This document shows positions 1-64,000 of a stretch of DNA of 64,000 bases, piece after piece. The position numbers were made by a program, and so were the translations under genes. Numbering within the stretch: position 1 is the stretch's first letter; each line of letters opens with the position of its first letter. The notes beneath the pieces are model-generated. The model had not been told where the DNA came from. It did no database searches and saw only the letters and a program-made list of their open reading frames with translations. The DNA is from an uncultured Rhodospirillaceae bacterium (GTDB lineage: Bacteria > Pseudomonadota > Alphaproteobacteria > GCA-2731375). The DNA is taken from the NCBI GenBank assembly GCA_964631725.1, contig CAZVYX010000016.1, forward strand, positions 36,773 through 100,772. The letters run 5' to 3'.

Positions 1-1
1 A

Positions 2-466
2 GGTCCGTTCAGCGTCAGCTTCGACGCCTGGAGCCCGTTCAACACCGGCCTGCAGCTCGATTCGGTGATCGATAACGTCGCCGCGCATATCCTTTTTGCC
101 GATGGCGTCGCCGGTGCCGTCGATACCGCCGCCACTTGTACCGCCTTCACCGCCGATCAGGCCGGCAACACCCGCACGCGCCTCTCCAATGGTTTCCAGA
201 TCTTCCCCGGCAGCGTGCCGATCTTCCGCAACAGCACCCTGATCGGCGGCATTGGTGTCTCCGGCGACGGCATCGATCAAGACGACATGGTATCCTTTCT
301 TGGCACCCACGACGCAGGTCAGTCGCTGGGGACCGGTGTCGGCAATGCGCCGACCGGCGTCCGCGCCGATAACCTGGCGCCCCAGGGCGTGCACCTGCGC
401 TATGTCAGTTGTCCTTTCAAACCATTTCTGGGATCCCGTGAGCGCAATGCCTGCCGCAACAAATAG
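2..466 (+). CDS. C-terminal part of a GlcG/DUF336 (HbpS-like heme-binding) family protein; the 5' end lies outside the window
   Basis: The ORF is open from the window edge and reads '...TLIGGIGVSGDGIDQDDMVSF...', which resembles the conserved GxGVSGG..DE core of DUF336/GlcG proteins. Confidence 0.4.
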   Translation, partial: GPFSVSFDAWSPFNTGLQLDSVIDNVAAHILFADGVAGAVDTAATCTAFTADQAGNTRTRLSNGFQIFPGSVPIFRNSTLIGGIGVSGDGIDQDDMVSFLGTHDAGQSLGTGVGNAPTGVRADNLAPQGVHLRYVSCPFKPFLGSRERNACRNK

Positions 467-2378
467 CCGGCCCCTGGCCCTGGCCGCCTGCCTCTGCGCC
501 CTATGGGCGATACCGGGGACGGCACTGGCGGGCAAGGAGCGCATTGAGGCGGCATTGATGCCGGCCAAGCCGACGGCGCCGGCTGCGGTCCTGGCGCCGA
601 CGATGGTGCCGCCGCCACGGCCGGTACTGGTTCAGACCACGGACACGGATGCCGCCGTGGCGCAGCGGATGGCACAGAACAGCCGCCGCGTACCTGGCCG
701 CGCCCCGTCCAGGGAACGCAAACGGGAGCGGCGCTTCGACCCCAACGCTGTCGAGCCGCCGCAGCCCAACGTGCCACGCGAGTTCCTGCCGGTGATGGAC
801 CGCTGGCGCATTGTCGATGCCGTCGGCGTGACGCCGAAATGGTGGGATCCCTATAACCAGAGCTACATAAAGGGCGACCGTCCGGTGTTCGGCAAGGATT
901 GGTTCTTTAACCTAGCGGCAATTTCAGACACGGTGATCGAGCCGCGCCTGCTGCCTACGCCGCTCAGTCCAAGCGGCGCCGTCGGATCGGGCAGGAACGA
1001 TGTCTTTGGCGACGGCGATCAGCTGTTCATGAACCAGAACATCATTCTCGGCTTGTCGCTGATCAAGGGCGACACCGCCTTTCGCCCGCCGGATATCGAG
1101 GCCCGCGTGACGCCGGTCTTCAGCTACAATCGCCTGAAGGTTAAGGAACTGGGTGTCACCCACCGCGACCCGAGGAAAGGCAAGACGCGAAACGACAGTT
1201 TTCTCGGCCTGCAGGAAGCGTTCCTGGACTATCACATCGGCAACCTATCGGACCGCTACGACTTCATTTCGGTTCGCGCCGGCATCCAGCCATTTTCCAC
1301 GGATTTCCGCGGCTTTCTTTTCCAGGACAACCAGTTGGGCGTCCGCCTGTTCGGCAACCACGACAACAACATCTTCCAGTATAACCTGGCCTGGTTCCGG
1401 CGCCTCGAGAAGGACACCAACAGCGGCCTCAACGACGTTGGCAAGAGGCTCCGCGACGACGATATTTTCATCACCAACCTATATATCCAGGACCTGCCGG
1501 TGCGTGGCTTTGTCTCGCAAGCATCCCTGGTGCACAACCGCAACCGCGAAGGCAGCAGAACGTTCTACAACGACAACAAGTTCCTCGAGCGGCCAGCCTC
1601 GTTCGGCGACGAGCGATTCCGGGATTACGATGTGACCTATCTCGGATTTAACGGTGATGGCCATTTCGGCCGCGCCAACCTGACGCTTTCCGCCTACTTC
1701 GCCTGGGGCACGGACGACCACAACCAGATTGCTTCTTCGGCACCGGGGGAGAAGTCGGATATTCGCGCCCAGTTCTTTGCTTTCGAGCCATCGGTTGATT
1801 TCGACTGGATCCGGCTGCGCGGCTCGATACTCTATGCCAGCGGCGACAGCGACCCGTTCGACGACAAGGAGGAGGGGTTCGATGCGATATTCGAGAATCC
1901 GCAGTTTGCCGGCGGCGATACCAGCTATTGGATCCGCCAGGGCATTCCGCTGATCGGCGGCGGCGGCGGCGCGCTGACGCAGCGCAACGGCGTGCTGGCC
2001 AGCCTGCGTTCATCGAAGGAGCACGGCCAGTCGAATTTCAACAATCCCGGCCTGATCCTGTTCGGCGGTGGCGGCGACTTTGATCTGTTGCCGGAATTGC
2101 GAATGTCGTTCAACGTCAACCGGCTGATGTTCGACAATACCTCGAACTTGGAGGCGTTGCGCAACCAAGGCCAGATCGACGAGAGTATCGGCGTCGATGT
2201 TTCGCTGTCGCTGATCTATCGGCCGTTGATGATCCAGAACGTCATCATGCGCCTGTCCGGCGCGGTCCTCTTCGCCGACGACGGCTTCAAGGATTTGTAT
2301 GCCTCCGCTGCCACGCCGGACGGCTCTTCCGATGACCGTTACTATTCGATCCTTGGCAATCTTATCCTGGTCTTTTAG
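447..2378 (+). CDS. Outer-membrane beta-barrel protein (porin-like), putative partner of the downstream decaheme cytochrome
   Basis: Sec signal peptide MPAATNSRPLALAACLCALWAIPGTALA. About 640 aa rich in alternating amphipathic stretches, with aromatic and Gly residues. The C-terminal residue is Phe (...GNLILVF*), typical of Bam-dependent OM barrels. The stop at 2378 abuts the cytochrome start. Confidence 0.6.
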   Translation: MPAATNSRPLALAACLCALWAIPGTALAGKERIEAALMPAKPTAPAAVLAPTMVPPPRPVLVQTTDTDAAVAQRMAQNSRRVPGRAPSRERKRERRFDPNAVEPPQPNVPREFLPVMDRWRIVDAVGVTPKWWDPYNQSYIKGDRPVFGKDWFFNLAAISDTVIEPRLLPTPLSPSGAVGSGRNDVFGDGDQLFMNQNIILGLSLIKGDTAFRPPDIEARVTPVFSYNRLKVKELGVTHRDPRKGKTRNDSFLGLQEAFLDYHIGNLSDRYDFISVRAGIQPFSTDFRGFLFQDNQLGVRLFGNHDNNIFQYNLAWFRRLEKDTNSGLNDVGKRLRDDDIFITNLYIQDLPVRGFVSQASLVHNRNREGSRTFYNDNKFLERPASFGDERFRDYDVTYLGFNGDGHFGRANLTLSAYFAWGTDDHNQIASSAPGEKSDIRAQFFAFEPSVDFDWIRLRGSILYASGDSDPFDDKEEGFDAIFENPQFAGGDTSYWIRQGIPLIGGGGGALTQRNGVLASLRSSKEHGQSNFNNPGLILFGGGGDFDLLPELRMSFNVNRLMFDNTSNLEALRNQGQIDESIGVDVSLSLIYRPLMIQNVIMRLSGAVLFADDGFKDLYASAATPDGSSDDRYYSILGNLILVF

Positions 2379-2390
2379 GTGCCCTTCGAT

Positions 2391-5300
2391 ATGCGCATTC
2401 TATCCATTGTCATCATCATGCTTACGGCGCCATTGCTGTCATTGCAGCCGGCGCTGGCCGCCGGTGGACCCGAGAAACCCAGGCACGTCGAGTTCAGACC
2501 GACCCCCCCGGCGCCGCGGTCCCAATTGCCCGACCAGGCAATGCGCAAGAGCGCCGGCTGCGTTTCGTGCCACACCAAGGTCGACTCGCTGTCGATGCAC
2601 GAAAGCCCCGGCGTCATCCTGGGCTGCACCGATTGCCACGGCGGCAATGCCAACGTTTTCAAGAAGGACTTCGCCACTTACGTGACCGCGAAGCTGGATG
2701 CGCACGTGCAGCCAACCCTGCCGCAAACCTGGGGTCATCCCAGCGCTGCCAATCCGAAGCACAGCTACACGCTGCTGAACCGCGAGGCCCCGGAGTACAT
2801 CCGTTTTGTCAATCCCGGTGACCTGCGGGTCGCGCGCGAGGCCTGCGGCAGCTGCCATCTGCCGATCATCCAGGCCTCCGAACGCAGCCTGATGTCGACG
2901 GGCGCCATGCTGTGGGGCGGCGCCGCATACAACAACAACATCCTGCCGTTCAAGCGCTATATTCTGGGCGAGGGCTATACCCGCGAGGGCGAGGCGGCGG
3001 CGCTGGTCAACCCGGTGGCCCCGGATGCCAAGCTGACCGCGCGCGGCGTGCTGCCGCAGCTATATCCGCTGCCAGCCTGGGAGACAATTCCGCCGGGCGA
3101 CATCTTCCGGGTGTTCGAGCGCGGCGGCCGGAACATCCTTAATCTGTTCCCGGAGATTGGCTTGCCCAATGCCGCCGGCCAGTTGCAGCGGCTGGAAGAG
3201 CCGGGACGCCCGGATATCCGGCAGTCGAACCGCGGCCCCGGTACCGGCCTTAGGATCGCCGTGCCGGTCATCAATATCACCAAGACCCGGCTGAACGACC
3301 CTTTTCTCTGGTTCCTCGGCACCAATGATGGGCCGGGCGACTACCGCTCGTCCGGCTGTTCGGCCTGCCATGTGGTCTACGCCAATGACCGCGACCCGCG
3401 GCACTCCGGTCCGTATGCAAAGTTCGGCCATACCGGCAAGTCGCAGAGCGTCGATCCGACGATTCCGAAGAACGAGGAAGGCCATCCGCTCAAGCATAGC
3501 TTCTCGAACGCCATTCCGACCAGCCAGTGCATGATCTGCCACATGCACCAGCCGAATGTGTTCGTGAACACCTACCTCGGCTACACGATGTGGGATTACG
3601 AATCGGACGCCCCCTTCATGTGGCCGGAAAAGCAGCGCTACCCGACAGCCGCGGAGATGCATAAGATTCTCAGCCGCAACCCGGAGGAGGCGTCGATACG
3701 TGGCAAATGGGGCGACGTCGAATTCCTCAAGGAGGTCAGCAAGCTCAATCCGAAACTGAAGAACACTCAGTTTGCCGACTATCACGGCCATGGCTGGAAC
3801 TTCCGCGCTATCTTCAAGAAGAACCGCAAGGGCGACCTGCTGGATGCCGAGGGCAAGACCGTGGAACCGGACGACCCCGACAAGTTCAAGAAGGCGGTGC
3901 ACATGTCGTCGATCCATCTCGATGTCGGCATGCATTGCGTCGACTGCCATTTCTCACAGGACTCTCATGGCAGCGGACATATCTATGGTGAGGTGCAGGC
4001 GGCGATCGAGATCCGTTGTATTGACTGCCACGGCACCCCGAAAAAGGCGCCGACGCTTCTGACCAGTGGGCCGGCGGCGCCGCCCAACGGCCACGATCTG
4101 GAGCTGCTGCGCACCCCGGATGGACGAAAGCGTTTTAAATGGCGCGGCACCCAATGCGACCGGCCCCTCGAAGAGGCGCGTGACTGCAAGCTCTATCAAC
4201 GCGCCTCGCTCGATCCGGACCTGGAGTGGGAGGTCAGCCTGCTGCGCGACATCGTCGACCCGAAGCACACCGCATTTAACGCCAAGGCGGCGCGCGCCAA
4301 ATTGATGTCCAGCGATCCGCTGGGCCTGAAATGGGGCCCTGGAGTTGATCCCAAGGATCTGGCGCACAAAAGCGACAGCGAATTCGAGTGCTTTACCTGC
4401 CACACGGCCTGGACAACCTCCTGCGCCGGATGTCACCTGCCGATCCAAGCAAATTGGAAGACGGAGCGACATCACTATGAGGGCGGTGAGACCCGCAACT
4501 TCGCTACCTACAACCCGCAGGTGGTGCGCGATCAAATGTTCCAGATCGGCATTCACGGCAGCGTCAAGAACAAGACCATCGCGCCGGTGCGTTCGTCGTC
4601 GGCGCTTATTCTATCATCGCAGAACATCAACCGCGAGCGTATCTACGTTTCGCAGCCGCCGATCGCCGCCAGCGGCTATTCCAGCCAGGCCTTCGCGCCG
4701 CACTTTGCGCACACGGTACGCAAGACGGAAACCAAGACCTGCACCGACTGCCATTTGTCCAAGGAGAACGACAATAACGCGATCATGGCGCAACTGCTGC
4801 TGCATGGCACGAATTTCGTGAATTTCGTTGGGCCGTTTCAGTGGGTCGGCGAAGCCGGTGGCATCGAAGGCGTGAAGGTGGCAGAATTCGATGAGCCACA
4901 GGCGGTGATCGGCAGCTACCTGCACCGCCATGCCTTTCCCGATTGGTACCAAGCCCATCAGGACCGTGGTCAGCAGCTGGAGACCGCGCACGGCCATCGC
5001 GGTGATGAAAGCCGCTGTTTGCAGCACCGTGGCGAGTACCTCTACGTTGCCCAGGGCAAGGACGGAATGCGGGTCTACGATGTCGCCTCGATCGCCAACA
5101 AGGGCATCTCCCAACGTATTATCACCGCGCCATTCTCGCCGTTGGGCCACGACACCCACATCGCCTCGGCCAATGCCACTTGTGTCGTGCTGCCGACCAA
5201 TCAGCCAATTCACCCGGACCGCAACCAGGGTGACCTGATGCGCAAGACCAACGAGGAGCAGCCCTTTCATCCGATCTATGATTACGCTTTCATCACCGAT

Positions 5301-6194
5301 ACCGAGGAAGGCCTGATCCTGACCGACGTCAACACCTTGGCCGACGGCAAGCCGCGCAACAACTACCTGACGCGGGCGCTGACCTGGAACGAGGGCGGCA
5401 TTCTGAACGGTGCCCGCCACCTGACCATCGCCGGCCATTTCTTCTATGTCGCGACTCCGCGCGGCATCGTCGTGCTCGACATGGACGATCCGCTGAAGCC
5501 GAAGGTGCTGGCTTCCATCGAACTGCCGGATGCCCGGGCCAGCGCGCTGCAGTTCCGCTATTTGTTCGTTACCGACGGCGGCGGGTTGTCGGTGGTCGAT
5601 GTCACCAATCCGTCCGAACCGCGCGTCGTACCGGGGGCCAGGATCGCGCTGCAGGATGCCCGGCGCGTCTATTTGGCGCGGACCTTCGCCTATGTCGCAG
5701 CCGGGTCGCAGGGTATCGCCATCGTCGATATCGAGCGGCCGGAGCAGCCGAAGCTTTACCAGCTCTATAACGCCGATGGCAAAATCGCCGACGCCTACGA
5801 TGTTACCGCCGCCTCGACCAACGCCTCGCTGTTCGCCTATGTTGCCGATGGCGCCAACGGCCTGCACGTGGTGCAGTTGACCGCGCCGGACACGCAGCCC
5901 CGGTTCTACGGCTTCAGCCCGGATCCGAAACCTGAGCTGATCGCCACCCGGCGCACCCGGTGGCCGGCGTTATCCCTCTCCAAGGGGTTGGATCGCGATC
6001 GCGCGGTCGACGAGACCGGCCACCAGATCGCCATTTTCGGCCGCATGGGCTCGCGCCCGTTCAACATGCAGGAGATGCAGCAGCTCTACCTCGACAAGGG
6101 CAAGCCGTGGTTTGTCGACGATGAGCCCCGCATGCGGAATTTGCTGCCGGCGCGCCGCCCGGCCGCCGGAAGTCCCAGGGCAAGCCTCGATTGA
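2391..6194 (+). CDS. Secreted decaheme c-type cytochrome with a C-terminal LVIVD-repeat beta-propeller domain
   Basis: Signal peptide MRILSIVIIMLTAPLLSLQPALA. Ten CxxCH motifs (CVSCH, CTDCH, CGSCH, CSACH, CMICH, CVDCH, CIDCH, CFTCH, CAGCH, CTDCH) in the first ~800 aa. The C-terminal ~400 aa carry repeated 'Y/FVAxGxxGxxVxDV(T/S)NPxxP' units typical of LVIVD repeats. An alternative GTG start lies at 2379. Confidence 0.8.
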   Translation: MRILSIVIIMLTAPLLSLQPALAAGGPEKPRHVEFRPTPPAPRSQLPDQAMRKSAGCVSCHTKVDSLSMHESPGVILGCTDCHGGNANVFKKDFATYVTAKLDAHVQPTLPQTWGHPSAANPKHSYTLLNREAPEYIRFVNPGDLRVAREACGSCHLPIIQASERSLMSTGAMLWGGAAYNNNILPFKRYILGEGYTREGEAAALVNPVAPDAKLTARGVLPQLYPLPAWETIPPGDIFRVFERGGRNILNLFPEIGLPNAAGQLQRLEEPGRPDIRQSNRGPGTGLRIAVPVINITKTRLNDPFLWFLGTNDGPGDYRSSGCSACHVVYANDRDPRHSGPYAKFGHTGKSQSVDPTIPKNEEGHPLKHSFSNAIPTSQCMICHMHQPNVFVNTYLGYTMWDYESDAPFMWPEKQRYPTAAEMHKILSRNPEEASIRGKWGDVEFLKEVSKLNPKLKNTQFADYHGHGWNFRAIFKKNRKGDLLDAEGKTVEPDDPDKFKKAVHMSSIHLDVGMHCVDCHFSQDSHGSGHIYGEVQAAIEIRCIDCHGTPKKAPTLLTSGPAAPPNGHDLELLRTPDGRKRFKWRGTQCDRPLEEARDCKLYQRASLDPDLEWEVSLLRDIVDPKHTAFNAKAARAKLMSSDPLGLKWGPGVDPKDLAHKSDSEFECFTCHTAWTTSCAGCHLPIQANWKTERHHYEGGETRNFATYNPQVVRDQMFQIGIHGSVKNKTIAPVRSSSALILSSQNINRERIYVSQPPIAASGYSSQAFAPHFAHTVRKTETKTCTDCHLSKENDNNAIMAQLLLHGTNFVNFVGPFQWVGEAGGIEGVKVAEFDEPQAVIGSYLHRHAFPDWYQAHQDRGQQLETAHGHRGDESRCLQHRGEYLYVAQGKDGMRVYDVASIANKGISQRIITAPFSPLGHDTHIASANATCVVLPTNQPIHPDRNQGDLMRKTNEEQPFHPIYDYAFITDTEEGLILTDVNTLADGKPRNNYLTRALTWNEGGILNGARHLTIAGHFFYVATPRGIVVLDMDDPLKPKVLASIELPDARASALQFRYLFVTDGGGLSVVDVTNPSEPRVVPGARIALQDARRVYLARTFAYVAAGSQGIAIVDIERPEQPKLYQLYNADGKIADAYDVTAASTNASLFAYVADGANGLHVVQLTAPDTQPRFYGFSPDPKPELIATRRTRWPALSLSKGLDRDRAVDETGHQIAIFGRMGSRPFNMQEMQQLYLDKGKPWFVDDEPRMRNLLPARRPAAGSPRASLD

Positions 6195-6201
6195 AGCCGC
6201 G

Positions 6202-6229
6202 CCCGACACGGGCCGCGCGCCGGTGTCGG
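6202..6229. terminator. GC-rich hairpin between the convergent cytochrome genes (putative bidirectional terminator)
   Basis: Inverted repeat CCGACAC(N13)GTGTCGG lies immediately after the 2391-6194 stop and before the 3' end of 6243-7607. Confidence 0.35.
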
Positions 6230-6242
6230 TAGGAATCCGCCG

Positions 6243-7607
6243 CTACGGAATGAGGCTGCCGAACGCCTGCAGGGCGGCGGTGAACTGTTTCGAATCGTAG
6301 TTGTCGTCGCTTTCGAGCGCCTTGTAGCAGGCGTCCAGCGCCTTCTGCAGCGCCGCCCGCTGGGTCTTGTCCAGGGCGCCGATGTTGCCCATCGCCGCCA
6401 TGATGGTACCGAGCGACATGGTCGCCTGTTCGGCACCGGAATAGTCGGTGTACTGGTTGTCCAGGCCATATTTCACCGTGCCCTTGAGCAGCGCGGTCAT
6501 GTCGGCCTTGCCGAACTTGTGCGATGAAAAGCGCTTGATCAGTTGCTCGGCGTTCGCGCGCAGGGCCGTGGCCTCTTTTGTCAGATTGCCCTGGCCCTCG
6601 CGGCTTGCCTTATGCAGGGCGAGACCGCGTTGACGAAGCTCCTTGCCAAGCTGTGGATCAAGGTGATTGGTGATCACCTGCAGCATCAGCAGATTGGCAT
6701 CCTGCAAGCGCGGAATACCTGGCCCGAGGCCAACCGTGGTACGCGGCTGCCAGCGCTGCTTATTCAGGCTGCGATGACAGCTGTGACAGTCGAACAGCAC
6801 CAACTCGGGGAACACGCCATCACGCCCCATCTTTGGGTCGAGCAGCGCGTCCAGCATGGTCTTTAGCGCCATCGCCTGGCCGATCGCCCAGACCTGGACG
6901 CCGTTCCAGTTGCCCTTCCGTTTGCGGTAGTCGGCGTCAACCTTGTAGTGCGCCGGCTGCAGCGCCGTGAAGGTGTCGAGCTCGAAACTCATGCGCGGAT
7001 GGCCCGCGCCCATGATGCGGTGGCTGACGAAACGCATTTGGTCACCGAAATGGCACGACAGACATAGCCGCGCCCGTTCGATCGGTTTGGCTGTGGAATA
7101 AAGACCGTTCGCGACGTTGTTCTTGTGTGAGGCGTTGGCCGCGATATGCGCGCCAATCCAGCGTCCGGCCCCGCCATGGCAGGCTTCGCAGCCGACCCCG
7201 TCGGTTATCTGGAAGGTTCGGTGGCGCAGCTTTTTCGGCACATTGTCGGCGTGACAGTCGAGGCAGATGTCGGCGGTATGGGCGTCGGGCAGTCCCAAAT
7301 TCGCGGCAATCTTCTTGGAACGTTTGTTCAGCAGCATGTCGTAGGCCTTGGCGTGCTTGTCCTTGCTCTGCCAGGTCACGAATTCGTTCTGCAGGATCGG
7401 TGAATTGGGCCAACTCTTCACCGCGCCGTGGCAGGTGCTGCCCGCGCAGGATGCAACACCCATATGAAATTCCTTGTCCGCAAGCGGCAATAGCATCTCC
7501 GCCGCCGAGGCTCCAAAACTCATCAACGCGCTGGAAAAAATCGTAAGCGCGCCTAGCAGAATGATTGAGCGCCGCACCGTCACACCCCCCGTGTTTCCCA
7601 GACCCAA
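6243..7607 (-). CDS. Periplasmic multiheme (penta-heme) cytochrome c
   Basis: N-terminal signal peptide (RRSIILLGALTIFSSALMSFGASAAE). Heme motifs CAGSTCH (CX4CH-like), CLDCH, CEACH, CLSCH and CHSCH. Confidence 0.7.
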   Translation of the reverse strand: MGLGNTGGVTVRRSIILLGALTIFSSALMSFGASAAEMLLPLADKEFHMGVASCAGSTCHGAVKSWPNSPILQNEFVTWQSKDKHAKAYDMLLNKRSKKIAANLGLPDAHTADICLDCHADNVPKKLRHRTFQITDGVGCEACHGGAGRWIGAHIAANASHKNNVANGLYSTAKPIERARLCLSCHFGDQMRFVSHRIMGAGHPRMSFELDTFTALQPAHYKVDADYRKRKGNWNGVQVWAIGQAMALKTMLDALLDPKMGRDGVFPELVLFDCHSCHRSLNKQRWQPRTTVGLGPGIPRLQDANLLMLQVITNHLDPQLGKELRQRGLALHKASREGQGNLTKEATALRANAEQLIKRFSSHKFGKADMTALLKGTVKYGLDNQYTDYSGAEQATMSLGTIMAAMGNIGALDKTQRAALQKALDACYKALESDDNYDSKQFTAALQAFGSLIP

Positions 7608-7780
7608 TATTCTGCACGCGGCCGGTTTGCCCGCTCTGCAGGCACCTGAATTGACCCGACGGTGCAGCTAAGCTTCGCACCAAATCCACTGGCCTGACGC
7701 CGCGATTTCGACACCTTGTTCGCGTCGTCACTTCCCTTACTTCGGAATTATGGCATGGCCGCGATGCCATTGCCACCACG

Positions 7781-8626
7781 ATGCGTTTTCAATGTCCGAG
7801 CTACGATTTAGTATTCGCTTTACCGGCCCCTTACCGCTGCGGCATAGTGGCGGACGCATCAAAAAATGACGGCCGCAATGTGACTTGGGATCTATACGTT
7901 GCCATCGTGCTGGTTCTCGCCGCGCCCTTCGTGGGGCGATTTCTTGCCATGCTGGTGGTGCGGTATCCGAACTGGCGCGGCATTTGGTTCGCCCGCTCGG
8001 CTTGTAGTCGCTGCGCCGTACCGCTATCGGTGCGCGCGCAACTTCCGCTTCTTGGCTGGCTTCTTGATGGTGGCCACTGCCCCGCGTGCGGTCAGCGGAC
8101 ACCCGGTCTGGTGCTCCTTTTCGAGATTGCCGCGCTGGCAATCGCCATATGGTCGCTCGCAGTGTTCGACGGCATCGCGGCGGTTTCCGCCGCCATGCTG
8201 GGCTGGCTGCTGATTGCCGCCGCGGCGATCGATCAGCGCACGATGCTGCTGCCTGACAGCTTGACCGCCGCCGCCCTATTGCTGGGATTTGCTGTTGCCG
8301 CCGCCGCCGGTCCCAATGCGTTGTTGAGTGCTCTTGCCGGGGCCGCCGCCGGCTTTGCCGCCTTCGCCCTGATCGGTGCGTTCTTCAGGCGCTTGCACGG
8401 ACACGACGGCCTTGGCCTCGGTGATGCCAAATTGCTGGCGGCGGCGGGCGCATGGGTCGGCTGGCAGTCGCTGCCGTCGTTGGTTTTGATCGCCGCGAGC
8501 ACGGCCATCGTGGTGATCCTATTGACGGGATTGGTAGGTGATGGCGGCATACGGCGGCGGCTACCATTTGGGCCGCACCTGGGATTGGCGGCCTGGCTTA
8601 CCCTGCTCTACCGGCCGTTGCCATGA
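7781..8626 (+). CDS. gspO: Type IV prepilin leader peptidase (A24 family, GspO/PilD)
   Basis: N-terminal tetra-Cys zinc motif (CSRCAVPL...CPACGQ). Conserved GLGDAKLLAAAGAWVGW motif, multiple TM segments. The exact start is uncertain; a later GTG is possible. Confidence 0.8.
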   Translation: MRFQCPSYDLVFALPAPYRCGIVADASKNDGRNVTWDLYVAIVLVLAAPFVGRFLAMLVVRYPNWRGIWFARSACSRCAVPLSVRAQLPLLGWLLDGGHCPACGQRTPGLVLLFEIAALAIAIWSLAVFDGIAAVSAAMLGWLLIAAAAIDQRTMLLPDSLTAAALLLGFAVAAAAGPNALLSALAGAAAGFAAFALIGAFFRRLHGHDGLGLGDAKLLAAAGAWVGWQSLPSLVLIAASTAIVVILLTGLVGDGGIRRRLPFGPHLGLAAWLTLLYRPLP

Positions 8627-8636
8627 GGAGGTGCCG

Positions 8637-10280
8637 TTGACTGCCTCGGCGGTGAAACAACTGATCGACAGTGGTTTGCTTGCCGAGAGCGACCTGGAGC
8701 GCGCGCGCCTTGCCGCCGAGGCGATGTCAACACCGGTGCACAGCGCGCTTGTCGGGCTTGGCCTGGTTGCCGAGGACGCCATGGCCCGCACCCTGGCCGA
8801 CAGTCAGTCGCTGCCGCTGGTCGCTGACAACGACTATCCCGACGAGGCTGTGCTGCCGGACCTATTGACCGAGTCTTTCCTGCGCACCTGCCAGGTGCTG
8901 CCGTTGTCGGCGAATGAGCACACGGTCACGGTGGCGCTTGCCGACCCGCTTGATCGCGATACCATCCGGGCGCTGGAGATGCGCCTCGACCGCAGTGTGC
9001 GGCCGGCTGTCGCCACACCGTCGCAGTTGCGGCGCCATTTTGATCGAATTTACGGCGAAGCCGCCGGCCGCCAGGGCACGGGACCGGGCGAGGAAGGCCG
9101 CGTCTACATCGAGCGATTGCAGGACCAGGTCAGCGACGCCCCGACCGTCAAGCTCGCTAACCGGCTGATCGAACAGGCGGTGATGCAACGCGCCTCCGAC
9201 ATTCACCTGGAGCCGGATGGCGACGATTTGCGGGTGCGATTCCGGATCGACGGCCTGCTGCGCGAGATCCGACGCCTGCCGCTGAGCGACCATGCACCGC
9301 TGATCAGCCGTATCAAGATCATGTCGGGTCTCGACATTGTCGAGCGGCGGTTGCCGCAGGATGGCCGCACGCAGCAAGTGGTCGAAGGCCGCCGCATTGA
9401 TATGCGGGTCTCCTGCCTGCCGATGATGCACGGCGAAGGCATGGTGATCCGGCTGCTGGACCAGAATCGGGCACCATTGGAGCTGGCCGATCTGGGACTG
9501 GACAGCGATCTGCAGGGGCGCCTGGCGGCCGCCCTGGATGGCGGCAGGGGTATCGTGCTGGTGACCGGCCCAACCGGCAGCGGCAAGACCACCACCCTTT
9601 ATGCCGCGCTGCAGCGCTTTAACGACCCGCAAAACAAAATCATTACCGTCGAGGACCCGGTGGAGTTCCAGTTGCCCGGTATCAGCCAAATTCAGGTTCG
9701 GCCCGAGATCGGCCTCGGCTTCAGCCGCGTCTTGCGCTCGGTGCTGCGGCACGATCCGGATACGTTGATGATCGGCGAAATCCGCGATCTGGAAACGGCC
9801 GAGATCGCGGTACAGGCGGCGCTGACCGGTCACCTGGTGTTGTCGACACTGCATACCAACAGCGCGCCTGACGCGCTTACGCGCTTGGCCGACATGGGCC
9901 TCGATCCCTACCGCATCACCGCCTCTGTCGCGGCGGTCGTGGCACAGCGTCTGGTGCGTACCCTGTGCGAACACTGCCGGACGCCGGCCCCCGACGACGT
10001 CAATGGCACCGACGATGTCGGGGGCGGGGCGACAGTTTACGAGGCGGCCGGATGCGAACGGTGCGGCGGCACCGGTTACAATGGACGCACCTTGATCGCC
10101 GAAGTGATGGTTATTGACGAACCTCTGCGCAGCCTGATCATGCAACGTGGGGAGCCGCGGGCGATTGAAAAGGCGGCGCGTGCCGGAGGCCTGCTGCCGA
10201 TGCGCCAGAACGGTCTCGACAAAGTTGCGCAGGGAAAGACGAGCATCGCCGAATTGATGCGCGTGCTGGGGAGCGGCTAG
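8637..10280 (+). CDS. gspE: Type II secretion ATPase GspE
   Basis: Walker A VTGPTGSGKTTTLYAAL. C-terminal tetra-Cys motif CEHCR...CERCGGTGYNGR. GspE N1 domain. Probable TTG start at 8637 preceded by GAGGAGG; the ORF is open from 8538. Confidence 0.9.
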   Translation: MTASAVKQLIDSGLLAESDLERARLAAEAMSTPVHSALVGLGLVAEDAMARTLADSQSLPLVADNDYPDEAVLPDLLTESFLRTCQVLPLSANEHTVTVALADPLDRDTIRALEMRLDRSVRPAVATPSQLRRHFDRIYGEAAGRQGTGPGEEGRVYIERLQDQVSDAPTVKLANRLIEQAVMQRASDIHLEPDGDDLRVRFRIDGLLREIRRLPLSDHAPLISRIKIMSGLDIVERRLPQDGRTQQVVEGRRIDMRVSCLPMMHGEGMVIRLLDQNRAPLELADLGLDSDLQGRLAAALDGGRGIVLVTGPTGSGKTTTLYAALQRFNDPQNKIITVEDPVEFQLPGISQIQVRPEIGLGFSRVLRSVLRHDPDTLMIGEIRDLETAEIAVQAALTGHLVLSTLHTNSAPDALTRLADMGLDPYRITASVAAVVAQRLVRTLCEHCRTPAPDDVNGTDDVGGGATVYEAAGCERCGGTGYNGRTLIAEVMVIDEPLRSLIMQRGEPRAIEKAARAGGLLPMRQNGLDKVAQGKTSIAELMRVLGSG

Positions 10281-10283
10281 GCG

Positions 10284-11507
10284 ATGCCGTGGTTCCAGTA
10301 CCGTGCGGTGGATGCCGGAGATCACGTGGTGGAGGCCTCGATTGAGGCAGACGACCGCGACACGGCGCTGGCGCGGCTGCGCGGCGAGGGCTTGCTGCCG
10401 CTGCGTCTGGACCCTGTCGGCGACGCCGGGGGCCGGTCCTGGCGTGTGCAACTGCGGCGCTGGCTCAGCTACCTCGACCCTGACGCCGGGCGGTTGCCGC
10501 CGCCGGCGATTACCGCCTTCGTGCGGGAGCTCAGTATGCTGCTTGATGCCGGCATTGGCGCCGACCGGGCCTTGCTGATCATCGCCCGCTCGGCGGAACG
10601 GCCGATACTGGCGCAGCTCGCCACCGACCTGCGCCAGCGTGTCCGCGCCGGCGACAGCCTGGCGGATGCGCTCGACCAGGATTCGGGGCACTTCGATGCG
10701 GTGTTCCGTGCCACGGTTCGCGCCGGCGAAGCCGGCAGCGCCCTGACCGATGCGCTGGCGCGCCTCGCGGATTGGCGGGAGCAGCGCGAATATATGCTGG
10801 CTGCGGTCAGGTCAGCGCTGATCTATCCCTGTTTCCTGATCGTCGCGGCGCTGATGTCCTTCCTGGTGCTGCTGCTGTTCGTGGTGCCGCAATTTGAGGC
10901 GCTGTTCCAGCAGACTGGCGCCGAGGTGTCGCTGTTCACCGGCGCCCTGCTCGCTGTTTCCGGCTTTCTGCGCAGCTACCTACCGGTGATCGTCGTATTG
11001 GCGCTGGTGCTCTGGCTGCTCGCGCGCCGGCGCCGCACCGCATGGACCGGCCTCGCGGCGCGGCTGCCGATCTTGCGCGGTTTCCTGCGGAAGGTGGCGA
11101 TTGAGCGCGCGCTTAGCATTATGGCGATCCTTTTTGCCAGCCGTATGCCGGCACCGGCGGCATTGGATTTGGCGGCGGAGGCGGTCGGCGATCCGGGGTT
11201 GGCATCATCGCTGCGGCAGACGGCGGCGCGGGTTCGTGAAGGCGCCCGCCTAAGCGACAGCCTGCGCCGGACCGGCGACTTGCCGGAGCTGGTGGTCGAG
11301 ATGATCTCGGTCGGTGAGGATGCCGGCTCGCTTCAGGAGATTCTGGAGCGCCTTGGCGAGCGACTGCGGGCCGACGTCGAACAGGGCTTACGCCGGCTGA
11401 TCGCGGTGATCGAGCCGGTGCTGATCATTTTGACGGGAATCCTGGTTGCTTCTATCATTCTGACCCTGTTGTCGGCGATCGCGAGCGTTCATGCCCTGGT
11501 ATACTGA
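10284..11507 (+). CDS. gspF: Type II secretion inner-membrane platform protein GspF
   Basis: Duplicated GspF/PilC domains and three TM segments. Located immediately after gspE. Confidence 0.9.
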   Translation: MPWFQYRAVDAGDHVVEASIEADDRDTALARLRGEGLLPLRLDPVGDAGGRSWRVQLRRWLSYLDPDAGRLPPPAITAFVRELSMLLDAGIGADRALLIIARSAERPILAQLATDLRQRVRAGDSLADALDQDSGHFDAVFRATVRAGEAGSALTDALARLADWREQREYMLAAVRSALIYPCFLIVAALMSFLVLLLFVVPQFEALFQQTGAEVSLFTGALLAVSGFLRSYLPVIVVLALVLWLLARRRRTAWTGLAARLPILRGFLRKVAIERALSIMAILFASRMPAPAALDLAAEAVGDPGLASSLRQTAARVREGARLSDSLRRTGDLPELVVEMISVGEDAGSLQEILERLGERLRADVEQGLRRLIAVIEPVLIILTGILVASIILTLLSAIASVHALVY

Positions 11508-11955
11508 AACCGAAATCAGACAGCCGCAAAGGGCGTGTGGTCAGCAAGGCTTCACGCTCATCGAACTGCTGGTTGTTCTGGTCATTCTCGGCCTGCTGAT
11601 TGGTTTGGTGACGCCGACCGTGATCAGCTATCTCGGTCGCGCCAAGATCGATGTGGCTCGCATCCAAATAGACAGCCTGGCGACGGCGCTGGACCTATAC
11701 CGGTTGGATGTCGGCCGCTATCCCAGGCAGGCCGAAGGCCTTGCCGCGCTTACCAGGCGCCCGGCCGGCGAGGAACACTGGAACGGACCCTATCTGAGGG
11801 GCGATGTGCCGCTGGATCCCTGGCACCACGCCTACCTCTACAAGCGGCCGAAGAGCGGTGCCGGCGGTTACAGCCTGCAGAGCCTCGGCGCCGACGGCAA
11901 GGCGGGCGGCGATGGCGAGGATGCCGACATCATGGTCCAGTCGTCTGCGTTATGA
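11491..11955 (+). CDS. gspG: Major pseudopilin GspG
   Basis: Prepilin signal ...QQG|FTLIELLVVLVILGLL and the GspG core (DxxRYP, NGPYL). Confidence 0.9.
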   Translation: MPWYTETEIRQPQRACGQQGFTLIELLVVLVILGLLIGLVTPTVISYLGRAKIDVARIQIDSLATALDLYRLDVGRYPRQAEGLAALTRRPAGEEHWNGPYLRGDVPLDPWHHAYLYKRPKSGAGGYSLQSLGADGKAGGDGEDADIMVQSSAL

Positions 11956-12398
11956 CCGGCCATGATGGGCAGCGCGGCTTCACGCTAATTGAATTGGTCG
12001 TGGTGATTGCGCTGCTGGCACTGGTGGCCGCCATCGCCGCTCCGGCCGCCGGTCGTCTCTTTGATCTATCGTCGTCGGTTGATGACGCCAAACGCCTGGC
12101 GATGGCGATGCGGCAGGCGCGAATGACGGCGATCAGTGAAGGGCAGCCGCAATCTGTCCACATCGATCCGGTGCGCCGCCGTTGGCGACATGGCGACAGC
12201 GTTGGGACATTTGATGGTGCCGCGTCAATTTCCGCCGTGGTGCCGCCCGCCGGGCGCCGTCTGAACGGAGTGTCCGCAATTGTATTCCTGCCTGACGGTA
12301 GCGCCACCGGCGGACGCATCGTGCTGGGCGAGGGCCATCGCCAACAAAGCGTCGCCGTCGACTGGCTGACCGGGACCGTCTCGATTGCCGGCCCGTAG
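11952..12398 (+). CDS. gspH: Minor pseudopilin GspH
   Basis: Starts ATGA-overlapped with the gspG stop. Leader MTGHDGQRG|FTLIELVVV. Confidence 0.75.
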   Translation: MTGHDGQRGFTLIELVVVIALLALVAAIAAPAAGRLFDLSSSVDDAKRLAMAMRQARMTAISEGQPQSVHIDPVRRRWRHGDSVGTFDGAASISAVVPPAGRRLNGVSAIVFLPDGSATGGRIVLGEGHRQQSVAVDWLTGTVSIAGP

Positions 12399-12786
12399 GC
12401 AAGCCGGCTTCAGCCTGCTGGAGGTCTTGGTCAGCCTGGTTGTGGTGGCACTGACGGTTGGCGCCGCCATTGGCGTGTACGGTCAGGCCGCCGAAAGCGC
12501 CGGGCGTGGCGAGCGGGCGCTGCAGGCCTTGATGACGGCGCAATCGCTCCTGGCCGAGCACGGCACGGCCATCCCACTGAAGAGCGGCACCAATTACGGG
12601 AAAACAGAGGCAGGTCTGCGTTGGCGGAGTATCGTCTCACCCTATGAAGGCCTCGACCGGGACCAGATGCGCCGCCTGCCGGTAAAGCCGTTCACCGTCG
12701 GCGTCACCGTTTCCTGGGGTGATGCAAAGGCCCAGTCACTGACGTTGCGGGCCTTGAAGATCACGGAGCCGGCAGATGCCCGATAG
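12385..12786 (+). CDS. gspI: Minor pseudopilin GspI
   Basis: Leader MPARRQAG|FSLLEVLVSLVV; size ~130 aa. Confidence 0.75.
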   Translation: MPARRQAGFSLLEVLVSLVVVALTVGAAIGVYGQAAESAGRGERALQALMTAQSLLAEHGTAIPLKSGTNYGKTEAGLRWRSIVSPYEGLDRDQMRRLPVKPFTVGVTVSWGDAKAQSLTLRALKITEPADAR

Positions 12787-13384
12787 GCGGCGACAGGCCG
12801 GCTTCACGCTGCTGGAATTGGTTGTCGGCATCGCCCTTCTGGCCCTGATTACCACGCTGCTGGTCAACGTCCTCGGTACCGGTATCGCCGCTACGAAGCA
12901 AGTGGACCGGCGCACCGAGCGGATTGAGCGGGCGCACCACGTACATAGGCTGTTGCGCGAGCGGCTTGAAACGGTGCGTCCCCTGGACTGGGAAATTGGC
13001 GAGGGGCGACAGCAGGTATTCGCGGGCGAGGCTGACACCATGCGGTTCATCACCACGGCGCCGCCCTGGCCCGACCTTGGCGGCCTGGTGCTGGATTGGC
13101 TGCACCTGAGCGGCGGTCGTCTGGTGCTGACGGAACGGCGCTTTATAGGGGCCGACGACGCGCTGAACGGCAATGATGCCGAAAATGGCACGACGCTGGC
13201 GCGCGACATTGGCACGCTGCATATCGACTATTATGGCCAGGTGGAGCGCCGGCGCGCGGCTTGGCACGGCTTCTGGAACCAGCGGGAACTACCGGACCTG
13301 ATCCGCGTACGAATCGCTTGGCGCGATGGCGAAAAATGGCCCGACCTTGTCGTGCATCCCCGGCTCGCACGACAGCCGAGGTGA
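12776..13384 (+). CDS. gspJ: Minor pseudopilin GspJ
   Basis: Leader MPDRRRQAG|FTLLELVVGIALL; size ~200 aa. Confidence 0.75.
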   Translation: MPDRRRQAGFTLLELVVGIALLALITTLLVNVLGTGIAATKQVDRRTERIERAHHVHRLLRERLETVRPLDWEIGEGRQQVFAGEADTMRFITTAPPWPDLGGLVLDWLHLSGGRLVLTERRFIGADDALNGNDAENGTTLARDIGTLHIDYYGQVERRRAAWHGFWNQRELPDLIRVRIAWRDGEKWPDLVVHPRLARQPR

Positions 13385-13390
13385 CGGTGA

Positions 13391-14320
13391 ATGGTTGACA
13401 TGAGCAACATCAGGCAGCGACAAGGTAGCGTGCTTTTGGTGGTGTTGTGGCTGCTGGTGATGCTGGCATTGATTGCCCAAGGCGTGGCGCAACGGTCGCG
13501 CAGCCACCTAACGCTGGCGCGGGCCCAGATCGATCTGGCGCAGGAGCGCCTGCGCGCGCAGGCCGGCGTGTTGCACGGGGCGTTGCTGCTGCTTGATCGG
13601 GGGCGGCCTCTACCGCCACGCCAAAGCCTGACAGGCGGGAATGCGCCAGCCATTATCGGCGCCGCGGTTGATATCGAGATCATTGACGAATGCGGCCGCG
13701 TCGACCTGAACACCGGCCACGCCGACATGATCGCCGCCCTGTTCAACGGTTTTGGGCTGGCCGATCGTTCCAGGCAACAGGCAAACGCGGTCCTCGACTA
13801 CCGCGATCCCGGCAGCCGGCCCCGGCCGCAGGGCGCCGAACATGACGCCTACCGCGCCGCCGGGCGCTTCGACGGCCCCCGCAACGGCCCATTCGAGACG
13901 GTTGCCGAACTGCACCAGGTGTTGGGTCTCGACGCTGAAACCGTGGCGCGGCTGACACCGTACTTTACCGTTGACTGCCTCAATGCTGGCGTCGACCCGA
14001 TGGCCGCCAGCGCGCCGCTGCTGCGGCTGTTGCCCTCGTGGGCCGCGCCTGACTCGCTGCAGAGCTTTCTGCATGCCCGAGATGACGCGTCACGCAACGG
14101 CGGCGGCGGGATGCGTTGGCCGGCCGGACTGGGGAAGTATGCGGAGCCCTCGGACGGTCACGCCTACGGTATCAGGGCGACGACCCGCGGCCCGGCCCCC
14201 GCCGTTAGCTGGTCGGCGGTGGTGTGGCTTGGTGGCGGCGATGGCCGGCCACTTGCATTCCGCACCTGGGAACCGGATAGGACGAATATCCTCGTTGCCA
14301 AGGACGGTGACGATAATTGA
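13391..14320 (+). CDS. gspK: Minor pseudopilin GspK
   Basis: N-terminus QRQGSVLLVVLWLLVMLALIA, typical of GspK. Size ~300 aa; follows gspJ. Confidence 0.7.
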   Translation: MVDMSNIRQRQGSVLLVVLWLLVMLALIAQGVAQRSRSHLTLARAQIDLAQERLRAQAGVLHGALLLLDRGRPLPPRQSLTGGNAPAIIGAAVDIEIIDECGRVDLNTGHADMIAALFNGFGLADRSRQQANAVLDYRDPGSRPRPQGAEHDAYRAAGRFDGPRNGPFETVAELHQVLGLDAETVARLTPYFTVDCLNAGVDPMAASAPLLRLLPSWAAPDSLQSFLHARDDASRNGGGGMRWPAGLGKYAEPSDGHAYGIRATTRGPAPAVSWSAVVWLGGGDGRPLAFRTWEPDRTNILVAKDGDDN

Positions 14321-14395
14321 CGGTGGTGGTTTTAATCTCGCGTCGAATCAAGATAGGATAGTCATTTACTGAACTCGTACGTCTGAGGGGAATAG

Positions 14396-16075
14396 ATGTT
14401 CGTGAACGGTCGGTTGCTGGTATTGGGTATCCTTCTGGGTACGCTATCCGGATGTGCTTCGCTTGATGTCGCCGCTTGGTTCGGCGGTGAAGCTAAAGAC
14501 ACCCCGCGCCCACCGACGCAACAGCAGCAGGCCGCAGCCTCGAACGAAGCGCCAGATGGCTGGATTGTCGACACGGTGAGTGGCTGTGCGACCAGCAACC
14601 CGCAGCCGACGGCAGGCGAAAGCATTCGCTGGTTCGGCGATTGCAGTAACGGCAAACTAAGCGGTCACGGCACCTTGATATGGTACCGGGACGGCCACGA
14701 AACCGAGCGCAACGAAGGCGGCTTCCGGGGCGGAGAACTGCATGGCGAGGTGGTGACGACGTTTGACGATGGCACCTATATCGTCGGCGAATATGTTGAC
14801 GGGCAGCGCAACGGCAATTTCATGATACGCCGGCCTGACGGCTCGCACCTGCACGCGCTCTACGAGGGCGGAGAACTGTCGGCACGGCGCGTCGCCAGCG
14901 CCGGGGAAGTCGATGCCTGGCTGATGGCCCGGGCCCGCCAGGTCGCCGAGGCGGCCGAGGCCGCGCCTGGGCGCGAAGTGCGCCAAGTGGCCGCCGCGCC
15001 GGTATCGCAAACGATTGCGAACAGGCCGCCGCCCGCCGCAAGGGTCGACGCAACGAAGGCCGTGCCGGTTGTGTCAGTGCCACAACAGACGGTAGTAGCC
15101 GTCACGCCAGCGTCCAGCCCCGCTCCAGTATCATCACCCTTGGGCAAAGCTAATGGCGACCGTGGCAATATTGTCGTGTCTTCTGCTTCCGTGGCGAACG
15201 CCTACCAGCCCGCCGCCTACTACCCGCGTGCGATGTACCCGCTCGACAGCGTCACCCAGACCGCCAGGCTATATGCCGGCCGCGATGGTCCGTGGGTTGC
15301 CGGTCCACGCACTGGTGGCGCGTCGCCGGCCGGCGGCGGCACCATCGTCATTTCCTCTGCCTCGGTGACGACCGAGTATGCGAACCGGGGCGGCGCCGTG
15401 CCGCGGTCGTACCATGTGCCGCAACAGCTCGCCATGGCCACCTACCAACCGGTCGCCCGTTCGCCGCGCGCCGTAATCGAACTTGAAAACACCGCTCAGT
15501 CCGCCGTGACATACGCTGGCCGCGCCGCCGGTGCGCCGCCTCGCCGATCCAGGGATCTGACACCGTCGGTATCGCCTGATACGTTGTTCAGCCAGGGTTA
15601 TCGGCTGGAACTCGCCGGTCAACGGCAGGCCGCGGCACGCGTTTATGACGAGGTCCTGCTGCAGCATCCATCGGCACCATCGGCGCTGTTGGCGAATGCC
15701 CGTCTGGTGCAGCTGCGCCAGCCGCAACCGGTACAACGGATGCAAGCCTCGGTGGTCGCGGTCAACTCGCCTACGCCGAACGGCTCACCGCGCCCGGCGT
15801 CATTGGCACCCAGCCGTGCCTCGCCGGCATCGGCGCTACATCGCCAAGTTTGCAGTCGCGGTGGCCTCTATGAAAGTGACAGCGGCTGGTGCGGCACCGT
15901 GACCGGTGAGCAGGGGCCATACTACTGGGTCCGCGTCGACGGGGTTCATTTGCGCGGCTTTGCCACCATCGGCATCACCCGCTCGACCTGCACGGGCAAC
16001 AACTTCCTGAACTGGTTCTCGCTCGGCTCGTCGGTCAAGGTGCCGAAACAGTGCATGACATTTCAGGCGGGCTGA
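14396..16075 (+). CDS. Lipoprotein with MORN repeats, an Ala/Pro-rich linker and a Cys-containing C-terminal domain (candidate T2SS-associated protein or cargo)
   Basis: Lipobox LGTLSGC. Repeated YxDGxxxEGxxxxGxxHG units (GHGTLIWYRDGHETERNEGGFRGGELHGEVV...). Low-complexity A/P/S region. C-terminal Cys residues. Confidence 0.55.
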   Translation: MFVNGRLLVLGILLGTLSGCASLDVAAWFGGEAKDTPRPPTQQQQAAASNEAPDGWIVDTVSGCATSNPQPTAGESIRWFGDCSNGKLSGHGTLIWYRDGHETERNEGGFRGGELHGEVVTTFDDGTYIVGEYVDGQRNGNFMIRRPDGSHLHALYEGGELSARRVASAGEVDAWLMARARQVAEAAEAAPGREVRQVAAAPVSQTIANRPPPAARVDATKAVPVVSVPQQTVVAVTPASSPAPVSSPLGKANGDRGNIVVSSASVANAYQPAAYYPRAMYPLDSVTQTARLYAGRDGPWVAGPRTGGASPAGGGTIVISSASVTTEYANRGGAVPRSYHVPQQLAMATYQPVARSPRAVIELENTAQSAVTYAGRAAGAPPRRSRDLTPSVSPDTLFSQGYRLELAGQRQAAARVYDEVLLQHPSAPSALLANARLVQLRQPQPVQRMQASVVAVNSPTPNGSPRPASLAPSRASPASALHRQVCSRGGLYESDSGWCGTVTGEQGPYYWVRVDGVHLRGFATIGITRSTCTGNNFLNWFSLGSSVKVPKQCMTFQAG

Positions 16076-16081
16076 TAAGTA

Positions 16082-17302
16082 ATGCCCAATCTATTTGCTT
16101 TGCTGAAGATGATGCGCCGGGCCGCGCCAGCCGTGGTGGCCGTCTCGGTCTTGGCCGCGATCATCCAGCAGCCGGTCAACGCGCAGGTGTCCCGGTCCGA
16201 CTACGCGGCCAGGGTCTCCGCCATCACCAATAGCATTGTTGCCGGCGCCGCGGGCGGCACGGGCAGTGGCGACCGTCCAGCTATATTTTTTGACCTTAAC
16301 GGCGCCAGTGGCGTGTCTGCCGGCGACGACGCCGTGATAGCGGGTGCCAGACGTCTCTATGAGATCTATCGCGCCCTCGGCGGCCCGCGGCTCGGCCAGA
16401 ATGCCTTTTACGAACGCAAGGACGGCCGCATCTATATTGGTCTTGAAGGTCAAGGTGGACGCTGGGTCGATGGCGGCGTACAGGCCTTGGAGGTCCTTCG
16501 CGAGCAGTTGGTCGAAGCGGCCGTGGCACAGCAGCCGGTTGCGCCTGCCGAACAGCCGGTTTGTCGAAGCTTTGAGTGCCTGCTCTTGGCCAACTACAAG
16601 GGCGACGCGCCGCTCGCCGGTTTCGTGCCACGGGGTCAGACCCAGGTTCTGGAGCTGTCGGGCAAGGGCTTCAGTGATGCGGGCGGCCCACCTGTCGTGC
16701 TGACCCCGGCGGCGTTTTACGTCGATAGCGTGGCATTTGTAAGCGCCGGGGAAGTTCAGGTTACCCTCTTGGTCGATGAAAGCGCCACGCTGGGCGCCAA
16801 GAGTCTGCTGGTATTCAATCGAGGCCGGGCCTTCCGAAGCGTCGGCCGCTACCAGGTGCATGTTGTCGCCAGCATCGAGGAGCTGGAGGCGATCGCCGCC
16901 GGCACTGTGCCCCTTCCTGGGACCACCATTCCACCAGCCGATAGTGCGTTATATCAGGGCGGTGTCGGACGGGATGACGATTACGGCAACGATGCAAAGA
17001 CGGCCACCGATGTTGCCGATGGCCTCTCTGGTCGACTGGAACGGCCGGGCGATCTGGACGTCTTCCGCCTCGTGGTGCCTCGGAACGCGACGGTCGAAAT
17101 CACTTCAACCGGGCCGTCGGATTTGGCGGCGGAGCTGCGCGACGCCGTCGATACCCTGATCGCCGCTGACGATGACGGCGGCGCGCGCTACAACTTCCGA
17201 ATTTCGCGCCAATTGGCCGCGGGCACCTATTTTGTCACCGTCAGTCATTGCTGTGGCGGTACCGGCAGCTACCGTTTTACGGCGACGCAGAAGCCGCAGT
17301 AG
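16082..17302 (+). CDS. Secreted protein with a C-terminal pre-peptidase (PPC)-like domain (candidate T2SS cargo)
   Basis: Signal peptide ...AVVAVSVLAAIIQQPVNAQV. C-terminal DVFRLVVPRNATVEITSTGPSDL...DDDGGARYNFRISRQLAAGTYFVTVSH matches the PPC/collagenase-type beta-sandwich pattern. Confidence 0.5.
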   Translation: MPNLFALLKMMRRAAPAVVAVSVLAAIIQQPVNAQVSRSDYAARVSAITNSIVAGAAGGTGSGDRPAIFFDLNGASGVSAGDDAVIAGARRLYEIYRALGGPRLGQNAFYERKDGRIYIGLEGQGGRWVDGGVQALEVLREQLVEAAVAQQPVAPAEQPVCRSFECLLLANYKGDAPLAGFVPRGQTQVLELSGKGFSDAGGPPVVLTPAAFYVDSVAFVSAGEVQVTLLVDESATLGAKSLLVFNRGRAFRSVGRYQVHVVASIEELEAIAAGTVPLPGTTIPPADSALYQGGVGRDDDYGNDAKTATDVADGLSGRLERPGDLDVFRLVVPRNATVEITSTGPSDLAAELRDAVDTLIAADDDGGARYNFRISRQLAAGTYFVTVSHCCGGTGSYRFTATQKPQ

Positions 17303-17350
17303 CGGTTATGGGTGTCCCAAATCCTGTAATTTGCCGGTACTAGAAGAGCT

Positions 17351-19519
17351 CTACTGGCTCTTGGTCTCGCGTGACGCTTGCCCAAATAGCGCATCCCCCT
17401 TGGCAATGCGCCGTGGCTGGCGGATGCCGATGCGTTCACGCTGCATCAGGGCAAGGAATTTGTCCTTAAGTGTTGTTGTCACAACCCTCGCGTCGCTGGG
17501 ACTGCTGATGATGATCGGGCGGATCAGCACCACGAGTTCGGTGCGTCTGGTTGCCTTGGCGTTGCTGCCGAACATGGCGCCGATCACCGGTAGTTCGTGA
17601 AGCAGCGGAAGCCCGCTCCTGCCGTCCGACGCCGTTTCGCGGATCAGGCCGCCCAGCATGACCGTCTCGCCGCTCGCGATCGTCACGGTGCTGAGCAGGC
17701 TCCGGTTCTGGATCGTCGGCGAGTCGATGGTCGATGTGGTGGTACCGGTAACGTCGCTGACTTTCTGGACGATGTCCATCGATACCATGCCGGAGGCATT
17801 GATGCGTGGCTTTACCTCCAGGCTAACACCGGTCTGGCGGTATTCGACGGTATTCACGATTAACGGACTATCGGTGACGGCGCTGGTTGTGTTCTGGGTG
17901 ATGATCGGCACCTCATCACCGACATTCAGGTTGGCCACCTTATTGTTGACCACCAGAATATTCGGCGAGGAAATAACGTTTACTTCTGTCAGTTCCGACA
18001 GGGCGTCGATGACCAGCTTGGTACGGGTGAGGCTGTTCAGGATGAAGTTGAATCCCGGCACGATCGGTGACGCCACGGGATCGACGATCGAGCCGCCGGC
18101 AGCCGCCGTCTGTGTGCCACGGGTCAGGGTGAAAAGGCCTTCGTCGGTGATGTTCAGACCACCGTTCGAGACTGCATACTGGATGCCGTAGCGTAGCTGA
18201 TCGCGTAGATTAACCTCGAAAACGCTGGTCTCAATCATCACCTGCAGGGGCGGAATGTCGAGTTGCGCCAGCAGATCCTCGATCATGCGAAACCGTTCCG
18301 GCACGGCCGAAATCAGGAGGGCGTTACGCTCGGCATCGACGGCGATGGTCGGGTTATCATCGCCGGCCCGCGGCGGCGCGGTCGGAGCGTCACCTCCCCC
18401 GGCGCTGGCATTTGCGATGGGGCTGGCACCGCTGGCCGGGGTCGAAGTACCGACGATCTCACGCAACGCCGCGGCAATATTCTGTGCCTCACCGTATTGA
18501 ACGTAGTAGACGAACAATCGCCTTTCGGTTGGACTCAGGTTGCGGTCGAGGCGATAGATCCAATTACGCGCCTCCTCGATGTGGGCGAAATTGCGCGACA
18601 GCACCATGATGGCATTGATCCGGTCAATGGGGATGAACTCGGTGGCGATGCGGGCGCCCGGCGTACGTCCGGATGCACCAAAGATGGCATTGAGCTCCTT
18701 AAGTACATTGCGTGCATCGGCGTTTTGCAGACCCAGCAACAGCACGTGTTTGCCGGCCATTTGATCAACATCGAAGATGTCGACGGTGTCGCGGGCAAGC
18801 TGCAGCGTCGGCCCGTCACCTGCAATCAGAATGACGTTGCGTTTGGTGTCGCTGTAAGCGATCGCACGCTCGGGCAGCAATGGCGTGAGGATCTTGGCCA
18901 TCTCCTCGGCGGCAACGAACCGCATCGGGAAGGCGACAAAGGCGGCCGTGCCCTTTGTCTTATCGGCAGTCGCCGCCCTGCCGCCCAAGCGGTTCGGAGC
19001 GCCGGTATCGCGGGAGACCCGGTAGACGCCCTGGTACATGACGAGCCGAGCGCCAACCGACTTCAAAACCCCTTCGAAGATTGGCAGAACATCGGCGCGA
19101 CGGACCTGCCGGTTGGTAGACAGGGTGATAGTGCCGCTGACGCCCGGGTCGACAAAGAAATTGTGCCCCAACACCTCGCCAATGACGAAGCGGGTGACTT
19201 CCCGGACGTCGGCATTGCGGAAATTTAGAGTGATGTCGGCCGGACCGTCATCCGGGCGTTGCTGCCGGGCTGGCGGCTGCTTGCCCCTGTAAATCTCGTC
19301 AATTCGCGGCTGGCCTTTCGACGCCAGCTGCACGCCCGCCGGTTGCTGTGTCGCCCCCGGAACCGGGGTCATCGGTGGCGTTGCAGTCAAGGCTTGCGGC
19401 GTTGCGGAGACGGCCGGGGCGCTGGCATCGGGTGGTAGCTGCGATGGCTCCCTGACCGGCCGCGCGGTACAGCACGTCACAACGATTGCGATTGACAGCA
19501 CCAAGAGTCTCGTAATCAC
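17351..19519 (-). CDS. gspD: Type II secretion outer-membrane secretin GspD
   Basis: N0 domain (ITLNFRNADVREV...), N1-N3 domains, secretin core (VISSPNILVVNNKVANLNVGDEVPIIT), S-domain tail. Confidence 0.9.
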   Translation of the reverse strand: MITRLLVLSIAIVVTCCTARPVREPSQLPPDASAPAVSATPQALTATPPMTPVPGATQQPAGVQLASKGQPRIDEIYRGKQPPARQQRPDDGPADITLNFRNADVREVTRFVIGEVLGHNFFVDPGVSGTITLSTNRQVRRADVLPIFEGVLKSVGARLVMYQGVYRVSRDTGAPNRLGGRAATADKTKGTAAFVAFPMRFVAAEEMAKILTPLLPERAIAYSDTKRNVILIAGDGPTLQLARDTVDIFDVDQMAGKHVLLLGLQNADARNVLKELNAIFGASGRTPGARIATEFIPIDRINAIMVLSRNFAHIEEARNWIYRLDRNLSPTERRLFVYYVQYGEAQNIAAALREIVGTSTPASGASPIANASAGGGDAPTAPPRAGDDNPTIAVDAERNALLISAVPERFRMIEDLLAQLDIPPLQVMIETSVFEVNLRDQLRYGIQYAVSNGGLNITDEGLFTLTRGTQTAAAGGSIVDPVASPIVPGFNFILNSLTRTKLVIDALSELTEVNVISSPNILVVNNKVANLNVGDEVPIITQNTTSAVTDSPLIVNTVEYRQTGVSLEVKPRINASGMVSMDIVQKVSDVTGTTTSTIDSPTIQNRSLLSTVTIASGETVMLGGLIRETASDGRSGLPLLHELPVIGAMFGSNAKATRRTELVVLIRPIIISSPSDARVVTTTLKDKFLALMQRERIGIRQPRRIAKGDALFGQASRETKSQ

Positions 19520-19629
19520 GCGGCCCTTCCATCGAATTTAGAGCGCTTCAGCGGTAATCGGAAATGCTCTGATTTGTGCAATTTGATAGCCTAGGTGCTA
19601 TCGCGGCGGGGTTCAATGGACAAAGAGGC

Positions 19630-20130
19630 CTAGTTGCCACGGACATTCGCTTTGCCGGGATACGGCGTAAGGGCATGTTCCAGCCGTTCGTCGGCGCGGG
19701 ACAAAACCAGGCGGCGTGGCGAGATGGAAAGCATGCGCCAGCCGTCCAGATCGCCCCCCTCCTCAACCGTGATGTGCCGGCCGTTGGCGTCGACCAGCAG
19801 CGCGAGGCGCTGCTTTGCGGTGACGACGACGCCGCTCAACCGGTAGCGGCCCAACAGCATGCGATCGTCGCCGGCGGACGGTAGTGCGGCGGAGGGACGG
19901 CGCCGGCTGGCATTGAACAGTGGCCGTTCGATTACCGCGGAGAAAGTCTCACGCAGCGGCGGCGAGATAAGTCGGCTCAACGGCGAGCCGAAGGTGGCAT
20001 CTTGAGGCTGCACGACTGGCGACGGCTCCGGCAACCAGCGATCGAACGGCAGCAGCCATGGCGCCGCCGCCAGAAGCAGCAGAGCGGCGACCGCCGCCGC
20101 AACCGTGGTGTTGCTGGCGCGTGCCGTCAT
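19630..20130 (-). CDS. Small single-pass T2SS component, GspC HR-domain/PilP-like (possibly GspN)
   Basis: One N-terminal TM, then a beta-rich domain (RYRLSGVVVTAKQRLALLVDANGRHITVEEGGDLDGWRMLSISPRRLVL) resembling the PilP/GspC-HR fold. ATGA overlap with upstream gspM. Confidence 0.4.
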   Translation of the reverse strand: MTARASNTTVAAAVAALLLLAAAPWLLPFDRWLPEPSPVVQPQDATFGSPLSRLISPPLRETFSAVIERPLFNASRRRPSAALPSAGDDRMLLGRYRLSGVVVTAKQRLALLVDANGRHITVEEGGDLDGWRMLSISPRRLVLSRADERLEHALTPYPGKANVRGN

Positions 20131-20690
20131 GGGCTTGCCCGTTGCTGGAGCGCGACAACGTCGAGGTCGACCGACAGCCGGCGATCGCTGCCGATGCTCC
20201 GGCTTCCCAACGCACGGACGCGCAGGCGTTCGACCGCAATCAGCGGCAAACCGAACTCCAGATTGTGGAGGAGCTTCTGCAAACCGGAAATATCGACCCT
20301 GAGATCGGCGTGTAGCGAGATGCGCCGATAGCCCTGTTCGGCGCTGGTCGGTAACACCTCCAGGCTGGCCAGCTCCGCCGAAGCGGCACGCAACGCCGCG
20401 CTGAGATGCCGCTGCAGGCTGGCTTGGGCTTCGCCCTCGCTGCCTGGGGCAAGGATTGCCGCGGCACCGTCGGCACGGTTCAGCAGCTCGGCCATGTGCT
20501 GGTGCCGCGCCGCCTGCCGCGCCGCCGCTTCGCCGACCTGCCGACGATAATCGCGGGCCTCATCCAGGGCCGCGAAACCATTCCGGTAGGCCAGCGTCAG
20601 CAGCAGAACCACCAACAATAGGGCAATACCCGCTCCGGCGTACCTGCCCAGCCGAACCAGGGTGGCTTTTTGCTCCGCCGTACCCGCCAC
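20127..20690 (-). CDS. gspM: Type II secretion protein GspM
   Basis: ~187 aa, single TM followed by a periplasmic domain. Positioned between gspL and the gspC-like gene. Confidence 0.55.
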   Translation of the reverse strand: MAGTAEQKATLVRLGRYAGAGIALLLVVLLLTLAYRNGFAALDEARDYRRQVGEAAARQAARHQHMAELLNRADGAAAILAPGSEGEAQASLQRHLSAALRAASAELASLEVLPTSAEQGYRRISLHADLRVDISGLQKLLHNLEFGLPLIAVERLRVRALGSRSIGSDRRLSVDLDVVALQQRASP

Positions 20691-20705
20691 GACCCGCCGC
20701 CGCCG

Positions 20706-21758
20706 CTAGCGGCCCACTCTCGCCAGGTTGAAGACGAAGCGTTCGTTGTCGTTGCCTTGGTTGCGCACCACTGGTGCGGCGTAGGTCACCGCACTGAAGC
20801 CAGGCGAGGCCTCCAGTAGCTGCACCAAGCGCACGTTGCTGTCGCTAATGCCTTCGATCACAACGTCACGGCCGTCGATGGTCAGGGCGGTGAGCCAGGT
20901 ACCGTCAGGCAGGGTAGCCGACAGCCGGTTCAGCGTGTCGATCGCCTCGGGGTGGCGGCGCAGGTCGACCAAGGATTTGAACAGGTTGCCTTGCGCCGCT
21001 TGGCCGTCGGCGGTGCCGCTCGCCAGCAACTCGCCGCGTAATTCGTTCGTCGCGTCAGTGATCGCCCCGGCGCGATGCTGCAGCCAGAGTGGCGGCGAGA
21101 TCAGCGCCGCCACGAGGGCCGTCAACAGGGCAAAGCGGTGCCACCGGTACGGTCCTGTCCGCGACCTTGTCAGGTCGTCCGGCAAATCCAGGGCGACCCC
21201 GTTCCCACCGAGATCCGCGGTCAGCCGCACAACATTCAGGTTGTGCGCCCATAGGCCCGCCAGCAGCGGCCGCAGCGCCTGGCGCTGGGTAATCATCACC
21301 TGCGCCGTTATCTCTCTCGTATCGCCGGGGATCGTCTCGAAGCGCCAACCGTAGGTGACATCGTCGGCGCGAAACGGCGTATGACGCTCGATCTCAAAGC
21401 CGATCGCACCCTTGAGGTCGGACTGCGGCGTGGTCCGCGGCAACCGGAAGTCGCGCCGCAGCAGCCGGTCCTCGTCCAGGTGCAACGCAACCGGTAGGCT
21501 ATCTTGGGCAGTCAACCGGGCAAGCGCCTCGTCGCCTTCAATGACCCGTGCCTCGCCCGTGGAATTGAATTGCAGGCGGGCCAGCGGCGCCGATTTCAGC
21601 CGCTCGCTGACCACCGCGATATCGCCCTCCAGGTTGACCAGGATGCGTGGTGGCGACAAGGCATCGAGATTGCCCAACAGACCGCCCAACCAGTTTTGCC
21701 ACTTGTTGCCGCCGCTCGGTAGAGAGGGTGTCGATGCCACTAAAATGCCCTTTAGCAT
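20706..21758 (-). CDS. gspL: Type II secretion protein GspL
   Basis: ~350 aa with a cytoplasmic actin-like domain, one TM (FALLTALVAALISPPLWL) and a periplasmic domain. First gene of the minus-strand gsp operon. Confidence 0.65.
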   Translation of the reverse strand: MLKGILVASTPSLPSGGNKWQNWLGGLLGNLDALSPPRILVNLEGDIAVVSERLKSAPLARLQFNSTGEARVIEGDEALARLTAQDSLPVALHLDEDRLLRRDFRLPRTTPQSDLKGAIGFEIERHTPFRADDVTYGWRFETIPGDTREITAQVMITQRQALRPLLAGLWAHNLNVVRLTADLGGNGVALDLPDDLTRSRTGPYRWHRFALLTALVAALISPPLWLQHRAGAITDATNELRGELLASGTADGQAAQGNLFKSLVDLRRHPEAIDTLNRLSATLPDGTWLTALTIDGRDVVIEGISDSNVRLVQLLEASPGFSAVTYAAPVVRNQGNDNERFVFNLARVGR

Positions 21759-22027
21759 TGTGCGACAATGCCACGAAGAGGGCAGGCCGCATCCCCTTCA
21801 CAACTTAAGCTACATTGTCCGACCGGCGCAAGACCGCTCGACGAAGCGCTTCGGTCCGGCCGGCTGCTTCCACTGGATTGACCAGCGGGCTGGGGTGCCA
21901 GGCAGCCCCGAGGCATCATGGGGCGGTGCCGGCAGACGGCCATTCGGCAAGCGTTCCCGCTAATTTGGCTCGCCTCGAGACTGGTACCATGGCAATCGGC
22001 GCGATGTTCCGCATGTACCCGGCCCTG

Positions 22028-24475
22028 TCATAGCCGTGTCGCGCGAAGCCGCAGGGCGTTGGAGATTACCGAGACCGAGCTCAAACTCATCGCCGCCGCC
22101 GCGATGATCGGGCTTAGCAACAGGCCGAAGAACGGATACAACACGCCCGCCGCCAGCGGTACGCCAAGGGCGTTGTAGAAAAAGGCAAAGAAAAGATTTT
22201 GCCGGATGTTTCCCATGGTCGCCCGGCTGATCCGCCGGGCCCGTACGATGCCGTTAAGATCGCCCTTCACCAGGGTGACGCCGGCGCTCTCGATCGCCAC
22301 GTCGGTGCCGGTGCCCATGGCGATGCCGATATCGGCCTGGGCCAAGGCCGGGGCGTCATTGACGCCATCGCCGGCCATCGCCACCACGTGGCCTTCATCC
22401 TGCAGACGGCGTACCGCCGCGCTCTTTTGGTCGGGCAGGACATCGGCGACGATCTCGTCGATATCAAGCTGTTTCGCCACCGCCTCCGCCGTGGTCCGGT
22501 TATCGCCGGTCAGCATCACGATCCGCAGGCCCTCGGCATGCAGGGCCTGTATCGCACCCGGCGTGGTCTCCTTGATGGGGTCGGCCACGGCGATCAGGCC
22601 GGCGGCGGTGCCGTCAATGGCGGCGAACATGGCGGTCGCGCCCTGGCCGCGCAATTCATCCGCCGGCAGAGCAGAAATATCCGCGCCCTGTTTGGCCATC
22701 ATGGCGGCGTTGCCGAATGCCACCGCGCGGCCATTCACATCACCCGCGACGCCCTTGCCGATGGCCGCCTGGAAGCCTGTCGGTTCGGCCAGTTCAATAC
22801 CGCGTGCCTGGGCGCCGGCGACGACCGCCGCCGCCAACGGATGCTCACTGGCCCGCTCCAGGCTGGCGACCATGGCCAGGACTTCGTTCTCCTTGAAGCC
22901 CGGCGCGGCGACCACCTCGGTCAGGGCCGGCTTTCCAAGGGTCAAGGTGCCGGTCTTGTCGACGATCAGCGTATCGACCTTCTCGAAACGCTCAAGCGCC
23001 TCGGCGCTCTTGATCAAGACCCCGGTTTGGGCGGCCCGTCCGGTGCCGACCATGATCGACATCGGCGTCGCCAGGCCCAGGGCACAGGGACAGGCGATGA
23101 TCAGCACCGAGACGGCGGCGAGCAGGCCGTATGCCAGGGGCGGTGTCGGTCCCCAGATAGCCCAGGCAATGAAGGCGGCGACGGCGCAGGAGACCACGGT
23201 GGGGACAAAGTATCCGGCCACGGTATCGGCGATGCGTTGGATCGGCGCCCGGCTGCGTTGCGCCTCCGCCACCATCTGCACGATGCGGGCCAGCATGGTC
23301 TCCGCACCGACCTTGTCGGCGCGCATGACCAATGCGCCGGTGCCGTTGAGGGTGCCACCGATGACGCCATCGCCGCTCAGTTTTTCCACCGGAATGGACT
23401 CGCCGGTAATCATCGATTCATCGACGGCGCTGTGACCGTCGATAATCTCGCCGTCCACCGGAATGCCTTCGCCGGGGCGGACCCGCAACCTATCGCCCAT
23501 ATGCACCTCGGAGAGAGCGATTTCCTCTTCCCCGCCGTCTTCCAGCAGACGCCGCGCCGTCTTCGGCGCCAAGTCCAGCAAGGCGCGCAAGGCGCCGGAA
23601 GTGCGCTCGCGGGCGCGCAGCTCCATGACCTGCCCCAGAAGCACCAGGGTGATGATCACCGCCGCCGCCTCCAGATAAATCGCGACCCGTCCGCCGGCAT
23701 CGCGGAAGCCTTCCGGGAAGACGCCGGGCAGCAACACGGCGATGATGCTGTAGCCATAGGCGGCGCCGGTGCCGATGGCGATCAGCGTGAACATGTTCAG
23801 CTTCATGGTCAGCAGCGATGTCCAGCCGCGCTGGAAGAACGGCCAGCCGGCCCAAAGAACCACCGGGCTGGCCAGGACAAGCTGGACCCAAGGGTTCCAC
23901 CAACCGCCAACAACACTGCTCAGACCCGGTATCATCTCGCCCATGGCCAGGATCAATACCGGCAAGGTTAGCGCGCCGCCGATCCAGAAGCGGTGGGTCA
24001 TGTCGATCAGTTCCGGGTTTGCTTCGGCCTCGACCGTCACTGTCACCGCCTCCAGCGCCATGCCGCAAATCGGGCAATCGCCCGGCGCGTCCTCGACCAC
24101 CTCCGGGTGCATGGGGCAGGTGTACTTGGTCGCCGTGGCGCCGATGACCATGTCGGCCTCCAGCGCCATGCCGCATTCCGGACAGCTGGCCGGCGTGGCG
24201 CTCCACACGCCGGGGCACATGGGACAGATGTAGCCATCCCGATCGGACGTGCCGGTTGATGTGCTCGTTTTTTCGGCGGCTTTGGCGGTGCCGTCGAGAT
24301 AGCCGCTCGGGTCATTCTCGAACTTGGCGGCGCAGCCCGGGCAGCAGAAATGATAGGTCTCGCCCTCATGGGTAACCGTCGGCTTGCCCGCTGACCCATC
24401 AACCGTCATGCCGCAAACAGGGTCGATGGCCGGCTCGACAGTCCGCTCACCGGAAGCCGCTTGAATTTCCGCCAT
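22028..24475 (-). CDS. copA: Copper-translocating P1B-type ATPase with N-terminal TRASH/YHS-like and CPxC heavy-metal-binding domains
   Basis: N-terminal Cys motifs (HFCCPGC; [15 protein letters not shown]; [15 protein letters not shown]). TM CPC motif ([13 protein letters not shown]), DKTGTLT phosphorylation site, [10 protein letters not shown]. Confidence 0.9.
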
Positions 24476-24629
24476 GGTTTACTCCCAGAGCCTATTTCAT
24501 CGAAATGTGCTCAGTTTCTAAAGAATAGAGCAATTGAACCAATCACTTAGGTCGCGTACGCGACACCAACCGATTGAAAATTGCTCTGGCAACAGTTTTC
24601 CAGGCATTCCCACCCAGAACCATCTACTC

Positions 24630-24662
24630 TTAACATGGGGTTTCCAGTCACTGGAATGTCAA
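24630..24662 (-). promoter_or_regulatory. Candidate CueR/MerR-type operator within the copA promoter
   Basis: On the minus strand: -35 TTGACA followed immediately by the perfect dyad TTCCAGTGACTGGAA (half-sites TTCC/GGAA resemble CueR boxes). This arrangement matches MerR-type promoters, where the operator sits between -35 and -10. It lies in the copA-cueR divergent intergenic region. Confidence 0.35.
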
Positions 24663-24766
24663 GGTGGAACTTGCTAAGCTATGCCAAGTAAGCGCCGCAG
24701 CCACGAACCTGCGTTCGGTTGGTGGTGAAAGGCCACTTCGCGCATGGGACCAAGGGAGAACCGGCC

Positions 24767-25189
24767 ATGAATATCGGAGACGCGGCAAAAGCCACGGGTC
24801 TGCCGCCGAAGACCATTCGTTATTACGAGGACATCAAGCTTGTCATCGCCGACCGCTTGGAAAATGGTTATCGCACCTATTCGGATGCCCATATCCACAA
24901 GCTGCGGTTCGTGCAAAGGGCACGCGGTTTGGGTTTCTCGATCGATGATTGCCGGGCCCTGCTGTCCCTTTATGAAGATCGGAACCGGGCCAGCGCGGAG
25001 GTGAAGGGCATCGCCAGGAAACATCTGCGGGACATCGAAGCAAAGATAAGCGAGTTGCAGAATTTGCAGGAGACGTTGTCCCATCTCGTCGCGCATTGTG
25101 CCGGCGATCATCGCCCCGACTGCCCAATCATTGATGATCTTGCCGGGGAATTCCAAGGAATGCCAAGGGATGATGTGAAGCTGCACTGA
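24767..25189 (+). CDS. cueR: MerR-family Cu(I)-responsive transcriptional regulator
   Basis: N-terminal HTH (MNIGDAAKATGLPPKTIRYYE). C-terminal metal-binding Cys pair (CAGDHRPDCP). Divergent from copA. Confidence 0.8.
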   Translation: MNIGDAAKATGLPPKTIRYYEDIKLVIADRLENGYRTYSDAHIHKLRFVQRARGLGFSIDDCRALLSLYEDRNRASAEVKGIARKHLRDIEAKISELQNLQETLSHLVAHCAGDHRPDCPIIDDLAGEFQGMPRDDVKLH

Positions 25190-25294
25190 TCTGCGCCGAA
25201 GATCCAACGGCATAGAGGAGCCCCATGAATATTGGAGGCGCCGCCGATCCAGCGGGTTTGTCAGCAAAGGCCATTTATGTTGCTGGAAAGATTT

Positions 25295-26530
25295 ATGAAG
25301 ATCATTACGAAGATCAGTTCACCGGGCCTTGGATTCCTGGCGAATGTCGGGATCCTCTTGCTAGCGTCATCACCGGCATTTGCGGAGAAGGAGGTCTATC
25401 TACATCAAATCCAGCGGATCGGCGGCGTCGTCATTTCGGCTGCCGATGGCCGTAGTTTTCTGGTTGGCAGCGATTATGGCGCGCTCTCCGTGGCGCCCGA
25501 TGGCCGTGTCACGCGGCTATCCAAGGACGCCGGTTTCCTGACGGAGCTGATTGCCCACCCAAGGCAGACAGATGTCCTGTTCTCCAGCGGGTACCGCTCT
25601 AAGACCGAGAAGCTGGGCGTGATCCGTTCAGACGATGCGGGCAGGACATGGTCGCGGATATCCGATGCCGCCGGGGGACCGGTCGCGTTCCATGCCATGG
25701 CCATCAGCGCCATTGAGCCATCGATCATCTATGGCGCCGGGAAGACTGTGCAAATCAGTCGTGATGGCGGAAAGAACTGGCGCGCCATGGGCCGTCCGCC
25801 GGGACAGATCTATGGCATCGCGCTCTCTACCAAGAATCCGAAGTCCCTATATGCCGCCACCCATGAAGGTTTATTCGGCAGCATGGATGAAGGTGCCACC
25901 TGGACCAGGATCAACCCCGCTACGCGCCCCGCCACGGCGGTTACCATGGCGTCCAACGGCCAAATATATGCTTTCGTCTATGGTATTGGATTGTTGGTTG
26001 GCTCGGAGCCGGGGACCAACTGGAATCTTGTGTCGAAAGATTTTCAGGACCGGGCCCTCGTCAACATTTCCGTGGACACGACCAATCCAACGCGCCTGCT
26101 TGGAGTCGCGGACACCGGTGCCGTCATGCTCAGCCGGGACGGCGGCAAGAATTGGATCAGTTTCGAGGGGCAACTGGACAGAGCGCCCCAACGAATTTCC
26201 GCAGGAGAGGCGCTGTTCAACGATAATTGTCAGGCTTGTCACGGCGCCAAGGGTATTGGCGAGAAGCCCGATGATCCGCGTGCGGTGGACGAAAATGGCT
26301 TTCCCCTGGCCCCCGCCCTGAACGATGATGCCCATGGCTGGCATCATGGGGACGATCAACTCATGGCTACGATATTGAACGGCTCACCACGCAACAAGCG
26401 GATGGCCGCCTGGAAGGACGGGGGTATGACCAGCGAAGATGCGCGAAACCTGGTCGCCTATATAAAGAGCCTTTGGAATTTCCGCAGCCTTGCCTGCCAG
26501 GGCGGACGCCACATGCGCTGCATGCACTGA
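25295..26530 (+). CDS. Secreted BNR/Ycf48-like beta-propeller protein fused to a C-terminal monoheme cytochrome c domain
   Basis: Signal peptide MKIITKISSPGLGFLANVGILLLASSPAFA. Multiple DxGxTW/DGGKNW BNR-type repeats. C-terminal CQACHG heme motif with a downstream Met ligand region. Confidence 0.6.
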   Translation: MKIITKISSPGLGFLANVGILLLASSPAFAEKEVYLHQIQRIGGVVISAADGRSFLVGSDYGALSVAPDGRVTRLSKDAGFLTELIAHPRQTDVLFSSGYRSKTEKLGVIRSDDAGRTWSRISDAAGGPVAFHAMAISAIEPSIIYGAGKTVQISRDGGKNWRAMGRPPGQIYGIALSTKNPKSLYAATHEGLFGSMDEGATWTRINPATRPATAVTMASNGQIYAFVYGIGLLVGSEPGTNWNLVSKDFQDRALVNISVDTTNPTRLLGVADTGAVMLSRDGGKNWISFEGQLDRAPQRISAGEALFNDNCQACHGAKGIGEKPDDPRAVDENGFPLAPALNDDAHGWHHGDDQLMATILNGSPRNKRMAAWKDGGMTSEDARNLVAYIKSLWNFRSLACQGGRHMRCMH

Positions 26531-26589
26531 TAACGTTCTGCTGTTTGCATGTCGGTCTTGGCGTGACCACGAGGAAGGGAACCGCATTC

Positions 26590-27156
26590 ATGCGCGTTCA
26601 AATAAAATCCGTTTCCGACTATCCCTGGTTCATCCGCGCATTCTTTTGGAAACAGAAAAGGAGCTATGGAACGGTTCTTGAGCCAGGCATGCTTTGGGGC
26701 CGATCGCCTTGGGTCTTCGCCACGCTGGCGCTTCTATATGGCGCCTTGAACCGGAAGCGCTCACCACTCGATCCCGTCCTACGCTCTCTCGTTACCGTCC
26801 GTGTTTCCCAGATCAACCACTGCGCCTTCTGCGTCGACATCAATGCCTCGACGCTATTGAAACGCGGTGCCTCGATGGACAAAATCGAGGCCCTACAGAT
26901 TTGGCGCGACAGCAGCCTTTTCAATGATCTGGAGCGTGATGCGCTCGAATATACCGAGGCCATGACCTATTCGGACAGGGACGTAGATGACGAGCTCATT
27001 GCACGACTGAAGTCACATTTCGACGATGATGCCTTGGTTGAGTTGACCGGTCTCATCGCTTTTCAAAACATGTCGAGCAAGTTCAACAGCGCCCTTGATG
27101 TGCCGGCACAAGGCTTTTGTCAGATTCCGGCGCTCGACCAACAGCTACCTAGGTAA
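26590..27156 (+). CDS. Carboxymuconolactone decarboxylase (AhpD-like) family protein
   Basis: CMD-family core with INHCAFCVD and EALQIWRDSSLF. Confidence 0.65.
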   Translation: MRVQIKSVSDYPWFIRAFFWKQKRSYGTVLEPGMLWGRSPWVFATLALLYGALNRKRSPLDPVLRSLVTVRVSQINHCAFCVDINASTLLKRGASMDKIEALQIWRDSSLFNDLERDALEYTEAMTYSDRDVDDELIARLKSHFDDDALVELTGLIAFQNMSSKFNSALDVPAQGFCQIPALDQQLPR

Positions 27157-27225
27157 ATATTCACCGCTTGCGCCGCATCTTGAAGTCCTAGGCCAGTCTG
27201 TCTCGCAAAAATGGAAATTACTGGC

Positions 27226-28773
27226 TTATGGCCGCATGGCGTGGGTTGATGGGCCGGTGGTCCGCAGGGGCGCGACGGTATTGGCGAAGTCACAGAGCAG
27301 GGCACGGGTGTCCCTTGGGTCGATGATTTCCTCGATCCAGAAGGTTTCGGCCGAGCGGAAGGGCGAGCGCAGCTTTTCCAGCCGTTCGGTGATCTTGTCC
27401 AGCTCCGCCTCCGGATCCTCCGACGCGGCGATATCGGCGCTGTAGGCCGCCTCAATCCCGCCCTCCAGGGGCAACGAGCCCCAGCGGCCCGACGGCCAGG
27501 CATAGCGGGTGGTGTAGCGGCCGCCCACTGTATGGGCCGCGCCGGCCACGCCGAAGACATTGCGGATAATCATCGTGCACCAGGGCACCGTGGTCTGCCA
27601 AATGGCGCTCATGGCGCGCACGCCTTCCTTGATGACGCCGCTTTGCTCCGCCTCGAGGCCGACCTGAAAGCCCGGACAGTCGGACAAATTCACCACCGGC
27701 AGGTGGAAGGTCTGCGCCAGGTCGACGAACTTCTCGACCTTGCGGCAGGTATCCGCCGTCCAGCAGCCGCCATAGGACATTGGGTCCGAGGCCATGAAGG
27801 CGACCGGCCAGCCGTCCAGGCGGGCCAGGCCGGTAATCACCGATTTGCCGTAGTCCCGGCCCATCTCGAAGAATGAGCCTTCATCGACCAGCGCCTTGAT
27901 GATCGGGCGCATCTTGTAGATCTTGCGGATGTCCCGGGGAACGGCGTCGATCAGCCAATCCACGCGCCGGTCCGGGTCGTCCTCCCGGACACCTCGTGGG
28001 GGCAGTTCATGGATCGATTGCGGCAGGTAGGAGAGGAACTGCCGGGCGCATTCAAAGGCCTCTTCCTCTGTGTTCACGGCGTGATCGACGGCGCCGGCGC
28101 GTAGCTGGATCTTGTAGCCGCCCAATTCATTCTTGGTCAGTTTCTGGCCAATGCGCTCCACCACCGGCGGGCCGGCGACGAACATCGCCGATTTTTCCTT
28201 CAACATGACCGAATAGTGCGAGGCCGCCAGATGCGCGGCGCCCAGCCCGGCGACCGAGCCCAGGCCCAGCGCTACACGAGGCACCAGGCCCATGTTGGCC
28301 ACCACCAACTCCCAGCCGGCGACACCGGGCACATTGGCGCGGCCCGTGGTCTCGATGGTTTTGACCGAACCGCCGCCGCCCGAACCTTCCACCAGGCGGA
28401 CGAGGGGTATCTGCAAGCCATTCGCCATGGCCTCGGCGTTCAGATGTTTTTCCTTGATGGTGGCGTCGGCCGAGCCGCCGCGCACGGTGAAATCATCGCC
28501 GGCGATAACCACGCGCCGGCCGTTCAGGCGGGCCCGCCCGAATACGAAGTTGGACGGCGTGAAATCTTCCAGATCGTTGCGGCCGTCATATTCAGCCATG
28601 CCGGCGATCTTGCCGATTTCGTGGAACGAGCCGTCATCGGCAAGCAGTTCGATCCGTTCCCGAATTGTGTAACGGCCGCCGTCCTTCTGCCGTTGGACGC
28701 GCATCTCGCCGCCCAGTTTATCGGCGAACGCCTCGCGCCGTTTCAGTTCATCGAGTTCCGGTTGCCATGACAT
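27226..28773 (-). CDS. pccB: Acyl-CoA carboxylase carboxyltransferase subunit (propionyl-CoA carboxylase beta chain-like)
   Basis: Strong similarity pattern to PccB/AccD5 carboxyltransferases along the full length. ATG at 28773 is preceded by GGAGG; the upstream in-frame extension is unlikely. Confidence 0.85.
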   Translation of the reverse strand: MSWQPELDELKRREAFADKLGGEMRVQRQKDGGRYTIRERIELLADDGSFHEIGKIAGMAEYDGRNDLEDFTPSNFVFGRARLNGRRVVIAGDDFTVRGGSADATIKEKHLNAEAMANGLQIPLVRLVEGSGGGGSVKTIETTGRANVPGVAGWELVVANMGLVPRVALGLGSVAGLGAAHLAASHYSVMLKEKSAMFVAGPPVVERIGQKLTKNELGGYKIQLRAGAVDHAVNTEEEAFECARQFLSYLPQSIHELPPRGVREDDPDRRVDWLIDAVPRDIRKIYKMRPIIKALVDEGSFFEMGRDYGKSVITGLARLDGWPVAFMASDPMSYGGCWTADTCRKVEKFVDLAQTFHLPVVNLSDCPGFQVGLEAEQSGVIKEGVRAMSAIWQTTVPWCTMIIRNVFGVAGAAHTVGGRYTTRYAWPSGRWGSLPLEGGIEAAYSADIAASEDPEAELDKITERLEKLRSPFRSAETFWIEEIIDPRDTRALLCDFANTVAPLRTTGPSTHAMRP

Positions 28774-29117
28774 TGGCGGTTTCCTCCAACGGATCGTTTG
28801 TGAAATGTTATCTGTTGTTGCGGCCAAGATACCAGTTCGGGCGCGCCTTGAACGGCGAAATTCCGAACCGGCCGGTGGATCGGAGCAAGTGGCGGCCAGA
28901 AACCCTGGAAAGCCAACTCCATGCGCCTTTGTCTCCCAACGTGGCGGCAAAGTCAAAACCGTGCCCGCCAATCGCCCCCCAAATCGCCCGGTGAGTGGGG
29001 ATTCTTGTTGAATTTGATGGCGATGCAAGTATTCTCGTCGGCAAGGAATAATCCAGCCGCCGGAACGGACGTCTGTTGGCGGCATGGGCAGGTAATGGTT
29101 TTTGAGAGGACAGGTGC

Positions 29118-29303
29118 ATGGCGCAGACAGGAATTGCCAAATATACGGATACTTCGCAGGCTCGGACCGCGCAGGTCATGCAGGCTGGCCTGGCGGCCTT
29201 ATTGGGACTGGCGCTGTTCATCGGCGTGGCCTTGTCCCATCCCGCGGCTGTCCACAACGCGGCGCATGACTCCCGTCACGGCATTGCGGCGCCCTGTCAC
29301 TAA
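29118..29303 (+). CDS. cbtB: Cobalt transporter small subunit CbtB
   Basis: 61-aa protein with a single TM and a His-rich C-terminus (HNAAHDSRHG), immediately upstream of cbtA. Confidence 0.55.
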   Translation: MAQTGIAKYTDTSQARTAQVMQAGLAALLGLALFIGVALSHPAAVHNAAHDSRHGIAAPCH

Positions 29304-29355
29304 TTGAAATCCGCCTGACGTCGTCACGCTCTCTGGATCACGCGCGAGCGTTCAA

Positions 29356-30123
29356 ATGGCATTTTTCAAATCGATTTTGATCAGCGCCCTGATCGCGGGC
29401 TTTATTGCCGGCGCGGCGTTGACGGGTCTGCAGACATTGAAGGTCTACCCGCTGATTTTCGCGGCGGAGGAAATTGAGAATGCCGCTGGTGCCACGGCGG
29501 CGCATGATCACGGTAGTGCGCCCGTGCAAGGCACTGATACCAAGCATCATTCCGATGGCGAAACATCTCATCAGGACACGGCCCACAGTCATGACGACGG
29601 GGCGTGGATGCCCGCCGATGGCGCCGAAAGACTGTTTTATTCCCTGCTGTCGAATGTGCTTTTGGGCGTTGCTCTGGGCATGATCCTGGCGGCGATTTTC
29701 GCCTTGCGCCACGTTGCCACTTGGCGCCAAGGCGTGATCTGGGGCCTGGGCGGCTTTGTCGCGGTCAATCTGGCGCCGGCCCTGGGGCTGCCGCCGGAAC
29801 TGCCGGGCATGCCGGCGGGGGCATTGCTGGCCCGGCAGACCTGGTGGCTCTCCACGGCGCTGTTCACGGCGGCGGGGATCGCCATGCTGTTCCTGTGTCA
29901 TGGCGTGATTTGGCGCGTTGCCGGCGTTGCCCTGATCGCCCTGCCACATATTTACGGCGCACCGCATCCGGCAAATCTGGACAGCGATGTTCCCGCTGCC
30001 CTGGCGGCGGACTTCACCGCCGCAAGTCTGGCCACAAACCTGGTCTTTTGGGCCATTCTTGGCCTGTTGACGGCGGAGGCCATGGCCCGTATTTCCCGGA
30101 GCCGCGAATCCGAGATCGCCTGA
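29356..30123 (+). CDS. cbtA: Cobalt transporter subunit CbtA
   Basis: ~255 aa, multi-TM, with a His/Asp-rich periplasmic loop (HDHGSAPVQGTDTKHHSDGETSHQDTAHSHDD). Genomic context is a cobalamin locus. Confidence 0.7.
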   Translation: MAFFKSILISALIAGFIAGAALTGLQTLKVYPLIFAAEEIENAAGATAAHDHGSAPVQGTDTKHHSDGETSHQDTAHSHDDGAWMPADGAERLFYSLLSNVLLGVALGMILAAIFALRHVATWRQGVIWGLGGFVAVNLAPALGLPPELPGMPAGALLARQTWWLSTALFTAAGIAMLFLCHGVIWRVAGVALIALPHIYGAPHPANLDSDVPAALAADFTAASLATNLVFWAILGLLTAEAMARISRSRESEIA

Positions 30124-30155
30124 CGGGCCTGTTTGCCGGCCCTAACCTTACATTA

Positions 30156-31169
30156 TTATTCCGATTTTTCCGCCACGCCGGCATCGGCAAAGCTGGCCAT
30201 GCCCGCGTGGGTGGCGAGGGCAGCGCGTAACAACAATATGGCGGTGGCCGCGCCCGAGGCCTCGCCCAGGCGCATGCCCAGATCCAGCAGTGGCGACAGA
30301 CCCATCCGCTGCAACAGACGTACATGCCCCGGTTCGGCGGAAACATGGCCGGCCCAGCAATGTTCCAGGAAACCAGGGGCCGCCGCGTGCCAGGGTGCCA
30401 GTGCGGCGGAGGCCACGTAGCCATCGATTAACAGCGGAATCCGCGCCCGCCGCGCCGCCAGGGCGGCACCGGCCATGGCCGCCAGTTCCCGCCCGCCCAG
30501 ACAACGGGCGATTTCCAGAGGATCATCAAGGATGCCGGCGTGCCGTTCGCGGCCCTTGGCCACGGCCTCCGCCTTGCGGGCCAGACCCGCATCGTCGACA
30601 CCGGTGCCGCGCCCGGTCCAATCCCCCGCCTCGCCCTGATAAAGCGCATGCGCCAGGGCTGCCGCCACCGTGGTATTACCGATCCCCATTTCGCCGATGC
30701 AGACCAGATCGGCATCGTCCGACACCTGGTCCATGCCGCGCCTTACGGCATCGAGAAATTCCGGCCAGCTTAACGCCGGGCCCTCGGTGAAATCGGCCGT
30801 CGGCTGGTCCAGATCAAGGTCAAGGACCGTCAGATCCGCCCCGGCAAGCGCGCATAGCTGATTGATGGCGGCGCCGCCACCGGCGAAATTGGCCACCATC
30901 TGCACCGTGACTTCCGCCGGAAAGGCGGACACGCCCTGGGCGACAACGCCGTGATTGCCGGCGAAGACCAGAACCTGGACCTTATCCAGCCGGGGTACCT
31001 CGCGTCCCTGCCAGGCGGCCAGCCACAGGGTCAGGTCCTCCAGCGTACCCAGCGCCCCTTGCGGCTTGGTCAGCATATCGTTGCGCGCCTTGGCGGCGGC
31101 CCGGGCATCTTCATTGGCTTGCGGCAGGTCGGCCAGCAGGCGTCGTAGCTCTTCTTGGTTCTGCGGCAT
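30156..31169 (-). CDS. cobT: Nicotinate-nucleotide--dimethylbenzimidazole phosphoribosyltransferase
   Basis: CobT family motifs (GEMGIGNTT, LLIDGYVASAA). ATG at 31169; the upstream in-frame extension is Arg/Gly-rich and non-coding-like. Confidence 0.85.
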   Translation of the reverse strand: MPQNQEELRRLLADLPQANEDARAAAKARNDMLTKPQGALGTLEDLTLWLAAWQGREVPRLDKVQVLVFAGNHGVVAQGVSAFPAEVTVQMVANFAGGGAAINQLCALAGADLTVLDLDLDQPTADFTEGPALSWPEFLDAVRRGMDQVSDDADLVCIGEMGIGNTTVAAALAHALYQGEAGDWTGRGTGVDDAGLARKAEAVAKGRERHAGILDDPLEIARCLGGRELAAMAGAALAARRARIPLLIDGYVASAALAPWHAAAPGFLEHCWAGHVSAEPGHVRLLQRMGLSPLLDLGMRLGEASGAATAILLLRAALATHAGMASFADAGVAEKSE

Positions 31170-31186
31170 GGTGATTACTGATACTC

Positions 31187-32515
31187 CTATCTGTCCGCCC
31201 GGTCGTCCCGGTCGATCAAGTGTATAAAGCTGCCCATGACGCTGCCCAGACGCAGGCCGGCCTGGCCTTCCTGCTGGCCCAGGGCGTCCCGGACGGTGAA
31301 TAGAGCCTCGCCTGCTTCCCGGACGATGCTGGCGTAGTGAAATTCGTGACCACGGTAATCCGCGCCCTTGGCGCCCAGGATGCACGCTTCGCGCAATTGC
31401 GCCTGACGATAGCCCAGATGCATCCGGCGCTTGGCAAAGGAAGTCTCCAATCCCAACAAACCGGCCATGGCATGGTGAGCGCCTGCCTGATCGACCACGC
31501 CCTGTCCCAACACCATGTAGCCGCCGCATTCGCCCAGGACGACGGCGCCGCGCGCGGCGGCGTCACGGAGTCCGGACAAAAACGCATGGTTTGCGGCCAG
31601 GGCGCCGGCATGCAGTTCAGGATAGCCGCCCGGCAAATAGATCGCATCGGCATCAGCCCCCGGCGCCTCGTCCGCCAGGGGGGAGAAGAAACTGATTTCC
31701 GCCCCTGCTTGGCGCCAGTCATCAAGGATATGGCGATAACAGAATTCAAAGGCGATGTCCCTGGCGATCGCGATACGCTGGCCCAAGGGCGCCACCGGTG
31801 CAACGGCGCCTGCCGCGGGGAACTCCGGCGCCGAGGCGGCATTCCGCAAGCCAGGCAAATCCAAATCGTCAGCCAGATTATCAGCGGCGCGGTCCAACAA
31901 GGCGTTCAGATCGGCCCGCTCGCTGGCTTGCACCAAACCAAGGTGGCGCGCCTGAAGAACCAGAGAGGGATCGGCGGCGAGGGCGCCAAATACCCGGATA
32001 CCGGCATCGGCGCAGGCGTCGCCCAAAAGCTTGCGGTGGCGTGGGCTGCCGACCTGGGTGAAGATCACGCCGGCCAGATTCACATCCCGGCGATGGTTGG
32101 CGAAACCCCGCGCCAGGGCCGCGACCGAGGCGCCCTGGCCCTTGACGTTGATCACCAGGACCACGGACAGGCGATGCGCCGCCGCCAGATCGGCGGTGGA
32201 GCCATCACCGCTGACCGCGCCGTCGAACAGGCCCATGACGCCTTCGATCAGAAAATGGCCGTCCTGCCGCGCCTGGAGCAATTGCTTGAGCCGCGCCGGC
32301 GCCATGGCCCAGGGATCAAGATTTTGGCAGACCGAACCGGCGGCGGCGGAGAGAAAACCGGGATCAATATAGTCGGGACCAACCTTGAACGGCGTAACCC
32401 GTTCTCCATCGCGGGCAAGCAGGCGCAACAGCGCCGCCGAGACCAGGGTTTTGCCGGAGTTTGAGCTGGGCGCGCCCAAGACCCAGCCGCGCGCGGGCTC
32501 AGTCATCACAGGCAC
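31187..32515 (-). CDS. cobB: Cobyrinic acid a,c-diamide synthase
   Basis: N-terminal P-loop-like GAPSSNSGKT and a C-terminal glutamine amidotransferase domain (GECGGYMVLG). Confidence 0.85.
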   Translation of the reverse strand: MPVMTEPARGWVLGAPSSNSGKTLVSAALLRLLARDGERVTPFKVGPDYIDPGFLSAAAGSVCQNLDPWAMAPARLKQLLQARQDGHFLIEGVMGLFDGAVSGDGSTADLAAAHRLSVVLVINVKGQGASVAALARGFANHRRDVNLAGVIFTQVGSPRHRKLLGDACADAGIRVFGALAADPSLVLQARHLGLVQASERADLNALLDRAADNLADDLDLPGLRNAASAPEFPAAGAVAPVAPLGQRIAIARDIAFEFCYRHILDDWRQAGAEISFFSPLADEAPGADADAIYLPGGYPELHAGALAANHAFLSGLRDAAARGAVVLGECGGYMVLGQGVVDQAGAHHAMAGLLGLETSFAKRRMHLGYRQAQLREACILGAKGADYRGHEFHYASIVREAGEALFTVRDALGQQEGQAGLRLGSVMGSFIHLIDRDDRADR

Positions 32516-32648
32516 TTGATTTTGCCAGGGGCATTGCGGGCGGTATTCGAGTACGCGGGATCACATCCTAGTGCCTTTCCTGGCTTGCGCCAAAGCTCAA
32601 TCCATGCCTATTGCAGGGCACGGGCGCGATCAAGGGATTTTCGGCGGA

Positions 32649-33743
32649 ATGGCGGCGAAAAAGGTCGATAAAGTCGAAGGAAACGCATTGCGGCGTGGCT
32701 GGACAACGGGCGCGTGCGCCACGGCGGCGGCCAAGGCGGCCTATGGCGCCGTTTTGAGCGGCGCCTTTCCCGATCCGGTCGAGATCACCCTGCCGGGCGG
32801 CCGTGCAGTCAGCTTCTGTCTTTGCCACGAGGAACTTGGCGCCGGCTTCGCCCTGGCGGCGGTGGAAAAGGACGCCGGCGATGATCCGGATGTGACCCAT
32901 GGCGCGTTGATCCATGCCCGCGTCAGCCGCCGCCCCGGCGATGGCGCCGGTATCTGTTTCCATGCCGGCGCCGGTGTTGGTACGGTCACCAAGGCGGGTT
33001 TGCCGATCCCGGTGGGCGCGGCGGCGGTTAACCCGGTTCCCCGTGCCATGATCATTGCCGCGCTGAGCGGTCTGGCGGTCAGCGCCGGCGAAGCGCCTGA
33101 TCTGGATGTGGAAATTTCCGTGCCCGGCGGTGAGGCGATGGCGGAGCGCACCATGAACCCACGCCTGGGCATCCTCGGCGGAATATCCATTCTCGGCACG
33201 ACGGGAATTGTAATTCCCTACTCCTGCGCGGCCTGGATCGCCTCAATTCGCCAGGGTATCGATGTGGCGCGGGCCGCCGGCCTGGGCCATCTCGGCGCGG
33301 CGACCGGGCGCACGTCCGAGGCGGCCCTGCAAAAGCATTTTGGATTTTCGGATGGCGCGCTGATCGATATGGGTGATTTCGCTGGCGGCATGTTGAAATA
33401 TCTGCGCCACCATCCGGTGGAGAAGCTGTCCCTGGCGGGCGGCTTCGCGAAGATATCCAAGCTGGCCCAGGGCCATATGGACCTCCATTCCAAACGATCG
33501 CAAGTGGACTTCCAATGGCTGGCGGATGTCGCGGCCGAGGCGCCGGGCATCGCGGCGCTGTGCCGGCACGCGAACACCGCCGCTGAGGTTCTGGCGGCGG
33601 CGCAAGGGGAAGACTTTCCCCTGGCGGACAAGGTTGCCGCGCTGGCCCGCGACCGGGCGCTGGAAATCTGTCAAGGCGCGACATTGGTTGAGGTTCTGAT
33701 CTACGACCGGGCCGGCGATCTGGTGGGCCGCAGCGATGACTGA
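32649..33743 (+). CDS. cbiD: Cobalt-precorrin-5B (C1)-methyltransferase CbiD
   Basis: LRRGWTTGACATAAAKAA N-terminal signature of CbiD. Confidence 0.85.
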   Translation: MAAKKVDKVEGNALRRGWTTGACATAAAKAAYGAVLSGAFPDPVEITLPGGRAVSFCLCHEELGAGFALAAVEKDAGDDPDVTHGALIHARVSRRPGDGAGICFHAGAGVGTVTKAGLPIPVGAAAVNPVPRAMIIAALSGLAVSAGEAPDLDVEISVPGGEAMAERTMNPRLGILGGISILGTTGIVIPYSCAAWIASIRQGIDVARAAGLGHLGAATGRTSEAALQKHFGFSDGALIDMGDFAGGMLKYLRHHPVEKLSLAGGFAKISKLAQGHMDLHSKRSQVDFQWLADVAAEAPGIAALCRHANTAAEVLAAAQGEDFPLADKVAALARDRALEICQGATLVEVLIYDRAGDLVGRSDD

Positions 33744-34482
33744 AGGCAGGATACTTATTCTGGGCGGTACCGCATTGGCGGCCGCCTTGGCCAAGGCCGT
33801 GGCGGAATTACAGATTTCGGCGGTCTATTCCCTGGCCGGCCGCACGGCGGCGAAGCCGCTGCCTGGAATGGAGATGCGCGGCGCCGGTTTCGGCGGCGCG
33901 GAGGCATTGGCGGAATATTTGACGGCGGAGAATATTTCGGCCGTGATCGACGCCACGCATGCCCATGCCGGACAAATTTCAGCCAACGCGGAGGTGGCCT
34001 GCGATGCCGCCAACCTGCCCTTGCTACGCCTGGAAAGCCCACCGTGGCAAGAAGTCGCCGGTGATTGGTGGATTCATGTGCCGGACATCGCCGCCGCAAG
34101 GGATGCCGCCGCCGACATTGCCAAACGGGTTTTCGTCAGCACCGGGCGGCAGGCCATGGCGGAGTTTGCTGAAGATCGGCGCTGCTGGTGGCTGGCCCGG
34201 GTCATCGCACCCGGTGATGATCAGCCCGTGCTGGCCAATGGTTGCTATCGCTTTGCCCGTGGTCCCTTCGCGCTGGCCGATGAACTGGCCCTGCTGGGCA
34301 TCCACGAAATTGGCGCGGTGATATCGAAGAATGCCGGCAACGCGGCGAGTTACGCCAAGATCGCGGCGGCGCGGGAGCGCAAGCTGCCGGTCATCATGAT
34401 CGACCGTCCCGATGGCGGCACGGCGCCACGGGTCGATACCGTCGACGCCGCCATGGCCTGGCTGCAGATCTGTTTGGTTTAA
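33736..34482 (+). CDS. cobK: Precorrin-6A/cobalt-precorrin-6A reductase
   Basis: CobK/CbiJ family ([14 protein letters not shown]...). Overlaps the cbiD stop. Confidence 0.8.
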
Positions 34483-35237
34483 CCGTCGGGCCGCAGAATG
34501 TGGCGGTGATCGGCGGCATAGAGCCGGCTGTCGGTGGCCTGGTCCGTATCCAGCACGCGCCCGACCAGCACCAGGGCCGTGCGGGTCAGCTTGGCGGCCC
34601 GGGTCTTTTCGCGGATATCGGCCAGGGTGCCGCGGATGATCTCCTGGTCAGGCCAACTGGCGCGGTAGACCAGGGCCACGGGACAGTCTTCGCCATAATG
34701 GGGGATCAGGTCGCGGCAAACCTGGCGCAGGTTCCGCGCCGACAGATGGATCGCCAGGGTGGCCCCGGAACGGCCCAGCTCAGCCAATTCCTCCCCCGCC
34801 GGCATGGCGGAGCTTTTCATCGCCGTGCGGGTCAGGATGATCGTCTGGCTGATATCCGGCAGGGTCAACTCCAGCCCCAGGGCGGCGGCGGAGGCGGCGA
34901 AGGCCGGCACGCCGGGCGTAATTGTGTAGTCGATATCAAGGGTTTTCAGCCGCTTGATCTGTTCGCCAATGGCGCCATACAGCGACGGATCGCCGGAATG
35001 CACCCGGGCGACGTCCTGGCCCCGTTCATGGGCGGCTTCGATTTCCGCCATGATCTCGTCCAGATTCAGGGGTGCGGTGTCGATGACACGTGCGCTCTCC
35101 GGCGCGAAGGCCACGACCTCCGCCGGCACCAGCGATCCGGCATAAAGGCAGACCGGACAGGCGGCGATCAGGTCGCGGCCGCGCAGGGTGATCAGGTCCG
35201 GCGCGCCGGGCCCCGCGCCGATGAAGTGGACGGTCAT
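34479..35237 (-). CDS. cobM: Precorrin-4/cobalt-precorrin-4 C11-methyltransferase
   Basis: Tetrapyrrole methylase fold ([18 protein letters not shown]) with CobM/CbiF-specific motifs. Confidence 0.85.
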
Positions 35238-35239
35238 TC

Positions 35240-37048
35240 TTAGGCTTCCTTCGTCAAAGCAGTTTGCTTGGCGGCATAGCCGCGCGGCGTATAGATCGAC
35301 CAGCTGCCGTCGCCGCGCATGCGGGCCCGGGTCTCGGACGATCCGATCATCACCAGGGTCAGCATATCCACGTCATCCACTTGCAAATCAACCAGGGGCA
35401 ATGCGCTCACCTGCTCGCCCTCCCGGCCCAGATTGCGGGCCAGAATAACCGGTGTATCCTCGGGCCGGTGGCGCAGCAGAATATCCCGCGCCAGAACCAG
35501 CAGATCGCGCCGCCGTTTGCTGACCGGGTTATAGAAGGCAATCACGAAATCGGCCGCCGCCGCGGCCACCACCCGGCGCAGAATAACCTCGCGCGGGGTC
35601 AGCAGATCCGAGAGCGAGATGGCGCAGAAATCATGTCCCAACGGCGCGCCGGCCTTCAAAGCCGCTGCCTGCATGGCGGAGATACCGGGCAGCAATTCCA
35701 GCGATATGCGGTCCCAATGCGCCGGCGTGTCTTCACGGTCCAGCAATTCGTGAGCCAGGGCGCCCATGGCGAAAACCCCGGCATCGCCCGATGAGACGAG
35801 GGCAACATTTTCACCCGATGCCGCCATTTCGATCGCGGCGGCAACCCGCGCTTCTTCCTCGCCCAGCTCGTAGGCACGGCAGTCCTTGTCAGGGACAAGA
35901 TCGGCGATCAGTTCCAGATACAGACCATAACCGACGATGATATCGGCCTGGCGCAGGGCGGCCTCCGCCGCGCCGGTGCGCCAATCCGCCCGGCCCGGCC
36001 CGATACCGACAATGGCCAGATGGCCCCGCGGCGACCCCAATGCCGTTGTGTCGATAATGTCATTGGCCCGCGCAATGGCGCAGGTGGCGCGCTGGGCCTT
36101 GCGTTTCTCCACGATCAACTCACCGCTACCGGAACCCATGGCCGCCAGGGCCGCCGCCTCGGACACGCCGCTGACGCCGACCTCCCGCTTGACAACTTCC
36201 GAAGGGTTGGCGAGACGGGCTTCCTGTGCTTGCAGCGCCGCCAGATTGAAAAACCGCGCGGGGATATCAAAATGCGCGGCGGCGGCGTGAATGGCCGCTT
36301 CATCCGTCTTCAAATCCAGTGAAAAGATGCCGGCAAGGGACAGGGGTGACAGCTTCGCCACCGCAAGGGTTTCCGTGATCAACTGGATCAGTTCGTCCGC
36401 CTCCACGCGCCGCTCGCAACCAACGCCCAGGGCCAGATTCTGCCGGTGATAAACCAGATGCTGGTCGCTGCCGTCGGTTGGCGTATCGGTGATGGTGATG
36501 TGCAGGGCGCCGTCATCGGCCAGGGGCAGATCACCGGCGCGCAGCCAATCGGCCTCGCCTTCGATCTTCACCGTGGCACCCGCGCGCAGCTCGGCGACAA
36601 AGGTCTTCATGTCTGACGGATTGGCCAGACGCCAGCCCTGCGGCGGTTCATCCAAGGTGACGGCGTAGGCGGTATCGCTGGCCGTGGTGATGGCCGGCGT
36701 GATTTCCAGGATTTCGCCGACGCGCCGGGCCAGATCATTGGCGCCGTGATGGCCGCCCAGCAAGGGCACGACGGCGCCGCCGTCCTCCGCCAGGGCCAGA
36801 ACCGGTGCATCGTCATGCTTGCTGCCCAGCACCGGGGCCAAATGGCGAATGACGATGCCGGCGGCGCACAGGGCGATCAACGGCTGGCCGGCGGCAAAAC
36901 AATCCCGCAAGGCGGCGGCGACGTCGTCGAACGGCCGGACATCCGTTGCCTCCACCCGCTTGCCATAGCCGTGGATGACGCCGCCCAATACCGCCTGCAC
37001 GCGGCGGGCGGTGGTCAGGCCGGCCTCACTTAGGACCAGATATTTCAT
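35240..37048 (-). CDS. cbiGH: Fused CbiG (cobalt-precorrin-5A hydrolase) / CbiH-CobJ (precorrin-3B C17-methyltransferase)
   Basis: N-terminal ~330 aa CbiG-like. C-terminal tetrapyrrole methylase domain ([16 protein letters not shown]...). Confidence 0.8.
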
Positions 37049-37746
37049 AGGCCCACGCCCTCCTTGCGCACCAGAATCATGGCGAAATAGGGCACTTGGT
37101 CGGGATTGACGTCCGAAAGCTTTTGCACCTGCTGCTCGGGCATGGTGGCGTGAGCCACATAGTGCGCCTGATCCAGCAAATTCAATTCCCGCAGCACGCC
37201 GTAGACCTTCGGCGCATGACGGCCCAGTTTGATGATCGCCGCCGCGTCAGTCTGCAAAAGGCGGGCACACAAATCCTCCGCCGCCATGGGTGCCGGCAGG
37301 ATGCTCAGAACCTCGTTGCGCGCCACCAGGGGCGTCTGCGCGGCGCCGGCACAGGCCATCAGCGAGGATATGCCGGGCACCACCTGTACCGGGAAGTCAT
37401 CGGCCAGGCGATTGAAGAGATACATGAAGCTGCCATAAAAGAACGGATCGCCCTCGCATATCACGGCGACATCCTGTCCGCTGCGTAAGACGGCGGCGAT
37501 TTCCGCCGCGCCCTTGTCGTAGGCGGTGCGGTCGGGGAAACGGTTCGGATCCAGGGGCATGCGGATGATGATTTCCCGCCGGCCTTCCGGTATGTGCGGT
37601 GCGGCGATGCGGCGGGCCAGACTGTCGCCCACTTCAGGCGCCGGATAGGCAATAGCATCCACGGTCTGCAGGATTTTGTGCGCCTTCAGGGTGATCAGAT
37701 CGGGATCGCCGGGGCCAACGCCGAGGCCATAAAGGGTCGCCGTCAT
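37045..37746 (-). CDS. cobI: Precorrin-2/cobalt-precorrin-2 C20-methyltransferase
   Basis: MTATLYGLGVGPGDPDLITLKA methylase N-terminus. ATGA overlap with the cobL stop. Confidence 0.8.
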   Translation of the reverse strand: MTATLYGLGVGPGDPDLITLKAHKILQTVDAIAYPAPEVGDSLARRIAAPHIPEGRREIIIRMPLDPNRFPDRTAYDKGAAEIAAVLRSGQDVAVICEGDPFFYGSFMYLFNRLADDFPVQVVPGISSLMACAGAAQTPLVARNEVLSILPAPMAAEDLCARLLQTDAAAIIKLGRHAPKVYGVLRELNLLDQAHYVAHATMPEQQVQKLSDVNPDQVPYFAMILVRKEGVGL

Positions 37747-38957
37747 GATTTCACGCCCCGGTACTGCGTGACCGGGCGCATGGCGCGCCAGGCATGCAGA
37801 TCGCCCATGCCGTCCATATGGGAAACCGCGATCCGAGTCATCCCGCCGCCGTTGGTCCTCATAAACCTGAACAGTTCGCTCTCTCCTTCGACACTGACCG
37901 CATTGGCGACCAGGCGCCCGCCCTTGGGCAGAGCCCGCCAGCAGGCCTGCAGCAGCTTGCGGTTGCCGGCGCCGCCGCCGACGAAAATTACGTCCGGCTT
38001 GGCCAGACCCTTCAAGGCGGTGGGGGCGGCGCCTTCGACGATCGCCAGATTCTGTACGCCCAGGTTTTGACCATTGGCGCGGATAAATCCTGCTCGTATG
38101 GCATTCTGTTCTATGGCGATGGCCCGTGCGGTGGGTTCGGCGCGCAGGAATTCGATGGCGATGGAGCCGGCACCGGCGCCGACATCCCACAACACATCCC
38201 CCGGGGCGGGCGCCAGGGCGGCCAGGGTGACGGCGCGGACCTCTCGCTTGGTCAATTGACCGTCATGCTGGAACATCTCGTCGGGCAGGCCTGCCGGCCG
38301 CATCAGGCGGGGTGCGTCCGGGTCGGCAATACAATGCAGCGCGATGGTGTTCAAATCGCCGGCCTTGCGCCGCCAGGTCTTGGCCGTGCCGTCGTGGCGC
38401 TTCTCCCGCGGCCCACCCATGTTTTCGAATACGGTCATGGCACTGCCGCCATAGCCGGCTGCCCGCAAGGCGGCGGCGACCTCGCGGGGCGTATTGCCGT
38501 CTCCGCTCAAGATCAGGATCCGTGCGTTGGGCCGCAGGTGCCGGTTCAAAAGGCCCGCGGGGCGGCCATGCAGGGTCATGCCGTCGACCTGGGCCAAGGG
38601 CCAGCCAAGCCGGGCGCAGGCCAGGGAAAAGGCCGATTGGTGCGGGATCACCAGACAGTTTTCGGCGCCGTATTCCCGGCATAAGGTGATGCCGATGCCA
38701 TAAGACATGGGATCGCCGGTGGCCAGCACGCAGACCTGTTGGCCCTTGTATGCCGCCAGCTTGCCCACTGTTTCATGCAGCGCGCCATTCCATGTCAGAC
38801 GGGCGCGCTGGTCATCGCCCAGCATGGCCAGATGCCTCTCGCCGCCGACCAGGATTTCGGCCCCGTCGATGGCGGCGCGGGCGGCTTCGCCAAGTCCGGC
38901 CAGGCCATCTTCGCCAATGCCGATGATGGAAAGCCATTTTGTCATGCCGGCACTCAT
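37743..38957 (-). CDS. cobL: Precorrin-6Y C5,15-methyltransferase (decarboxylating), fused CbiE/CbiT
   Basis: N-terminal methylase domain (LSIIGIGEDG) plus a C-terminal SAM-MTase domain (VLWDVGAGAGSIAIE). Confidence 0.85.
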   Translation of the reverse strand: MSAGMTKWLSIIGIGEDGLAGLGEAARAAIDGAEILVGGERHLAMLGDDQRARLTWNGALHETVGKLAAYKGQQVCVLATGDPMSYGIGITLCREYGAENCLVIPHQSAFSLACARLGWPLAQVDGMTLHGRPAGLLNRHLRPNARILILSGDGNTPREVAAALRAAGYGGSAMTVFENMGGPREKRHDGTAKTWRRKAGDLNTIALHCIADPDAPRLMRPAGLPDEMFQHDGQLTKREVRAVTLAALAPAPGDVLWDVGAGAGSIAIEFLRAEPTARAIAIEQNAIRAGFIRANGQNLGVQNLAIVEGAAPTALKGLAKPDVIFVGGGAGNRKLLQACWRALPKGGRLVANAVSVEGESELFRFMRTNGGGMTRIAVSHMDGMGDLHAWRAMRPVTQYRGVKS

Positions 38958-39595
38958 ACGGGCGTCCGGGCCAGGGCGTTGACGGCGGCGGCGGCGATGG
39001 CGCTGCCGCCCCGGCGGCCGCGAAGGGTCAGATAGGGGATGTTCCCGGCATTGTCGATCAGGGCCTGTTTCGATTCCGCCGCGCCGACGAAGCCGACGGG
39101 AAAGCCCAGAATGACGGCGGGTTTCGGCGCGTCATCGGCCAGCATTTCCAGCAGGCGAAACAGCGCCGTTGGGGCATTGCCGATACAGATCACCGCGCCT
39201 TCCATGTCTTCGCGCCATTTCTCCACTGCAACGGCGGAGCGGGTTTCGCCGCGCGCCTTGGCGGTCTTTTCGACGCCAAAGGTATTCAGGGTGCAGACGA
39301 TCTGGTTCCCCGCCGGCAACAGCCGGTCGATGATGCCGTGGCGCACCATCATGACATCCACCAGGATCGCCGCGCCCCGGCGCAACGCCGCGCTTCCCGC
39401 CGCCACCGGATCACCGCCCCAGGCCAGATCGGCGGGCAGATCGGTCATGCCGCAGGCGTGGATCAGGCGCACGGCGACATCGTGCAGATCCTCCGGCAGG
39501 GCGGAGAAATCCGCTTCCGCCCTGACGATGGCGAAGGATCTGTCGTAGATCGCCTGGGGATCGCGCAGGTAATCGTATGGCGCCTGGGTGCCCAT
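38954..39595 (-). CDS. cobH: Precorrin-8X methylmutase
   Basis: CobH/CbiC family, ~210 aa. Confidence 0.85.
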   Translation of the reverse strand: MGTQAPYDYLRDPQAIYDRSFAIVRAEADFSALPEDLHDVAVRLIHACGMTDLPADLAWGGDPVAAGSAALRRGAAILVDVMMVRHGIIDRLLPAGNQIVCTLNTFGVEKTAKARGETRSAVAVEKWREDMEGAVICIGNAPTALFRLLEMLADDAPKPAVILGFPVGFVGAAESKQALIDNAGNIPYLTLRGRRGGSAIAAAAVNALARTPV

Positions 39596-39602
39596 GTCCG
39601 AC

Positions 39603-40676
39603 CTATTTCTTCACCATGCTGCGCGGGCCCAGGGGATGATCGGCGTGGGGATAGGGGTGGTGGGCGTGATCGTGGCCGCCATCGTGATCATGGTCATGGT
39701 CATGGGAATGGCCGTGATCGTGATCGTGCGCGGGGTCATGGCCCTGATCGTGTCCATGATGGACATGCGCCGTGGGGTCGAAATCCTCGTCCGAGATCTT
39801 GCCCGTGCCGATGCCTTCCACGTGATGGTGGTGACTTTCCTGGGGCAGGCCGACTTCGACCTCGAAGCCCAGCACCTGTTCCCGGTATTTGCAATTCAGG
39901 CAGTTCATGTTGTTGGCGCCTTCCAAGGCCTCGTTGACCCGGTCGGCGAACGCATCCAGCACCAAGGGGTGGTCATTCAGGTACGAGGCCTTGACGAATT
40001 CGATCTCCGGATGATCGGCCGCGACCACATCGGCGTAATGATAGATGCGTCGGACCAGAATGCCGGTGAACAGAAAATACGGAAAAACGATGATCCGTTT
40101 GTAGCCCAGCTTGGCCGCATGCCGCAGGCCCGGCTCCACCAGGGGGAAGGTAACGCCGGAATAGGCGACCTCGGCCCAGCCGAAGCCCAGGCCTTCCCAC
40201 AACAGGCGGCAGACTTTCGAGATATTCGAGTTGGCGTCGGGATCGGAGGCGCCCCGGCCGACCACCACCAGCAGGGTTTCCTCCGGGCTGATGTGATCGC
40301 CGGCGGCATCCATGGCCTCACGCACCCGGTCGCCGGCGGCGCGGATCAGCTTCATGTCCATGCCCAGATCGCGGCCATAGGTGATGTCCAATTCCGGGTG
40401 CTGGGCGGCATAGGTGTTGATCACCGAGGGCAGGTCGTTCTTCACATGGCCGGCGGCGAACAGCATGCCCGGTATGGCGATGATGCGCTTGTTGCCCCGC
40501 TCCCGCAGGGCATCGAGCCGTTCGCGGATGATCGGCGTGGCGAACTCCAGAAAGCCGCTATCCACGTCATATTGCGGCAGGCGGGCGCGGATACCGTCCG
40601 CGACGCTTTGAAATTCTGTAACGGCGTCTTCGTCGCGGCTGCCATGGCCGCAGACCATAATGCCAATATTTGTCAT
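39603..40676 (-). CDS. cbiX: Sirohydrochlorin cobaltochelatase CbiX (long form) with a His-rich C-terminal tail
   Basis: Duplicated CbiX domain (IMVCGHGSRD..., LLVVVGRGASDPDAN). Tail: HHHHVEG...HVHHGHDQGHDPAHDHDHGHSHDHDHDHDGGHDHAHH. Confidence 0.8.
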   Translation of the reverse strand: MTNIGIMVCGHGSRDEDAVTEFQSVADGIRARLPQYDVDSGFLEFATPIIRERLDALRERGNKRIIAIPGMLFAAGHVKNDLPSVINTYAAQHPELDITYGRDLGMDMKLIRAAGDRVREAMDAAGDHISPEETLLVVVGRGASDPDANSNISKVCRLLWEGLGFGWAEVAYSGVTFPLVEPGLRHAAKLGYKRIIVFPYFLFTGILVRRIYHYADVVAADHPEIEFVKASYLNDHPLVLDAFADRVNEALEGANNMNCLNCKYREQVLGFEVEVGLPQESHHHHVEGIGTGKISDEDFDPTAHVHHGHDQGHDPAHDHDHGHSHDHDHDHDGGHDHAHHPYPHADHPLGPRSMVKK

Positions 40677-40768
40677 GATTGCCTCATCCACTCTCGATAC
40701 GCCACGCTTGCTCTCGTTAAGGTAATGCGGCAAACCTGCTGGCTTCGCGGCTTAGCATAGCAGTTTGC

Positions 40769-41722
40769 ATGTTTGAATTTGTTTTTCCCATACAGGCGGT
40801 ATTTCTCGCCCTGGCGCTGGATCTGCTGTTCGGCGAGCCCAAGTGGCTCTACGACCGGGTCGCACATCCCGTTGTCTGGATCGGAAAGCTGATTTCCGCC
40901 CTTGAGGGCCGCCTGTACGGCCCGCAAAACCAGATATTTCAGGGTGCGGTTCTGGTCGCCGTCACGGTCGTTCTGTGCGCGGCCGCCGGCGCTGTTATTT
41001 CGTGGTTGGCGGAACAAACCGGTCTCGACTGGATCCTGACCGGTATCGTCGGCTCGGTGTTTCTTGCGGCCCGCAGCCTGTATGACCATGTGGTCACGGT
41101 GGCGCGGGGTCTGTCCCGGGACCTGGAAGCGGGGCGCGCGGCGGTCAGCCATATCGTTGGCCGGGATGTTTCGGAATTGGACGAGGCCGGCGTCGCCCGC
41201 GCGGCCTTGGAAAGCCTGGCCGAGAATTTTTCCGACGGCGTGGTGGCACCGCTGTTCTGGTTCCTTGTCGCCGGTTTGCCGGGGCTGCTGGCCTACAAGG
41301 CGGTCAATACCCTGGACAGCATGCTCGGCCACCGTAACGAACGCTATCTGTATTTTGGCCGGGTGGCGGCGCGCCTGGACGATGTGGTGAACTGGCCGGC
41401 GGCGCGGATCACCGGTGCCTTGCTGTGTTTCGGCGCGCTGGTGGCGCCCGGCCTGGACGCGGGCAAGGCCTGGCGCACCATGTGGCGGGATGGGGGCAAG
41501 CACATATCGCCCAATGCCGGCTGGCCCGAGGCCGCCATGGCGGGCGCCCTGGGCATCGCCCTGGCCGGACCACGGATCTATGACGGCGCGCGCACCGATG
41601 ATCCTTGGCTCGGCGATGGCGACGGCATGGTGACGGCGGCGGACATTGCGCGGGGCTGCACCTTGTACCGCTGGACCTGCGCCGCGATCCTGCTGGCCCT
41701 GTTGGTGCTCGCCTTGCCCTAG
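40769..41722 (+). CDS. cobD: Adenosylcobinamide-phosphate synthase
   Basis: CobD/CbiB membrane protein family. Confidence 0.85.
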   Translation: MFEFVFPIQAVFLALALDLLFGEPKWLYDRVAHPVVWIGKLISALEGRLYGPQNQIFQGAVLVAVTVVLCAAAGAVISWLAEQTGLDWILTGIVGSVFLAARSLYDHVVTVARGLSRDLEAGRAAVSHIVGRDVSELDEAGVARAALESLAENFSDGVVAPLFWFLVAGLPGLLAYKAVNTLDSMLGHRNERYLYFGRVAARLDDVVNWPAARITGALLCFGALVAPGLDAGKAWRTMWRDGGKHISPNAGWPEAAMAGALGIALAGPRIYDGARTDDPWLGDGDGMVTAADIARGCTLYRWTCAAILLALLVLALP

Positions 41723-41735
41723 TTCAGGCAGCAGT

Positions 41736-43199
41736 TCAGGCCGCATGGGCGATCTCCAACATGCGGTCCAGATCCAGGTTTTCCTCCAGATGCGCGGCCA
41801 GGCCATCAAGGGTCTGGTCAACCAGGGCATCATGATTGACGCCGCTTTGTTGCCGCGCCCGCAGCTTTGACAGATAGGCATGGCGGAAAGCGTCGGCCCG
41901 CATCAGGCCGTGCAGATAGCAGCCCTCGACCCGGCCATCGGCGCTGCGCGCGCCGTCCGTTCCGCCATCGAGTTCAAGGAACGGCCGGGCCTGGTCCGGT
42001 CCGCTCGTGAGACCGAGGTGGATTTCATAACCGTGCAGGGCTTCGCCGCTTTCAATATGAATGCCGGCGCGTTTGCCCAAGCTCTTTTCCGGCGACAGCA
42101 CGGTTTCCATGTCCAATAGACCCAGGCCGTCCGCCCGCGAGATCGGGCCCTCAATGCCTTCGGGATCGGCGATGGTTTTGCCCAATATTTGATAGCCGCC
42201 GCAAATGCCCAGGATATACCCGCCGCGCCGGTGATGGGCCAGGATGTCAATGTCCCAGCCCTGGCGGCGGAGAAAGGCGAGATCGGCGATGGTGGCCTTG
42301 CTTCCGGGCAGCAGGATCAGGTCCGCATCGCCCGGGACTACCTCGCCCGCCGCAACGATCCGCACCTCCACATCCGGTTCGGCATTCAGGGGATCCAGAT
42401 CGTCGAAATTGGCGATGCGGGAAAGCTTCGGCACGGCTATTTTAATGGCGCCGTCACGGCGCGCGGCCGGCTTATCCAGGGCGACGGCGTCTTCCGCCGG
42501 CAGATGCACGGCATCTGGAAAATACGGCGCGATGCCCATGGCGGGCCAGCCGGTGCGGTTGGTGATTTCCGTCAGGCCATCGTCGAACAGGGTCACGTCG
42601 CCACGGAATTTGTTGATGATATAGCCCTTGATGCGCGTCCTGGCGTCGTCATCAATTACCGCATGGGTGCCGACAACGGCGGCGATGACGCCGCCCCGGT
42701 CGATATCCGCCACCAGGATTACCGGTACGTTTGCGGCGGCGGCAAAACCCATGTTGGCGATGTCCCGGCCCGGCAGATTGATCTCCGCCGGGCTGCCCGC
42801 CCCTTCGACCAGGACCAGATCGGCGCCGGATGAATTAATCTCGTAGCTCTCCAATACCTCGGCCATCAAGCCGGCTTTCAGGTGCTGATAGTCCCGCGCA
42901 TTGGCGGCGCCGCGAACCTGGCCGCGCACGATGATCTGTGCGCCGATGTCGGTCTGTGGTTTCAACAGCACTGGGTTCATATGCACACTGGGTTCGGCCC
43001 GGGCGGCGAGCGCCTGCAAATGCTGGGCCCGGCCGATCTCACCGCCGTTGCCGGCGATGGCGGCGTTATTGGACATGTTCTGCGGCTTGAAGGGCCGTAC
43101 CTCTAGGCCCCGGTTGGCATAGGCGCGCGCCAAGCCGGCCACCATGAGCGATTTGCCCACGTCGGATCCGGTGCCTTGGAACATCAGCGCCCTTGCCAT
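41736..43199 (-). CDS. cobQ: Cobyric acid synthase
   Basis: CobQ/CbiP: N-terminal GTGSDVGKS and a C-terminal GATase domain. Confidence 0.9.
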
Positions 43200-43209
43200 C
43201 GTCCGCGGC

Positions 43210-43830
43210 CTAAAACTCGATGCCCTTCTGGGCCTTAACGCCGGAGCGGAAAGGGTGCTTTACCTGGGTCATTTCGGTGACCAGATCGGCGATTTCGATC
43301 AATTCGTCCTTGGCGTTGCGCCCCGTAACGATGACGTGCAGGTCTTCCGGTTTGTTCGACAGGGTCTCGATGATTTCATCCAGGGGCAGGTTGTCGTAGC
43401 GCAGGACGATGTTGAGTTCGTCCAGCAGAATCATGTCGAATTCCGGGTTCGGCCCACGCGACGCTTCGATCATCTCCTTGGATTTATCCCAGGCCTTGCG
43501 CGCGGCGGCGATATCGCGGGCCTTGTCCTGGGTTTCCCAGCTAAAACCTTCGCCCATGGCATGGATTTCGATCTGGTCGGGGAAATGTTCCAGGATATCC
43601 CGCTCCCCGGTTTCCCATTTGCCTTTCACGAACTGGATCACACCGACCCGCATGCCGTTGCCCATGGCGCGCACGACCAGGCCAAATGCGGCGGTTGATT
43701 TACCCTTGCCCTTGCCGGTGTGCACGATCACCAAGCCTTTTTCGATGGTCTTGGTGGCCAGCATTTTTTCCCGGGCGCGCTTTTTGTTAGCGGCCTTTTC
43801 GTTGGCGCGGGCGTATTGGTCGTCACTCAT
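43210..43830 (-). CDS. cobO: Cob(I)yrinic acid a,c-diamide adenosyltransferase
   Basis: CobO/BtuR family ([15 protein letters not shown]). Confidence 0.9.
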
Positions 43831-46800
43831 CCTTGTTCTCCCATGCTCATGCTTTCATTGGCCGCGATCAGATCGCGCAGGGCGTCCGGGGTGGAGTTGG
43901 AAAGGGTCTGCCACAGGCCGCGCTCCAGCGCCTCGGTCAGCCGCTCCGCCATTTCCTTCAGTGCCGCCGGATTGTTTTGACGCAAAAAGTCCAGAACTTC
44001 GTCGTCATTCAGGTACGCTTCGTAGACTGCGTCGAAATGATGGTCCGAGACGACCCGCGCCGTGGCGGCAAAGGCGAACAGGTAATCCACCGTCGCCGCC
44101 ATCTCGAAGGCGCCCTTGTAGCCGTGGCGCATGACGCCGGAAATCCACTTCGGATTGACCACGCGGGCCCGCACGACGCGGCCGATCTCGTCTTCCAGGC
44201 TGCGGATCTTCGGTGCGAAGGGCCGGCTGTGATCATTGTGATAGATGGCGGGCTGGGCGCCTGAATAGTGCCGCACGGCTGCCGTCAAGCCGCCTTCGAA
44301 CTGGTAGTAGTCGTCTGAATCCAGCAGGTCGTGCTCTCGATTGTCCTGGTTTTGTACCACGCCCTGGGTGCTGGACAGGAGGGACTGGAACTGGCCGTGT
44401 GCCGGCCGGCCGGACTTCTTGCCGCCATAGGCATAGCCGCCCCAGGCCAGATAGGCGCGGGCCAGATCGCCGTCGTCCCGCCAGCCACGCTCGTCCATCA
44501 GGGCCTGCAAACCAGCGCCGTAGGCGCCGGGTTTGGAACCGAATACGCGGGCGGCGGCCAGATGGTCCGCGTCTGATGCGTCATGGCCCGCCTGGCGTAA
44601 ACGATGGGCATCGGCACGGGCCCGCGCCGCCAGGGGGTTGTCCCGCTCGGCCTCGTCCAGGGCGGCGACCTCCCGGGCGGCACTGTCGAACAGATCGATC
44701 TGGGTCGGAAAGGCATCGCGGAAAAAGCCGGAAATACGCAAGGTCACATCGACCCGGGGCCGGTCCAGCATATGGATGGGCAGGATGTCGAAGCCGATGA
44801 CCCGGCGCGATGCGGGCTCCCACTTCGGCTGTACGCCCATCAGCGCCAGGGCCTGGGCGATATCATCGCCGCCGGTGCGCATGTTGGCGGTGCCCCAGGC
44901 GCTGATCGCCAGATGTTTCGGCCATTCGCCATGGCTTTGCCGGTATTCATCCAGCAACAGGTTGGCGGATTTCCAGCCCAACTGCCAGGCGGCCGGAGTG
45001 GGTACGGTGCGGCTGTCCACGGAATAGAAATTCCGCCCCGTGGGCAGAACGTCCAGGCGCCCCCGCGTCGGCGCGCCGGACGGTCCCGGTTCGACGAATT
45101 TGCCATCCAGACCCTGGATCAGGGCGGAGATTTCGGCCTCACCGCAGGCATCCACGGTGGGGCCTACATGCCCGGCAATATTGTCCAGCACGGCCCGGGT
45201 CGCCGTCCAGTCCGGCGCTATCGTTGCCGTGCCATCGACCAGGCCGGCGGCCAGTTCCTCCAACCGTTCCACGGTGTCGCCATGGCTGCGCCAGGCTGCG
45301 TCACCCATTCGCAACGGCGCCGGCTTTGGTCCGTGCCAAGTATCTCCCAGGGTGCAATCCAGCGGATCGAAGGCAAGTTCAAGATCCTCGGCCAGGGCTC
45401 GGATCAGGGAGGCATCGCCCGGATTGTCAGCTTCATCGCCCTGGCGCGGCAGACGGGTCAGGGCCACCAACAGATCCCGGCGCAAGCGGCCCTCCAATGG
45501 CTGGCCCAGAACATGCAGGCCGTCGCGGATCTGCATTTCCTTCAGGTCGCACAGGTAATTGTCCAGTTTGGCCAGGGCGGCGGCCTCGTCATCCCCGGCG
45601 TCGATGCCTGCGTCCTTGTCCAGGCCGATATCGCGCGTCAGTTCCAAAATCTGCCCGCGCAAAAGATTAAGGCGGCGCGGATCCAGGCCGGCGGCTTCAT
45701 AGAATTCATCCACCAGCAGTTCCAGCTCCGCCAGGGGGCCGTAGCTTTCCGCCCGCGTTAATGGCGGCGTCAAATGATCGACGATTACCGCCTGGGCCCG
45801 CCGCTTGGCCTGCGTGCCTTCGCCGGGATCATTGACGATGAAGGGATAAAGATGGGGCAGGGGACCCAAGGCGGCTTCCGGATAGCAATTTTCGGAGAGC
45901 GCCAGGGACTTACCCGGCAGCCATTCCAGATTGCCGTGCTTGCCCATATGGATCATGGCCTGGACGCCAAAGCTCCGGCGCAGCCAGGCGTAAAAGGCCA
46001 GATATCCGTGCGGCGGCACCAGGTCCGGGTCGTGGTAGGTCGACTTGGGGTCGATGTTGTAGCCCCGTGCTGGTTGCAGGCCGATCACCACCTTGCCCTG
46101 GATGAAGGCGGGCAAGATGAAGGCATCGCCATCCACGAAGGGATCGTCCCCGGCCGGCCCCCAGCGCTCATTGACTTGTGTCTGTATTGTCTCGGGCAGA
46201 TTGTTGAAGAAATCTTGATAGTCGGCGACGGCGAACTTGATGCCCCCCGCGCGGCCGGCCCGGTTCGTCAGATTGTTGGTCGGTCCGGCGGCGAGTTTTC
46301 TGATCAGATCATCGCCCCGGCCCGGCAGGCTGCCCACGTCATAATCCGCATCCGCCAAGGCGCGCAGCAGGTTCAAGGCGGAGGCAGGCGAGTCCAGACC
46401 GACGCCGTTGCCCATGCGGCCATCCTTGTTGGGGTAGTTGGCGAAAATTAGTGCCAGGCGCCGCTTGGGCGCGGGCGTCTGCGTCAGCGCCAACCAATTG
46501 GCGGCCAGGCGGCAGACAAAATCGATCCGGTCCGGCACCCCTTGGTAGGCGATCACCGGCAACTGCGTGGCTTCGTCAAAACGCGCCTCGGCCTTGAACG
46601 ATACGGCGCGGGAGATGATCCGGCCGTCGACTTCGGGCAAGGCCACGTTCATGGCGATGTCACGGGCGCTCAAGCCGTTCAAATTTTCGCGCCAGTCCTC
46701 TTCGTTGCCGCCGGCGAAGATCATCTGAATAACCGGCACGCCGGGCCGTTCCAGGGGTGAATCCGCCCGCGCGCCGCTGGGTTTGGAAATGGCGAAGCCG

Positions 46801-47591
46801 GTGGCGTTGAGGATCACGCCGGGCGGTTCCTCGGCAAAGATCGCATTCACGGTTTCCGCCGAGACCGCTTCCTTCAGGGAGGCGACAAAGACCGGCAGCG
46901 GGTTCAGGCCGTGATCGCGCAAGGACCGGATCACGCCGTCCACCGGGTCCAGATTGCCCGCCTGATACAGGGCCCGATAGAAGGTGACGGCGGCCACTGC
47001 CGCGCCCGGCGTCCAATGCCGCCGCAGCTCCGCCAGGGTTACGGCGCCCTGGCCGGGCCAATAGATGCCGGCGCGCAGCAACGGCGCGGGCTCCCGCCAA
47101 TCAACCGGTTGGCCCAATAGGCTGGCGGCATAGGCCAGTAGATTGCCGCCGTTTTCCAGGCCGCCATGGACGAAATACTGCCACAGACGGTGGCAAGCCT
47201 CGGCCGGCAGGGTCGATAGGCCATGCAGTTCGGCATCGGGCTGATCATCGCCCGGGATGATGGCCAGGGCGATATCTGACTGGCGGCAGCAGTCCACCAC
47301 CTGTTCCACGCCATAGGGCCAGTAGTTGACGCCGCCCAGCAACCGGATGACCACCAGTTTAGCCGCCCTGACAATGTCGCCGACGTATAGATCGACCGAC
47401 ATGTTGTGGCTTAGGTTCATCAGGTTCGCCAGGCGCAGGCTGGGCGCATCCGAATTCCGCCCCGCCGCCGACAGCATCTGCAAGTCCGTATCCGCCGCCG
47501 ACAGGATAACGATGTCGCCGGGGCTTTGGCCCAGGTCCACCGCCTCCGCTCCATCGGAGATGCCGCCGGGTTTGGCTGCGAGCAGATGCAT
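43827..47591 (-). CDS. cobN: Cobaltochelatase large subunit CobN
   Basis: ~1250 aa CobN/Mg-chelatase H family protein embedded in the cob operon. Confidence 0.85.
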   Translation of the reverse strand: MHLLAAKPGGISDGAEAVDLGQSPGDIVILSAADTDLQMLSAAGRNSDAPSLRLANLMNLSHNMSVDLYVGDIVRAAKLVVIRLLGGVNYWPYGVEQVVDCCRQSDIALAIIPGDDQPDAELHGLSTLPAEACHRLWQYFVHGGLENGGNLLAYAASLLGQPVDWREPAPLLRAGIYWPGQGAVTLAELRRHWTPGAAVAAVTFYRALYQAGNLDPVDGVIRSLRDHGLNPLPVFVASLKEAVSAETVNAIFAEEPPGVILNATGFAISKPSGARADSPLERPGVPVIQMIFAGGNEEDWRENLNGLSARDIAMNVALPEVDGRIISRAVSFKAEARFDEATQLPVIAYQGVPDRIDFVCRLAANWLALTQTPAPKRRLALIFANYPNKDGRMGNGVGLDSPASALNLLRALADADYDVGSLPGRGDDLIRKLAAGPTNNLTNRAGRAGGIKFAVADYQDFFNNLPETIQTQVNERWGPAGDDPFVDGDAFILPAFIQGKVVIGLQPARGYNIDPKSTYHDPDLVPPHGYLAFYAWLRRSFGVQAMIHMGKHGNLEWLPGKSLALSENCYPEAALGPLPHLYPFIVNDPGEGTQAKRRAQAVIVDHLTPPLTRAESYGPLAELELLVDEFYEAAGLDPRRLNLLRGQILELTRDIGLDKDAGIDAGDDEAAALAKLDNYLCDLKEMQIRDGLHVLGQPLEGRLRRDLLVALTRLPRQGDEADNPGDASLIRALAEDLELAFDPLDCTLGDTWHGPKPAPLRMGDAAWRSHGDTVERLEELAAGLVDGTATIAPDWTATRAVLDNIAGHVGPTVDACGEAEISALIQGLDGKFVEPGPSGAPTRGRLDVLPTGRNFYSVDSRTVPTPAAWQLGWKSANLLLDEYRQSHGEWPKHLAISAWGTANMRTGGDDIAQALALMGVQPKWEPASRRVIGFDILPIHMLDRPRVDVTLRISGFFRDAFPTQIDLFDSAAREVAALDEAERDNPLAARARADAHRLRQAGHDASDADHLAAARVFGSKPGAYGAGLQALMDERGWRDDGDLARAYLAWGGYAYGGKKSGRPAHGQFQSLLSSTQGVVQNQDNREHDLLDSDDYYQFEGGLTAAVRHYSGAQPAIYHNDHSRPFAPKIRSLEDEIGRVVRARVVNPKWISGVMRHGYKGAFEMAATVDYLFAFAATARVVSDHHFDAVYEAYLNDDEVLDFLRQNNPAALKEMAERLTEALERGLWQTLSNSTPDALRDLIAANESMSMGEQG

Positions 47592-47598
47592 CCCTGGT

Positions 47599-48642
47599 TC
47601 AGTCCAGGATCATCGCGCGGATGGCGGCTTCGTCCAGGCCATGCAGGCCGATCACCACCAGGCGGCTGGCGCGGTCTTCGTCCGTGCCCCAATCCCGGTC
47701 ATAATAGTGCTGATAACGGTCGCCGACACCCTGTACCAGCAGGCGCATATCCTTGCCCTTGACGGCGATGAAGCCTTTCATGCGCAGCACGTCATGGGCC
47801 GCCGCTGCCTGCCGCAGTTTCGCCACCAGGGCTTCGGGATCGGCCACCGCATCGAAGGCCACGACGAAGCTTTCAAAGTCATCGTGTTCGTGGTCGTCTT
47901 CGTCATCGTGATGGGAGGGACGGTTGTCTAAATCGTCCTCGGCGGCGGCGTCCAGGCCCAGCAAGGTATCGGCATCAATGGCGCCGTGGCGGGCCGGCAC
48001 CACCCGTATCGATTGCCGTAGGGCGGCCCGCAAATCCGCCGTGACGCGGGGTGCTTCCTCTTCCGATATCAGGTCGGCCTTGTTCATCACCACCATATCG
48101 GCGCAGGCCAGTTGATCCGTGAACAGTTCCGCCAGCGGGCTGTCATGATCCAGCGCCTCGTCGGCCTGCCGTTGCGCCATGACCGCGTCCGGGTCATCGG
48201 CGAACAGGCCGGCGGCGAATGCCGGTGCATCGACTACGGTAACCACGCCATCGACGGTGATGCGGGTGCGGATGCCTGGCCAGTTGAAGGCCTTCAGCAG
48301 CGGTTTCGGCAAGGCCAGGCCGGACGTCTCGATAATGATGTGGTCAATGCCCCCGGGCCGGTCCAGCAACGCCTCCATGGTGGGCACGAAATCGTCGGCC
48401 ACGGTGCAACAAATGCAGCCATTGGCCAGTTCGACAATGTCTTCTTCGGCACAATTCTCGGCACCGCAGGCCTTTAGGATATTGCCGTCGACGCCGACGT
48501 CGCCGAATTCGTTGATAATCAGCGCCAGGCGCCTGCCGTTGGCGGTTTGCAAAAGGTGCCGGATCATGGAGGTTTTGCCCGCGCCCAGGAAGCCGGTGAT
48601 GACGGTGGCGGGAATACGTTGCAGATTGCTCATGAACGGCAT
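47599..48642 (-). CDS. cobW: Cobalamin biosynthesis GTPase CobW (COG0523)
   Basis: GFLGAGKT P-loop, CICC motif (GCICCTV), His/Asp-rich stretch HHDDEDDHEHDD. Confidence 0.85.
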   Translation of the reverse strand: MPFMSNLQRIPATVITGFLGAGKTSMIRHLLQTANGRRLALIINEFGDVGVDGNILKACGAENCAEEDIVELANGCICCTVADDFVPTMEALLDRPGGIDHIIIETSGLALPKPLLKAFNWPGIRTRITVDGVVTVVDAPAFAAGLFADDPDAVMAQRQADEALDHDSPLAELFTDQLACADMVVMNKADLISEEEAPRVTADLRAALRQSIRVVPARHGAIDADTLLGLDAAAEDDLDNRPSHHDDEDDHEHDDFESFVVAFDAVADPEALVAKLRQAAAAHDVLRMKGFIAVKGKDMRLLVQGVGDRYQHYYDRDWGTDEDRASRLVVIGLHGLDEAAIRAMILD

Positions 48643-48764
48643 GATCCTAGCTGGTGATAAAGGCGGGAATGTCCGGAATGATTCATGACCTTGCGTCCTC
48701 CCTCCGAGGATCTGTTACTTGGTTTCAACAGGCCGCGCGCGTCTTCTGGCTTAGGATCATCGGT

Positions 48765-48930
48765 TGCGGGACCTTCCCGGCGGCAGCACCGCCAGTGGCA
48801 TTTTCCCGTTTCCTCACCATTCACAGTTGCGGGGGCAGCGCCGGATTTTACGTCCCGAACTGACAGGGACGAAACACCGGCTTCCGCGCCACGGCTGGCG
48901 CAAACTAGCACGCATGACAGGCCCCGGCAA
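48765..48930 (-). ncRNA. Cobalamin (AdoCbl) riboswitch in the 5' leader of the cobW-cobN-cobO-cobQ operon
   Basis: The minus-strand sequence reads ...GCGCGGAAGCCGGTGTTTCGTCCCTGTCAGTTCGGGACGTAAAATCCGGCGCTGCCCCCGCAACTGTGAATGGTGAGGAAACGGGAAAATGCCACTGGCGGTGCTGCCGCCGGGAAGG... It contains the GAAGCCGGTG, AAAATCC, CCCCGCAACTGT, B12-box GCCACTG and GGGAAGG consensus elements in the canonical order. Confidence 0.75.
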
Positions 48931-49014
48931 TCGGCTAGCCGAATTGCCGCTGGCAATGTCTGTCGTGCCAGCGTAAAGCTAGGGGCAACATTGTTAAGCG
49001 TTTTGGATTTCCGA

Positions 49015-49731
49015 ATGTCTACAATTCTCGCCATGGGGTTCCTGTTGGGACTGCAGCACGCCATGGAGGCCGATCACGTTGCCGCCGTCGCGGCCCTGGC
49101 CGCCGGCAAGGGCCGGTTGCGCTGGGTGCTGCGCCACGGCCTGTTCTGGGGTCTGGGCCATGCCCTGGCGCTGGGCGCCTTTGCCGGCGCGGTCTTGTTG
49201 GCGCGGGGCAGCATACCGGAAGGGCTTGGCGCCGGCCTGGAGTTTGCCGTCGCGTGCATGCTGATCGCCCTGGGCACAATGGTGATTTGGCGGGTGGTGC
49301 GGGAACGCCTGCATTTTCATGTCCATCGCCATGCCGATGGCAAGATGCATTTCCACGCCCATAGCCATGCCGGCGAACGCCAGACCCACGATAGCAACCG
49401 CCACGAACATGGACACGGCGGCAGCGGTGTCCGGCGCAGCCTGGCCGTCGGTGTGATGCATGGCCTGGCGGGCTCCGCCGCGCTGATCGCCTTGGCGGGC
49501 CCGACACAGATGTTGGAAGGCATGGGTTTCGTCTTTCTGTTCGGTGCTGGATCCATTGCCGGCATGGTGTTGCTGTCTTCGGTCATTGCCCTGCCGTTAC
49601 TGTTGTCGGGCCGCGTGATGACGGGGCTGAACCGGGGTTTGCAGGCTGGTATCGGCGTTGTTTCAATCGCCATCGGCGGTTTCCACGCCCATGCCGGGGC
49701 GCCAGCGATGTTGGCCCTGCTGCAAGCGTGA
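49015..49731 (+). CDS. NicO-family nickel/cobalt transporter (RcnA-like) with a His-rich loop
   Basis: LQHAMEADHVAAV signature (HxxxxDH) in TM2. Central His-rich loop HFHVHRHADGKMHFHAHSHAGERQTHDSNRHEHGHGG. Six predicted TMs. Confidence 0.7.
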   Translation: MSTILAMGFLLGLQHAMEADHVAAVAALAAGKGRLRWVLRHGLFWGLGHALALGAFAGAVLLARGSIPEGLGAGLEFAVACMLIALGTMVIWRVVRERLHFHVHRHADGKMHFHAHSHAGERQTHDSNRHEHGHGGSGVRRSLAVGVMHGLAGSAALIALAGPTQMLEGMGFVFLFGAGSIAGMVLLSSVIALPLLLSGRVMTGLNRGLQAGIGVVSIAIGGFHAHAGAPAMLALLQA

Positions 49732-50714
49732 CACAGGTGCTGCCACGGCACGGCGGCGAGCCGCCGATCGGCGCGGCGGAGGACGGGTCGGAATGGCTGG
49801 ACCTGTCCACCGGCATCGCGCCGTTCGCCTATCCCTTTGCCCCGCCGCCGGAGCGCGTATGGCGCAATCTGCCCCGCCGGCGGCAGGAACAGGCCGCCCT
49901 ATGGGCGGCGGCGCGTTACTTCGGGCTGACGGGGATGGACGAAATCTGCCTTGGTCCCGGCTCCCAGGCGCTGTTGCAACTGTTGCCGGAGATTCTGCCC
50001 GCTGCTCCCGTCGCGGTCCTGGCGCCAACCTATAATGAGCATGCGCACCGTTGGTCCCACGCCGGCCATGGCGTGGAAGAGATATCGGCCATCGCGGATC
50101 TGCCCCAAACCTGCCGCTATGTCGTGGTGGTCAATCCGAACAATCCCAACGGTGCGGTCCAGGGGCGGCAAGAGTTGTCGCGGCTGGCGGACGAGATGGC
50201 GGCGCGGCAGGGATATCTGATCGTTGACGAAGCATTTTGCGATCTTCGGCCCGACGTCAGCATGGCGTCGGAGGCCGGGCGGCCAGGTCTGTTGGTTCTG
50301 CGCTCGTTCGGTAAGTTTTTCGGCTTGGCGGGCTTGCGTCTGGGCTTTCTGCTGGGACCGGCGCCATTGATTGCCACGGCGCGGGCACGCTTGGGGCCCT
50401 GGCCGGTCAACGGCCCTGCCTTGGATATCGCGGCCCAGGCCTATGGTGATGCGGCCTGGATCGCGGCGCACCGGACGGTCCTGGCCGGGCAGGCCGAGAA
50501 ACTGCGGCGGTTGTTGTCGGAGCATGGCGACATCCTTGGCGGTACGGATCTGTTTGTCCTGCTGCAATCGGATCGAAGCGCGGAGATCAATGCCCGTCTG
50601 GCCGAGGCCCGAATACACGTGCGCGATTTCGCGGAGCAAAAGACCTGGCTGCGTTTTGGCCTGCCCGGCGGTGATGCCGCCTGGGAACGTCTGCAACGGG
50701 CGCTCGGCGCCTGA
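49728..50714 (+). CDS. cobC: L-threonine-O-3-phosphate decarboxylase (class I/II aminotransferase fold), CobC/CobD
   Basis: PLP-enzyme fold with VVVVNPNNPNG...YLIVDEAF and a Lys in SFGKFFGLAGLRLG. GTG start overlapping the upstream stop. Confidence 0.7.
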   Translation: MTQVLPRHGGEPPIGAAEDGSEWLDLSTGIAPFAYPFAPPPERVWRNLPRRRQEQAALWAAARYFGLTGMDEICLGPGSQALLQLLPEILPAAPVAVLAPTYNEHAHRWSHAGHGVEEISAIADLPQTCRYVVVVNPNNPNGAVQGRQELSRLADEMAARQGYLIVDEAFCDLRPDVSMASEAGRPGLLVLRSFGKFFGLAGLRLGFLLGPAPLIATARARLGPWPVNGPALDIAAQAYGDAAWIAAHRTVLAGQAEKLRRLLSEHGDILGGTDLFVLLQSDRSAEINARLAEARIHVRDFAEQKTWLRFGLPGGDAAWERLQRALGA

Positions 50715-50722
50715 GCACCGGC

Positions 50723-51472
50723 ATGGCGGTTTCGGAAAATATTCTGCCGGCGGTTATTGGCCATCGGGGTGCTTGCGGCCATGCGCCGGAAAATACTCTG
50801 GCATCCCTGCGGGCCGCCGCCGCGCTGGGCGCTGGTTGGGTTGAGTTCGACGTCAAGCTGACCGCCGATGACAAGATGATCATACTGCACGACGATGATC
50901 TGGACCGTACCACGACCGGTTCCGGACCGGTGGCGGCGCGGGACCTGGCGGAAATCCGGAAACTCGACGCCGGCGTGTGGTTCGATGAATCCTTCCGGGG
51001 CGAAATGGTGCCGACCCTGGACGACTATCTTTCGGTCCTTCATGAGCTGCGCCTCGGCGCAGTGGTCGAGATTAAGCCGACCCCGGGGCGGGAAGTTGAG
51101 ACCGGACGATTGGTCGCGGCGCATCTGGCGGCGCACTGGCCCGGTGATCTGCCGGCGCCTCTGTTGTGCAGCTTCAAGCCGGCCTCGCTCGTCGCGGCGC
51201 GGGAGGCCGCGCCGGCGCTCGAGAGGGCCATTCTGTTGTCTTCGCCCGGGGACGATTGGCGCCGGATCGCCGAACAGGTCGGGGCGCCTGCCGTCCATTG
51301 CAACCATATGAATTTGACGAGAACCCGCGCGGCGGAGATTATCCAGGCCGGATTTGCCCTTCGCTGCTATACGGTCAACGAAAGGAACCGGGCATCAACC
51401 CTGTTCGACTGGGGCGTCGAAGGCGTTATCACGGACTATCCCGACCGGATGCCAACCCGCTCCAACATATAG
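50723..51472 (+). CDS. ugpQ: Glycerophosphodiester phosphodiesterase
   Basis: GDPD signature VIGHRGACGHAPENTLAS...EFDVKLTADDKMIILHD. Confidence 0.8.
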   Translation: MAVSENILPAVIGHRGACGHAPENTLASLRAAAALGAGWVEFDVKLTADDKMIILHDDDLDRTTTGSGPVAARDLAEIRKLDAGVWFDESFRGEMVPTLDDYLSVLHELRLGAVVEIKPTPGREVETGRLVAAHLAAHWPGDLPAPLLCSFKPASLVAAREAAPALERAILLSSPGDDWRRIAEQVGAPAVHCNHMNLTRTRAAEIIQAGFALRCYTVNERNRASTLFDWGVEGVITDYPDRMPTRSNI

Positions 51473-52965
51473 TCCGCAACCGCCGCCCGCTGCGCTTCAC
51501 TCAAGTGGATACCCGCCTTGCTGCGGCGCCACAGAATATCCTCACCGGTGCGGGCCCATTCCCGGTCGATCATATAGTCGACCTCGCATGCGGTAAGTCC
51601 GGCCCCGAAATCAATGCCAAAATCGGACGGTTGATGGCGGCCCGCCAAAACCTGCTCGCTCAAGCTGCCGTGCCGCCCCACTATCGATCGTAGCAGTGTT
51701 CGATCGAGCTGGGGGTACCGGCCCGCCAGTTGCTCCACAAAGGCCGCAACACCGCCGCCGGGCAGGTCGCCGCCCGGCAGCGGAGTATCTTTCGTCCAGG
51801 GCTCCGCCATGGCGGGAAAGAAGGGTTTCAGATCGGACAGAGCTTCCTCGGCCAGCTTCCGGTAGGTGGTGATCTTGCCGCCGAAAACCGATAGCAACGG
51901 CGCTTCGCCCGCCCCGTGATCCAGGTTGAGAACGTAATCGCGGGTAACGGCCGATGGGTCCTCCGCCTCGTCATCGAACAGCGGTCTGACGCCGGCGTAG
52001 GACCAGATGACATCCGACGGTTCGACCGGCGCCGTGAAATAGCTGCTGACCACGTTGCACAGATAGGCAATCTCATCTTCCGACACGGCAGCTTCACCGG
52101 GCTTGCCGTCGTGCAAGACATCGGTGGTGCCGATCAAGGAAAACTGCGCTTCGAACGGGATAACGAACACCACCCGCCGGTCGGCATGTTGCAGAAGATA
52201 GGCATGGTCGCCCTCCGATAGACGGGGGACGACAATATGGCTGCCTTTGACCAGCCGCACGCCATGATTGCTGGCAAGGCCGAGTTGCTGTTGCAGCAGG
52301 CTTTCAACCCAGGGCCCGGCGGCATTGACCAGGGCGCGCCCGCGCACCACGCTCTCGACGCCGCTGGCTTTCTCCCGCAAGAGCGCCCGCCACAAGCCAT
52401 CCTCCCGCCGGGCTTCGACCAGTTCCGTCCGGGTGCGGATGTCCGCACCCTTGTCGGCGGCCGCCATGGCATTGAAAAGTACCAGCCGCGCATCATCGAC
52501 CCAGCAATCGGAATAGATGAAGCCCTTCCGGAGATCGCTGTTCAGGGGCGCCCCGGCGGCATGACCGCGCAGATTGACGCCATGGGAATTGGCCAGCCGC
52601 GGATGACGCGCCAGATGATCATAGAAAAACAGGCCCATGCGGATCAGCCAGGCCGGGCGCACGGTATGGGTATGCGGCAGGACAAAACGCAAAGGCCGGA
52701 TAATATGCGGCGCCTTCGCCAGCAGCACCTCCCGCTCGATCAACGCCTTGCGCACCAAGCCGAACTCAAAATGTTCCAGATAGCGCAGGCCGCCATGGAT
52801 CATCTTGCTGCTGGCGGATGACGTCGCGCTGGCCAGATCATCCATTTCACAGAGCAATACGGACAGTTGCCGGCCCGCTGCGTCGCAGGCGATGCCAGCG
52901 CCGTTGATGCCGCCGCCAACGACAATCAGATCCCAAATGTGCTCGTTCACGGTCATGTTTTCCAC
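51436..52965 (-). CDS. glpD: FAD-dependent glycerol-3-phosphate dehydrogenase
   Basis: DLIVVGGGINGAGIA FAD-binding motif and a GlpD family C-terminal domain. Confidence 0.85.
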   Translation of the reverse strand: MENMTVNEHIWDLIVVGGGINGAGIACDAAGRQLSVLLCEMDDLASATSSASSKMIHGGLRYLEHFEFGLVRKALIEREVLLAKAPHIIRPLRFVLPHTHTVRPAWLIRMGLFFYDHLARHPRLANSHGVNLRGHAAGAPLNSDLRKGFIYSDCWVDDARLVLFNAMAAADKGADIRTRTELVEARREDGLWRALLREKASGVESVVRGRALVNAAGPWVESLLQQQLGLASNHGVRLVKGSHIVVPRLSEGDHAYLLQHADRRVVFVIPFEAQFSLIGTTDVLHDGKPGEAAVSEDEIAYLCNVVSSYFTAPVEPSDVIWSYAGVRPLFDDEAEDPSAVTRDYVLNLDHGAGEAPLLSVFGGKITTYRKLAEEALSDLKPFFPAMAEPWTKDTPLPGGDLPGGGVAAFVEQLAGRYPQLDRTLLRSIVGRHGSLSEQVLAGRHQPSDFGIDFGAGLTACEVDYMIDREWARTGEDILWRRSKAGIHLSEAQRAAVADYMLERVGIRSG

Positions 52966-53016
52966 CGGCGCCGCCAGGCTGGCATGCGTTTTAGCACGCC
53001 CGCCGTCACATTTGAT

Positions 53017-54027
53017 CTATCGCAGGTGACAGGATACCACGTGGCCGGGACCAAATTCCTTGAGCTGCGGCACGTCAACGGTGCAGTGTGCTTCGGCATA
53101 GGGGCAGCGGGTGTGGAAGTGGCAGCCTGACGGCGGCTTGATCGGGCTGGGAACGTCGCCCTGAAGGATGGTTTTCTTGCGCCTGATTGTCGGATCGGGA
53201 ATGGGTACCGCCGACAGCAGCGCTTCGGTGTAAGGGTGCTGCGGATTGGTAAAAAGGGTCTTCTTATCGGTGTATTCAACAATCCGGCCCAGATACATCA
53301 CCGCGATCCGGTCGCTGATATGCTCGACCACCGCCAGATCATGGGCAATGAACAGGTAGGAGAGGTTGAATTCCGCCTGCAGATCCATCAGCAAATTGAT
53401 CACCTGGGCCTGGATCGAAACATCCAGGGCCGAAACCGGCTCATCGCCAATGATCACTTTAGGATTTAGGGCCAGGGCGCGGGCGATGCCGATGCGTTGG
53501 CGTTGGCCGCCGGAGAATTCGTGCGGGAAACTTTCCAATTGCGCCTGGCGCAGGCCAACCCGTTCGAACAGCTCCGCCGTCTGCTCCTTGCGTTCGGCCG
53601 GCGTGCCGATGCCATGGACCCGCAGCATTTCCTCGACAATGCCGCCCGCCGTCATGCGTGGGTTCAACGAGGAATAGGGATCCTGAAAGATAATCTGCAT
53701 CTCGCGCCGGACCGGGCGCATATCGGTCTTGCTTAGATGCGTGATGTCGCGGCCATTCAGCTTGATGCTGCCATCGGTTGGGTCCAACAGGCGCAGGACG
53801 GTGCGGCCGACGGTCGATTTGCCGCAACCGCTTTCTCCGACCAGGCCCAGGGTTTCGCCCTGGTTGATATGAAAGCTGACGCCATCGACGGCATAAACCT
53901 TGCCGCTGTCCCGCGACAGCAACCCCTTGCTGATGGGGAAGTGTTTCTTCAGATCAATGACGTCCAGCAACGGCGCTTCGTTCCCGTTCCCCGATGCCTG
54001 GGCCGAGGTCTTAGCGGGTTCAGTCAT
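53017..54027 (-). CDS. dppF: Peptide ABC transporter ATP-binding protein
   Basis: Walker [13 protein letters not shown] signature LSGGQRQR, C-terminal oligopeptide-transporter Cys motif. Start ATG at 54027 preceded by GGAGG; overlaps the dppD stop. Confidence 0.85.
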
Positions 54028-55099
54028 TCCCACCTCCATACAAGCGGTCGGAATGCCAGCAGGCGGCCCAATGTCCGGGCCGCTTTTCCTCATAGTTCGG
54101 ATACTCCGCGCGGCACCGCTCATCGGCGAATTTGCAGCGCGGCGCGAAGGCGCAACCGGGCGGCAGATCATTCAGGGGCGGCACGATGCCGGGGATCTCC
54201 TCCAGCCGCTCGGCCAGATGGCTCTGGTCGGCCTGATCCTCGCCGGCCATGATTGCCAGTTGCGGCACCGAGGCCATCAGGCCGCGGGTGTAAGGATGCA
54301 TGGGCTCGGCGAACAGCGGTTCCACGTCCGCCTCTTCAACCTTGCGGCCGGCGTACATCACGACGACCCGCTTGGCGGTTTCCGCAACCACGCCCAGATC
54401 ATGGGTTATCAGGATCACCGCCGTGCCCAGTTCCTGCTGCAGGCGCAGGATCAGATCCAGGATCTGCGCCTGGATGGTCACGTCCAGCGCCGTGGTCGGT
54501 TCGTCCGCGATTAGCACTTTCGGGTTGCAGGCCAAGGCCATGGCGATCATCGCCCGTTGCCGCATGCCGCCCGATAGCTGGTGGGGATACTCCTTGGCAC
54601 GCTGCGCCGGTTCGGGGATCTTGACCAGATCCAACATCTCCACCGCCCGTTCCAAAGCCTGGGCCTTGGAATAGTCCTGATGCAGGATCAGGGCCTCGGC
54701 AATTTGATAGCCGATGGTCAGCACCGGGTTGAGCGAGGTCATCGGCTCCTGAAAAATCATCGAGATGTCGTTGCCGCGGATGTCCCGCATCTCGGCTTCG
54801 CTCAAGGCCAGAAGATCATCGCCATCCAATTTCACCTGGCCGCCGATAATCCGGCCGGGAGGCTCGGGCACCAGACGCATGACCGAGAGGGCGGTGATGG
54901 ACTTGCCGCAACCGGACTCGCCGACGATACCCAGGGTTTCGCCCTTGCGTAGATAGAACGAGACGCCGTCCACAGCCTTCACGACGCCCTGGCGCGTGAA
55001 GAAATAGGTTTGCAGGCCATCCACTTCCAAGGCCAGTTCATCGGCTTGGGGTTCCACTCGCGCGGCAGTATTCAGGTCCTGATTCGCCATGTCTGTCAT
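54020..55099 (-). CDS. dppD: Peptide ABC transporter ATP-binding protein
   Basis: Walker [17 protein letters not shown], OppD/DppD-type C-terminal domain. Confidence 0.85.
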
Positions 55100-55110
55100 G
55101 CTGCCGCCGC

Positions 55111-56004
55111 CTAACTGCGCTGTCTTGGATCAAGGATATCGCGCAGGGCATCGCCAAACAGATTGGCGCCGAACACGGCGAGGGAGATCGCCAGACCGGG
55201 AAAGATCACCAGCCAGGGTGCGACACGGACATACTCGGCGGCAGATTCCGACAACATGCGGCCCCAGGACGGATGCGGTTCCGGTACGCCGAGCCCGAGA
55301 AAGGACAGCGAGGCCTCAACCAGTATCGCGGCGCCAAGCTGCGCCGTGAACAAGACGATCAAGGGCGCCAGTATATTGGGCAAGACATGACGCAGCGCCA
55401 CGCGCATTTCGCTCATCCCCGCCGCCCGCGCCGCCTCGACGAAGGGCATTTCGCGCAATGACAGGGTGGAGGAGCGCACCACACGCGCCACGTTCGGCAC
55501 CAAGGGAATGGAAATGGCGAAAACCGTGTTCTCCAGCGATGGGCCCAACGAGGCCGCCATCACCAGGGCCAGCACCAACAGCGGCAACGCCTGCATGATG
55601 TCGATCAGGCGCTGCATCAGAAGGTCGAACCAACCCATCAGATAGCCCGACATCAAACCAATAAGGACGCCGATGAAGCCGCCCAGCATGATCGAGGCGA
55701 CACCCACTGTCAGGGAAATCCGTGCGCCGTGGATAATCCGGCTCAACATGTCCCGCCCCATCATGTCGGCGCCCATGACGAACTCGGCGTTCGGCGCAAG
55801 GAGGGAAGCGGAAGCCTTGGTTTGCAGCGGATCATGCGGTGCGAGGACGTCGGCGAATATGGCCGAGAATATGAAGATCACCATGATCACGGCGCCGATG
55901 GCACCCAGGGGATAGCGCCGGGCATAGAACATGGTCTTGTCCCAGCGGGTCGAGACATGTGCACCGGCTTTGATCAGTTCGGCCTGATGGTCGATATCAG
56001 CCAT
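55111..56004 (-). CDS. dppC: Peptide ABC transporter permease
   Basis: BPD-transporter permease fold with an EAA-like motif. Follows dppB. Confidence 0.85.
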
Positions 56005-56033
56005 TTCCGCCGTCCTTTGCTAATCTATGTGCG

Positions 56034-56981
56034 CTAGTCGGCATATTTAATCCTCGGGTCCAGCACCGCGTACAGCAGATCGACCAAGAAGTTGATCAAC
56101 ACCGTGACCAAGGCAATCAGCATCACCAGGTTTTGCACGATCGGGTAATCGCGCATCAGGATCGCCTCGACCAGGAAATGCGCCACGCCGGGAATATTGA
56201 AGACGGTCTCGGTTATGATCAGGCCGCCGATCAGGAACGCCGCCTCGATCCCAATAATCGTGGTCACGGGCAGCACCGCGTTCTTTAGGGCATGGTGATA
56301 GTTGACGGAATTGTCCGATGCACCCTTGGAGCGTGCCGTGCGAATATAGTCCTGGCGCATGACCTCCAACATCGATGATCGGGTCAAGCGCATGATCAGG
56401 GCCGAGGAGCGGAAACCCACCGCCGCCGCCGGGATCGAGTACAGCACCAGTTCATCCCACAGGTTTTCCGGCGGATCCATATAAATTGGGATATCGCCCA
56501 GGTAGGTTACGAAGAACATCAGGATCAGCAGCGCCAGCCAGAATGACGGCAGGGACAGACCGCTTAGGGAGATGACCCGAAGGGTGTAATCAAGGGCGGT
56601 ATCCTGCTTGACGGCACAGATAACGCCCAGGGGCAGCCCGAACAGGACGGAAAAGCCCAGGGCCAGGACCGCCAGTTTTGCCGTTATGGGAATACGCGGG
56701 CCGAGTTCGTCGATCGCCGGCATTTCCGAGACATAGGAAAAGCCCAGATCCCAAACCAACAGCCCCTTGATCCAATGGTAATATTGCACCGGTATGGGCA
56801 GATCCAGGCCGAGTTCCTTTTCGATCTGTGCTTTTTCCGCCGGATCAACGAAGCCGGCGGAATCGAACATGATGTCGGCGATATTGCCCGGCATCAGCCG
56901 CAACAGCACGAAGATGATGATGGATATCCCGACCAGGGTCAGGACCATCAAGAGAAAGCGTTTGACTAAGTAAGAGCCCAA
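56034..56981 (-). CDS. dppB: Peptide ABC transporter permease
   Basis: DppB/OppB-type permease (MGSYLVKRFLLMVLTLVGISIIIF...). Confidence 0.85.
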   Translation of the reverse strand: MGSYLVKRFLLMVLTLVGISIIIFVLLRLMPGNIADIMFDSAGFVDPAEKAQIEKELGLDLPIPVQYYHWIKGLLVWDLGFSYVSEMPAIDELGPRIPITAKLAVLALGFSVLFGLPLGVICAVKQDTALDYTLRVISLSGLSLPSFWLALLILMFFVTYLGDIPIYMDPPENLWDELVLYSIPAAAVGFRSSALIMRLTRSSMLEVMRQDYIRTARSKGASDNSVNYHHALKNAVLPVTTIIGIEAAFLIGGLIITETVFNIPGVAHFLVEAILMRDYPIVQNLVMLIALVTVLINFLVDLLYAVLDPRIKYAD

Positions 56982-57009
56982 TTTCTATCCCGCCCACACC
57001 AGGAATTTA

Positions 57010-57064
57010 GCTGTCAAAAAAATACACAAAAAATAAAGGAACTCTGGCCGGTCAAGCCGACCGG
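57010..57064 (-). terminator. Intrinsic terminator/attenuator hairpin between dppA and dppB
   Basis: Minus-strand mRNA: CCGGUCGGCUUGACCGG followed by a U-rich tract (UUCCUUUAUUUUUUGUGUAUUUUUUUG). This is a typical stem-loop after a substrate-binding-protein gene in ABC operons. Confidence 0.4.
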
Positions 57065-57121
57065 GACGACGCCACGAATATCTTCGCGGGCCGCCCCGGC
57101 GATTGGCCAACAGGCTTGGAT

Positions 57122-58720
57122 CTACTTGTCCATCCAGACGTCTTCCATGCGCCAGTTGTTATAAAGACTGTTCACATGGGTGACGAAGCCCTTGACATAA
57201 GGCTGCTTGCACTGCGCCGCCTTGCCGTGGAAAATCATCGGCCGGGCCGCATCCTCTTGCAGCTTTTTGTCAATTTCCCAGACCAGCTTCTTACGTGCTT
57301 CCTGGTCTTCCATCATGGACTGCTTCTTGAACAACGCCTCCATTTCCGGCTTGCAGTAGCCCGTGTAGTTGCGCTGCGAGCCGCAGGAATAGTTCTCGTA
57401 GAAGTTGGCATCCGGATCATCAACACCGATGCCGGTCAGGTTCAGGCCGACCATGTAGTCCTTGCGGGCCACCTTGGCATGCCAGTTGCTGGTTTCAACT
57501 GTATCCAGCGTGGCGTCGATGTAGATCTCCTTCATGTGATCGATCAGGATCACCGCCGCGTCACGGTAAACCGCGATATTGCGGGTCGATACCTTGACCT
57601 CTAGCCGGTTGTTCGAACCATAACCAAGGCCTTCCATGATCTTCCGTGCCTTGGCGCGGTTGCCCGCGACATCCGGGTCATAACCGGCGACAGTCTTCAG
57701 GAACTCGGGCGGCATGCCCCAGACACCTTCCGGCGGCGGCATCATCGCCCCGCCCTGTACGGTCTGACCATGGCCCAAAATATCGATGAAGGCCTGCCGG
57801 TCAATGGAAAACACCATGGCCTTGCGGATTTTGGCATTGTCGAACGGTGGCTTGGCCTGATTGACGATCAGGTTGGTGCTGACATTTGTCGTCACCAGAT
57901 CACAGACCGCGTGCGGTGCCTGCGCCTTCACGTCCTTCAACAGCGGAATGGTCACATCCACATTAAAGGTGAAGTCGAATTTGCCGGCGATAAAGGCCAG
58001 AACCCTGGTCGAACGGCTTTTGATAATGGTCCAGTCGACGCCGTCCAGATGAGGCTTGCCCTTTTTCCAATAGTTCTCGTTCTTCCTGAACTTCACATGT
58101 TCGTTCTGCTTCAGGCTGACGAACTTGAAGGGCCCGGTGCCGATGGGATGGGTTCGCATCTTTTTCGGCGGCACATGGCAGGGATAGACCGGCGAATAGC
58201 CACTCGCCAGCAGTGCCACGAACGCGGGCTGCTTGCGTTTCAGATGGAAGGTCGCCTGGTAGTCGTTATCGGCGGTCACCTTGTCGAGGTTCTTGTACCA
58301 GGCCTTGCGCGGGTTCTTGCGCAGTTTGGCCTTGCCCTTGCCCTGCACCAGATTCCAGGTGCAGACCACATCCTTGGCGGAGAAGGGTTTGCCGTCGTGG
58401 AATTTCACGCCCTTGCGCAGGGTGAAGGTCAGCTTGGTATTATCATCGTTCCAGGCCCACTTGGTGGCCAAGTCGGGAACGATGGTGTCCAGGCTTTCGA
58501 TGGCTATGGCTTGATCATACATGATCAGATTGTTGTACACGCCCATATATGGCGCGACGGTTGAGTTCGTGGCTTCTTCATGGATCGAGCCACTGGGCGG
58601 GGTGCCACGGTGATAGGCCTTTAGAATACCACCGTTCTTTTGCGCCAGGGCCGCTTCGGCGGAGAGCATCAGACCAACCATCGAAACCGCGGACGCAATT
58701 GTAAAGAGTCTACGCTGCAT
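57122..58720 (-). CDS. dppA: Periplasmic peptide-binding protein (SBP family 5)
   Basis: Signal peptide MQRRLFTIASAVSMVGLMLSAEAALA and full-length family 5 SBP. Confidence 0.85.
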   Translation of the reverse strand: MQRRLFTIASAVSMVGLMLSAEAALAQKNGGILKAYHRGTPPSGSIHEEATNSTVAPYMGVYNNLIMYDQAIAIESLDTIVPDLATKWAWNDDNTKLTFTLRKGVKFHDGKPFSAKDVVCTWNLVQGKGKAKLRKNPRKAWYKNLDKVTADNDYQATFHLKRKQPAFVALLASGYSPVYPCHVPPKKMRTHPIGTGPFKFVSLKQNEHVKFRKNENYWKKGKPHLDGVDWTIIKSRSTRVLAFIAGKFDFTFNVDVTIPLLKDVKAQAPHAVCDLVTTNVSTNLIVNQAKPPFDNAKIRKAMVFSIDRQAFIDILGHGQTVQGGAMMPPPEGVWGMPPEFLKTVAGYDPDVAGNRAKARKIMEGLGYGSNNRLEVKVSTRNIAVYRDAAVILIDHMKEIYIDATLDTVETSNWHAKVARKDYMVGLNLTGIGVDDPDANFYENYSCGSQRNYTGYCKPEMEALFKKQSMMEDQEARKKLVWEIDKKLQEDAARPMIFHGKAAQCKQPYVKGFVTHVNSLYNNWRMEDVWMDK

Positions 58721-58814
58721 TACAGTCCTCCCTTATTGGTTTTATGAATTCAGGGAGGAGTATGCGCAAACAATCTGATTATGCCAAGTGATCCTTATTG
58801 TGACGGTGGTGCCG

Positions 58815-59219
58815 CGGCGGTTCTACAAGCCTTTGTCAAGCAGTGCCTTGATCTTCGCCTTGCTCGTCTGCGCGATCAGCCGTCCCGCTTCCCCGCTGCT
58901 TTTCACCATCACCAAGGTGGATTGATAGGTTACCTTGTACTGCGTGGCGATGGCGGCATCCCCGTAGGTGTCCCAGTCCACATAGACGAAGGTGATCTTC
59001 TCGTCATAGCTCTTGTTGGCGGCCCGTAATGCCTTGATCGCACGGATCTGGCTGCGACAGGTGCCTCACCACTCGGCGGCGAATTCCAGCAATACCGCAC
59101 GGCCATCGTCGAGGGCGGATTTCACGGCCTTGGGGCTATAGGGCACGCTGTCGCCAGCGGCATGTGCCGCCAACGGCACCGACAAGGCAGCGACAACGGC
59201 AAACTGTAGAAAACGTCTA
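58815..59219 (-). CDS. Periplasmic thioredoxin-like protein with an in-frame TGA at the first active-site Cys position (candidate selenoprotein, UxxC)
   Basis: The minus-strand ORF encodes MLRRRFLQFAVVAALSVPLAAHA (signal) ...AVLLEFAAEW-[TGA 59060..59058]-GTCRSQIRAIK...VYVDWDT...LVMVKSSGEAG..., 134 codons to TAG. It aligns with the thioredoxin motif DFWAEWCGPCK, and the reading frame and fold conservation continue through the TGA. A 6-bp-stem hairpin (GUCGCA/UGCGAU) starts ~10 nt 3' of the UGA. It lies directly downstream of ccdA. Confidence 0.5.
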
Positions 59220-59246
59220 CGTAACATCAAATCACCTTCAACATGT

Positions 59247-59960
59247 TCAGATCGAAACCGATAGGTCCTGCAGCCATTCGGGGAGAATGTCCAACAGCTG
59301 GCTTTCCAGCCAATGGTCTACCCCGAACAGAATGCCCATGCCCACCAACAAAAACGTGATCCCCAGGATCGTCTTGGCTTTGCCCGCAAGCAGGCGCAGG
59401 GCCCGTTGCCGCTTCGCCACCATTTCGCGGGTTCCAAAGGCCAGCGCCAGCACAACAGTGGACACTCCCAACGCAAACGCTGTCATGATTGCTCCGGCCC
59501 AAATGATATCCTGGCCCTGGGAGGCCAGGGATATGGCACCGCCCAGGGTTGGCCCGATACAAGGCGACCAGACGGCCCCCAACATGGCCCCGCCCAGGAA
59601 CTGCCCACGCAGCCCGGCGCTGTCCATGCCGCGTAGATGGCCATCGGCATTGCCGGCGAAAGCGGCCGTGGCTGTGGCGAAGCGTTCGTTCAGGCGCGGG
59701 ACCAACAGGACCAGGCCAAAGACGACCATCATCCAGGCGCCGATCGTGGTCATCAGCCGCTGATCAAGGCCGATCGAGGATCCCAGCACGATGACGAACA
59801 GGCCAACCAGGACGAAAGACAGGCTCAACCCAGCCGCCAACGCCAGCGGGCCCCGGCGGTCGGCCTGCAGCGAGGCCGCCAGAACGATGGGCAATACGGG
59901 CAATACGCAGGGGTTCAGCAGCGTCAGCAACCCGGCGATGAAAGCGAAAAACAACTCCAC
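59247..59960 (-). CDS. ccdA: Cytochrome c biogenesis / thiol-disulfide electron transporter CcdA (DsbD family)
   Basis: Six TMs with the two conserved Cys (LLNPCVLPVLP and WSPCIGPTLG). Confidence 0.8.
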   Translation of the reverse strand: MELFFAFIAGLLTLLNPCVLPVLPIVLAASLQADRRGPLALAAGLSLSFVLVGLFVIVLGSSIGLDQRLMTTIGAWMMVVFGLVLLVPRLNERFATATAAFAGNADGHLRGMDSAGLRGQFLGGAMLGAVWSPCIGPTLGGAISLASQGQDIIWAGAIMTAFALGVSTVVLALAFGTREMVAKRQRALRLLAGKAKTILGITFLLVGMGILFGVDHWLESQLLDILPEWLQDLSVSI

Positions 59961-60103
59961 GAAGCGAACACTCCATGATCGGGAACTCCAGGGTCGGCGC
60001 TCGATATCATGGATCTCGCATATGGGACAACACGGTCATTGGTCACGTTGCCGTGTGCCGCATGCCGTTGCACGGATGGCGGCCGCGCGACTACAATCAG
60101 GTC

Positions 60104-60748
60104 ATGTCCCCGCCCGACCGCCAACTCGCCGCCATCGTGATCGCCGATGTGGCCGGCTATACGCAAATGATCGATGCGGACGAGGCCGGCAGTCATGAAC
60201 GCTTCGGCGACCTGACGGAGAATATTTTCAAACCCTTGCTAAAACAGCACAACGGCCGCCTGGTCGAGACCAAGGGCGATGCCCTTTTGTCGACCTTTAC
60301 CTCGGCCGTGGCGGCGGTGAACTTCGCGGTCGATGTGCAACGGACCCTGCCAATTCATCAGGGCGACTGGCCGAATGGCCAGCGCATGCGGTTTCGCCTG
60401 GGCATCGGTCTGGGTGAAATCATTATCGAAGGTGACGATGTCCATGGCGACGGCGTCAGGGTGGCGAACCGGTTGCGCGAATTGACGGATCCGGGCGAAA
60501 TCTTGATTGCGGGTAGCGTCCTCGACCAGGTGCGCCGGCGCCTCGACCATGTGGCGTTCGAAGACATGGGGCCCGGGGAGGTGGAAGACATGCCCGATCC
60601 GGTGCCGGCCTATCGCGTGCTGCTGGATCCATCGGTGATCGAAGAGGAGGCCGATGGCGGAAAAGTTTTCACCGGACGCCGGATCGCCCTGGCCTTGCTG
60701 GTCCTGGTGCTGTTTGCGGGCGCGGCGCTGTGGAAGCTGCGGGGATGA
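60104..60748 (+). CDS. Class III adenylate/guanylate cyclase with a C-terminal TM anchor
   Basis: CHD domain motifs (AIVIADVAGYT, ETKGDALL, RFRLGIGLGEIII) and a C-terminal hydrophobic segment. Confidence 0.7.
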   Translation: MSPPDRQLAAIVIADVAGYTQMIDADEAGSHERFGDLTENIFKPLLKQHNGRLVETKGDALLSTFTSAVAAVNFAVDVQRTLPIHQGDWPNGQRMRFRLGIGLGEIIIEGDDVHGDGVRVANRLRELTDPGEILIAGSVLDQVRRRLDHVAFEDMGPGEVEDMPDPVPAYRVLLDPSVIEEEADGGKVFTGRRIALALLVLVLFAGAALWKLRG

Positions 60749-60868
60749 TGCACTACGACATGGCGTGAGGGAAAATTGGGCGCCCGTCGCCGGTTTATCC
60801 TTGCGTGGCCGGGCGTCATCGCTAGATTGGCCGCAAATACCACATAATGTTGTCGTGAGGAAACGCAG

Positions 60869-61543
60869 ATGGATTTCGAGAAGCTTGTTCAGGAACGCAG
60901 AAGTATCCGTGGTTATAAGCCCGACCCGGTGCCGAAAGAGGTGATTGAGGAAATCGTCGACATCGCCAAGGGCGCGCCGTCCTCGATGAATACCCAGCCC
61001 TGGTTCCTGCATGTGATCACCGGCGAGCCGCTGGATCGGATCCGCAAGGGCAATACCGAACGCATGCTGGGTGGTGCCGAGGTCAACCGCGAGATCCCGG
61101 TGCGCGATGGTTACGAAGGCGTCCATCGCCAGCGCCAAATCGAGGTCGCCATTCAGTTGTTCGAGGCCATGGGCATAGAGCGGGACGACAAGGAACGGCG
61201 CCAGGATTGGGTGCTGCGCGGTTTCCGCCAGTTCGACGCGCCGGTCTCAATCGTTGTCACCTACGACAAGAGCCTGGAGCCCGCGACCATCAGCCACTTT
61301 GATTTGGGCGCCATTGTCTACGGCCTGGTGCTGGCCGCATGGACCCGCGGCCTGGGCACGGTGATCAACGGCCAGGGCATCATGCAGTCGGATGTGGTGC
61401 GCGAACATGCCCAGATCCCCGAATGGCAAACCATCATGACGTGTGTCGCCATGGGCTATCCGGATGAAGATTTCTCCGCCAACAAGGTGAAATCCAGACG
61501 CACGCCGAACGACGACATCATATCCTACGTTGGCTTCGACTAA
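60869..61543 (+). CDS. Nitroreductase family protein
   Basis: RRSIRGYKPDPVPKEVIEEIVD...PSSMNTQPW nitroreductase signature. Confidence 0.8.
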   Translation: MDFEKLVQERRSIRGYKPDPVPKEVIEEIVDIAKGAPSSMNTQPWFLHVITGEPLDRIRKGNTERMLGGAEVNREIPVRDGYEGVHRQRQIEVAIQLFEAMGIERDDKERRQDWVLRGFRQFDAPVSIVVTYDKSLEPATISHFDLGAIVYGLVLAAWTRGLGTVINGQGIMQSDVVREHAQIPEWQTIMTCVAMGYPDEDFSANKVKSRRTPNDDIISYVGFD

Positions 61544-61706
61544 GCCGAATAACGTTATTGTCGGACGCACTTAACGCCCCCGGCTGGAAAAGCAGTTTCC
61601 CGGTCGGGGCGCACCGCTGTGCCCCCTGGGCAAGTTCCTGTTTTGGCGTGCTTCGGCGAATCTTGGCGCCAGGTTTGCCATGCCGCTCGAGCGGCCTAGT
61701 TCACTG

Positions 61707-61817
61707 TCAACGACCTGACGCACGTAGACGACAATGGTGTTGTGCTAAGAAAGCCTTTTGCCATCAATGAGTTGACTGGTGCAATCGAACAGCTACAGGG
61801 CGCGGACCCAAAGCCGT
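61707..61817 (+). pseudogene. Remnant of a response-regulator receiver domain C-terminus
   Basis: A short frame translates to ...VDDNGVVLRKPFAINELTGAIEQLQGADPKP*, the LxKPF...L..A motif of REC domains. There is an in-frame stop 8 codons upstream and no intact N-terminus. Confidence 0.3.
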
Positions 61818-61864
61818 AGCCTTGACGACAACCATGGTTCAATTCCGACGGCTAAGTATTCCAC

Positions 61865-63117
61865 TCAGACAATCCGCCCTTCCATCCAGGCGCAGTGTGA
61901 CAGCAGCTTTTCGTCCTGTCCCAGGGCGCCGACCGCCTGTACGCCGACCGGCAGGCCATTGGCGCCCGAATGGCCGGGCAGGTTGACGCAGGGGCTGCCC
62001 AGCAGCGTCCACATGCGGTTGAACACGGGATCGCCGGTGCCGTTGTCCAGACCCTTGGGCGCCTCCCCCGGTGCCGAGGGGCAGAGCAGGACGTCCACCT
62101 GCCCGAATACCGTATCCAATTGGCGCCGGCCTTCCCCGGCGGCAGTCAGGGCGGCCTGATAGACGGTGAAATCGACCCCCTGTCCCTGTTCGATCAGGGC
62201 GATGATATGGCGGCTCATCCGCTCCCGGTGCTGGTTGTATTCAAAGGCCAGGTCGCGGGCCGCGTTTTGCGCCATGACGATCTTCTGATGCGCGACCAAT
62301 GTCGCGAACACCGACGGCAGATCAATATCCACGACCTCGGCCCCTGCGGCTTCGAGGCTTTTGGCGGCGGCCAGCACGGCGCCCTGGCTGTCCCTGTCGG
62401 CCTGATCCCATTCATGGGTGCGGCACAGGCCGATTTTCGGTTTAGCCGCGGCGACGGACGTCGGCGCCCCCCGACCAGGGCGGCGCGCATCAGATGCACA
62501 TCGGCGAGCTCCCGGCAGAACCAGCCCAGGCTGTCCAGGTCATGGCCCAGGGCCTTGACGCCAAACAGGGGCATGGCGCCATAGCTGGCCTTGTAGCCCA
62601 CGACGCCGCAAAAGGCGGCCGGTCGGATGACCGAACCCCCGGTTTGGGTGCCGAACGCCAGCGGCACCATGCAATCCGCCACCGCCGCCGCCGAGCCAGA
62701 GGAGGAGCCGCCCGGCGTATGGCCTGGGTTATGGGGGTTGGCCGTCCCGCCCGGCTGGAAATAGGCGAATTCGGTACTGACCGTCTTGCCCAGAACCGTG
62801 CCACCGGCGGCCCGCACCAGCGCGACACAGGCCGCATCCATGGCCGGCTGATGTTCGGGATAGACCTCTGAGCCATAGGTCGTGGGCATATCGGCGGTAT
62901 CGATGATGTCCTTGATACCGACGGGTATGCCGGCCAGGGGACCCGCAAGATCGCCGCTCTGGACCTGGTCAATTGCAATATGACACCAGGCCCCGACCAC
63001 ACCATCCCGCTCCGCGATACGGGCCAGACAGGCGGCCCACAGGTCAGCCGCGCTGATTTCGCCCCGGTCCAATGCCCCCCGGGCCTGGCTGGCGGATAAT
63101 TCGTTGGCTGGCGTCAT
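61865..63117 (-). pseudogene. Amidase (amidase-signature family) with a frameshift
   Basis: The N-terminal 2/3 (62215-63117 frame) carries the GGSSSGSAAAV AS-signature. The C-terminal third continues in a different frame (61865-62377 ORF; true in-frame continuation ...KPKIGLCRTHEWDQ...). The frame switch maps to the C6 homopolymer at 62467-62472. Confidence 0.6.
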
Positions 63118-63279
63118 GGTAGATCCTCCCCGGAGTTATGTGCCTGACATTGCAGCATGAATGGCCCCATCCGTCAGCCCAAACCTTGCCGTGGCCGCAC
63201 GCAATCGCGGCACTTTGCCGCAGGGCCAGGGGGGCCGCGGCGTGGAGCAGCGCTGACCCCTATGCTAAAATCCTCGGCC

Positions 63280-64000
63280 ATGAATGAATTTCAGGATAGT
63301 GCAGCGCCCGGCGCCGCCGGCTCGGGGCGGAGCGGCATGGTGGCGCCATTCTCGCCCGTGCTGTTGGGCGGTTTGCTATTGTCGCCGTTGCCGCCCGTGG
63401 TGCCGCGTCTGCTTCTGCAACCGCTGTTGCGCGCCGCGATGGCGGCGGTCGCGACGCAGCACACCGGCATGTTCGAACGTCTGGGGCCATATGCGAATAC
63501 GGTCTTTCTGATTGATCCGATTGATCTACCGATCCGTTTCCTGCTGCGGGCGGACGCCAGGCAACCAAGGTTGAGCGTTGCCCGCGAGGCGGACGCCGGC
63601 GAGGTCGGGGCGACCATTCGCGGCTCGCTGCTGGCCCTGATCGATCTGTTGGAAGGCCGGGTCGATGGCGATGCCCTGTTCTTTTCCAGGGCCCTGGTGA
63701 TCGAGGGCGATACGGAGGCCGTGGTGGCGCTGCGCAATGCCGTCGATGGCGAGGAGATCGATATCATCGACGACATCCTCGTCCGCGCCGGCCCATTGGC
63801 ACGGCCCGCCCGGCGCGCTGCCAACCGTCTGCGGCGGCTGGCCCGCCGCGCCGGCAGCGATATGGCCATGCTCCAGGATGCCTTGTTACAGCCGGCCATG
63901 GAGCGGGTGGCGGCGCAAGCGGCCGCCGTCGACCATCTGCGTCAAACCATGTCCCGTGACAAGACATCACGGCGCCGCCGTACCACGAAACCGCCTTCCG
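63280..64000 (+). CDS. SCP2-domain protein resembling ubiquinone biosynthesis accessory factor UbiT (YhbT); 3' end outside the window
   Basis: An open frame from ATG 63280 to the window end encodes ...DALFFSRALVIEGDTEAVVALRNAVDGEEIDI..., closely matching the E. coli YhbT/UbiT core (DTLFFQRRLVIEGDTELGLYVKNLMDAIELEQ). Confidence 0.55.
   Translation, partial: MNEFQDSAAPGAAGSGRSGMVAPFSPVLLGGLLLSPLPPVVPRLLLQPLLRAAMAAVATQHTGMFERLGPYANTVFLIDPIDLPIRFLLRADARQPRLSVAREADAGEVGATIRGSLLALIDLLEGRVDGDALFFSRALVIEGDTEAVVALRNAVDGEEIDIIDDILVRAGPLARPARRAANRLRRLARRAGSDMAMLQDALLQPAMERVAAQAAAVDHLRQTMSRDKTSRRRRTTKPPS

Follow-up and report, generated by a model that had tools for sequence, protein, structure and literature searches.

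The open reading frame at 2391–6194 on the forward strand of the window (the whole 64,000-nucleotide stretch of DNA analysed here, from an uncultured Rhodospirillaceae bacterium) encodes a genuine, strongly conserved fusion of a ten-haem cytochrome with a propeller, here termed G. The frame runs uninterrupted from an ATG to its stop (the longest option would begin with the GTG at 2379), and the domain call of an earlier note on this DNA, an LVIVD beta-propeller behind ten c-type haems, is correct. The fusion and its gene cluster are conserved across phyla, yet the cluster is uncharacterised, and the protein itself is without a curated family or a solved structure.

Architecture and conservation of the fusion

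2391–6194 (+): G, decahaem c-type cytochrome with LVIVD propeller, 1,267 aa
2391–2462 (+): Sec-type signal peptide, aa 1–24, ending ...ALA before AG, without lipobox (sequence and hydrophobic-segment scan)
2463–4820 (+): multihaem domain, aa 25–810, ten CxxCH sites
2559, 2625, 2844, 3357, 3528, 3936, 4017, 4389, 4422, 4740 (+): the CxxCH sites
4836–5990 (+): LVIVD beta-propeller, aa ~816–1200, ~7 blades (PF08309, repeat scan, AlphaFold2)
5043, 5283, 5445, 5559, 5691, 5838 (+): starts of the six LVIVD repeats
5991–6191 (+): C-terminal tail, first part conserved, remainder variable

G combines conserved CxxCH motifs with a Sec signal (type I, cleaved between MRILSIVIIMLTAPLLSLQPALA and AGG), the features by which multihaem c-type cytochromes are recognised, and haem attachment is predicted on that basis. 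As the earlier note had claimed, the N-terminal part holds ten canonical CxxCH sites, exactly ten (aa 57, 79, 152, 323, 380, 516, 543, 667, 678 and 784) compared to 0.0175 per sequence expected by protein shuffling; they contain 20 of the 24 cysteines, and no CxxCK or CX3-4CH variants occur in the sequence. The motifs are also conserved in orthologues, being invariant in 39 close homologues, kept in relatives at 41–51% identity (where haem 3 is sometimes CX3-4CH) and all present in 230 of the 240 homologues listed. Across the family nine non-motif histidines are invariant and four near-invariant, and these 13 are enough for bis-His ligation of all ten haems, which is probably how every one of them is coordinated. 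There are ~79 aa per haem in G compared to ~39 in the inner-membrane-anchored decahaem C of the same cluster; the surface cytochromes MtrC and OmcA have ~67–73 and the barrel-inserted MtrA ~33. One relative has an 18-haem N-terminal extension, which is what a wire would predict.

For the C-terminal part, at least six LVIVD repeats had been proposed, with a Pfam scan and a blade count as checks, and both bear the proposal out. The pattern (Y/F)hAxGxxGhxVhD recurs six times, beginning at aa 885, 965, 1019, 1057, 1101 and 1150 (span aa 885–1162), compared to 0.0005 in shuffled G, and with the LVIVD model PF08309 G reaches 63.4 bits (E=1.2e-17), above the cut-off of 20.2; membership was judged by a score above the Pfam gathering threshold together with tandem ~42-aa repeats, and G has both. 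AlphaFold2 gives an all-beta repeat at aa ~816–1200 (pLDDT ~90), in which the strands may be grouped into six LVIVD blades and one closing blade made from the first and last strands, a count of ~7 that is taken from the DSSP strand list rather than from coordinates. The top Foldseek matches of this region are all 7–8-bladed propellers of a generic kind, and these blades are also matched by giant LVIVD proteins that carry no haems. In the family alignment no propeller Cys or His is invariant across phyla, nor is there a conserved Cys/His/Met cluster able to hold a cofactor. The lack of conserved Cys and His makes a redox cofactor unlikely there, and the probable role of the propeller is in docking or binding, not in redox chemistry. 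Beyond it, the start of the tail (DRDRAVDETGxQ...FGRxGSRPF, aa ~1200–1225) is conserved, with R1202, R1204, D1207, G1210, Q1212, R1218 and G1220 invariant across phyla; the rest is modelled with low confidence (AlphaFold2 pLDDT below 50 past model residue 1178).

The phylogenetic distribution of the fusion, also asked for in the earlier note, is wide. At least 596 proteobacterial species have a full-length relative that keeps all ten haem motifs, and such relatives are also found in Acidobacteriota, Planctomycetota, Rokubacteria, Wallbacteria, Riflebacteria and Calditrichota; named hosts of the cluster include Steroidobacter, Fontimonas, Algiphilus, Oceanibacterium and Limnobacter (the last in loci L027, L028 and L038). 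Identity ranges from 41 to 89% among full-length relatives, with medians of 64–66% across proteobacterial classes and 50–58% for the haem domain across phyla. Conservation is particularly high in blocks around haems 4–5, and G is the best-conserved member of its syntenic cluster. A lipobox-like string is present in 7 of 120 proteobacterial homologues and 16 of 120 from other phyla. That the fusion is an artefact, with an assembly or frameshift error joining two genes or with motifs arising by chance, is hardly credible at all: we found nothing to support it, the frame is unbroken, the motif counts far exceed chance, and the conservation data refute it, since the same 1,200–1,350-aa architecture recurs with full coverage in hundreds of independent genomes.

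The earlier note did not recognise the combination as a described family, and this is borne out. Neither Pfam nor NCBIfam has a whole-protein model for G, sequence and profile searches of the PDB gave nothing stronger than E=8e-4, and the literature searched held no paper linking LVIVD to a multihaem cytochrome. The fusion is very common and conserved across phyla, and related clusters have already been noticed descriptively (PCC4, ptd and a group with a large decahaem, a porin and a ferredoxin-NADP reductase).

The gene cluster around the fusion protein

Though the earlier note considered G alone, it is one subunit of a conserved cluster of 7–8 genes, of porin-cytochrome type, of which the window holds the distal half; the upstream half lies outside it. 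The neighbours of G in the window are:

2–466 (+): E, secreted triple HbpS-like/GlcG protein, last ~155 codons (the window starts within the gene)
447–2378 (+): F, outer-membrane beta-barrel protein, 643 aa (ATG at 447; signal peptide; C-terminal ...NLILVF, ending on an aromatic residue)
6243–7607 (−): H, cytochrome c554-like pentahaem with a helical C-terminal half (Pfam Cytochrome_C554, E=5.8e-10)
7781–21758 (both strands): complete type II secretion system (T2SS) gene set (Pfam matches)

Relatives have one of two fixed orders, A-B-C-(D)-E-F-G-(H) or B-C-E-F-G-H-A. Among 80 related loci F is present in 76, E in 64, A and C in 58 each, B in 56 and H in 49, and the E-F-G-H core is linked in Acidobacteria and Wallbacteria as well. 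With a barrel gene adjoining multihaem cytochrome genes in conserved synteny, the cluster would be classed as PCC-type. Judging by relatives at 72–77% identity, A, B and C should also be present in this genome. A is a ~800-aa cytoplasmic FAD/NAD(P) flavoprotein with two cNMP-binding domains and 4Fe-4S clusters (Pyr_redox, cNMP_binding, Fer4) and an N-terminal GxGxxG, without signal peptide or TM segment; Acidobacteria have a NuoF-like NADH module and a cNMP/Fe-S protein at the same locus. B, whose gene is outside the window, is a ~275-aa inner-membrane protein in which W78-x3-H82-x13-H96, S119-G-x-x-G123 and W246-x3-H250 are conserved (L009 and 53 other relatives, with a second x13 histidine, H264, in L009), and is predicted to carry a pair of b haems in the manner of ferric-reductase/NOX domains. 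C is an inner-membrane-anchored decahaem with an MtrA-like haem density, and D a small secreted protein.

Within the window, E was recognised from its L009 homologue (aa 475–624 against 2–463, 57% identity, tblastn; stop codon TAG at 464–466), and the homologues in L009 and L027 each have three matches to the Pfam HbpS-like model PF03928. Where E is found it lies directly upstream of F. The barrel F has no Pfam match and matches porin models weakly (DESULF_POR1, E=4e-5; Alginate_exp, E=0.006, L027 homologue); it lies directly upstream of G in the 76 loci, and adjoins G at 39–40% identity in Acidobacteria and Wallbacteria too. H matches the PDB cytochrome c554 1bvb (E=2e-4) and may start later, at a GTG or ATG between 7583 and 7496; its L009 homologue has five haem motifs, one of them CX4CH, and the same five can be seen by eye in the window translation. 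The gene is co-directional just downstream of G in Beta- and Gammaproteobacteria and inverted in Alphaproteobacteria, as here. Upstream of the cluster there is no enrichment of Fur, Irr, FNR or CRP sites, which leaves no regulatory clue to the acceptor.

The T2SS has the prepilin peptidase, GspE, F, G, H, minor pseudopilins and K on the forward strand, and the secretin, a GspM-like and a PilN/GspL-like protein on the reverse. It adjoins the G cluster in three of four close relatives (L081, L082 and L086, not L085), and its proteins match only 1–2 of the 80 GTDB loci. A T2SS exports MtrC and OmcA, and this lineage-specific neighbour is a possible candidate for the export route of G.

Possible functions of G

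We favour, at about an even chance, a role for G as the surface-side terminal reductase, on the outer face of the outer membrane or associated with that membrane, of a porin-cytochrome conduit that runs outward and draws on NAD(P)H. From NAD(P)H in the cytoplasm, electrons would enter the FAD and Fe-S of A, pass through the inner membrane by the two b haems of B and through the periplasm by C and H, and cross the outer membrane at barrel F to the ten haems of G, which would reduce an extracellular or insoluble acceptor; the propeller would most likely dock G onto the barrel or cell surface, or bind the acceptor. The architecture of G, the conservation of its haem motifs, the synteny, the motifs of the partner proteins and the propeller fold are shown here, whereas we infer that G lies outside the outer membrane, which way the electrons move, that NAD(P)H donates them and what accepts them. 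Outward flow is thermodynamically sensible, as NAD(P)+ reduction by incoming electrons would be uphill twice over in a cell that is negative inside. The earlier suggestion of a surface-exposed propeller binding a substrate or mineral fits this context, given the adjoining barrel, the nearby T2SS in this lineage and the lack of conserved cofactor ligands, though its location and binding partner are likewise surmised. LVIVD membership is uninformative on mechanism, since no member has a demonstrated function.

Several observations sit less easily with an outward conduit. The plain Sec signal without lipobox, unlike those of MtrC, OmcA and OmcB, speaks against surface placement, and the linkage to a T2SS is limited to one lineage. 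Additionally, G is conserved far beyond usual haem wires, at levels more like those of an enzyme or a many-interface hub, and there is a faint homology toward a catalytic superfamily, that of NrfA, octahaem nitrite reductase (ONR) and octahaem tetrathionate reductase (OTR). For the related PCC4 the opposite direction, electron uptake, has been proposed by He et al.

In a different reading, rather unlikely in our view but well short of negligible, G would be a redox enzyme of the periplasm, diverged from the other members of that superfamily and with ten haems, and would reduce a soluble small molecule (such as nitrite, hydroxylamine, NO, a sulfur oxyanion or a peroxide) with electrons from NAD(P)H via A, B and C. 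The propeller would then have a part in forming the substrate site or in oligomerisation, as is the case in cytochrome cd1 and hydrazine synthase, and barrel F would be a channel for substrate or product. A 149-member profile matches the Thioalkalivibrio octahaem nitrite reductase at E=8e-4, in two collinear stretches around haems 1–2 and 6–7, and NrfA at E~0.05; the very high conservation, mainly around haems 4–5, and the absence of a lipid anchor behind the plain signal peptide would suit an enzyme; haem-plus-propeller redox enzymes exist, with cd1 nitrite reductase among the propeller matches; and the porin gene of the related ptd cluster has as its neighbour an NrfA-family pentahaem that includes a beta-sandwich. 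However, all the superfamily scores are marginal and Foldseek gives no match, G has no CxxCK, its conserved histidines suffice to ligate all ten haems on both sides, and the propeller offers no Cys, His or Met cluster for a cofactor. The dedicated barrel gene adjoining in 76 of 80 loci, accompanied by another two or three multihaem proteins, bears the mark of a conduit and not of a reductase for soluble substrates.

Alternatively, the conduit might run inward, with G oxidising extracellular Fe(II), Mn(II), a reduced mineral or humic matter and feeding the quinone pool by way of F, H, C and B, and with flavoprotein A regulatory or serving another purpose. The inner-membrane protein has the motif set of PCC3 and PCC4, clusters that occur in the genomes of iron oxidisers and have been modelled as systems for electron uptake (for PCC4, a proposal of He et al. 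2017, PMC5566968), one relative (L029) comes from a biocathode community, and many hosts are aerobes able to use O2 as acceptor. We nevertheless think it quite improbable, as the NAD(P)-flavoprotein/Fe-S subunit A, tightly linked in 58 of 80 loci and replaced by the NuoF-like module in Acidobacteria, has no obvious role in an uptake chain ending at quinone, and there is no cupredoxin or Cyc2-type partner. Additionally, most named hosts are organoheterotrophs, as are Steroidobacter, Fontimonas, Algiphilus, Oceanibacterium and Limnobacter. In one recent survey (PMC13264449), few genomes with such clusters fix carbon.

Comparison with known systems

Repeats and predicted four-strand blades like those of G are found in LVIVD proteins (PF08309) and in 'choice-of-anchor B' proteins, repeats typical of secreted or surface proteins; unlike G, the LVIVD cell-surface proteins (Adindla et al. 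2004, PMC2447325) and the 'choice-of-anchor B' proteins are haem-free. The haem domain is at most faintly related to the NrfA/ONR/OTR superfamily, from which G differs in its ten haems (three further ones), its ~800 aa and its propeller; the catalytic haem of NrfA and ONR is CxxCK and OTR has a distal Lys. G lacks CxxCK, though one of its haems may still have an open distal site, and the catalytic residues of the superfamily could not be placed on it. The best curated family match is ExtM (NF040943, E=4e-18, three stretches centred on haems 6–7), but G, at 64.9 bits, stays far below the equivalog cut-off of 800, and the ExtM model of 599 positions is about half the length of G and matches over a short stretch. 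NCBIfam names ExtM a selenite/tellurite reduction operon c-type cytochrome, its own function being unproven.

The most similar described systems are themselves porin-cytochrome clusters. Group 1 of PMC13264449 (2026), from karst groundwater MAGs, has a large decahaem gene of 4–5 kb beside a ~20-strand porin, and 7 of 11 clusters have a gene for a ferredoxin-NADP reductase close by; a dominant Limnobacter MAG of that study carries a porin-cytochrome cluster, which may or may not be of this group. Matched by this description, Group 1 is very probably the same cluster as that of G, and its porin the probable equivalent of F; the account is purely descriptive, without mention of a propeller, an HbpS-like or an inner-membrane protein and with no function proposed. 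PCC4, which on matching gene content we equate with the ptdABCDEFG operon (Elbon et al. preprint, 10.1101/2023.11.21.568154), resembles the G cluster at the level of motifs and domain content. Shared by the two are an outer-membrane porin gene, a decahaem among several multihaem cytochromes, a linked Fe-S/cNMP-binding protein and FAD/NAD(P) oxidoreductase (a single fused protein of ~800 aa in the G cluster) and a ~5-TM inner-membrane protein with two WX3HX13H and SGXXG, likened to FRE/NOX dihaem domains in PCC3/PCC4 (He et al. 2017, PMC5566968); both occur in Alpha- and Gammaproteobacteria and Planctomycetes. The cytochrome sets differ: PCC4/ptd has 4-, 5- and 10-haem periplasmic cytochromes and 'no extracellular MHC', whereas the G cluster has ten haems in C, ten in G and five in H, with no tetrahaem seen. 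PtdA is an NrfA-like pentahaem with a beta-sandwich and H is c554-like, and PCC4/ptd lacks the 1,270-aa decahaem-LVIVD protein and the triple HbpS-like protein.

G does not match the MtrC/OmcA/MtrF family, having a type-I ALA/AG site in place of a lipobox and neither an above-threshold MtrC-MtrF domain II/IV (PF22113) nor the staggered-cross fold. The same logic is nevertheless seen in MtrCAB of Shewanella and OmaB-OmbB-OmcB of Geobacter, where a barrel gene lies beside multihaem cytochromes, as in the G cluster with its haem-dense, wire-like decahaem C and its large, haem-sparse cytochrome G.

Architecture and conservation of the decahaem-propeller protein

The open reading frame at 2391-6194 (+), here called G, is intact and encodes a product of 1,267 residues that starts with a Sec-type signal peptide (…QPALA|AGG). 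It holds exactly ten CxxCH motifs, all within residues 57-788, and none of the CxxCK or CX3-4CH variants that we looked for. Six LVIVD-type repeats occupy the C-terminal third, starting at residues 885, 965, 1019, 1057, 1101 and 1150. Both classes are essentially missing from shuffled versions of the sequence (0.0175 CxxCH and 0.0005 repeat matches per sequence). The Pfam LVIVD model (PF08309) identifies the C-terminal repeats with 63.4 bits against a cut-off of 20.2, and the haem part meets only generic c3/c7 models, at threshold level; the MtrC/MtrF domain model falls far under its Pfam threshold in G, and the top NCBIfam match, ExtM, reaches 65 bits against a cut-off of 800. Given these scores and motif counts, the earlier note, which had described ten CxxCH motifs followed by at least six LVIVD repeats, was accurate and its finding real, while its interpretation as a surface-exposed binding propeller is plausible and incomplete. 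It had also taken the fusion for an undescribed one, and this holds: there is no curated family, and no paper linking LVIVD repeats to a multihaem cytochrome was found in the literature searched.

G is a member of an extensive, uncharacterised and highly conserved family. Over 8,000 database clusters show a match to G, the best 120 of which are all 1,200-1,340 residues long, covered over their full length and 66-89% identical. A filter-free HMMER search against 1.8 billion representatives returned 1,601 proteins at E<1e-30, with full-length relatives reaching down to 41-53% identity. When one genome per species was scanned, at least 596 species of Alpha-, Beta- and Gammaproteobacteria were found to encode a relative, including the isolates Limnobacter alexandrii, Steroidobacter agaridevorans and Fontimonas; Oceanibacterium hippocampi and Sinimarinibacterium thermocellulolyticum are among the protein matches. 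The fusion, for which the earlier note had given no distribution, extends to several other phyla: a profile search with the relatives found by HMMER gave full-length members named Acidobacteriota, Rokubacteria, Wallbacteria, Riflebacteria and Calditrichota, and Planctomycetota contribute one further representative. The ten haem motifs are invariant in close relatives and kept in distant ones, with ten motifs present in 230 of the 240 listed homologues. One metagenomic relative (P0131, 1,648 residues) carries 28 CxxCH motifs, of which ten are the usual ones and 18 belong to an N-terminal extension that precedes the conserved domain and the propeller.

An AlphaFold2 model of residues 25-1224 was built from a shallow alignment of 39 close homologues; its haem region is unusable (pLDDT <50), and the propeller part alone was taken from it. 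Residues ~816-1200 are predicted to be all-beta (pLDDT ~90), their strands forming the six LVIVD blades and, from the first and last strands together, a closing blade, about seven in all. Foldseek comparison of the propeller with the PDB gave generic propellers only (BtuG, AztD, WD40 proteins and cd1 nitrite reductase), all at ~10% identity and with similar scores, and we therefore transferred no function from any one of them. BtuG caps an outer-membrane barrel, which for the propeller of G serves as an analogy only. Residues conserved across phyla comprise an acidic/Asn cluster in the propeller region (D970, E973, D985, N990, N991 and N1000) and an R-D-R-x-x-D motif at residues 1202-1207. The cross-phylum alignment contains no invariant Cys or His in the propeller, and a redox cofactor there is therefore unlikely. 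A Cu, haem or Fe-S site was rejected since every His is lost across phyla, as are C876 (nt 5016-5018) and C931 (nt 5181-5183). These two cysteines are invariant within the proteobacterial clade, where they may make a clade-specific disulfide.

The haem domain was re-modelled with 149 sequences from two clades. Foldseek with this model gave no match under E=3.7, and a PDB sequence search with the single protein gave none. The 39-sequence profile matched only ActA of ACIII in the PDB, at E=0.017, and we drew no family membership from these sequence searches. With the family profile, the octahaem nitrite reductase of Thioalkalivibrio was matched at E=8e-4 in two collinear stretches (haems 1-2 and the haem 6-7 pair 'H..G..C.DCH…C.DCH') and NrfA at E~0.05; these matches suggest a distant and uncertain kinship to the NrfA/ONR/OTR superfamily, without a close solved analogue. 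The family has nine invariant and four near-invariant non-motif histidines usable as distal ligands, so that all ten haems could be bis-His.

The conserved gene cluster

The cluster around G was defined by searching 80 related loci with the proteins encoded next to it (tblastn), and its members were annotated from a Rhodospirillaceae (L009) and a Limnobacter (L027) locus. G is its best-conserved member.

Members of the cluster, with their occurrence in the 80 loci and median identity
A: ~800-residue cytoplasmic protein, Pyr_redox FAD/NAD(P) domain, two cNMP-binding domains and 4Fe-4S clusters; 58/80; 53%
B: ~275-residue membrane protein; 56/80; 43%
C: decahaem cytochrome with N-terminal anchor, cytoplasmic FHA domain in L009; 58/80; 32%
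D: small secreted protein; presence inconsistent
E: secreted protein, three HbpS-like/GlcG domains; 64/80; 52%
F: outer-membrane barrel; 76/80; 54%
G: decahaem-LVIVD propeller protein; 80/80; about 64-66%
H: c554-like pentahaem cytochrome; 49/80; 43%

In these loci the genes follow one another as A-B-C-(D)-E-F-G-(H) or as B-C-E-F-G-H-A. Since the window starts inside E, only the tail of E, F, G and H, the last of them inverted, are present; no second copy of G and no homologue of A, B or C was found elsewhere in the window. As relatives with 72-77% identity on long contigs have the complete cluster, the missing half almost certainly lies directly upstream of the window. The E-F-G-H core is also linked in one acidobacterial and one Wallbacteria genome. 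In an Acidobacteriia locus (L083, 1-5833) A is replaced by three proteins, namely a NuoF-like NADH-binding protein (Complex1_51K), a 723-residue Fer2/Fer4/cNMP-binding protein and, encoded separately, a Pyr_redox_2 flavoprotein; in this locus an additional CarboxypepD_reg domain lies at the N-terminus of the barrel protein. The FHA (phosphothreonine-binding) domain of L009 lies at the cytoplasmic N-terminus of its anchored decahaem cytochrome (4089-5849), and the Limnobacter homologue is without it.

In three Limnobacter loci (L027, L028 and L038) the cluster is adjoined, at about 17.6-23.8 kb in locus coordinates, by genes for a CHASE2-domain adenylate/guanylate cyclase and for a protein with a FecR domain, and by one more conserved gene. 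The cyclase beside the cluster and the two cyclic-nucleotide-binding domains of flavoprotein A are hints of cNMP control. In 44 upstream regions, the best matches to the Fur, Irr-ICE, FNR and CRP consensus sequences did not surpass those of control windows, a weak test that gives no support for iron or oxygen regulation.

Other features of the window
7781-21758: complete type II secretion gene set adjoining H; + strand: GspO, GspE, GspF, GspG, GspH, minor pseudopilins, GspK, an unannotated 559-residue ORF and a PPC-domain ORF
Within 7781-21758 (-): secretin, GspM-like and PilN/GspL-like genes of the same set
22028-24475 (-): heavy-metal P-type ATPase with N-terminal YHS and HMBD metal-binding domains, just past the secretion genes
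25232-26530 (+): second propeller-cytochrome fusion, 432 residues, in which a BNR/Sortilin-type (Asp-box) beta-propeller precedes a C-terminal monohaem cytochrome c domain
43827-47591 (-): CobN-type chelatase
47599-48642 (-): 347-residue ORF
48719-48932 (-): cobalamin riboswitch (Rfam RF00174, 85 bits), upstream of the two preceding genes

Type II secretion genes adjoin the cluster in three of four close relatives examined (L081, L082 and L086, not L085). The secretion proteins of the window match only 1-2 of the 80 loci, and we therefore rejected them as a general part of the cluster and kept the association as a lineage-specific hint.

A putative outward electron conduit

We propose, at what we judge to be even chances, that an outward conduit from NAD(P)H ends on the cell surface at G as its terminal reductase, and that the propeller, free of cofactors, either serves to dock G onto the barrel or the surface or binds the acceptor. 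The chain would start in the cytoplasm at the flavoprotein and Fe-S clusters of A, fed by NAD(P)H and with the two cyclic-nucleotide-binding domains as a regulatory gate, and would cross the inner membrane through B as a dihaem b protein; the anchored decahaem C and the pentahaem H would carry electrons through the periplasm to the barrel F and the large, haem-sparse G. The outward direction is taken from the implausibility of an inward flow reducing NAD(P)+. Electron uptake, which the PCC4 model has for its porin-cytochrome cluster, would leave the tightly linked NAD(P) flavoprotein without a role, and we hold it to be improbable.

The main rival makes G a periplasmic enzyme that belongs to the NrfA/ONR/OTR lineage and turns over a soluble substrate. 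Its faint homology to that lineage, its unusually high conservation and its want of a lipid anchor would all fit such an enzyme, but G is strictly linked to the barrel gene and has no evident catalytic haem, and we regard this explanation as rather unlikely. A bolder version of the outward conduit sees in the cluster a bacterial, envelope-spanning counterpart of the eukaryotic NADPH oxidase/ferric reductase, through which aerobic heterotrophs would export reducing power. Here a cyclic-nucleotide-gated NAD(P)H flavoprotein would pass electrons to an FRD-like dihaem b protein, three multihaem cytochromes and the surface decahaem-propeller, and G would generate extracellular superoxide from O2 and/or bring Fe(III)/Mn(IV) minerals into solution by reduction, as a way of acquiring nutrients. 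Widespread, regulated and NAD(P)H-stimulated extracellular superoxide production has been reported in heterotrophic bacteria, for which this scheme, improbable as we consider it, would provide a molecular basis.

If the proposed surface role of G is right, the cluster would rank among the putative envelope-crossing electron conduits of widest distribution: its proteobacterial hosts number hundreds of species, mostly aerobic heterotrophs of the Alpha-, Beta- and Gammaproteobacteria, and it is found as well in Acidobacteriota, Planctomycetota and several candidate phyla. It is without a characterised member, a curated family or a structure. The NAD(P)H flavoprotein entry and the propeller-fused terminal cytochrome suggest that organisms which do not count as electroactive export reducing power in a regulated, non-respiratory way, possibly to mobilise iron or manganese, to produce reactive oxygen, to balance their redox state or to detoxify. 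As the cultured hosts include the five named isolates and species, the question is directly testable.

Comparison with described systems

The membrane protein B carries W-x3-H-x13-H twice together with SGxxG, exactly the motif set reported for the inner-membrane protein of the putative PCC3 and PCC4 clusters and likened there to the dihaem ferric-reductase/NOX domain (He et al. 2017, PMC5566968). PCC4 consists of a porin, 4-, 5- and 10-haem periplasmic cytochromes, the inner-membrane protein with these motifs, an Fe-S protein and one other redox protein (PMC5566968). The ptdABCDEFG cluster of a 2024 preprint (10.1101/2023.11.21.568154), to which no function was assigned, has partners annotated as an FAD/NAD(P) oxidoreductase, a cNMP-binding 4Fe-4S protein and a ferric-reductase-like membrane protein, and it appears to be the same gene set as PCC4 under another name. 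The inner module is common to PCC4/ptd and the present cluster; however, the latter adds the decahaem-propeller G and the HbpS-like E, is without the tetrahaem and has a c554-like pentahaem. A PtdA-type, NrfA-like identity of H was rejected since H matches Nitrosomonas cytochrome c554.

A 2026 metagenomic study (PMC13264449) describes a large decahaem cytochrome (4-5 kb) beside a porin of ~20 strands, in many cases accompanied by a gene for ferredoxin-NADP reductase. Very probably it is the present cluster that is described there, without further analysis. The electrogenic cluster of Methylobacter (PMC13322032) is of MtrA/MtrB type and was rejected as the same system, as was the uet cluster of Tenderiales, whose LVIVD protein is separate and haem-free.

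Mtr/Pcc systems are entered by a quinol dehydrogenase, whereas the proposed entry here is through a cytoplasmic flavoprotein that would use NAD(P)H and carries cyclic-nucleotide-binding domains, together with an FRD-like b-type membrane protein, and the putative terminal cytochrome, unlike theirs, is fused to a propeller. C, with ~39 residues per haem, is haem-dense like MtrA, and G, with ~79, is large and haem-sparse like MtrC/OmcA. The cluster is of porin-cytochrome type, a new variant related to the equally uncharacterised PCC4/ptd, with G as its signature subunit.

Follow-up and report, generated by a model that had tools for sequence, protein, structure and literature searches.

Organisation of the T2SS locus

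The window analysed here, a 64-kb stretch of DNA from an uncultured alphaproteobacterium, carries all 12 of the 12 T2SS core genes at 7781-21758 according to Pfam and NCBIfam profile matches. The genes lie in two convergent units. The + strand unit has the order gspO-E-F-G-H-I-J-K followed by two extra genes, and the - strand unit has the order gspL-M-(166 aa)-D, the third gene of which encodes a protein of 166 aa. The units converge on 48 bp between 17302 and 17351. The gene set and split orientation in the original prediction were confirmed, with every named gene found by Pfam and NCBIfam where it had been placed. Two genes had also been claimed to be inserted at the point of convergence. 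Both are present, but they do not form a separate island: they close the + strand unit, the first lying 75 bp after gspK and the second 6 bp after the first. Neither GspN nor a pilotin is evident within the 64-kb window, as had been claimed for gspN and pilotin (gspS), and neither gspA nor gspS is found near the T2SS cluster.

The + strand unit begins with the prepilin peptidase gene gspO (7781-8626; Peptidase_A24 2.1e-20, A24_N_bact 3.2e-14), which adjoins gspE in the related loci L017, L018, L020, and L022 and is missing from L016. The secretion ATPase gene gspE (~8637-10280) matches T2SSE (2.9e-135, 451 bits) and MshEN, and scores 545 bits against TIGR02533, below the equivalog cut-off of 630. 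Its start is likely at 8637; a start at 8538 gives an in-frame upstream extension, and gene callers choose 8637 on identical metagenome contigs (L009). The inner-membrane platform protein gene gspF (10284-11507; T2SSF 3e-51, two repeats) is followed by the gene for the major pseudopilin, gspG (11491-11955; T2SSG 3.4e-35, N_methyl), and those for the minor pseudopilins. Among the latter, gspH (11952-12398; PF12019 GspH, N_methyl) is XpsH-like, with a match to NF047827 XpsH (2e-24) that is under the cut-off, and gspI (12385-12786; N_methyl, NF047828 XpsI 7.2e-19) is XpsI-like. The gspJ gene (12776-13384) was assigned from N_methyl and NF006453 T2SS protein J (7e-19), and a protein identical to this GspJ carries a precomputed PF11612 T2SSJ annotation. 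The last one, gspK (13391-14320), matches T2SSK_1st (3e-13) and NF037980 GspK (3.8e-19).

On the - strand, gspL (20706-21758) matches PilN (2.1e-11) at residues 275-342, and GspL is built of a cytoplasmic domain resembling PilM, a TM helix and a periplasmic domain resembling PilN. Searches with the GspL family profile matched PilM 3jc8_Ma at 1.9e-9 over positions 82-206 and PilN at 2.3e-5 over positions 216-322; the cytoplasmic domain of EpsL (4pht) was matched at 0.094. The gspM gene (20127-20690; T2SSM_b 5.6e-19) is of the XpsM type, with 89.8 bits against NF040576 T2SS_GspM_XpsM (cut-off 60).

The secretin gene gspD (17351-19519, - strand) encodes a predicted liposecretin with N0, Secretin_N, and Secretin domains, which scores 428 bits against TIGR02517 (cut-off 351). 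Its N-terminus has a Cys at approximately residue 17 and an 80-aa Pro/Ala/Gln linker, with N0 starting at residue 98. The lipobox Cys is invariant in all homologues with a readable N-terminus (8/8) and is directly followed by TA[RQG][PA] in these same eight, Pro being found in 7/8. From this we infer that GspD is a liposecretin like XpsD and HxcQ, with predicted lipidation. Lipidation of XpsD is experimental, and HxcQ is self-piloted (PMC7777525, PMC3542185). Like GspD, these liposecretins have a signal peptide and a lipobox Cys, a long flexible linker ahead of N0, and no pilotin gene in the cluster (PMC3542185, PMC7777525). The differences are that lipidation is a prediction for GspD and that its linker is Pro/Ala/Gln-rich and ~80 residues long. 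A pilotin would not be needed here, because GspD carries its own lipobox Cys.

The 166-aa protein between gspM and gspD

The 166-aa protein (19630-20130, - strand) has a TM helix (residues ~7-27), a conserved FxAxxERPLFxASRR segment (63-77) and an HR beta domain (96-153), and its C-terminus lies 13 residues past the beta domain. No PDZ domain, coiled coil or second periplasmic domain was found in it. The start of the gene and the stop of gspM share 4 bp, and a short gene is located between gspM and gspD (the xpsN slot) in every related locus examined. The protein matches NF041470 XpsN at 2.4e-9, with residues 62-145 on profile positions 64-147 of 260, and the score of 37 bits is far under the 400-bit equivalog cut-off. 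Homologues carry a precomputed PF28060 XpsN annotation; the protein itself gave no match in the local Pfam scan, T2SSC model included.

The structure comparison proposed with the original prediction was run with AF2 and Foldseek. The AF2 model has a pLDDT of ~90 for residues 90-150, and the top Foldseek matches of the HR domain were PilP, GspC-HR, PulC-HR, GspB, and LspC. The closest of these is the HR domain of EpsC/OutC/PulC (GspC-HR 3oss_C, TMt 0.74, rmsd 2.2 Å; PulC-HR 6hcg_e, TMt 0.69), and GspB 4wfw reached a TMt of 0.52. As the HR domain is only ~60 residues long, its Foldseek E-values are weak, between 5e-3 and 0.7. By sequence, the best PDB matches of the family profile were 6hcg_e (labelled OutC; 0.029) and the GspC chain 2lnv (0.65), both covering the beta-domain part of the profile. 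The 166-aa protein shares with EpsC, OutC, and PulC (HR-GspD N0, PDB 3OSS, 6HCG) the bitopic inner-membrane topology and the periplasmic HR beta domain, but it differs from them in having neither a PDZ domain nor a Pfam T2SSC match in the local scan, and its HR domain is ~18-20% identical to theirs.

NCBIfam, AF2, and Foldseek together support the claim that this protein is a GspC-like candidate with a PilP/HR-like beta domain and no PDZ domain or coiled coil. They also support its assignment as the GspC equivalent of the system and a recognisable member of the XpsN family, XpsN being the GspC of Xanthomonas. That there is no canonical PDZ-type GspC is also true: the protein ends soon after the beta domain, and a second HR-like ORF was neither found in the 64-kb window nor called in the DNA flanking the related loci that were inspected. 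EpsC without its PDZ domain, for which only VesB secretion was blocked, is a precedent for a GspC working without the C-terminal domain (PMC12369372). Among the 150 best relatives of the protein, 103 are ≤190 aa. Short forms dominate the nearest metagenome relatives, and the HR-only form is therefore not unique to this locus.

Neighbouring cytochromes and the two extra genes

Divergent from gspO lies a gene for a c554-like cytochrome (6243-7607, - strand; Cytochrome_C554 5.8e-10) with four CXXCH and one CX4CH haem motifs. Next to it lies a gene for a 1271-aa cytochrome (2379-6194, + strand; LVIVD 1.2e-17, partial ExtM match 4.3e-18), which carries a signal peptide and 10 CXXCH motifs and has an LVIVD beta-propeller at its C-terminus. 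Immediately upstream of the gene for the 1271-aa cytochrome is that for a 643-aa protein, probably an outer-membrane beta-barrel (447-2378, + strand, start from the L021 gene call), with a signal peptide, a C-terminal ...LILVF and a weak match to the NF033939 outer-membrane porin family (4e-5). The claimed adjacency of T2SS and cytochrome module is conserved in five lineages, where gspO/E is flanked by the c554-like cytochrome and, where visible, also by the 1271-aa 10-haem one. The c554-like gene adjoins gspO or gspE in L016, L017, L018, and L022 (59-86% identity), and the 1271-aa cytochrome is kept beside it in L016 (76%) and L022 (69%).

The 1271-aa cytochrome is a candidate extracellular substrate of the system. 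A substrate gene adjoining T2SS genes is known from Hxc and LapA. In Caulobacter, the gene of the substrate ElpS adjoins the T2SS machine genes (PMC2996285). In Shewanella, MtrC and OmcA reach the surface via the T2SS, and the association of a T2SS with extracellular multi-haem cytochromes and lipoprotein substrates would be a shared trait (PMC1974784, PMC2996285). However, the link here is one of synteny only. Neither cytochrome is a homologue of MtrC/OmcA: the 1271-aa protein has 10 haem motifs, an LVIVD propeller and a partial match to ExtM, and its neighbour is c554-like. Nor is the 1271-aa protein a lipoprotein.

It is conceivable, though rather doubtful, that the adjacency is happenstance kept by descent, that the T2SS substrates are unrelated, and that the cytochromes are exported via the porin-like protein. 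The porin-like gene is located directly 5' of the 1271-aa cytochrome gene as in porin-cytochrome conduits, and a T2SS-independent arrangement of this type would also fit the gene order. The cytochromes are transcribed apart from the T2SS genes, and no cytochrome was seen in the flanks available for the related T2SS loci L015, L007/L008, and L023. Nevertheless, the adjacency survives in five lineages whose T2SS proteins share 36-54% identity (GspF down to 36%, GspD down to 51%), and it survives both the loss of gspO (L016) and the insertion of a TPR gene (L022) at the junction. In another lineage, L006, a 12-haem cytochrome is encoded on the opposite side of the T2SS cluster.

The first extra gene (14396-16075, + strand) encodes a T2SS-linked conserved lipoprotein of 559 aa, assigned from an LSGC lipobox, MORN repeats and synteny. 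The MORN repeats (~75-165; match to MORN1 structures at 1e-4) lead into a middle region that is variable and of low complexity. A TPR-like stretch follows at ~392-437, and the C-terminal domain, which contains four Cys, is conserved. Of the 13 homologues with an N-terminal signal sequence, 12 have the lipobox, and 16 of 17 homologues have four Cys within the last 100 residues. All 17 are unnamed or "hypothetical", and the family spans 472-826 aa in overall length, with a middle that varies widely. The second gene (16082-17302, + strand) encodes a predicted T2SS-linked conserved secreted protein of 406 aa (PPC 2.5e-5). Behind its signal peptide, this protein has an alpha/beta domain without a match (38-150), an Ig-like beta-sandwich (178-262) and a C-terminal PPC/collagen-binding-like domain (309-405). 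Its AF2 model (pLDDT 76) matched the collagen-binding and pre-peptidase C-terminal domains of ColG/ColH in Foldseek (TMt 0.67-0.78), and none of its homologues (n = 18) is named.

Conserved synteny bears out the claim that the embedded genes belong with the T2SS, as the pair abuts the gspD 3' end in every related locus examined (~ten lineages), rearranged T2SS clusters included. We propose that the 559-aa lipoprotein is a surface-exposed substrate or anchor and that the 406-aa protein is a T2SS substrate. No enzyme domain is recognisable in either protein, so the term substrate rests on the signal sequences, the PPC domain and synteny.

The two proteins could instead be accessory machine parts, either an outer-membrane lipoprotein/periplasmic pair stabilising or gating the secretin, or a replacement, recruiting substrates such as the cytochromes, for the second periplasmic domain that GspC lacks, but we regard this as unlikely. 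Such a role would fit a pair that is convergent on the gspD 3' end even where gspE-K are non-adjacent (L015), and that keeps this place in L023, with its colinear T2SS genes. It would also fit the co-orientation and tight spacing of both genes downstream of gspK, the protein-interaction repeats (MORN, TPR-like) of the lipoprotein and the lack of a detectable catalytic domain in both. Yet the HR-only XpsN-type T2SS cluster of L020 has no such pair, which is therefore not required by machines of this type in general. Secreted proteins typically carry PPC domains, and the middle of the lipoprotein, with its widely varying length, resembles a surface protein more than a component of the machine. 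The pilotins known so far are small, and the secretin has a predicted lipid anchor of its own.

Xps kinship and proposed mechanism

On sequence grounds, the locus is an already known kind of T2SS, that of Xps (Xanthomonas), in an uncultured alphaproteobacterium. The Xps architecture comprises the order L-M-N(C)-D, a PDZ-less GspC formerly named XpsN, a lipidated secretin without need for a pilotin, and no true GspN (PMC7777525, PMC11981180). The present locus shares the gene order, the PDZ-less XpsN-family GspC, the lipidated secretin (predicted here) and the lack of a pilotin, GspA/B and a true GspN, and the best-matching models for the H, I, and M proteins are Xps-specific NCBIfam models. 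Most of the "missing parts" are thus ordinary for the subtype. Of the minimal coupling in the original prediction, the PDZ-less GspC and the lack of a pilotin and GspN within the window are real, but they are mostly normal for Xps and not unusual. Unlike the Xanthomonas cluster (xpsE-F-G-H-I-J-K-L-M-N(C)-D), the one described here is split into two convergent units in an alphaproteobacterial host, includes gspO, has two conserved extra genes after gspK and adjoins conserved multi-haem cytochrome genes. Its XpsN-like protein has 166 aa rather than ~260 aa, and the single-helix second periplasmic region is missing.

A TM helix, a linker, an HR domain and little else is also the architecture described for GspB/OutB, whose HR domain binds the secretin N0 (PMC9239104), Foldseek also matched GspB 4wfw and structures of PilP, and the gspC search covered only the 64-kb window of the genome. 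Even so, it is very improbable that the 166-aa protein is a GspB-like scaffold or PilP-like, with a true GspC (PDZ or helix) encoded elsewhere: it belongs to the XpsN (= GspC) sequence family and not to that of GspB, is fitted better by the HR of GspC/PulC, occupies the gspC/xpsN slot as the sole HR protein of the cluster, has no gspA or gspS partner nearby, and contains no Cys and is therefore not a PilP-type lipoprotein.

The best explanation of the whole, which we consider fairly probable, is a complete and probably functional Xps-subtype T2SS with an HR-only GspC, a liposecretin and dedicated cargo. Gene content, family membership, the modelled HR fold, the conserved lipobox and the conserved synteny were obtained directly, and from them we infer all protein contacts, lipidation and the identity of the secreted proteins. 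GspO would process the pseudopilins GspG-K, and GspE, F, L, and M would make up the inner-membrane platform. The 166-aa protein would serve as GspC, with its TM helix and juxtamembrane RPLF segment docking on GspL/M, its ~60-residue disordered linker spanning the periplasm and its HR beta domain binding the GspD N0 domain. The missing substrate-tuning second periplasmic (PDZ or helix) region would be compatible with a narrow substrate range. N-terminally lipidated GspD would pilot itself to the outer membrane through Lol. The MORN lipoprotein and PPC-domain protein, probably co-transcribed downstream of gspK, would be conserved dedicated substrates or surface partners, and the adjoining signal-peptide multi-haem cytochromes are likely further cargo, comparable to MtrC and OmcA of the Shewanella T2SS. 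Synteny, signal peptides and precedent make export of the two extra proteins and the cytochromes plausible.

HR-only XpsN-like proteins are common in metagenomes, and all that is unusual at this locus is the stripped-down connector, the two conserved genes for extra, predicted secreted proteins and the conserved place beside multi-haem cytochrome genes.

Layout and identity of the secretion genes

The open reading frame listing, scanned against Pfam and NCBIfam, yielded all 12 core functions of a type II secretion system (T2SS), with the gspD-side genes on the − strand; the original prediction of a complete T2SS in split orientation is thereby confirmed. The G+C content of the window is 56–67%. 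The + strand unit starts with the prepilin peptidase gene gspO (7781–8626, Pfam Peptidase_A24), followed by gspE (≈8637–10280, T2SSE), gspF (10284–11507, T2SSF), the major pseudopilin gene gspG (11491–11955, T2SSG) and the minor pseudopilin genes gspH (11952–12398, Pfam GspH and NCBIfam XpsH), gspI (12385–12786, NCBIfam XpsI), gspJ (12776–13384, NCBIfam GspJ) and gspK (13391–14320, Pfam T2SSK_1st and NCBIfam GspK). The Pfam N_methyl domain was part of the evidence for the pseudopilin set. For gspE there is an in-frame upstream extension to 8538; the callers on identical metagenome contigs use the equivalent of 8637.

The − strand unit consists of gspL (20706–21758), gspM (20127–20690), a gene for a 166-aa protein (19630–20130), whose start overlaps the gspM stop by 4 bp, and gspD (17351–19519; N0, Secretin_N and Secretin domains). 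Between gspK and gspD lie two further + strand genes that had been regarded as inserted. They encode proteins of 559 aa (14396–16075) and 406 aa (16082–17302) and are not a separate island: with gaps of 75 bp after gspK and 6 bp between them, they form the tail of the + strand unit, and the two units converge on a 48-bp spacer between the 406-aa gene and gspD. Operon structure was read from gene spacing only; a promoter and terminator scan of 6000–22300 gave signal no better than shuffled sequence.

GspD scored above the equivalog cut-off of its model (TIGR02517, 428 vs. 351 bits), as did GspM (NF040576 GspM_XpsM, 89.8 bits with a cut-off of 60). GspE stayed below its NCBIfam cut-off (545 vs. 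630 bits), and the XpsH, XpsI, GspJ and GspK matches were all below theirs. The best models for GspH, GspI and GspM are specific for the Xps system of Xanthomonas. For GspL the sole Pfam match was PilN, and since direct phmmer against PDB sequences found nothing, a profile was required. The profile of seven orthologues matched PilM structures (1.9e-9, positions 82–206) and PilN (2.3e-5, positions 216–322), and more weakly the cytoplasmic domain of EpsL (0.094). GspL thus has the typical GspL architecture of a PilM-like cytoplasmic and a PilN-like periplasmic domain. A type IV pilus or Tad machine is ruled out by the equivalog-level GspD, the presence of GspK and the Xps-type H, I and M proteins. 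The machine is, by its sequence, an Xps-type T2SS in an alphaproteobacterium, and would be predicted to export proteins that have folded in the periplasm through the outer membrane. The T2SS of Caulobacter came into question as the nearest model from the Alphaproteobacteria, but its genes have the canonical gspC-to-N order (PMC2996285), unlike the cluster in the window, which rules it out as the closest in organisation.

A short GspC-family protein and a predicted liposecretin

The 166-aa protein matches XpsN (NF041470, E 2.4e-9), with residues 62–145 aligned to profile positions 64–147 of 260. It scores 37 bits, far below the cut-off of 400, and positions 148–260 are unmatched. Homologues of the protein bear the precomputed Pfam label PF28060 XpsN. 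The local Pfam scan returned no match because the copy scanned lacks this model, and the family assignment was therefore made from NCBIfam and the precomputed labels. XpsN is the GspC of Xanthomonas, now named XpsC; besides its HR domain it has a second periplasmic (2P) region, which is a single helix and not a PDZ domain (PMC11981180; PMC7777525).

An AlphaFold2 model built from an alignment of 13 sequences has a transmembrane helix (residues 7–21), a low-confidence linker and a six-stranded β-domain (residues 96–153, pLDDT ≈90). When the model was compared with the PDB using Foldseek, both folds named in the original prediction of an HR/PilP-like β-domain in a single-pass protein were recovered: PilP 3jc8_Pa was among the top-ranked matches, together with the HR domains of ETEC GspC (3oss_C, TM-score 0.74 on target, rmsd 2.2 Å over 62 columns) and PulC (6hcg_e, TM-score 0.69), further PilP structures (2ivw, 2lc4 and 4av2_M), GspB (4wfw) and LspC (7oio). 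The E-values are weak (5e-3 to 0.7) because the domain has only ≈60 residues; the probabilities are 0.96–1.00 for most secretion-system matches and 0.91 for LspC, and the matches are mutually coherent. Direct phmmer of the protein against PDB sequences found no match, so a profile was required here as well. With a 40-sequence family profile the best matches were 6hcg_e (labelled OutC, 0.029) and the GspC chain 2lnv (0.65), both aligned to the β-domain part.

Only 13 residues separate the β-domain from the C-terminus, and there is therefore no PDZ domain, coiled coil or 2P helix in the 166-aa protein. A C-terminal coiled coil in place of the PDZ domain is typical of the XcpP-type GspC. No PDZ or T2SSC Pfam match was obtained for the protein even at E-values up to 10, and when all six frames were scanned with an HMM, no second HR-like ORF appeared in the window, which accordingly holds no canonical PDZ-type GspC, as had been proposed.

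The GspB scaffold has a transmembrane helix, linker and HR architecture that fits the 166-aa protein. Its gene, however, is co-located with gspA or gspS, neither of which was found near the cluster; the sequence family here is XpsN, and the GspB structure is a weaker match (TM-score on target 0.52) than GspC-HR (0.74). PilP of the type IV pilus, a lipoprotein working with PilM/N/O and PilQ, shares the fold alone, and this identity is ruled out by the absence of any Cys, and hence of a lipobox, and by the T2SS neighbours (GspL, GspM, GspD and GspK-type pseudopilins). With XpsN/XpsC the protein shares the N-terminal transmembrane helix, a conserved juxtamembrane segment, the periplasmic HR domain and the slot between gspM and gspD, an order which holds in the window and in every related locus examined. 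XpsN/XpsC is ≈260 aa long with a 2P helix, while the 166-aa protein lacks 2P and stays below equivalog level. The 166-aa protein is thus an HR-only member of the XpsN/GspC family in the xpsN slot.

When 1.84 billion representative proteins were searched with a profile of this family, 2590 relatives reached E ≤ 1e-3, and 162 reached E ≤ 1e-10. Among the best 150, 103 are at most 190 aa long and 14 reach the size of XpsN (at least 230 aa); 87 have at most 25 residues beyond the matched region, and the R[PN][LIVM]F motif is kept in 139. The short relatives are named "hypothetical protein" or not at all in their sources; one relative of 256 aa bears the name "general secretion pathway protein N". 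Another short member, of 189 aa, belongs to a cluster (locus L020) in which O-E-F-G-H-L-M-N-D-I-J-K are colinear and the lipoprotein and PPC genes are missing. Judging from these relatives, HR-only GspC is a common, under-annotated variant and not peculiar to this locus. In Vibrio cholerae, EpsC without its PDZ domain loses secretion of VesB alone (PMC12369372), which by analogy makes an HR-only GspC functionally plausible.

The GspD ORF starts with MITRLLVLSIAIVVTCCTARP, followed by an 80-residue linker rich in Pro, Ala and Gln, and N0 begins at residue 98. The hydrophobic signal sequence ends in a lipobox-like motif in all eight related loci with a readable N-terminus, and in all eight the invariant Cys is followed by TA[RQG][PA] (Pro in seven). 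The same design of signal peptide, lipobox Cys and linker before N0 is found in XpsD, for which lipidation is experimental, and in HxcQ, which pilots itself via its lipid anchor (PMC7777525; PMC3542185). We therefore expect no gspS, and GspD is a predicted liposecretin with N-terminal acylation and pilotin-independent targeting to the outer membrane. The earlier observation that neither gspN nor a pilotin gene is evident stands for the window, and fits both the lipobox-bearing GspD and the xps clusters, from which a true (AsmA-like) GspN is missing too (PMC7777525; PMC11981180). On some metagenome contigs (L013 and L014) the callers start GspD 49 codons late (673 instead of 722 aa). This removes the signal peptide and lipobox, so a liposecretin nature would be missed in those annotations.

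Lipoprotein and PPC companions in related loci

The 559-aa protein has an LSGC lipobox, which is found in 12 of 13 homologues with an N-terminal signal sequence. MORN repeats span residues ≈75–165 (match to MORN1 structures, 1e-4), and the low-complexity middle part is highly variable in length with a weak TPR-like stretch. Best conserved is a C-terminal domain of ≈90 residues (window 15800–16075) with the motif GWCG.VT...GF..IGI.RS.CTG..F..WFS.G..V.VP..CM and no Pfam or NCBIfam match; four Cys fall within the last 100 residues in 16 of 17 homologues. The 406-aa protein has a signal peptide and gave no match in direct phmmer against PDB sequences. Its AlphaFold2 model (pLDDT 76) contains an α/β domain (38–150) without a PDB match, an Ig-like sandwich (178–262) and a C-terminal PPC/collagen-binding-like domain (309–405), the latter with TM-scores of 0.67–0.78 to PPC domains of ColG/ColH and a Bacillus collagenase. 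Neither protein has a recognisable catalytic domain, and all 35 homologues of the two are unnamed or "hypothetical".

Metagenome contigs as long as 369 kb carry exact copies of the window proteins, and the MAGs that supplied related loci bear the titles uncultured Rhodospirillaceae, Kiloniellales, Acetobacterales and Alphaproteobacteria. L-M-N-D converges on PPC-lipoprotein-K-J-I-H-G-F-E(-O) in L003/L018, L004/L017, L006, L007, L008, L016 and L022, where the proteins can be as little as ≈35% identical, and L019 has the same arrangement as far as it reaches, ending within gspG. The lipoprotein and PPC genes also converge on gspD in L015 (Kiloniellales), where gspE–K are not adjacent, and in L023, where the visible gspH-I-J-K-L-M-N, an acyltransferase gene and gspD are colinear on one strand. 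As the pair stays at gspD even in these two rearranged loci, it is a conserved companion of the secretin and not an insertion; its conservation in about ten lineages likewise rules out an inserted island.

From the signal sequences, the PPC domain and the co-orientation after gspK we favour the two proteins as putative dedicated substrates or surface proteins. In Caulobacter the lipoprotein ElpS is a T2SS substrate encoded beside the machine (PMC2996285). That the pair is instead an accessory part of the machine seems to us rather unlikely.

Some neighbours vary between loci. A CHASE2-guanylate/adenylate cyclase gene adjoins the pair at L015:5436–7520 and L023:136–2403, the two loci without gspK before the pair, and hints at cyclic-nucleotide regulation. 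At L016:11399–13090 three inserted genes separate the PPC gene from gspD; their products are a small protein resembling PA14_33160, an ECF sigma factor and a possible anti-sigma factor of 285 aa. A more distant lineage (L019:3400–6219 and L022:17438–20407) has genes for a FecR-domain protein of 939–989 aa, COX15/CtaA and CutA1 flanking gspL. In the window itself, a P-type ATPase for a heavy metal, probably copper, is encoded directly upstream of gspL and has YHS/TRASH and HMBD domains for metal binding (22028–24475, −); it is not conserved there in related loci. Farther away are a large cobalamin cluster (30156–50714: CobT-like phosphoribosyltransferase, CobB/CobQ amidotransferases, CbiD, CobK, a CbiG-methylase fusion, the 1254-aa CobN, CobW and an aminotransferase) and, after it, genes for GDPD, glycerol-3-phosphate dehydrogenase and an Opp-type ABC transporter (50723–58720).

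The cytochrome neighbourhood and its meaning

Upstream of gspO lie a divergent gene for a c554-like cytochrome (6243–7607, −; four CXXCH and one CX4CH), a gene for a 1271-aa protein with a signal peptide, 10 CXXCH, a partial ExtM match and a C-terminal LVIVD propeller (2379–6194, +), and a gene for a probable outer-membrane β-barrel of 643 aa, porin-like (447–2378, +). On L021, a contig of the same species, a seven-gene + strand block (444–13804, corresponding to before window base 1 up to 6194) extends this module upstream. It encodes, in order, an 826-aa Pyr_redox/cNMP-binding/4Fe-4S protein, a 276-aa protein, a 582-aa multi-haem cytochrome, a 132-aa protein, a 660-aa protein with a weak HbpS-like match, the 643-aa barrel and a 1267-aa cytochrome, and has the appearance of an operon for extracellular electron transfer or for redox enzymes. 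On the other side of the T2SS, a BNR/Sortilin-type β-propeller is fused to a C-terminal mono-haem cytochrome c (25232–26530, +; F510_1955-family glycosylhydrolase model, 5e-32).

Next to gspO or gspE, the c554-like gene recurs in L016, L017, L018 and L022, and a homologue of the 1271-aa protein is visible in L016 and L022. Across these four loci, conservation of the cytochromes exceeds that of the adjacent T2SS proteins: the identities in L022 are 69% and 59% for the two cytochromes, 36% for GspF and 51% for GspD, and the c554-like protein reaches 86% in L017/L018. This suggests that the cytochrome genes are under stronger constraint or were transferred separately. On its gspL side, L006 carries another cytochrome, with 12 haems; the flanks available for L015, L023 and L007/L008 showed none. 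The adjacency of T2SS and cytochromes is conserved, not universal. By analogy it would fit T2SS-dependent surface export, as for the surface cytochromes of Shewanella (PMC1974784). Alternatively, the cytochromes could belong to a T2SS-independent porin-cytochrome arrangement, which the porin-like gene adjacent to the 1271-aa cytochrome would allow.

The apparent gaps at GspC and the pilotin are mostly explained by the Xps subtype, whose GspC is XpsN and whose secretin is a liposecretin. Features that the known Xps model lacks are the loss of 2P, common among the relatives, the split convergent layout, the conserved lipoprotein and PPC companions and the conserved cytochrome-operon neighbourhood. 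Cargo assignment and protein contacts are inferred. It is conceivable, if improbable, that the cytochrome operon, the Xps T2SS with its HR-only GspC, the lipoprotein and the PPC protein form one dedicated unit that would export and anchor the giant 10-haem β-propeller cytochrome at the surface for extracellular electron transfer, the pair serving as a tether or as a substrate adaptor in place of the GspC recognition domain. To our knowledge, uncultured Rhodospirillales/Kiloniellales-like Alphaproteobacteria are not known for surface-cytochrome export or extracellular electron transfer of this kind.

The machine itself is ordinary, and what appeared to be a T2SS without GspC and pilotin is a known Xps design. 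The HR-only GspC/XpsN family, large and mostly unannotated, would represent natural PDZ-deletion versions and bears on substrate choice by the T2SS. The lipoprotein/PPC pair, tied to gspD across many alphaproteobacterial lineages, is a candidate dedicated substrate or new accessory module, and the conserved synteny with a multi-haem cytochrome operon makes it a testable idea that uncultured Alphaproteobacteria use the T2SS for extracellular electron transfer.

Follow-up and report, generated by a model that had tools for sequence, protein, structure and literature searches.

What can a beta-propeller fused to a cytochrome c be doing beside the genes of copper export and copper sensing? This question is raised by a gene of an uncultured Rhodospirillaceae bacterium, located in a stretch of 64,000 nucleotides of contig CAZVYX010000016.1 that is referred to here as the window. 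The gene lies between cueR and a CMD/AhpD-like gene and beside copA, a placement that had been proposed in an initial annotation of this DNA and is confirmed by profile matches. The features of the locus, with positions in the window, are as follows.

22028-24475, minus strand: copA, Cu(I)-exporting P1B-type ATPase (open reading frame; YHS, HMBD, E1-E2_ATPase and Hydrolase Pfam matches of the identical gene in locus L001)
24500-27500, no strand: low-GC stretch (53-59% against 64-68% in the flanks; composition profile) spanning cueR, the fusion gene and the CMD gene
24625-24664, minus strand: MerR/CueR-type promoter-operator toward copA, TTGACA with the perfect palindrome TTCCAGTgACTGGAA (dyad 24642-24656) immediately after it
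24767-25189, plus strand: cueR, Cu(I)-responsive MerR-family regulator of 140 aa (TIGR02044)
25295-26530, plus strand: fusion gene, ATG at 25295, 411 aa (enclosing open reading frame 25232-26530, plus strand)
25295-25384, plus strand: predicted signal peptide, aa 1-30, ending in SSPAFA before EKE (sequence reading)
25397-26170, plus strand: six-bladed BNR/Asp-box beta-propeller, aa ~35-292, apparently a divergent, His-less F510_1955 subtype (NF045728, AF2 model)
26186-26470, plus strand: predicted class I monohaem cytochrome c domain, aa 298-392 (PF13442, PF00034, invariant columns)
26330-26347, plus strand: invariant AHGWHH motif, aa 346-351 (alignment)
26402-26404, plus strand: Met370, probable axial ligand (invariant column)
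26471-26530, plus strand: C-terminal tail SLWNFRSLAC401QGGRH406M407RC409M410H and stop, the best-conserved segment
26590-27156, plus strand: CMD/AhpD-like gene whose product contains HCAFC (a CxxC motif) and lacks a signal peptide (PF02627, 4e-15)

The fusion gene is real, and its product joins a predicted Sec signal to a BNR propeller of six blades and a single cytochrome c domain of class I. An identical 411-aa gene is also called on three public metagenome contigs. The N-terminus, MKIITKISSPGLGFLANVGILLLASSPAFA followed by EK, reads by eye as a predicted Sec-type signal with an AxA cleavage site; it is modelled as a helix (residues 11-24) at low pLDDT and is poorly conserved. Mean identity falls from 83% in the tail through 64% in the cytochrome c domain and 45% in the propeller to 21% in the signal peptide. 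The AlphaFold (AF2) model of the whole protein has a pLDDT of 87 and a pTM of 0.81, and the mature protein contains four cysteines in total, one pair for haem and the other in the tail. The initial annotation had described a secreted protein of about 410 aa joining a likely propeller to a class I cytochrome c; the length and the domain matches bear out this architecture, and a Sec-like signal can be read from the sequence. It had also regarded the fusion as uncharacterised, rightly so, as neither the literature nor the solved structures yielded a characterised homologue. Additionally, a profile search of a set of 1.84 billion representatives gave 8341 matches at 1e-30, swamped by giant multi-BNR proteins, among which at least 20 clusters (50% identity) of full-length propeller-cytochrome c fusions exist.

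The cytochrome c domain is matched by PF13442 (Cytochrome_CBB3; 2.3e-13, 50.7 bits against a cut-off of 27, aa 300-390) and by PF00034 (8.4e-11, 43.5 bits against 21.3), and on these profiles and its conserved residues it is assigned to the class I c-type cytochromes. The single CxxCH of the protein, C312-Q-A-C315-H316 (26228-26242), is the predicted site of haem attachment. C312, C315, H316 and M370 do not vary in an alignment of 30 homologues, and the domain is read as a His/Met cytochrome of a distinct HxWHH subfamily. Among solved structures the closest in sequence are cytochromes of CcoP type, and the HxWHH element is absent from them in the alignments displayed. Identity as the cbb3 subunit CcoP, a dihaem protein with a membrane anchor, was rejected, TIGR00782 scoring 29 bits against a cut-off of 179.95 and only one haem motif being present.

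The C-terminal tail, which like the AHGWHH motif went unmentioned in the earlier description, has the consensus SLWxFRSLAC-QGxRHMxCM, that is, C-x7-C plus His and Met. Among the 30 homologues C401, Q402, G403 and C409 are invariant, and R405, H406, M407 and M410 are each conserved in at least 90%. The tail is found in 56 of 59 genome loci with the fusion and also on stand-alone small cytochromes of Sedimenticola; it is modelled at low confidence (pLDDT 55-76). It is a candidate Cu(I) site or redox-active dithiol site. The azurin-type type 1 copper loop has the spacing C-x4-H-x3-M on a cupredoxin fold, and the digonal Cu(I) loop of CueR has the spacing C-x7-C. Both spacings are present in the tail (C401-x4-H406-x3-M410 and C401-x7-C409); the fold is not cupredoxin, and the resemblance may be taken as a lead only.

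For the propeller, 6-7 BNR repeats had been counted. The propeller stands, with 24 strands at aa 42-290 forming six four-stranded blades in the AF2 model (pLDDT above 90), and the count is revised to four canonical Asp-boxes (SxDxGxxW at aa 112, 155, 196 and 280) and two degenerate ones. The domain scan places both cytochrome c and BNR above their cut-offs, as it does Sortilin-Vps10 (1e-10), with PF14870 below its own. The best family match is F510_1955 (NF045728; aa 38-227, 4.1e-32, 111.4 bits, short of the 175-bit equivalog cut-off), and identity to the Azospirillum and Sinorhizobium members of that family, taken over the propeller, is 34-38%. Judged by these scores, the propeller is a divergent relative of F510_1955, not an equivalog. 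The two share a predicted signal peptide, a similar size, the blade pattern and a metal-island context; whereas the stand-alone F510_1955 propellers have no cytochrome c fusion and carry five signature histidines, the window protein is fused and has lost four of them. This signature (HxHG / (T/S)H / SGHP / DFH) was derived here from alignments and has no published definition. It is all-or-none within the family, all five histidines being present in 62-70 of 113 fused homologues and in 5 of 5 full-length stand-alone members aligned (a sixth, from Aestuarium, is N-terminally truncated and falls outside the count). The window protein has R41, G43, D60 and Y100 instead and keeps H133 (DFH) alone. 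Across the 30 homologues no acidic residue, His or Cys is invariant in the propeller, where full conservation is confined to the structural Asp-box Ser, Gly and Trp and to some Gly, Phe, Leu, Arg and Thr positions. Nothing on the function of the F510_1955 propeller family was found in the literature. Its members are named 'F510_1955 family glycosylhydrolase', 'exo-alpha-sialidase' or 'PSII stability/assembly factor-like' in databases.

Within the window, copA is divergent from the series cueR-fusion gene-CMD. In the copA product a YHS domain lies at the N-terminus and HMBD occurs twice. The cueR product (gene also called in L001; a longer TTG start is possible at 24719) scores 167.5 bits with TIGR02044 against a cut-off of 147.4, contains a C-AGDHRPD-C (C-x7-C) loop and stays below the cut-offs of the MerR, ZntR and CadR models. 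The CueR-type operator is matched nowhere else in the window, where chance alone would give 0.07 matches; its -10 element is weak, and a regulatory function is predicted for it. A box close to identical, TTGACC-TTCCAGTAACTAGAAGCCT-TATATG, precedes copA in L091, a locus whose fusion protein is 65% identical. Since the operator of the window faces copA, copper induction of the fusion gene is not implied by the sequence, and no second CueR-type dyad or promoter was found upstream of the fusion gene in the window sequence. Between cueR and the fusion gene neither a terminator nor a dyad was found. The CMD gene follows co-directionally after 59 nt, a pairing seen again in one distant relative (L054), and its product matches NF053654 (YciW-related) at 2.2e-41, below the cut-off. 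A ScsA-like identity of this product was rejected, as the signal peptide is missing and the literature gave no verification, and it is left as a cytoplasmic CxxC protein. The low-GC stretch from cueR to CMD, fusion gene included, may have arrived as a single block. The surroundings had been called a copper island; the island is small, consisting of copA, cueR, the fusion gene and CMD alone, and tblastn with multicopper oxidase and other marker queries detected no multicopper oxidase in the 64 kb.

A census of 59 full-length fusion loci extends this picture to other genomes, where ~165 hits were obtained in all. Cultured carriers of the fusion are Aliiroseovarius salicola KMU-50, Ruegeria intermedia DSM 29341 and Pseudoruegeria aquimaris CECT 7680, among others. 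Neighbours were identified by crude ORF calling in high-GC DNA, with antisense ORFs filtered by GC3, and the counts are approximate for that reason. Metal markers occur near the fusion gene in 17 of the 59 loci. Nine have CopA at a distance of up to about 8 kb, where by our own estimate less than one is expected by chance, CcdA is present in 10 and DsbE/TlpA in 13. Another 31 loci are without any metal, thiol or electron-transfer marker searched for, which partly reflects missing flanks because many contigs are short. In L091 the gene belongs to a tight co-directional operon, copA-cueR-anchored cytochrome c-78 aa-gene, whose intergenic gaps are 12-37 nt; the operon stands behind a MerR-type promoter with a 19-bp spacer, and nosDFYL-apbE lies 2.5 kb from the fusion gene. 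The order in L093 is CopA / DUF2933-Redoxin-CcmF-CcmH-CcmI-gene-CcdA-cytochrome c-YncE-ScsC-cytochrome c, and in L089 it is CopA-cupredoxin-DUF2933-ICMT-LGT-Rieske-TlpA-CcdA-x-cytochrome c-YncE-cytochrome c-gene-VTT. CcdA directly adjoins the fusion gene in L013, L020-22, L032, L044 and L059; moreover, a dedicated CcmF-CcmH-CcmI set is directly upstream in L020-22, with ScsC in the same operon. In L055 the neighbouring MerR-like regulator scores best as MerR. In L090 the gene has a cluster of nirS, nirF and haem d1 genes on one side and a NOR-like COX1/SCO1 cluster on the other. The tail-bearing cytochromes of Sedimenticola lie within a plain cytochrome c/cytochrome c' cluster. Given the 31 unmarked loci and the one by nirS, the copper link is not universal.

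Plasmids present the same components in two genes. All eight plasmids sampled, which span Pseudomonadota, Bacillota, Actinomycetota and Cyanobacteriota, carry their propeller-only F510_1955 homologue in a metal-resistance island. In four of the eight, a separate cytochrome c is next to or near the propeller, and the three that were translated all have HxWHH, as PAPPHDxxGHTWHHPD...FIKSxWP motifs. Small HxWHH cytochromes of this kind (Azospirillum oryzae plasmid WP_246458227, S. meliloti WP_088202815, Aestuarium AUJ65965) resemble the window domain in CxxCHG, P-A-P-P/L-x-D-x-x-H-x-W-H-H-x-D, the M-P-A-F/W axial Met region and (Y/F)IKSxW, and they adjoin an F510_1955 propeller or lie within a few kb of one; they differ in being separate genes without the ACQGxRHMxCM tail, and they are likewise uncharacterised. 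On the Aestuarium plasmid a DUF411/CopG gene separates propeller and cytochrome c. Strains with the split pair include Azospirillum oryzae KACC 14407 and S. meliloti HM006. On Sinorhizobium plasmids the propeller-only gene is flanked by DsbE/TlpA/SCO on one side and DsbA/CcdA on the other; it follows ResA-ResB-CcsB-CcdA in Alkalihalophilus and is near merF, alkylmercury lyase and ars genes on Gloeocapsa and Streptomyces plasmids. In the loci and plasmids taken together, recurrent partners are YHS/HMBD CopA-type ATPases, multicopper oxidases, CopB, cupredoxin, DUF411/CopG and ScsC. As F510_1955 propellers occur near separate HxWHH cytochromes, the window gene is regarded as the fused form of this pair. 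The link to copper stress suggested by the initial annotation thus stands in part: the copA-cueR operon of L091, the nine loci with CopA, the clusters with CopA, DUF2933, TlpA, CcdA, ScsC and Ccm genes and the split pair in plasmid copper islands speak for it, and the unmarked loci speak against it. Likewise, its suggestion that neighbourhoods in other genomes be compared returned copper or thiol clusters in part of the 59 loci, with more than half unmarked and L090 beside nirS.

A fused form of a pair travelling in copper-resistance islands points to copper redox chemistry outside the cytoplasm. It is probable that the product is a haem protein of the periplasm whose function is linked to copper or thiol stress. 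Copper redox handling in the cell envelope, in either direction, is the reading we prefer, held tentatively at slightly less than an even chance. Cu(I) oxidation specifically, possibly O2-independent, is doubtful, and Cu(II) reduction for cuproenzyme assembly fits the data equally. In the oxidative version, CopA would export Cu(I), and the Cys/His/Met tail would capture it, with systems of the CcdA/TlpA/ScsC type holding its thiols in the reduced state. The neighbouring haem c would accept an electron, converting Cu(I) to Cu(II), and would pass it through membrane-anchored cytochromes to a terminal oxidase or a denitrification enzyme. The protein would then be an O2-independent counterpart of CueO. 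Multicopper oxidases such as CueO require O2. The likeness to CueO and PcoA is one of proposed role only, namely periplasmic oxidation of CopA-exported Cu(I) under CueR control; unlike them, the fusion protein is without cupredoxin domains and would pass electrons to cytochromes. Against the preferred reading counts the loss, in the window protein, of four of the five family histidines, which on the propeller would form the obvious metal site; so do the plain cluster of the Sedimenticola cytochromes, the operator directed at copA and the low confidence of the tail model. The CuZ domain of NosZ and thiocyanate dehydrogenase are propeller copper enzymes with electron transfer to cytochrome c. 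Propeller copper enzymes working with a c-type cytochrome provide a precedent for a His-ligated copper centre (PMC5744179). The His-type F510_1955 members could, by analogy only, resemble these copper propellers; neither enzyme is among the best 50 fold matches, and the window protein has no such histidine set. CopG (DUF411), a copper-resistance protein, is also periplasmic, with Cys and Met copper ligands, and occurs with copA, cus and MCO genes; it has been proposed to oxidise Cu(I), and its proposed Cu(I)/Cu(II) interconversion would be important in the absence of O2 (review PMC7558416). It differs in being thioredoxin-like, with a CxCC Cu4 cluster and no haem, and has no sequence or fold kinship to the fusion protein. 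A broader proposal, which we think unlikely as a whole, is that the propeller and HxWHH cytochrome, fused here and split on many plasmids, form an unrecognised haem-dependent, O2-independent envelope copper oxidoreductase. It would have a five-His copper centre on the propeller of His-type members and a Cys2/His/Met tail site wired to haem c in all fused members, and would serve to detoxify Cu(I) in habitats with too little oxygen for CueO to function.

Other explanations must be set against the preferred reading of envelope copper redox handling. Very little credence is given to the idea that the protein hydrolyses glycosides, as a sialidase or otherwise, or acts in assembly like Ycf48, and merely carries a cytochrome domain, as the database names and the fold likeness to GH74 and Ycf48 propellers could suggest. 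GH74 enzymes consist of two tandem seven-bladed propellers with the catalytic Asp in the cleft, and sialidases have an Arg triad and an (F/Y)RIP motif. Among its 50 best matches Foldseek gave generic GH74/Ycf48 propellers only (TM 0.42-0.55, ~15% identity), all of them matches of generic Asp-box likeness. GH74 xyloglucanase (TM 0.43-0.48, 14-18% identity) and sialidase were rejected on the single six-bladed domain, the absence of a RIP motif from the sequence and the lack of invariant acidic residues in the propeller. No carbohydrate genes were seen nearby, and the original 'GH74' assignment of F510_1955 itself is an InterProScan inference only (PMC3948429). Ycf48/HCF136 is likewise an Asp-box propeller and the best solved-structure sequence match (1.4e-6; TM about 0.42 query-normalised, 0.53-0.55 by Ycf48 length), but it has seven blades against six, and both model cut-offs are missed (PF14870, 22.6 against 27 bits; NF010237, 21.8 against 326 bits); no photosystem context was seen in the window. 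The label 'Ycf48-like' is therefore dropped as a statement of membership. Improbable, too, is a substrate other than copper from among the soft metals and metalloids (Hg, Ag, Au, As), with the C-x7-C tail as a thiophilic site. Some relatives do lie beside regulators scoring best as MerR, as in L055, and mercury and arsenic genes accompany the Gloeocapsa and Streptomyces propellers, but the window regulator passes the CueR cut-off and fails the MerR, ZntR and CadR models, and the recurrent partners are those listed above.

Two further alternatives are likelier than these, though each is still unlikely. The protein could be a Scs-like thiol/disulfide protector of the envelope, in which copper is not the substrate and a C401/C409 dithiol is serviced by CcdA/TlpA/ScsC. 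It would sustain cytochrome c maturation or periplasmic cysteines under copper stress, with the propeller as a client-binding platform. CcdA beside the gene in many loci, the frequency of DsbE/TlpA, the Ccm set and ScsC of L020-22, the thiol-redox neighbours of the Sinorhizobium and Alkalihalophilus propellers and the cytoplasmic CxxC CMD protein downstream in the window favour this account. So does the fact that copper blocks cytochrome c assembly, a known periplasmic copper target (PMC4600104), although this target and the Cu(I) oxidation proposed for CopG count for the copper reading as well. ScsC, CcdA and a TlpA-like redoxin are co-operonic in L093, and ScsABCD likewise relates to copper stress on periplasmic thiols; the fusion protein differs in having haem and a propeller and is not homologous to any Scs protein. 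A pure thiol-disulfide exchanger, however, needs no haem domain, CcdA/DsbE may serve only the maturation of the several c-type cytochromes in these clusters, and the His and Met conserved within the C-x7-C loop resemble metal ligands more. Moreover, CcdA/TlpA are not close to the fusion gene in the window, the nearest CcdA-like gene being 33 kb away. Similarly unlikely is an ordinary periplasmic electron carrier or donor for denitrification enzymes or a cbb3 oxidase, with the copA/cueR neighbourhood incidental. The unmarked loci, the position of L090 between the nirS and COX1-SCO1 clusters, the company of the Sedimenticola cytochromes, the CcoP-type resemblance of the domain and nosDFYL-apbE in L091 are consistent with such a carrier. 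It leaves unexplained the propeller, the invariant Cys/His/Met tail, the repeated, phylum-spanning co-location of the propeller with copper genes and the operon shared with copA-cueR in L091.

For the F510_1955 family, which is widespread, naming as 'glycosylhydrolase' or 'sialidase' is probably wrong; the histidine signature, as far as alignments can tell, is suggestive of a metal site, and the fusion reveals which cytochrome partners the family. The wider problem is the O2-free neutralisation of periplasmic Cu(I) in Gram-negatives, for which CueO needs O2 and CopG is a proposal only. The fusion gene offers a concrete candidate here, a predicted haem protein with an invariant Cys/His/Met site, tied to copA/cueR, ScsC, CcdA and cytochrome c maturation genes.

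The fusion family is real, widespread, and uncharacterised. In the window, the open reading frame of ~410 aa proposed in the initial annotation was confirmed at 411 aa, and the same gene with the same neighbours is called in public metagenome contigs. The neighbours cueR, copA, and CMD/AhpD are also as described there.

Features of the fusion gene, its protein, and its neighbourhood
22028-24475, minus strand: copA
24625-24664, minus strand: putative MerR/CueR-type promoter of copA, TTGACA with the perfect palindrome TTCCAGTgACTGGAA directly after it
24767-25189, plus strand: cueR, passing the TIGR02044 equivalog model (167.5 bits, cut-off 147.4)
25232-26530, plus strand: fusion-gene ORF, start ATG at 25295, 411 aa
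26590-27156, plus strand: CMD/AhpD gene, HCAFC motif
aa ~103-290 of the fusion protein: Asp-box/BNR propeller signals (Pfam Sortilin-Vps10 1e-10, BNR)
aa 300-390 of the fusion protein: class I cytochrome c domain (Pfam PF13442 2.3e-13, PF00034 8.4e-11)

Except for the number of repeats and the label Ycf48, Pfam and structure prediction upheld the claimed anatomy of a propeller with a C-terminal class I cytochrome c. Instead of 6-7 BNR repeats, there are four canonical SxDxGxxW boxes (aa 112, 155, 196, and 280) and two degenerate ones, and the Pfam Ycf48 model scores 22.6 bits, below its cut-off of 27. The N-terminal sequence looks like a Sec signal, with ...SSPAFA preceding EKE. An AlphaFold2 model based on a 30-sequence alignment (pLDDT 87.2, pTM 0.81) starts with a signal helix, followed by 24 strands at aa 42-290 that make up six blades of four strands each; the cytochrome domain (298-392) is helical, and the tail forms two short helices modelled with lower confidence. 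Only four cysteines are present: the single CxxCH (C312-H316) holds 312 and 315, and the C-terminal end holds 401 and 409. In the homologue alignment, the propeller invariants are structural only, and the cytochrome half conserves CxxCH, M370, and the invariant motif A-H347-G-W349-H350-H351 (HxWHH). The conserved tail, SLWxFRSLA-C401-Q-G-x-R-H406-M407-x-C409-M410, contains the best-conserved appendage of the haem c domain, a loop with two Cys, one His, and two Met. Homologues average 83% identity to the window protein over the tail, against 64% over the cytochrome domain and 45% over the propeller. HxWHH is absent from all displayed PDB sequence alignments, and none of the listed PDB matches reaches the tail. 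Two tail spacings are leads only: C-x4-H-x3-M is the spacing of azurin, and C-x7-C coincides with that of the CueR Cu(I) loop (C-AGDHRPD-C in the window CueR).

Type II secretion genes lie upstream of the copper genes, and cbtBA and cobalamin genes downstream; thus, the copper island is just copA, cueR, the fusion gene, and CMD. No multicopper oxidase was found anywhere in the 64 kb by tblastn with an MCO query. The only MerR-type dyad in the window, TTCCAGTcACTGGAA at 24642-24656, abuts the minus-strand TTGACA, so the operator faces copA. The -10 element of this promoter is weak, and a near-identical box stands upstream of copA in the homologue locus L091 (3225-3265). The co-directional cueR, fusion gene, and CMD are separated by 105 and 59 nt, and a sequence scan of these gaps gave no convincing promoter or terminator; the three are probably one transcript starting in the divergent operator region. 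GC content is 53-59% over these genes (24500-27500) versus 64-68% over copA and the flanks, and because the dip is limited to the three, it suggests that they came in together, separately from copA. The best NCBIfam match of CMD/AhpD, 'YciW-related (seleno)protein', is below cut-off. A CMD/AhpD homologue with 58% identity lies ~470 nt downstream of a 37%-identical fusion homologue in a gammaproteobacterial MAG (L054:3472-4005), and since the pairing recurs, it may be functional. Outside the locus, 33 kb from the fusion gene, a CcdA/DsbD_TM-like gene (59307-59942, minus strand) shows 29% identity to the cluster CcdA. The long plus-strand ORFs 22199-23971, 22206-23435, and 25635-26321, antisense to or overlapping copA or the fusion gene, were rejected as usual high-GC artefacts. 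A carboxyltransferase ORF (27226-29085, minus strand) encodes 619 aa from its first ATG; public calls use an internal Met (515 aa, 27226-28773), and the 5' extension is probably untranslated.

At least 387 relatives were found by word-indexed search, and nearly all of the best 120 share the ~400-aa architecture; their database labels are unnamed, 'c-type cytochrome' or 'PSII stability/assembly factor-like'. Searching other genomes for the fusion, as initially advised, gave 165 relatives at one genome per species. Marine Alphaproteobacteria MAGs (Rhodospirillales, Kiloniellales, Rhodobacterales) make up the majority, Gammaproteobacteria or Accumulibacter account for some, and a few carriers are cultured (Aliiroseovarius salicola, Ruegeria intermedia, Pseudoruegeria aquimaris). 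Sedimenticola has the cytochrome and tail as a stand-alone protein of ~115-135 aa, and Thiobacillus an HxWHH cytochrome without the Cys tail. The small tail-bearing cytochromes, with AHAWHH and a C-terminal ACQGPRHMSCM (loci L063-L066, Sedimenticola and a gammaproteobacterial MAG), share their cluster with a cytochrome c' and a further two c-type cytochromes. A truncated-propeller version lies between DUF4399 and CcdA in locus L059.

For a context census, ORFs were called and clustered around 57 full-length loci; together with two loci with public gene calls, 59 were searched with marker proteins.

Marker proteins around the fusion gene
17/59 loci: metal markers (CopA 9, CueR/MerR-like 9)
15/59 loci: thiol/cytochrome c maturation markers (CcdA 10, DsbE/TlpA 13, CcmFHI 4)
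21/59 loci: electron-transfer partners (143-155-aa cytochrome with its own HH...HHW motifs 17, YncE-like propeller 10)
31/59 loci: none of the metal, thiol or electron-transfer markers

The proposed copper link thus has substantial comparative support (L091, L093, L089, and plasmids) but is not universal, given the 31 loci without markers and the counter-example L090, where nirS/haem d1 genes flank the fusion gene on one side and a COX1/SCO1 cluster flanks it on the other. L091 (65% identity) has the order copA-cueR-anchored cytochrome c-78-aa Cys4 protein-fusion gene with gaps of 12-37 nt, a MerR-type operon promoter (TTGACC-TTCCAGTAACTAGAAGCCT-TATATG, 19-bp spacer), and nosDFYL-apbE 2.5 kb off. 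The 78-aa protein (L091:6733-6969) is zinc-ribbon-like, with two CPxC-type pairs (CPDC ... CPMC) and without a signal peptide. L093 has CopA, VTT, and ICMT on the opposite strand, then DUF2933-Redoxin-CcmF-CcmH-CcmI-fusion gene-CcdA-cyt c-YncE-ScsC-cyt c. The His-type locus L089 reads CopA-cupredoxin-DUF2933-ICMT-LGT-Rieske-TlpA-CcdA-x-cyt c-YncE-cyt c-fusion gene-VTT. Among Pfam families of 254 neighbouring ORFs, cytochrome c, DsbD_TM, YNCE, MerR, response regulators, and Redoxin recur at or near the top; Sel1 repeats are also frequent, and the other families are many and unrelated. Inside a copper/Scs-like cluster (L093:6494-9834; L020-L022, L047) is a CcmF-CcmH-CcmI set that has a DsbE/Redoxin of its own; it immediately precedes the fusion gene in L020-L022 and L093, is ~2 kb from it in L047, and might be a haem lyase dedicated to copper stress. 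Additionally, a second uncharacterised cytochrome c family, cyt143 (L091:6253-6720 and homologues), co-occurs with the fusion gene in 17/59 loci and is probably its redox partner; in at least the L091 copy, which has the motifs PGHHAD ... HHWRFGNMPPQP, an N-terminal hydrophobic stretch reads as a membrane anchor. Genes of lipoprotein maturation (lgt, lnt, lspA) and genes resembling isoprenylcysteine carboxyl-methyltransferase (ICMT) recur inside copper islands (lnt and lspA in L084, lgt and ICMT in L089, ICMT in L083/L086/L094), adjoining DUF2933 and VTT/TVP38 membrane proteins.

The propeller alone was found on 145 plasmids by tblastn, and metal-resistance regions surround it in 8/8 inspected cases from four phyla (including L083, L085-L088, L094, and L095).

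Context of stand-alone propellers on plasmids
Sinorhizobium pSinB: P-type ATPase, DsbE, TlpA, SCO, propeller, DsbA, CcdA ... CusA
S. meliloti: CusA, cyt c, DsbE, TlpA, propeller, DsbA, CcdA
Aestuarium: two copper oxidases, propeller, DUF411/CopG, cyt c, P-type ATPase, lnt, lspA
Alkalihalophilus: ResA-ResB-CcsB-CcdA-propeller, cupredoxin
Rhodococcus: DUF305, P-type ATPase, propeller
Gloeocapsa: merF, heavy-metal regulators, propeller, VTT, MCO
Azospirillum: DUF305, DUF2933, ICMT, propeller, cyt c, P-type ATPase, CopB, MCO
Streptomyces: DUF305, propeller, four-helix copper-binding protein, metal regulators

The neighbouring cytochromes of Aestuarium, Azospirillum, and S. meliloti carry CxSCHG ... 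PAPPHDxxGHTWHH(P/S)D ... DMP(A/S)FG ... FIKS(T/S)WPE (YIKSTWPE in Aestuarium) and, judged by sequence, form one subfamily with the window cytochrome domain. As propeller and cytochrome are split neighbours there, the window gene is a fusion, of the 'Rosetta stone' type, that joins the two genes of a conserved module. Five histidines (HxHG, (A)TH, SGHP, DFH) occur as an all-or-none set in 62-70 of 113 aligned full-length homologues. In the window protein and its ~40 nearest relatives, R/Q, G/N, D/P, and Y replace the first four, and H133 alone is retained; metal markers are enriched in this His-less subtype (14/39 loci vs 3/20 His-type). The set is complete in 5/5 full-length stand-alone F510_1955 propellers of alignment A4 (Sinorhizobium, two plasmids; Alkalihalophilus, Rhodococcus, Gloeocapsa), a sixth from Aestuarium being N-terminally truncated and outside this count, and in an Azospirillum propeller translated separately. 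Model and alignment map the histidines to the strand A start or strand B end of blades 1-3; by ordinary propeller topology they would share one face near the axis, as a putative metal site lost in the window's subtype.

A copper site beside the haem is the simplest model, owing to the Cys2/His/Met2 tail on the haem c domain and to the recurrent neighbours: periplasmic reductant importers (CcdA, TlpA, ScsC), copper exporters and regulators, and extra anchored and soluble cytochromes. We infer a mechanism in which CopA would deliver Cu(I) to the thiolate/His/Met tail, and the haem would accept its electron and hand it on to the respiratory chain. Such a transfer is compatible with the potentials of class I cytochromes with His/Met ligation. 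The reverse reaction, for cuproenzyme assembly, would also be possible because of the nos, SCO1, and COX1 neighbours.

An Scs-like thiol protector and a plain respiratory carrier are serious rivals to this copper model; action on another soft metal and a glycosidase or Ycf48-like factor are less likely readings. The Foldseek matches in the PDB (GH74 enzymes, Ycf48, 3b7f; TM 0.42-0.55, ~15% identity) are all Asp-box propellers of a generic kind. Ycf48 identity was rejected on profile score, model, and fold comparison, and GH74/sialidase and CcoP identities likewise failed membership tests, class I cytochrome c being the only tested family to which the protein belongs. Its propeller is related to NF045728 (F510_1955) at a sub-threshold score and lacks the histidine set of that family. 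The 'glycosylhydrolase' name of F510_1955 was traced to an InterProScan guess (PMC3948429), and a hydrolase name for these or 'exo-alpha-sialidase' propellers is probably wrong.

Several isolate names among the closest relatives (SI072/SI074, BS150m) may, at a guess from the names, denote oxygen-poor water columns. A role similar to that of the copper model has been proposed for CopG (PMC7558416). With Cu(I) oxidised through the haem, the fusion protein would match CueO in role but work independently of oxygen.
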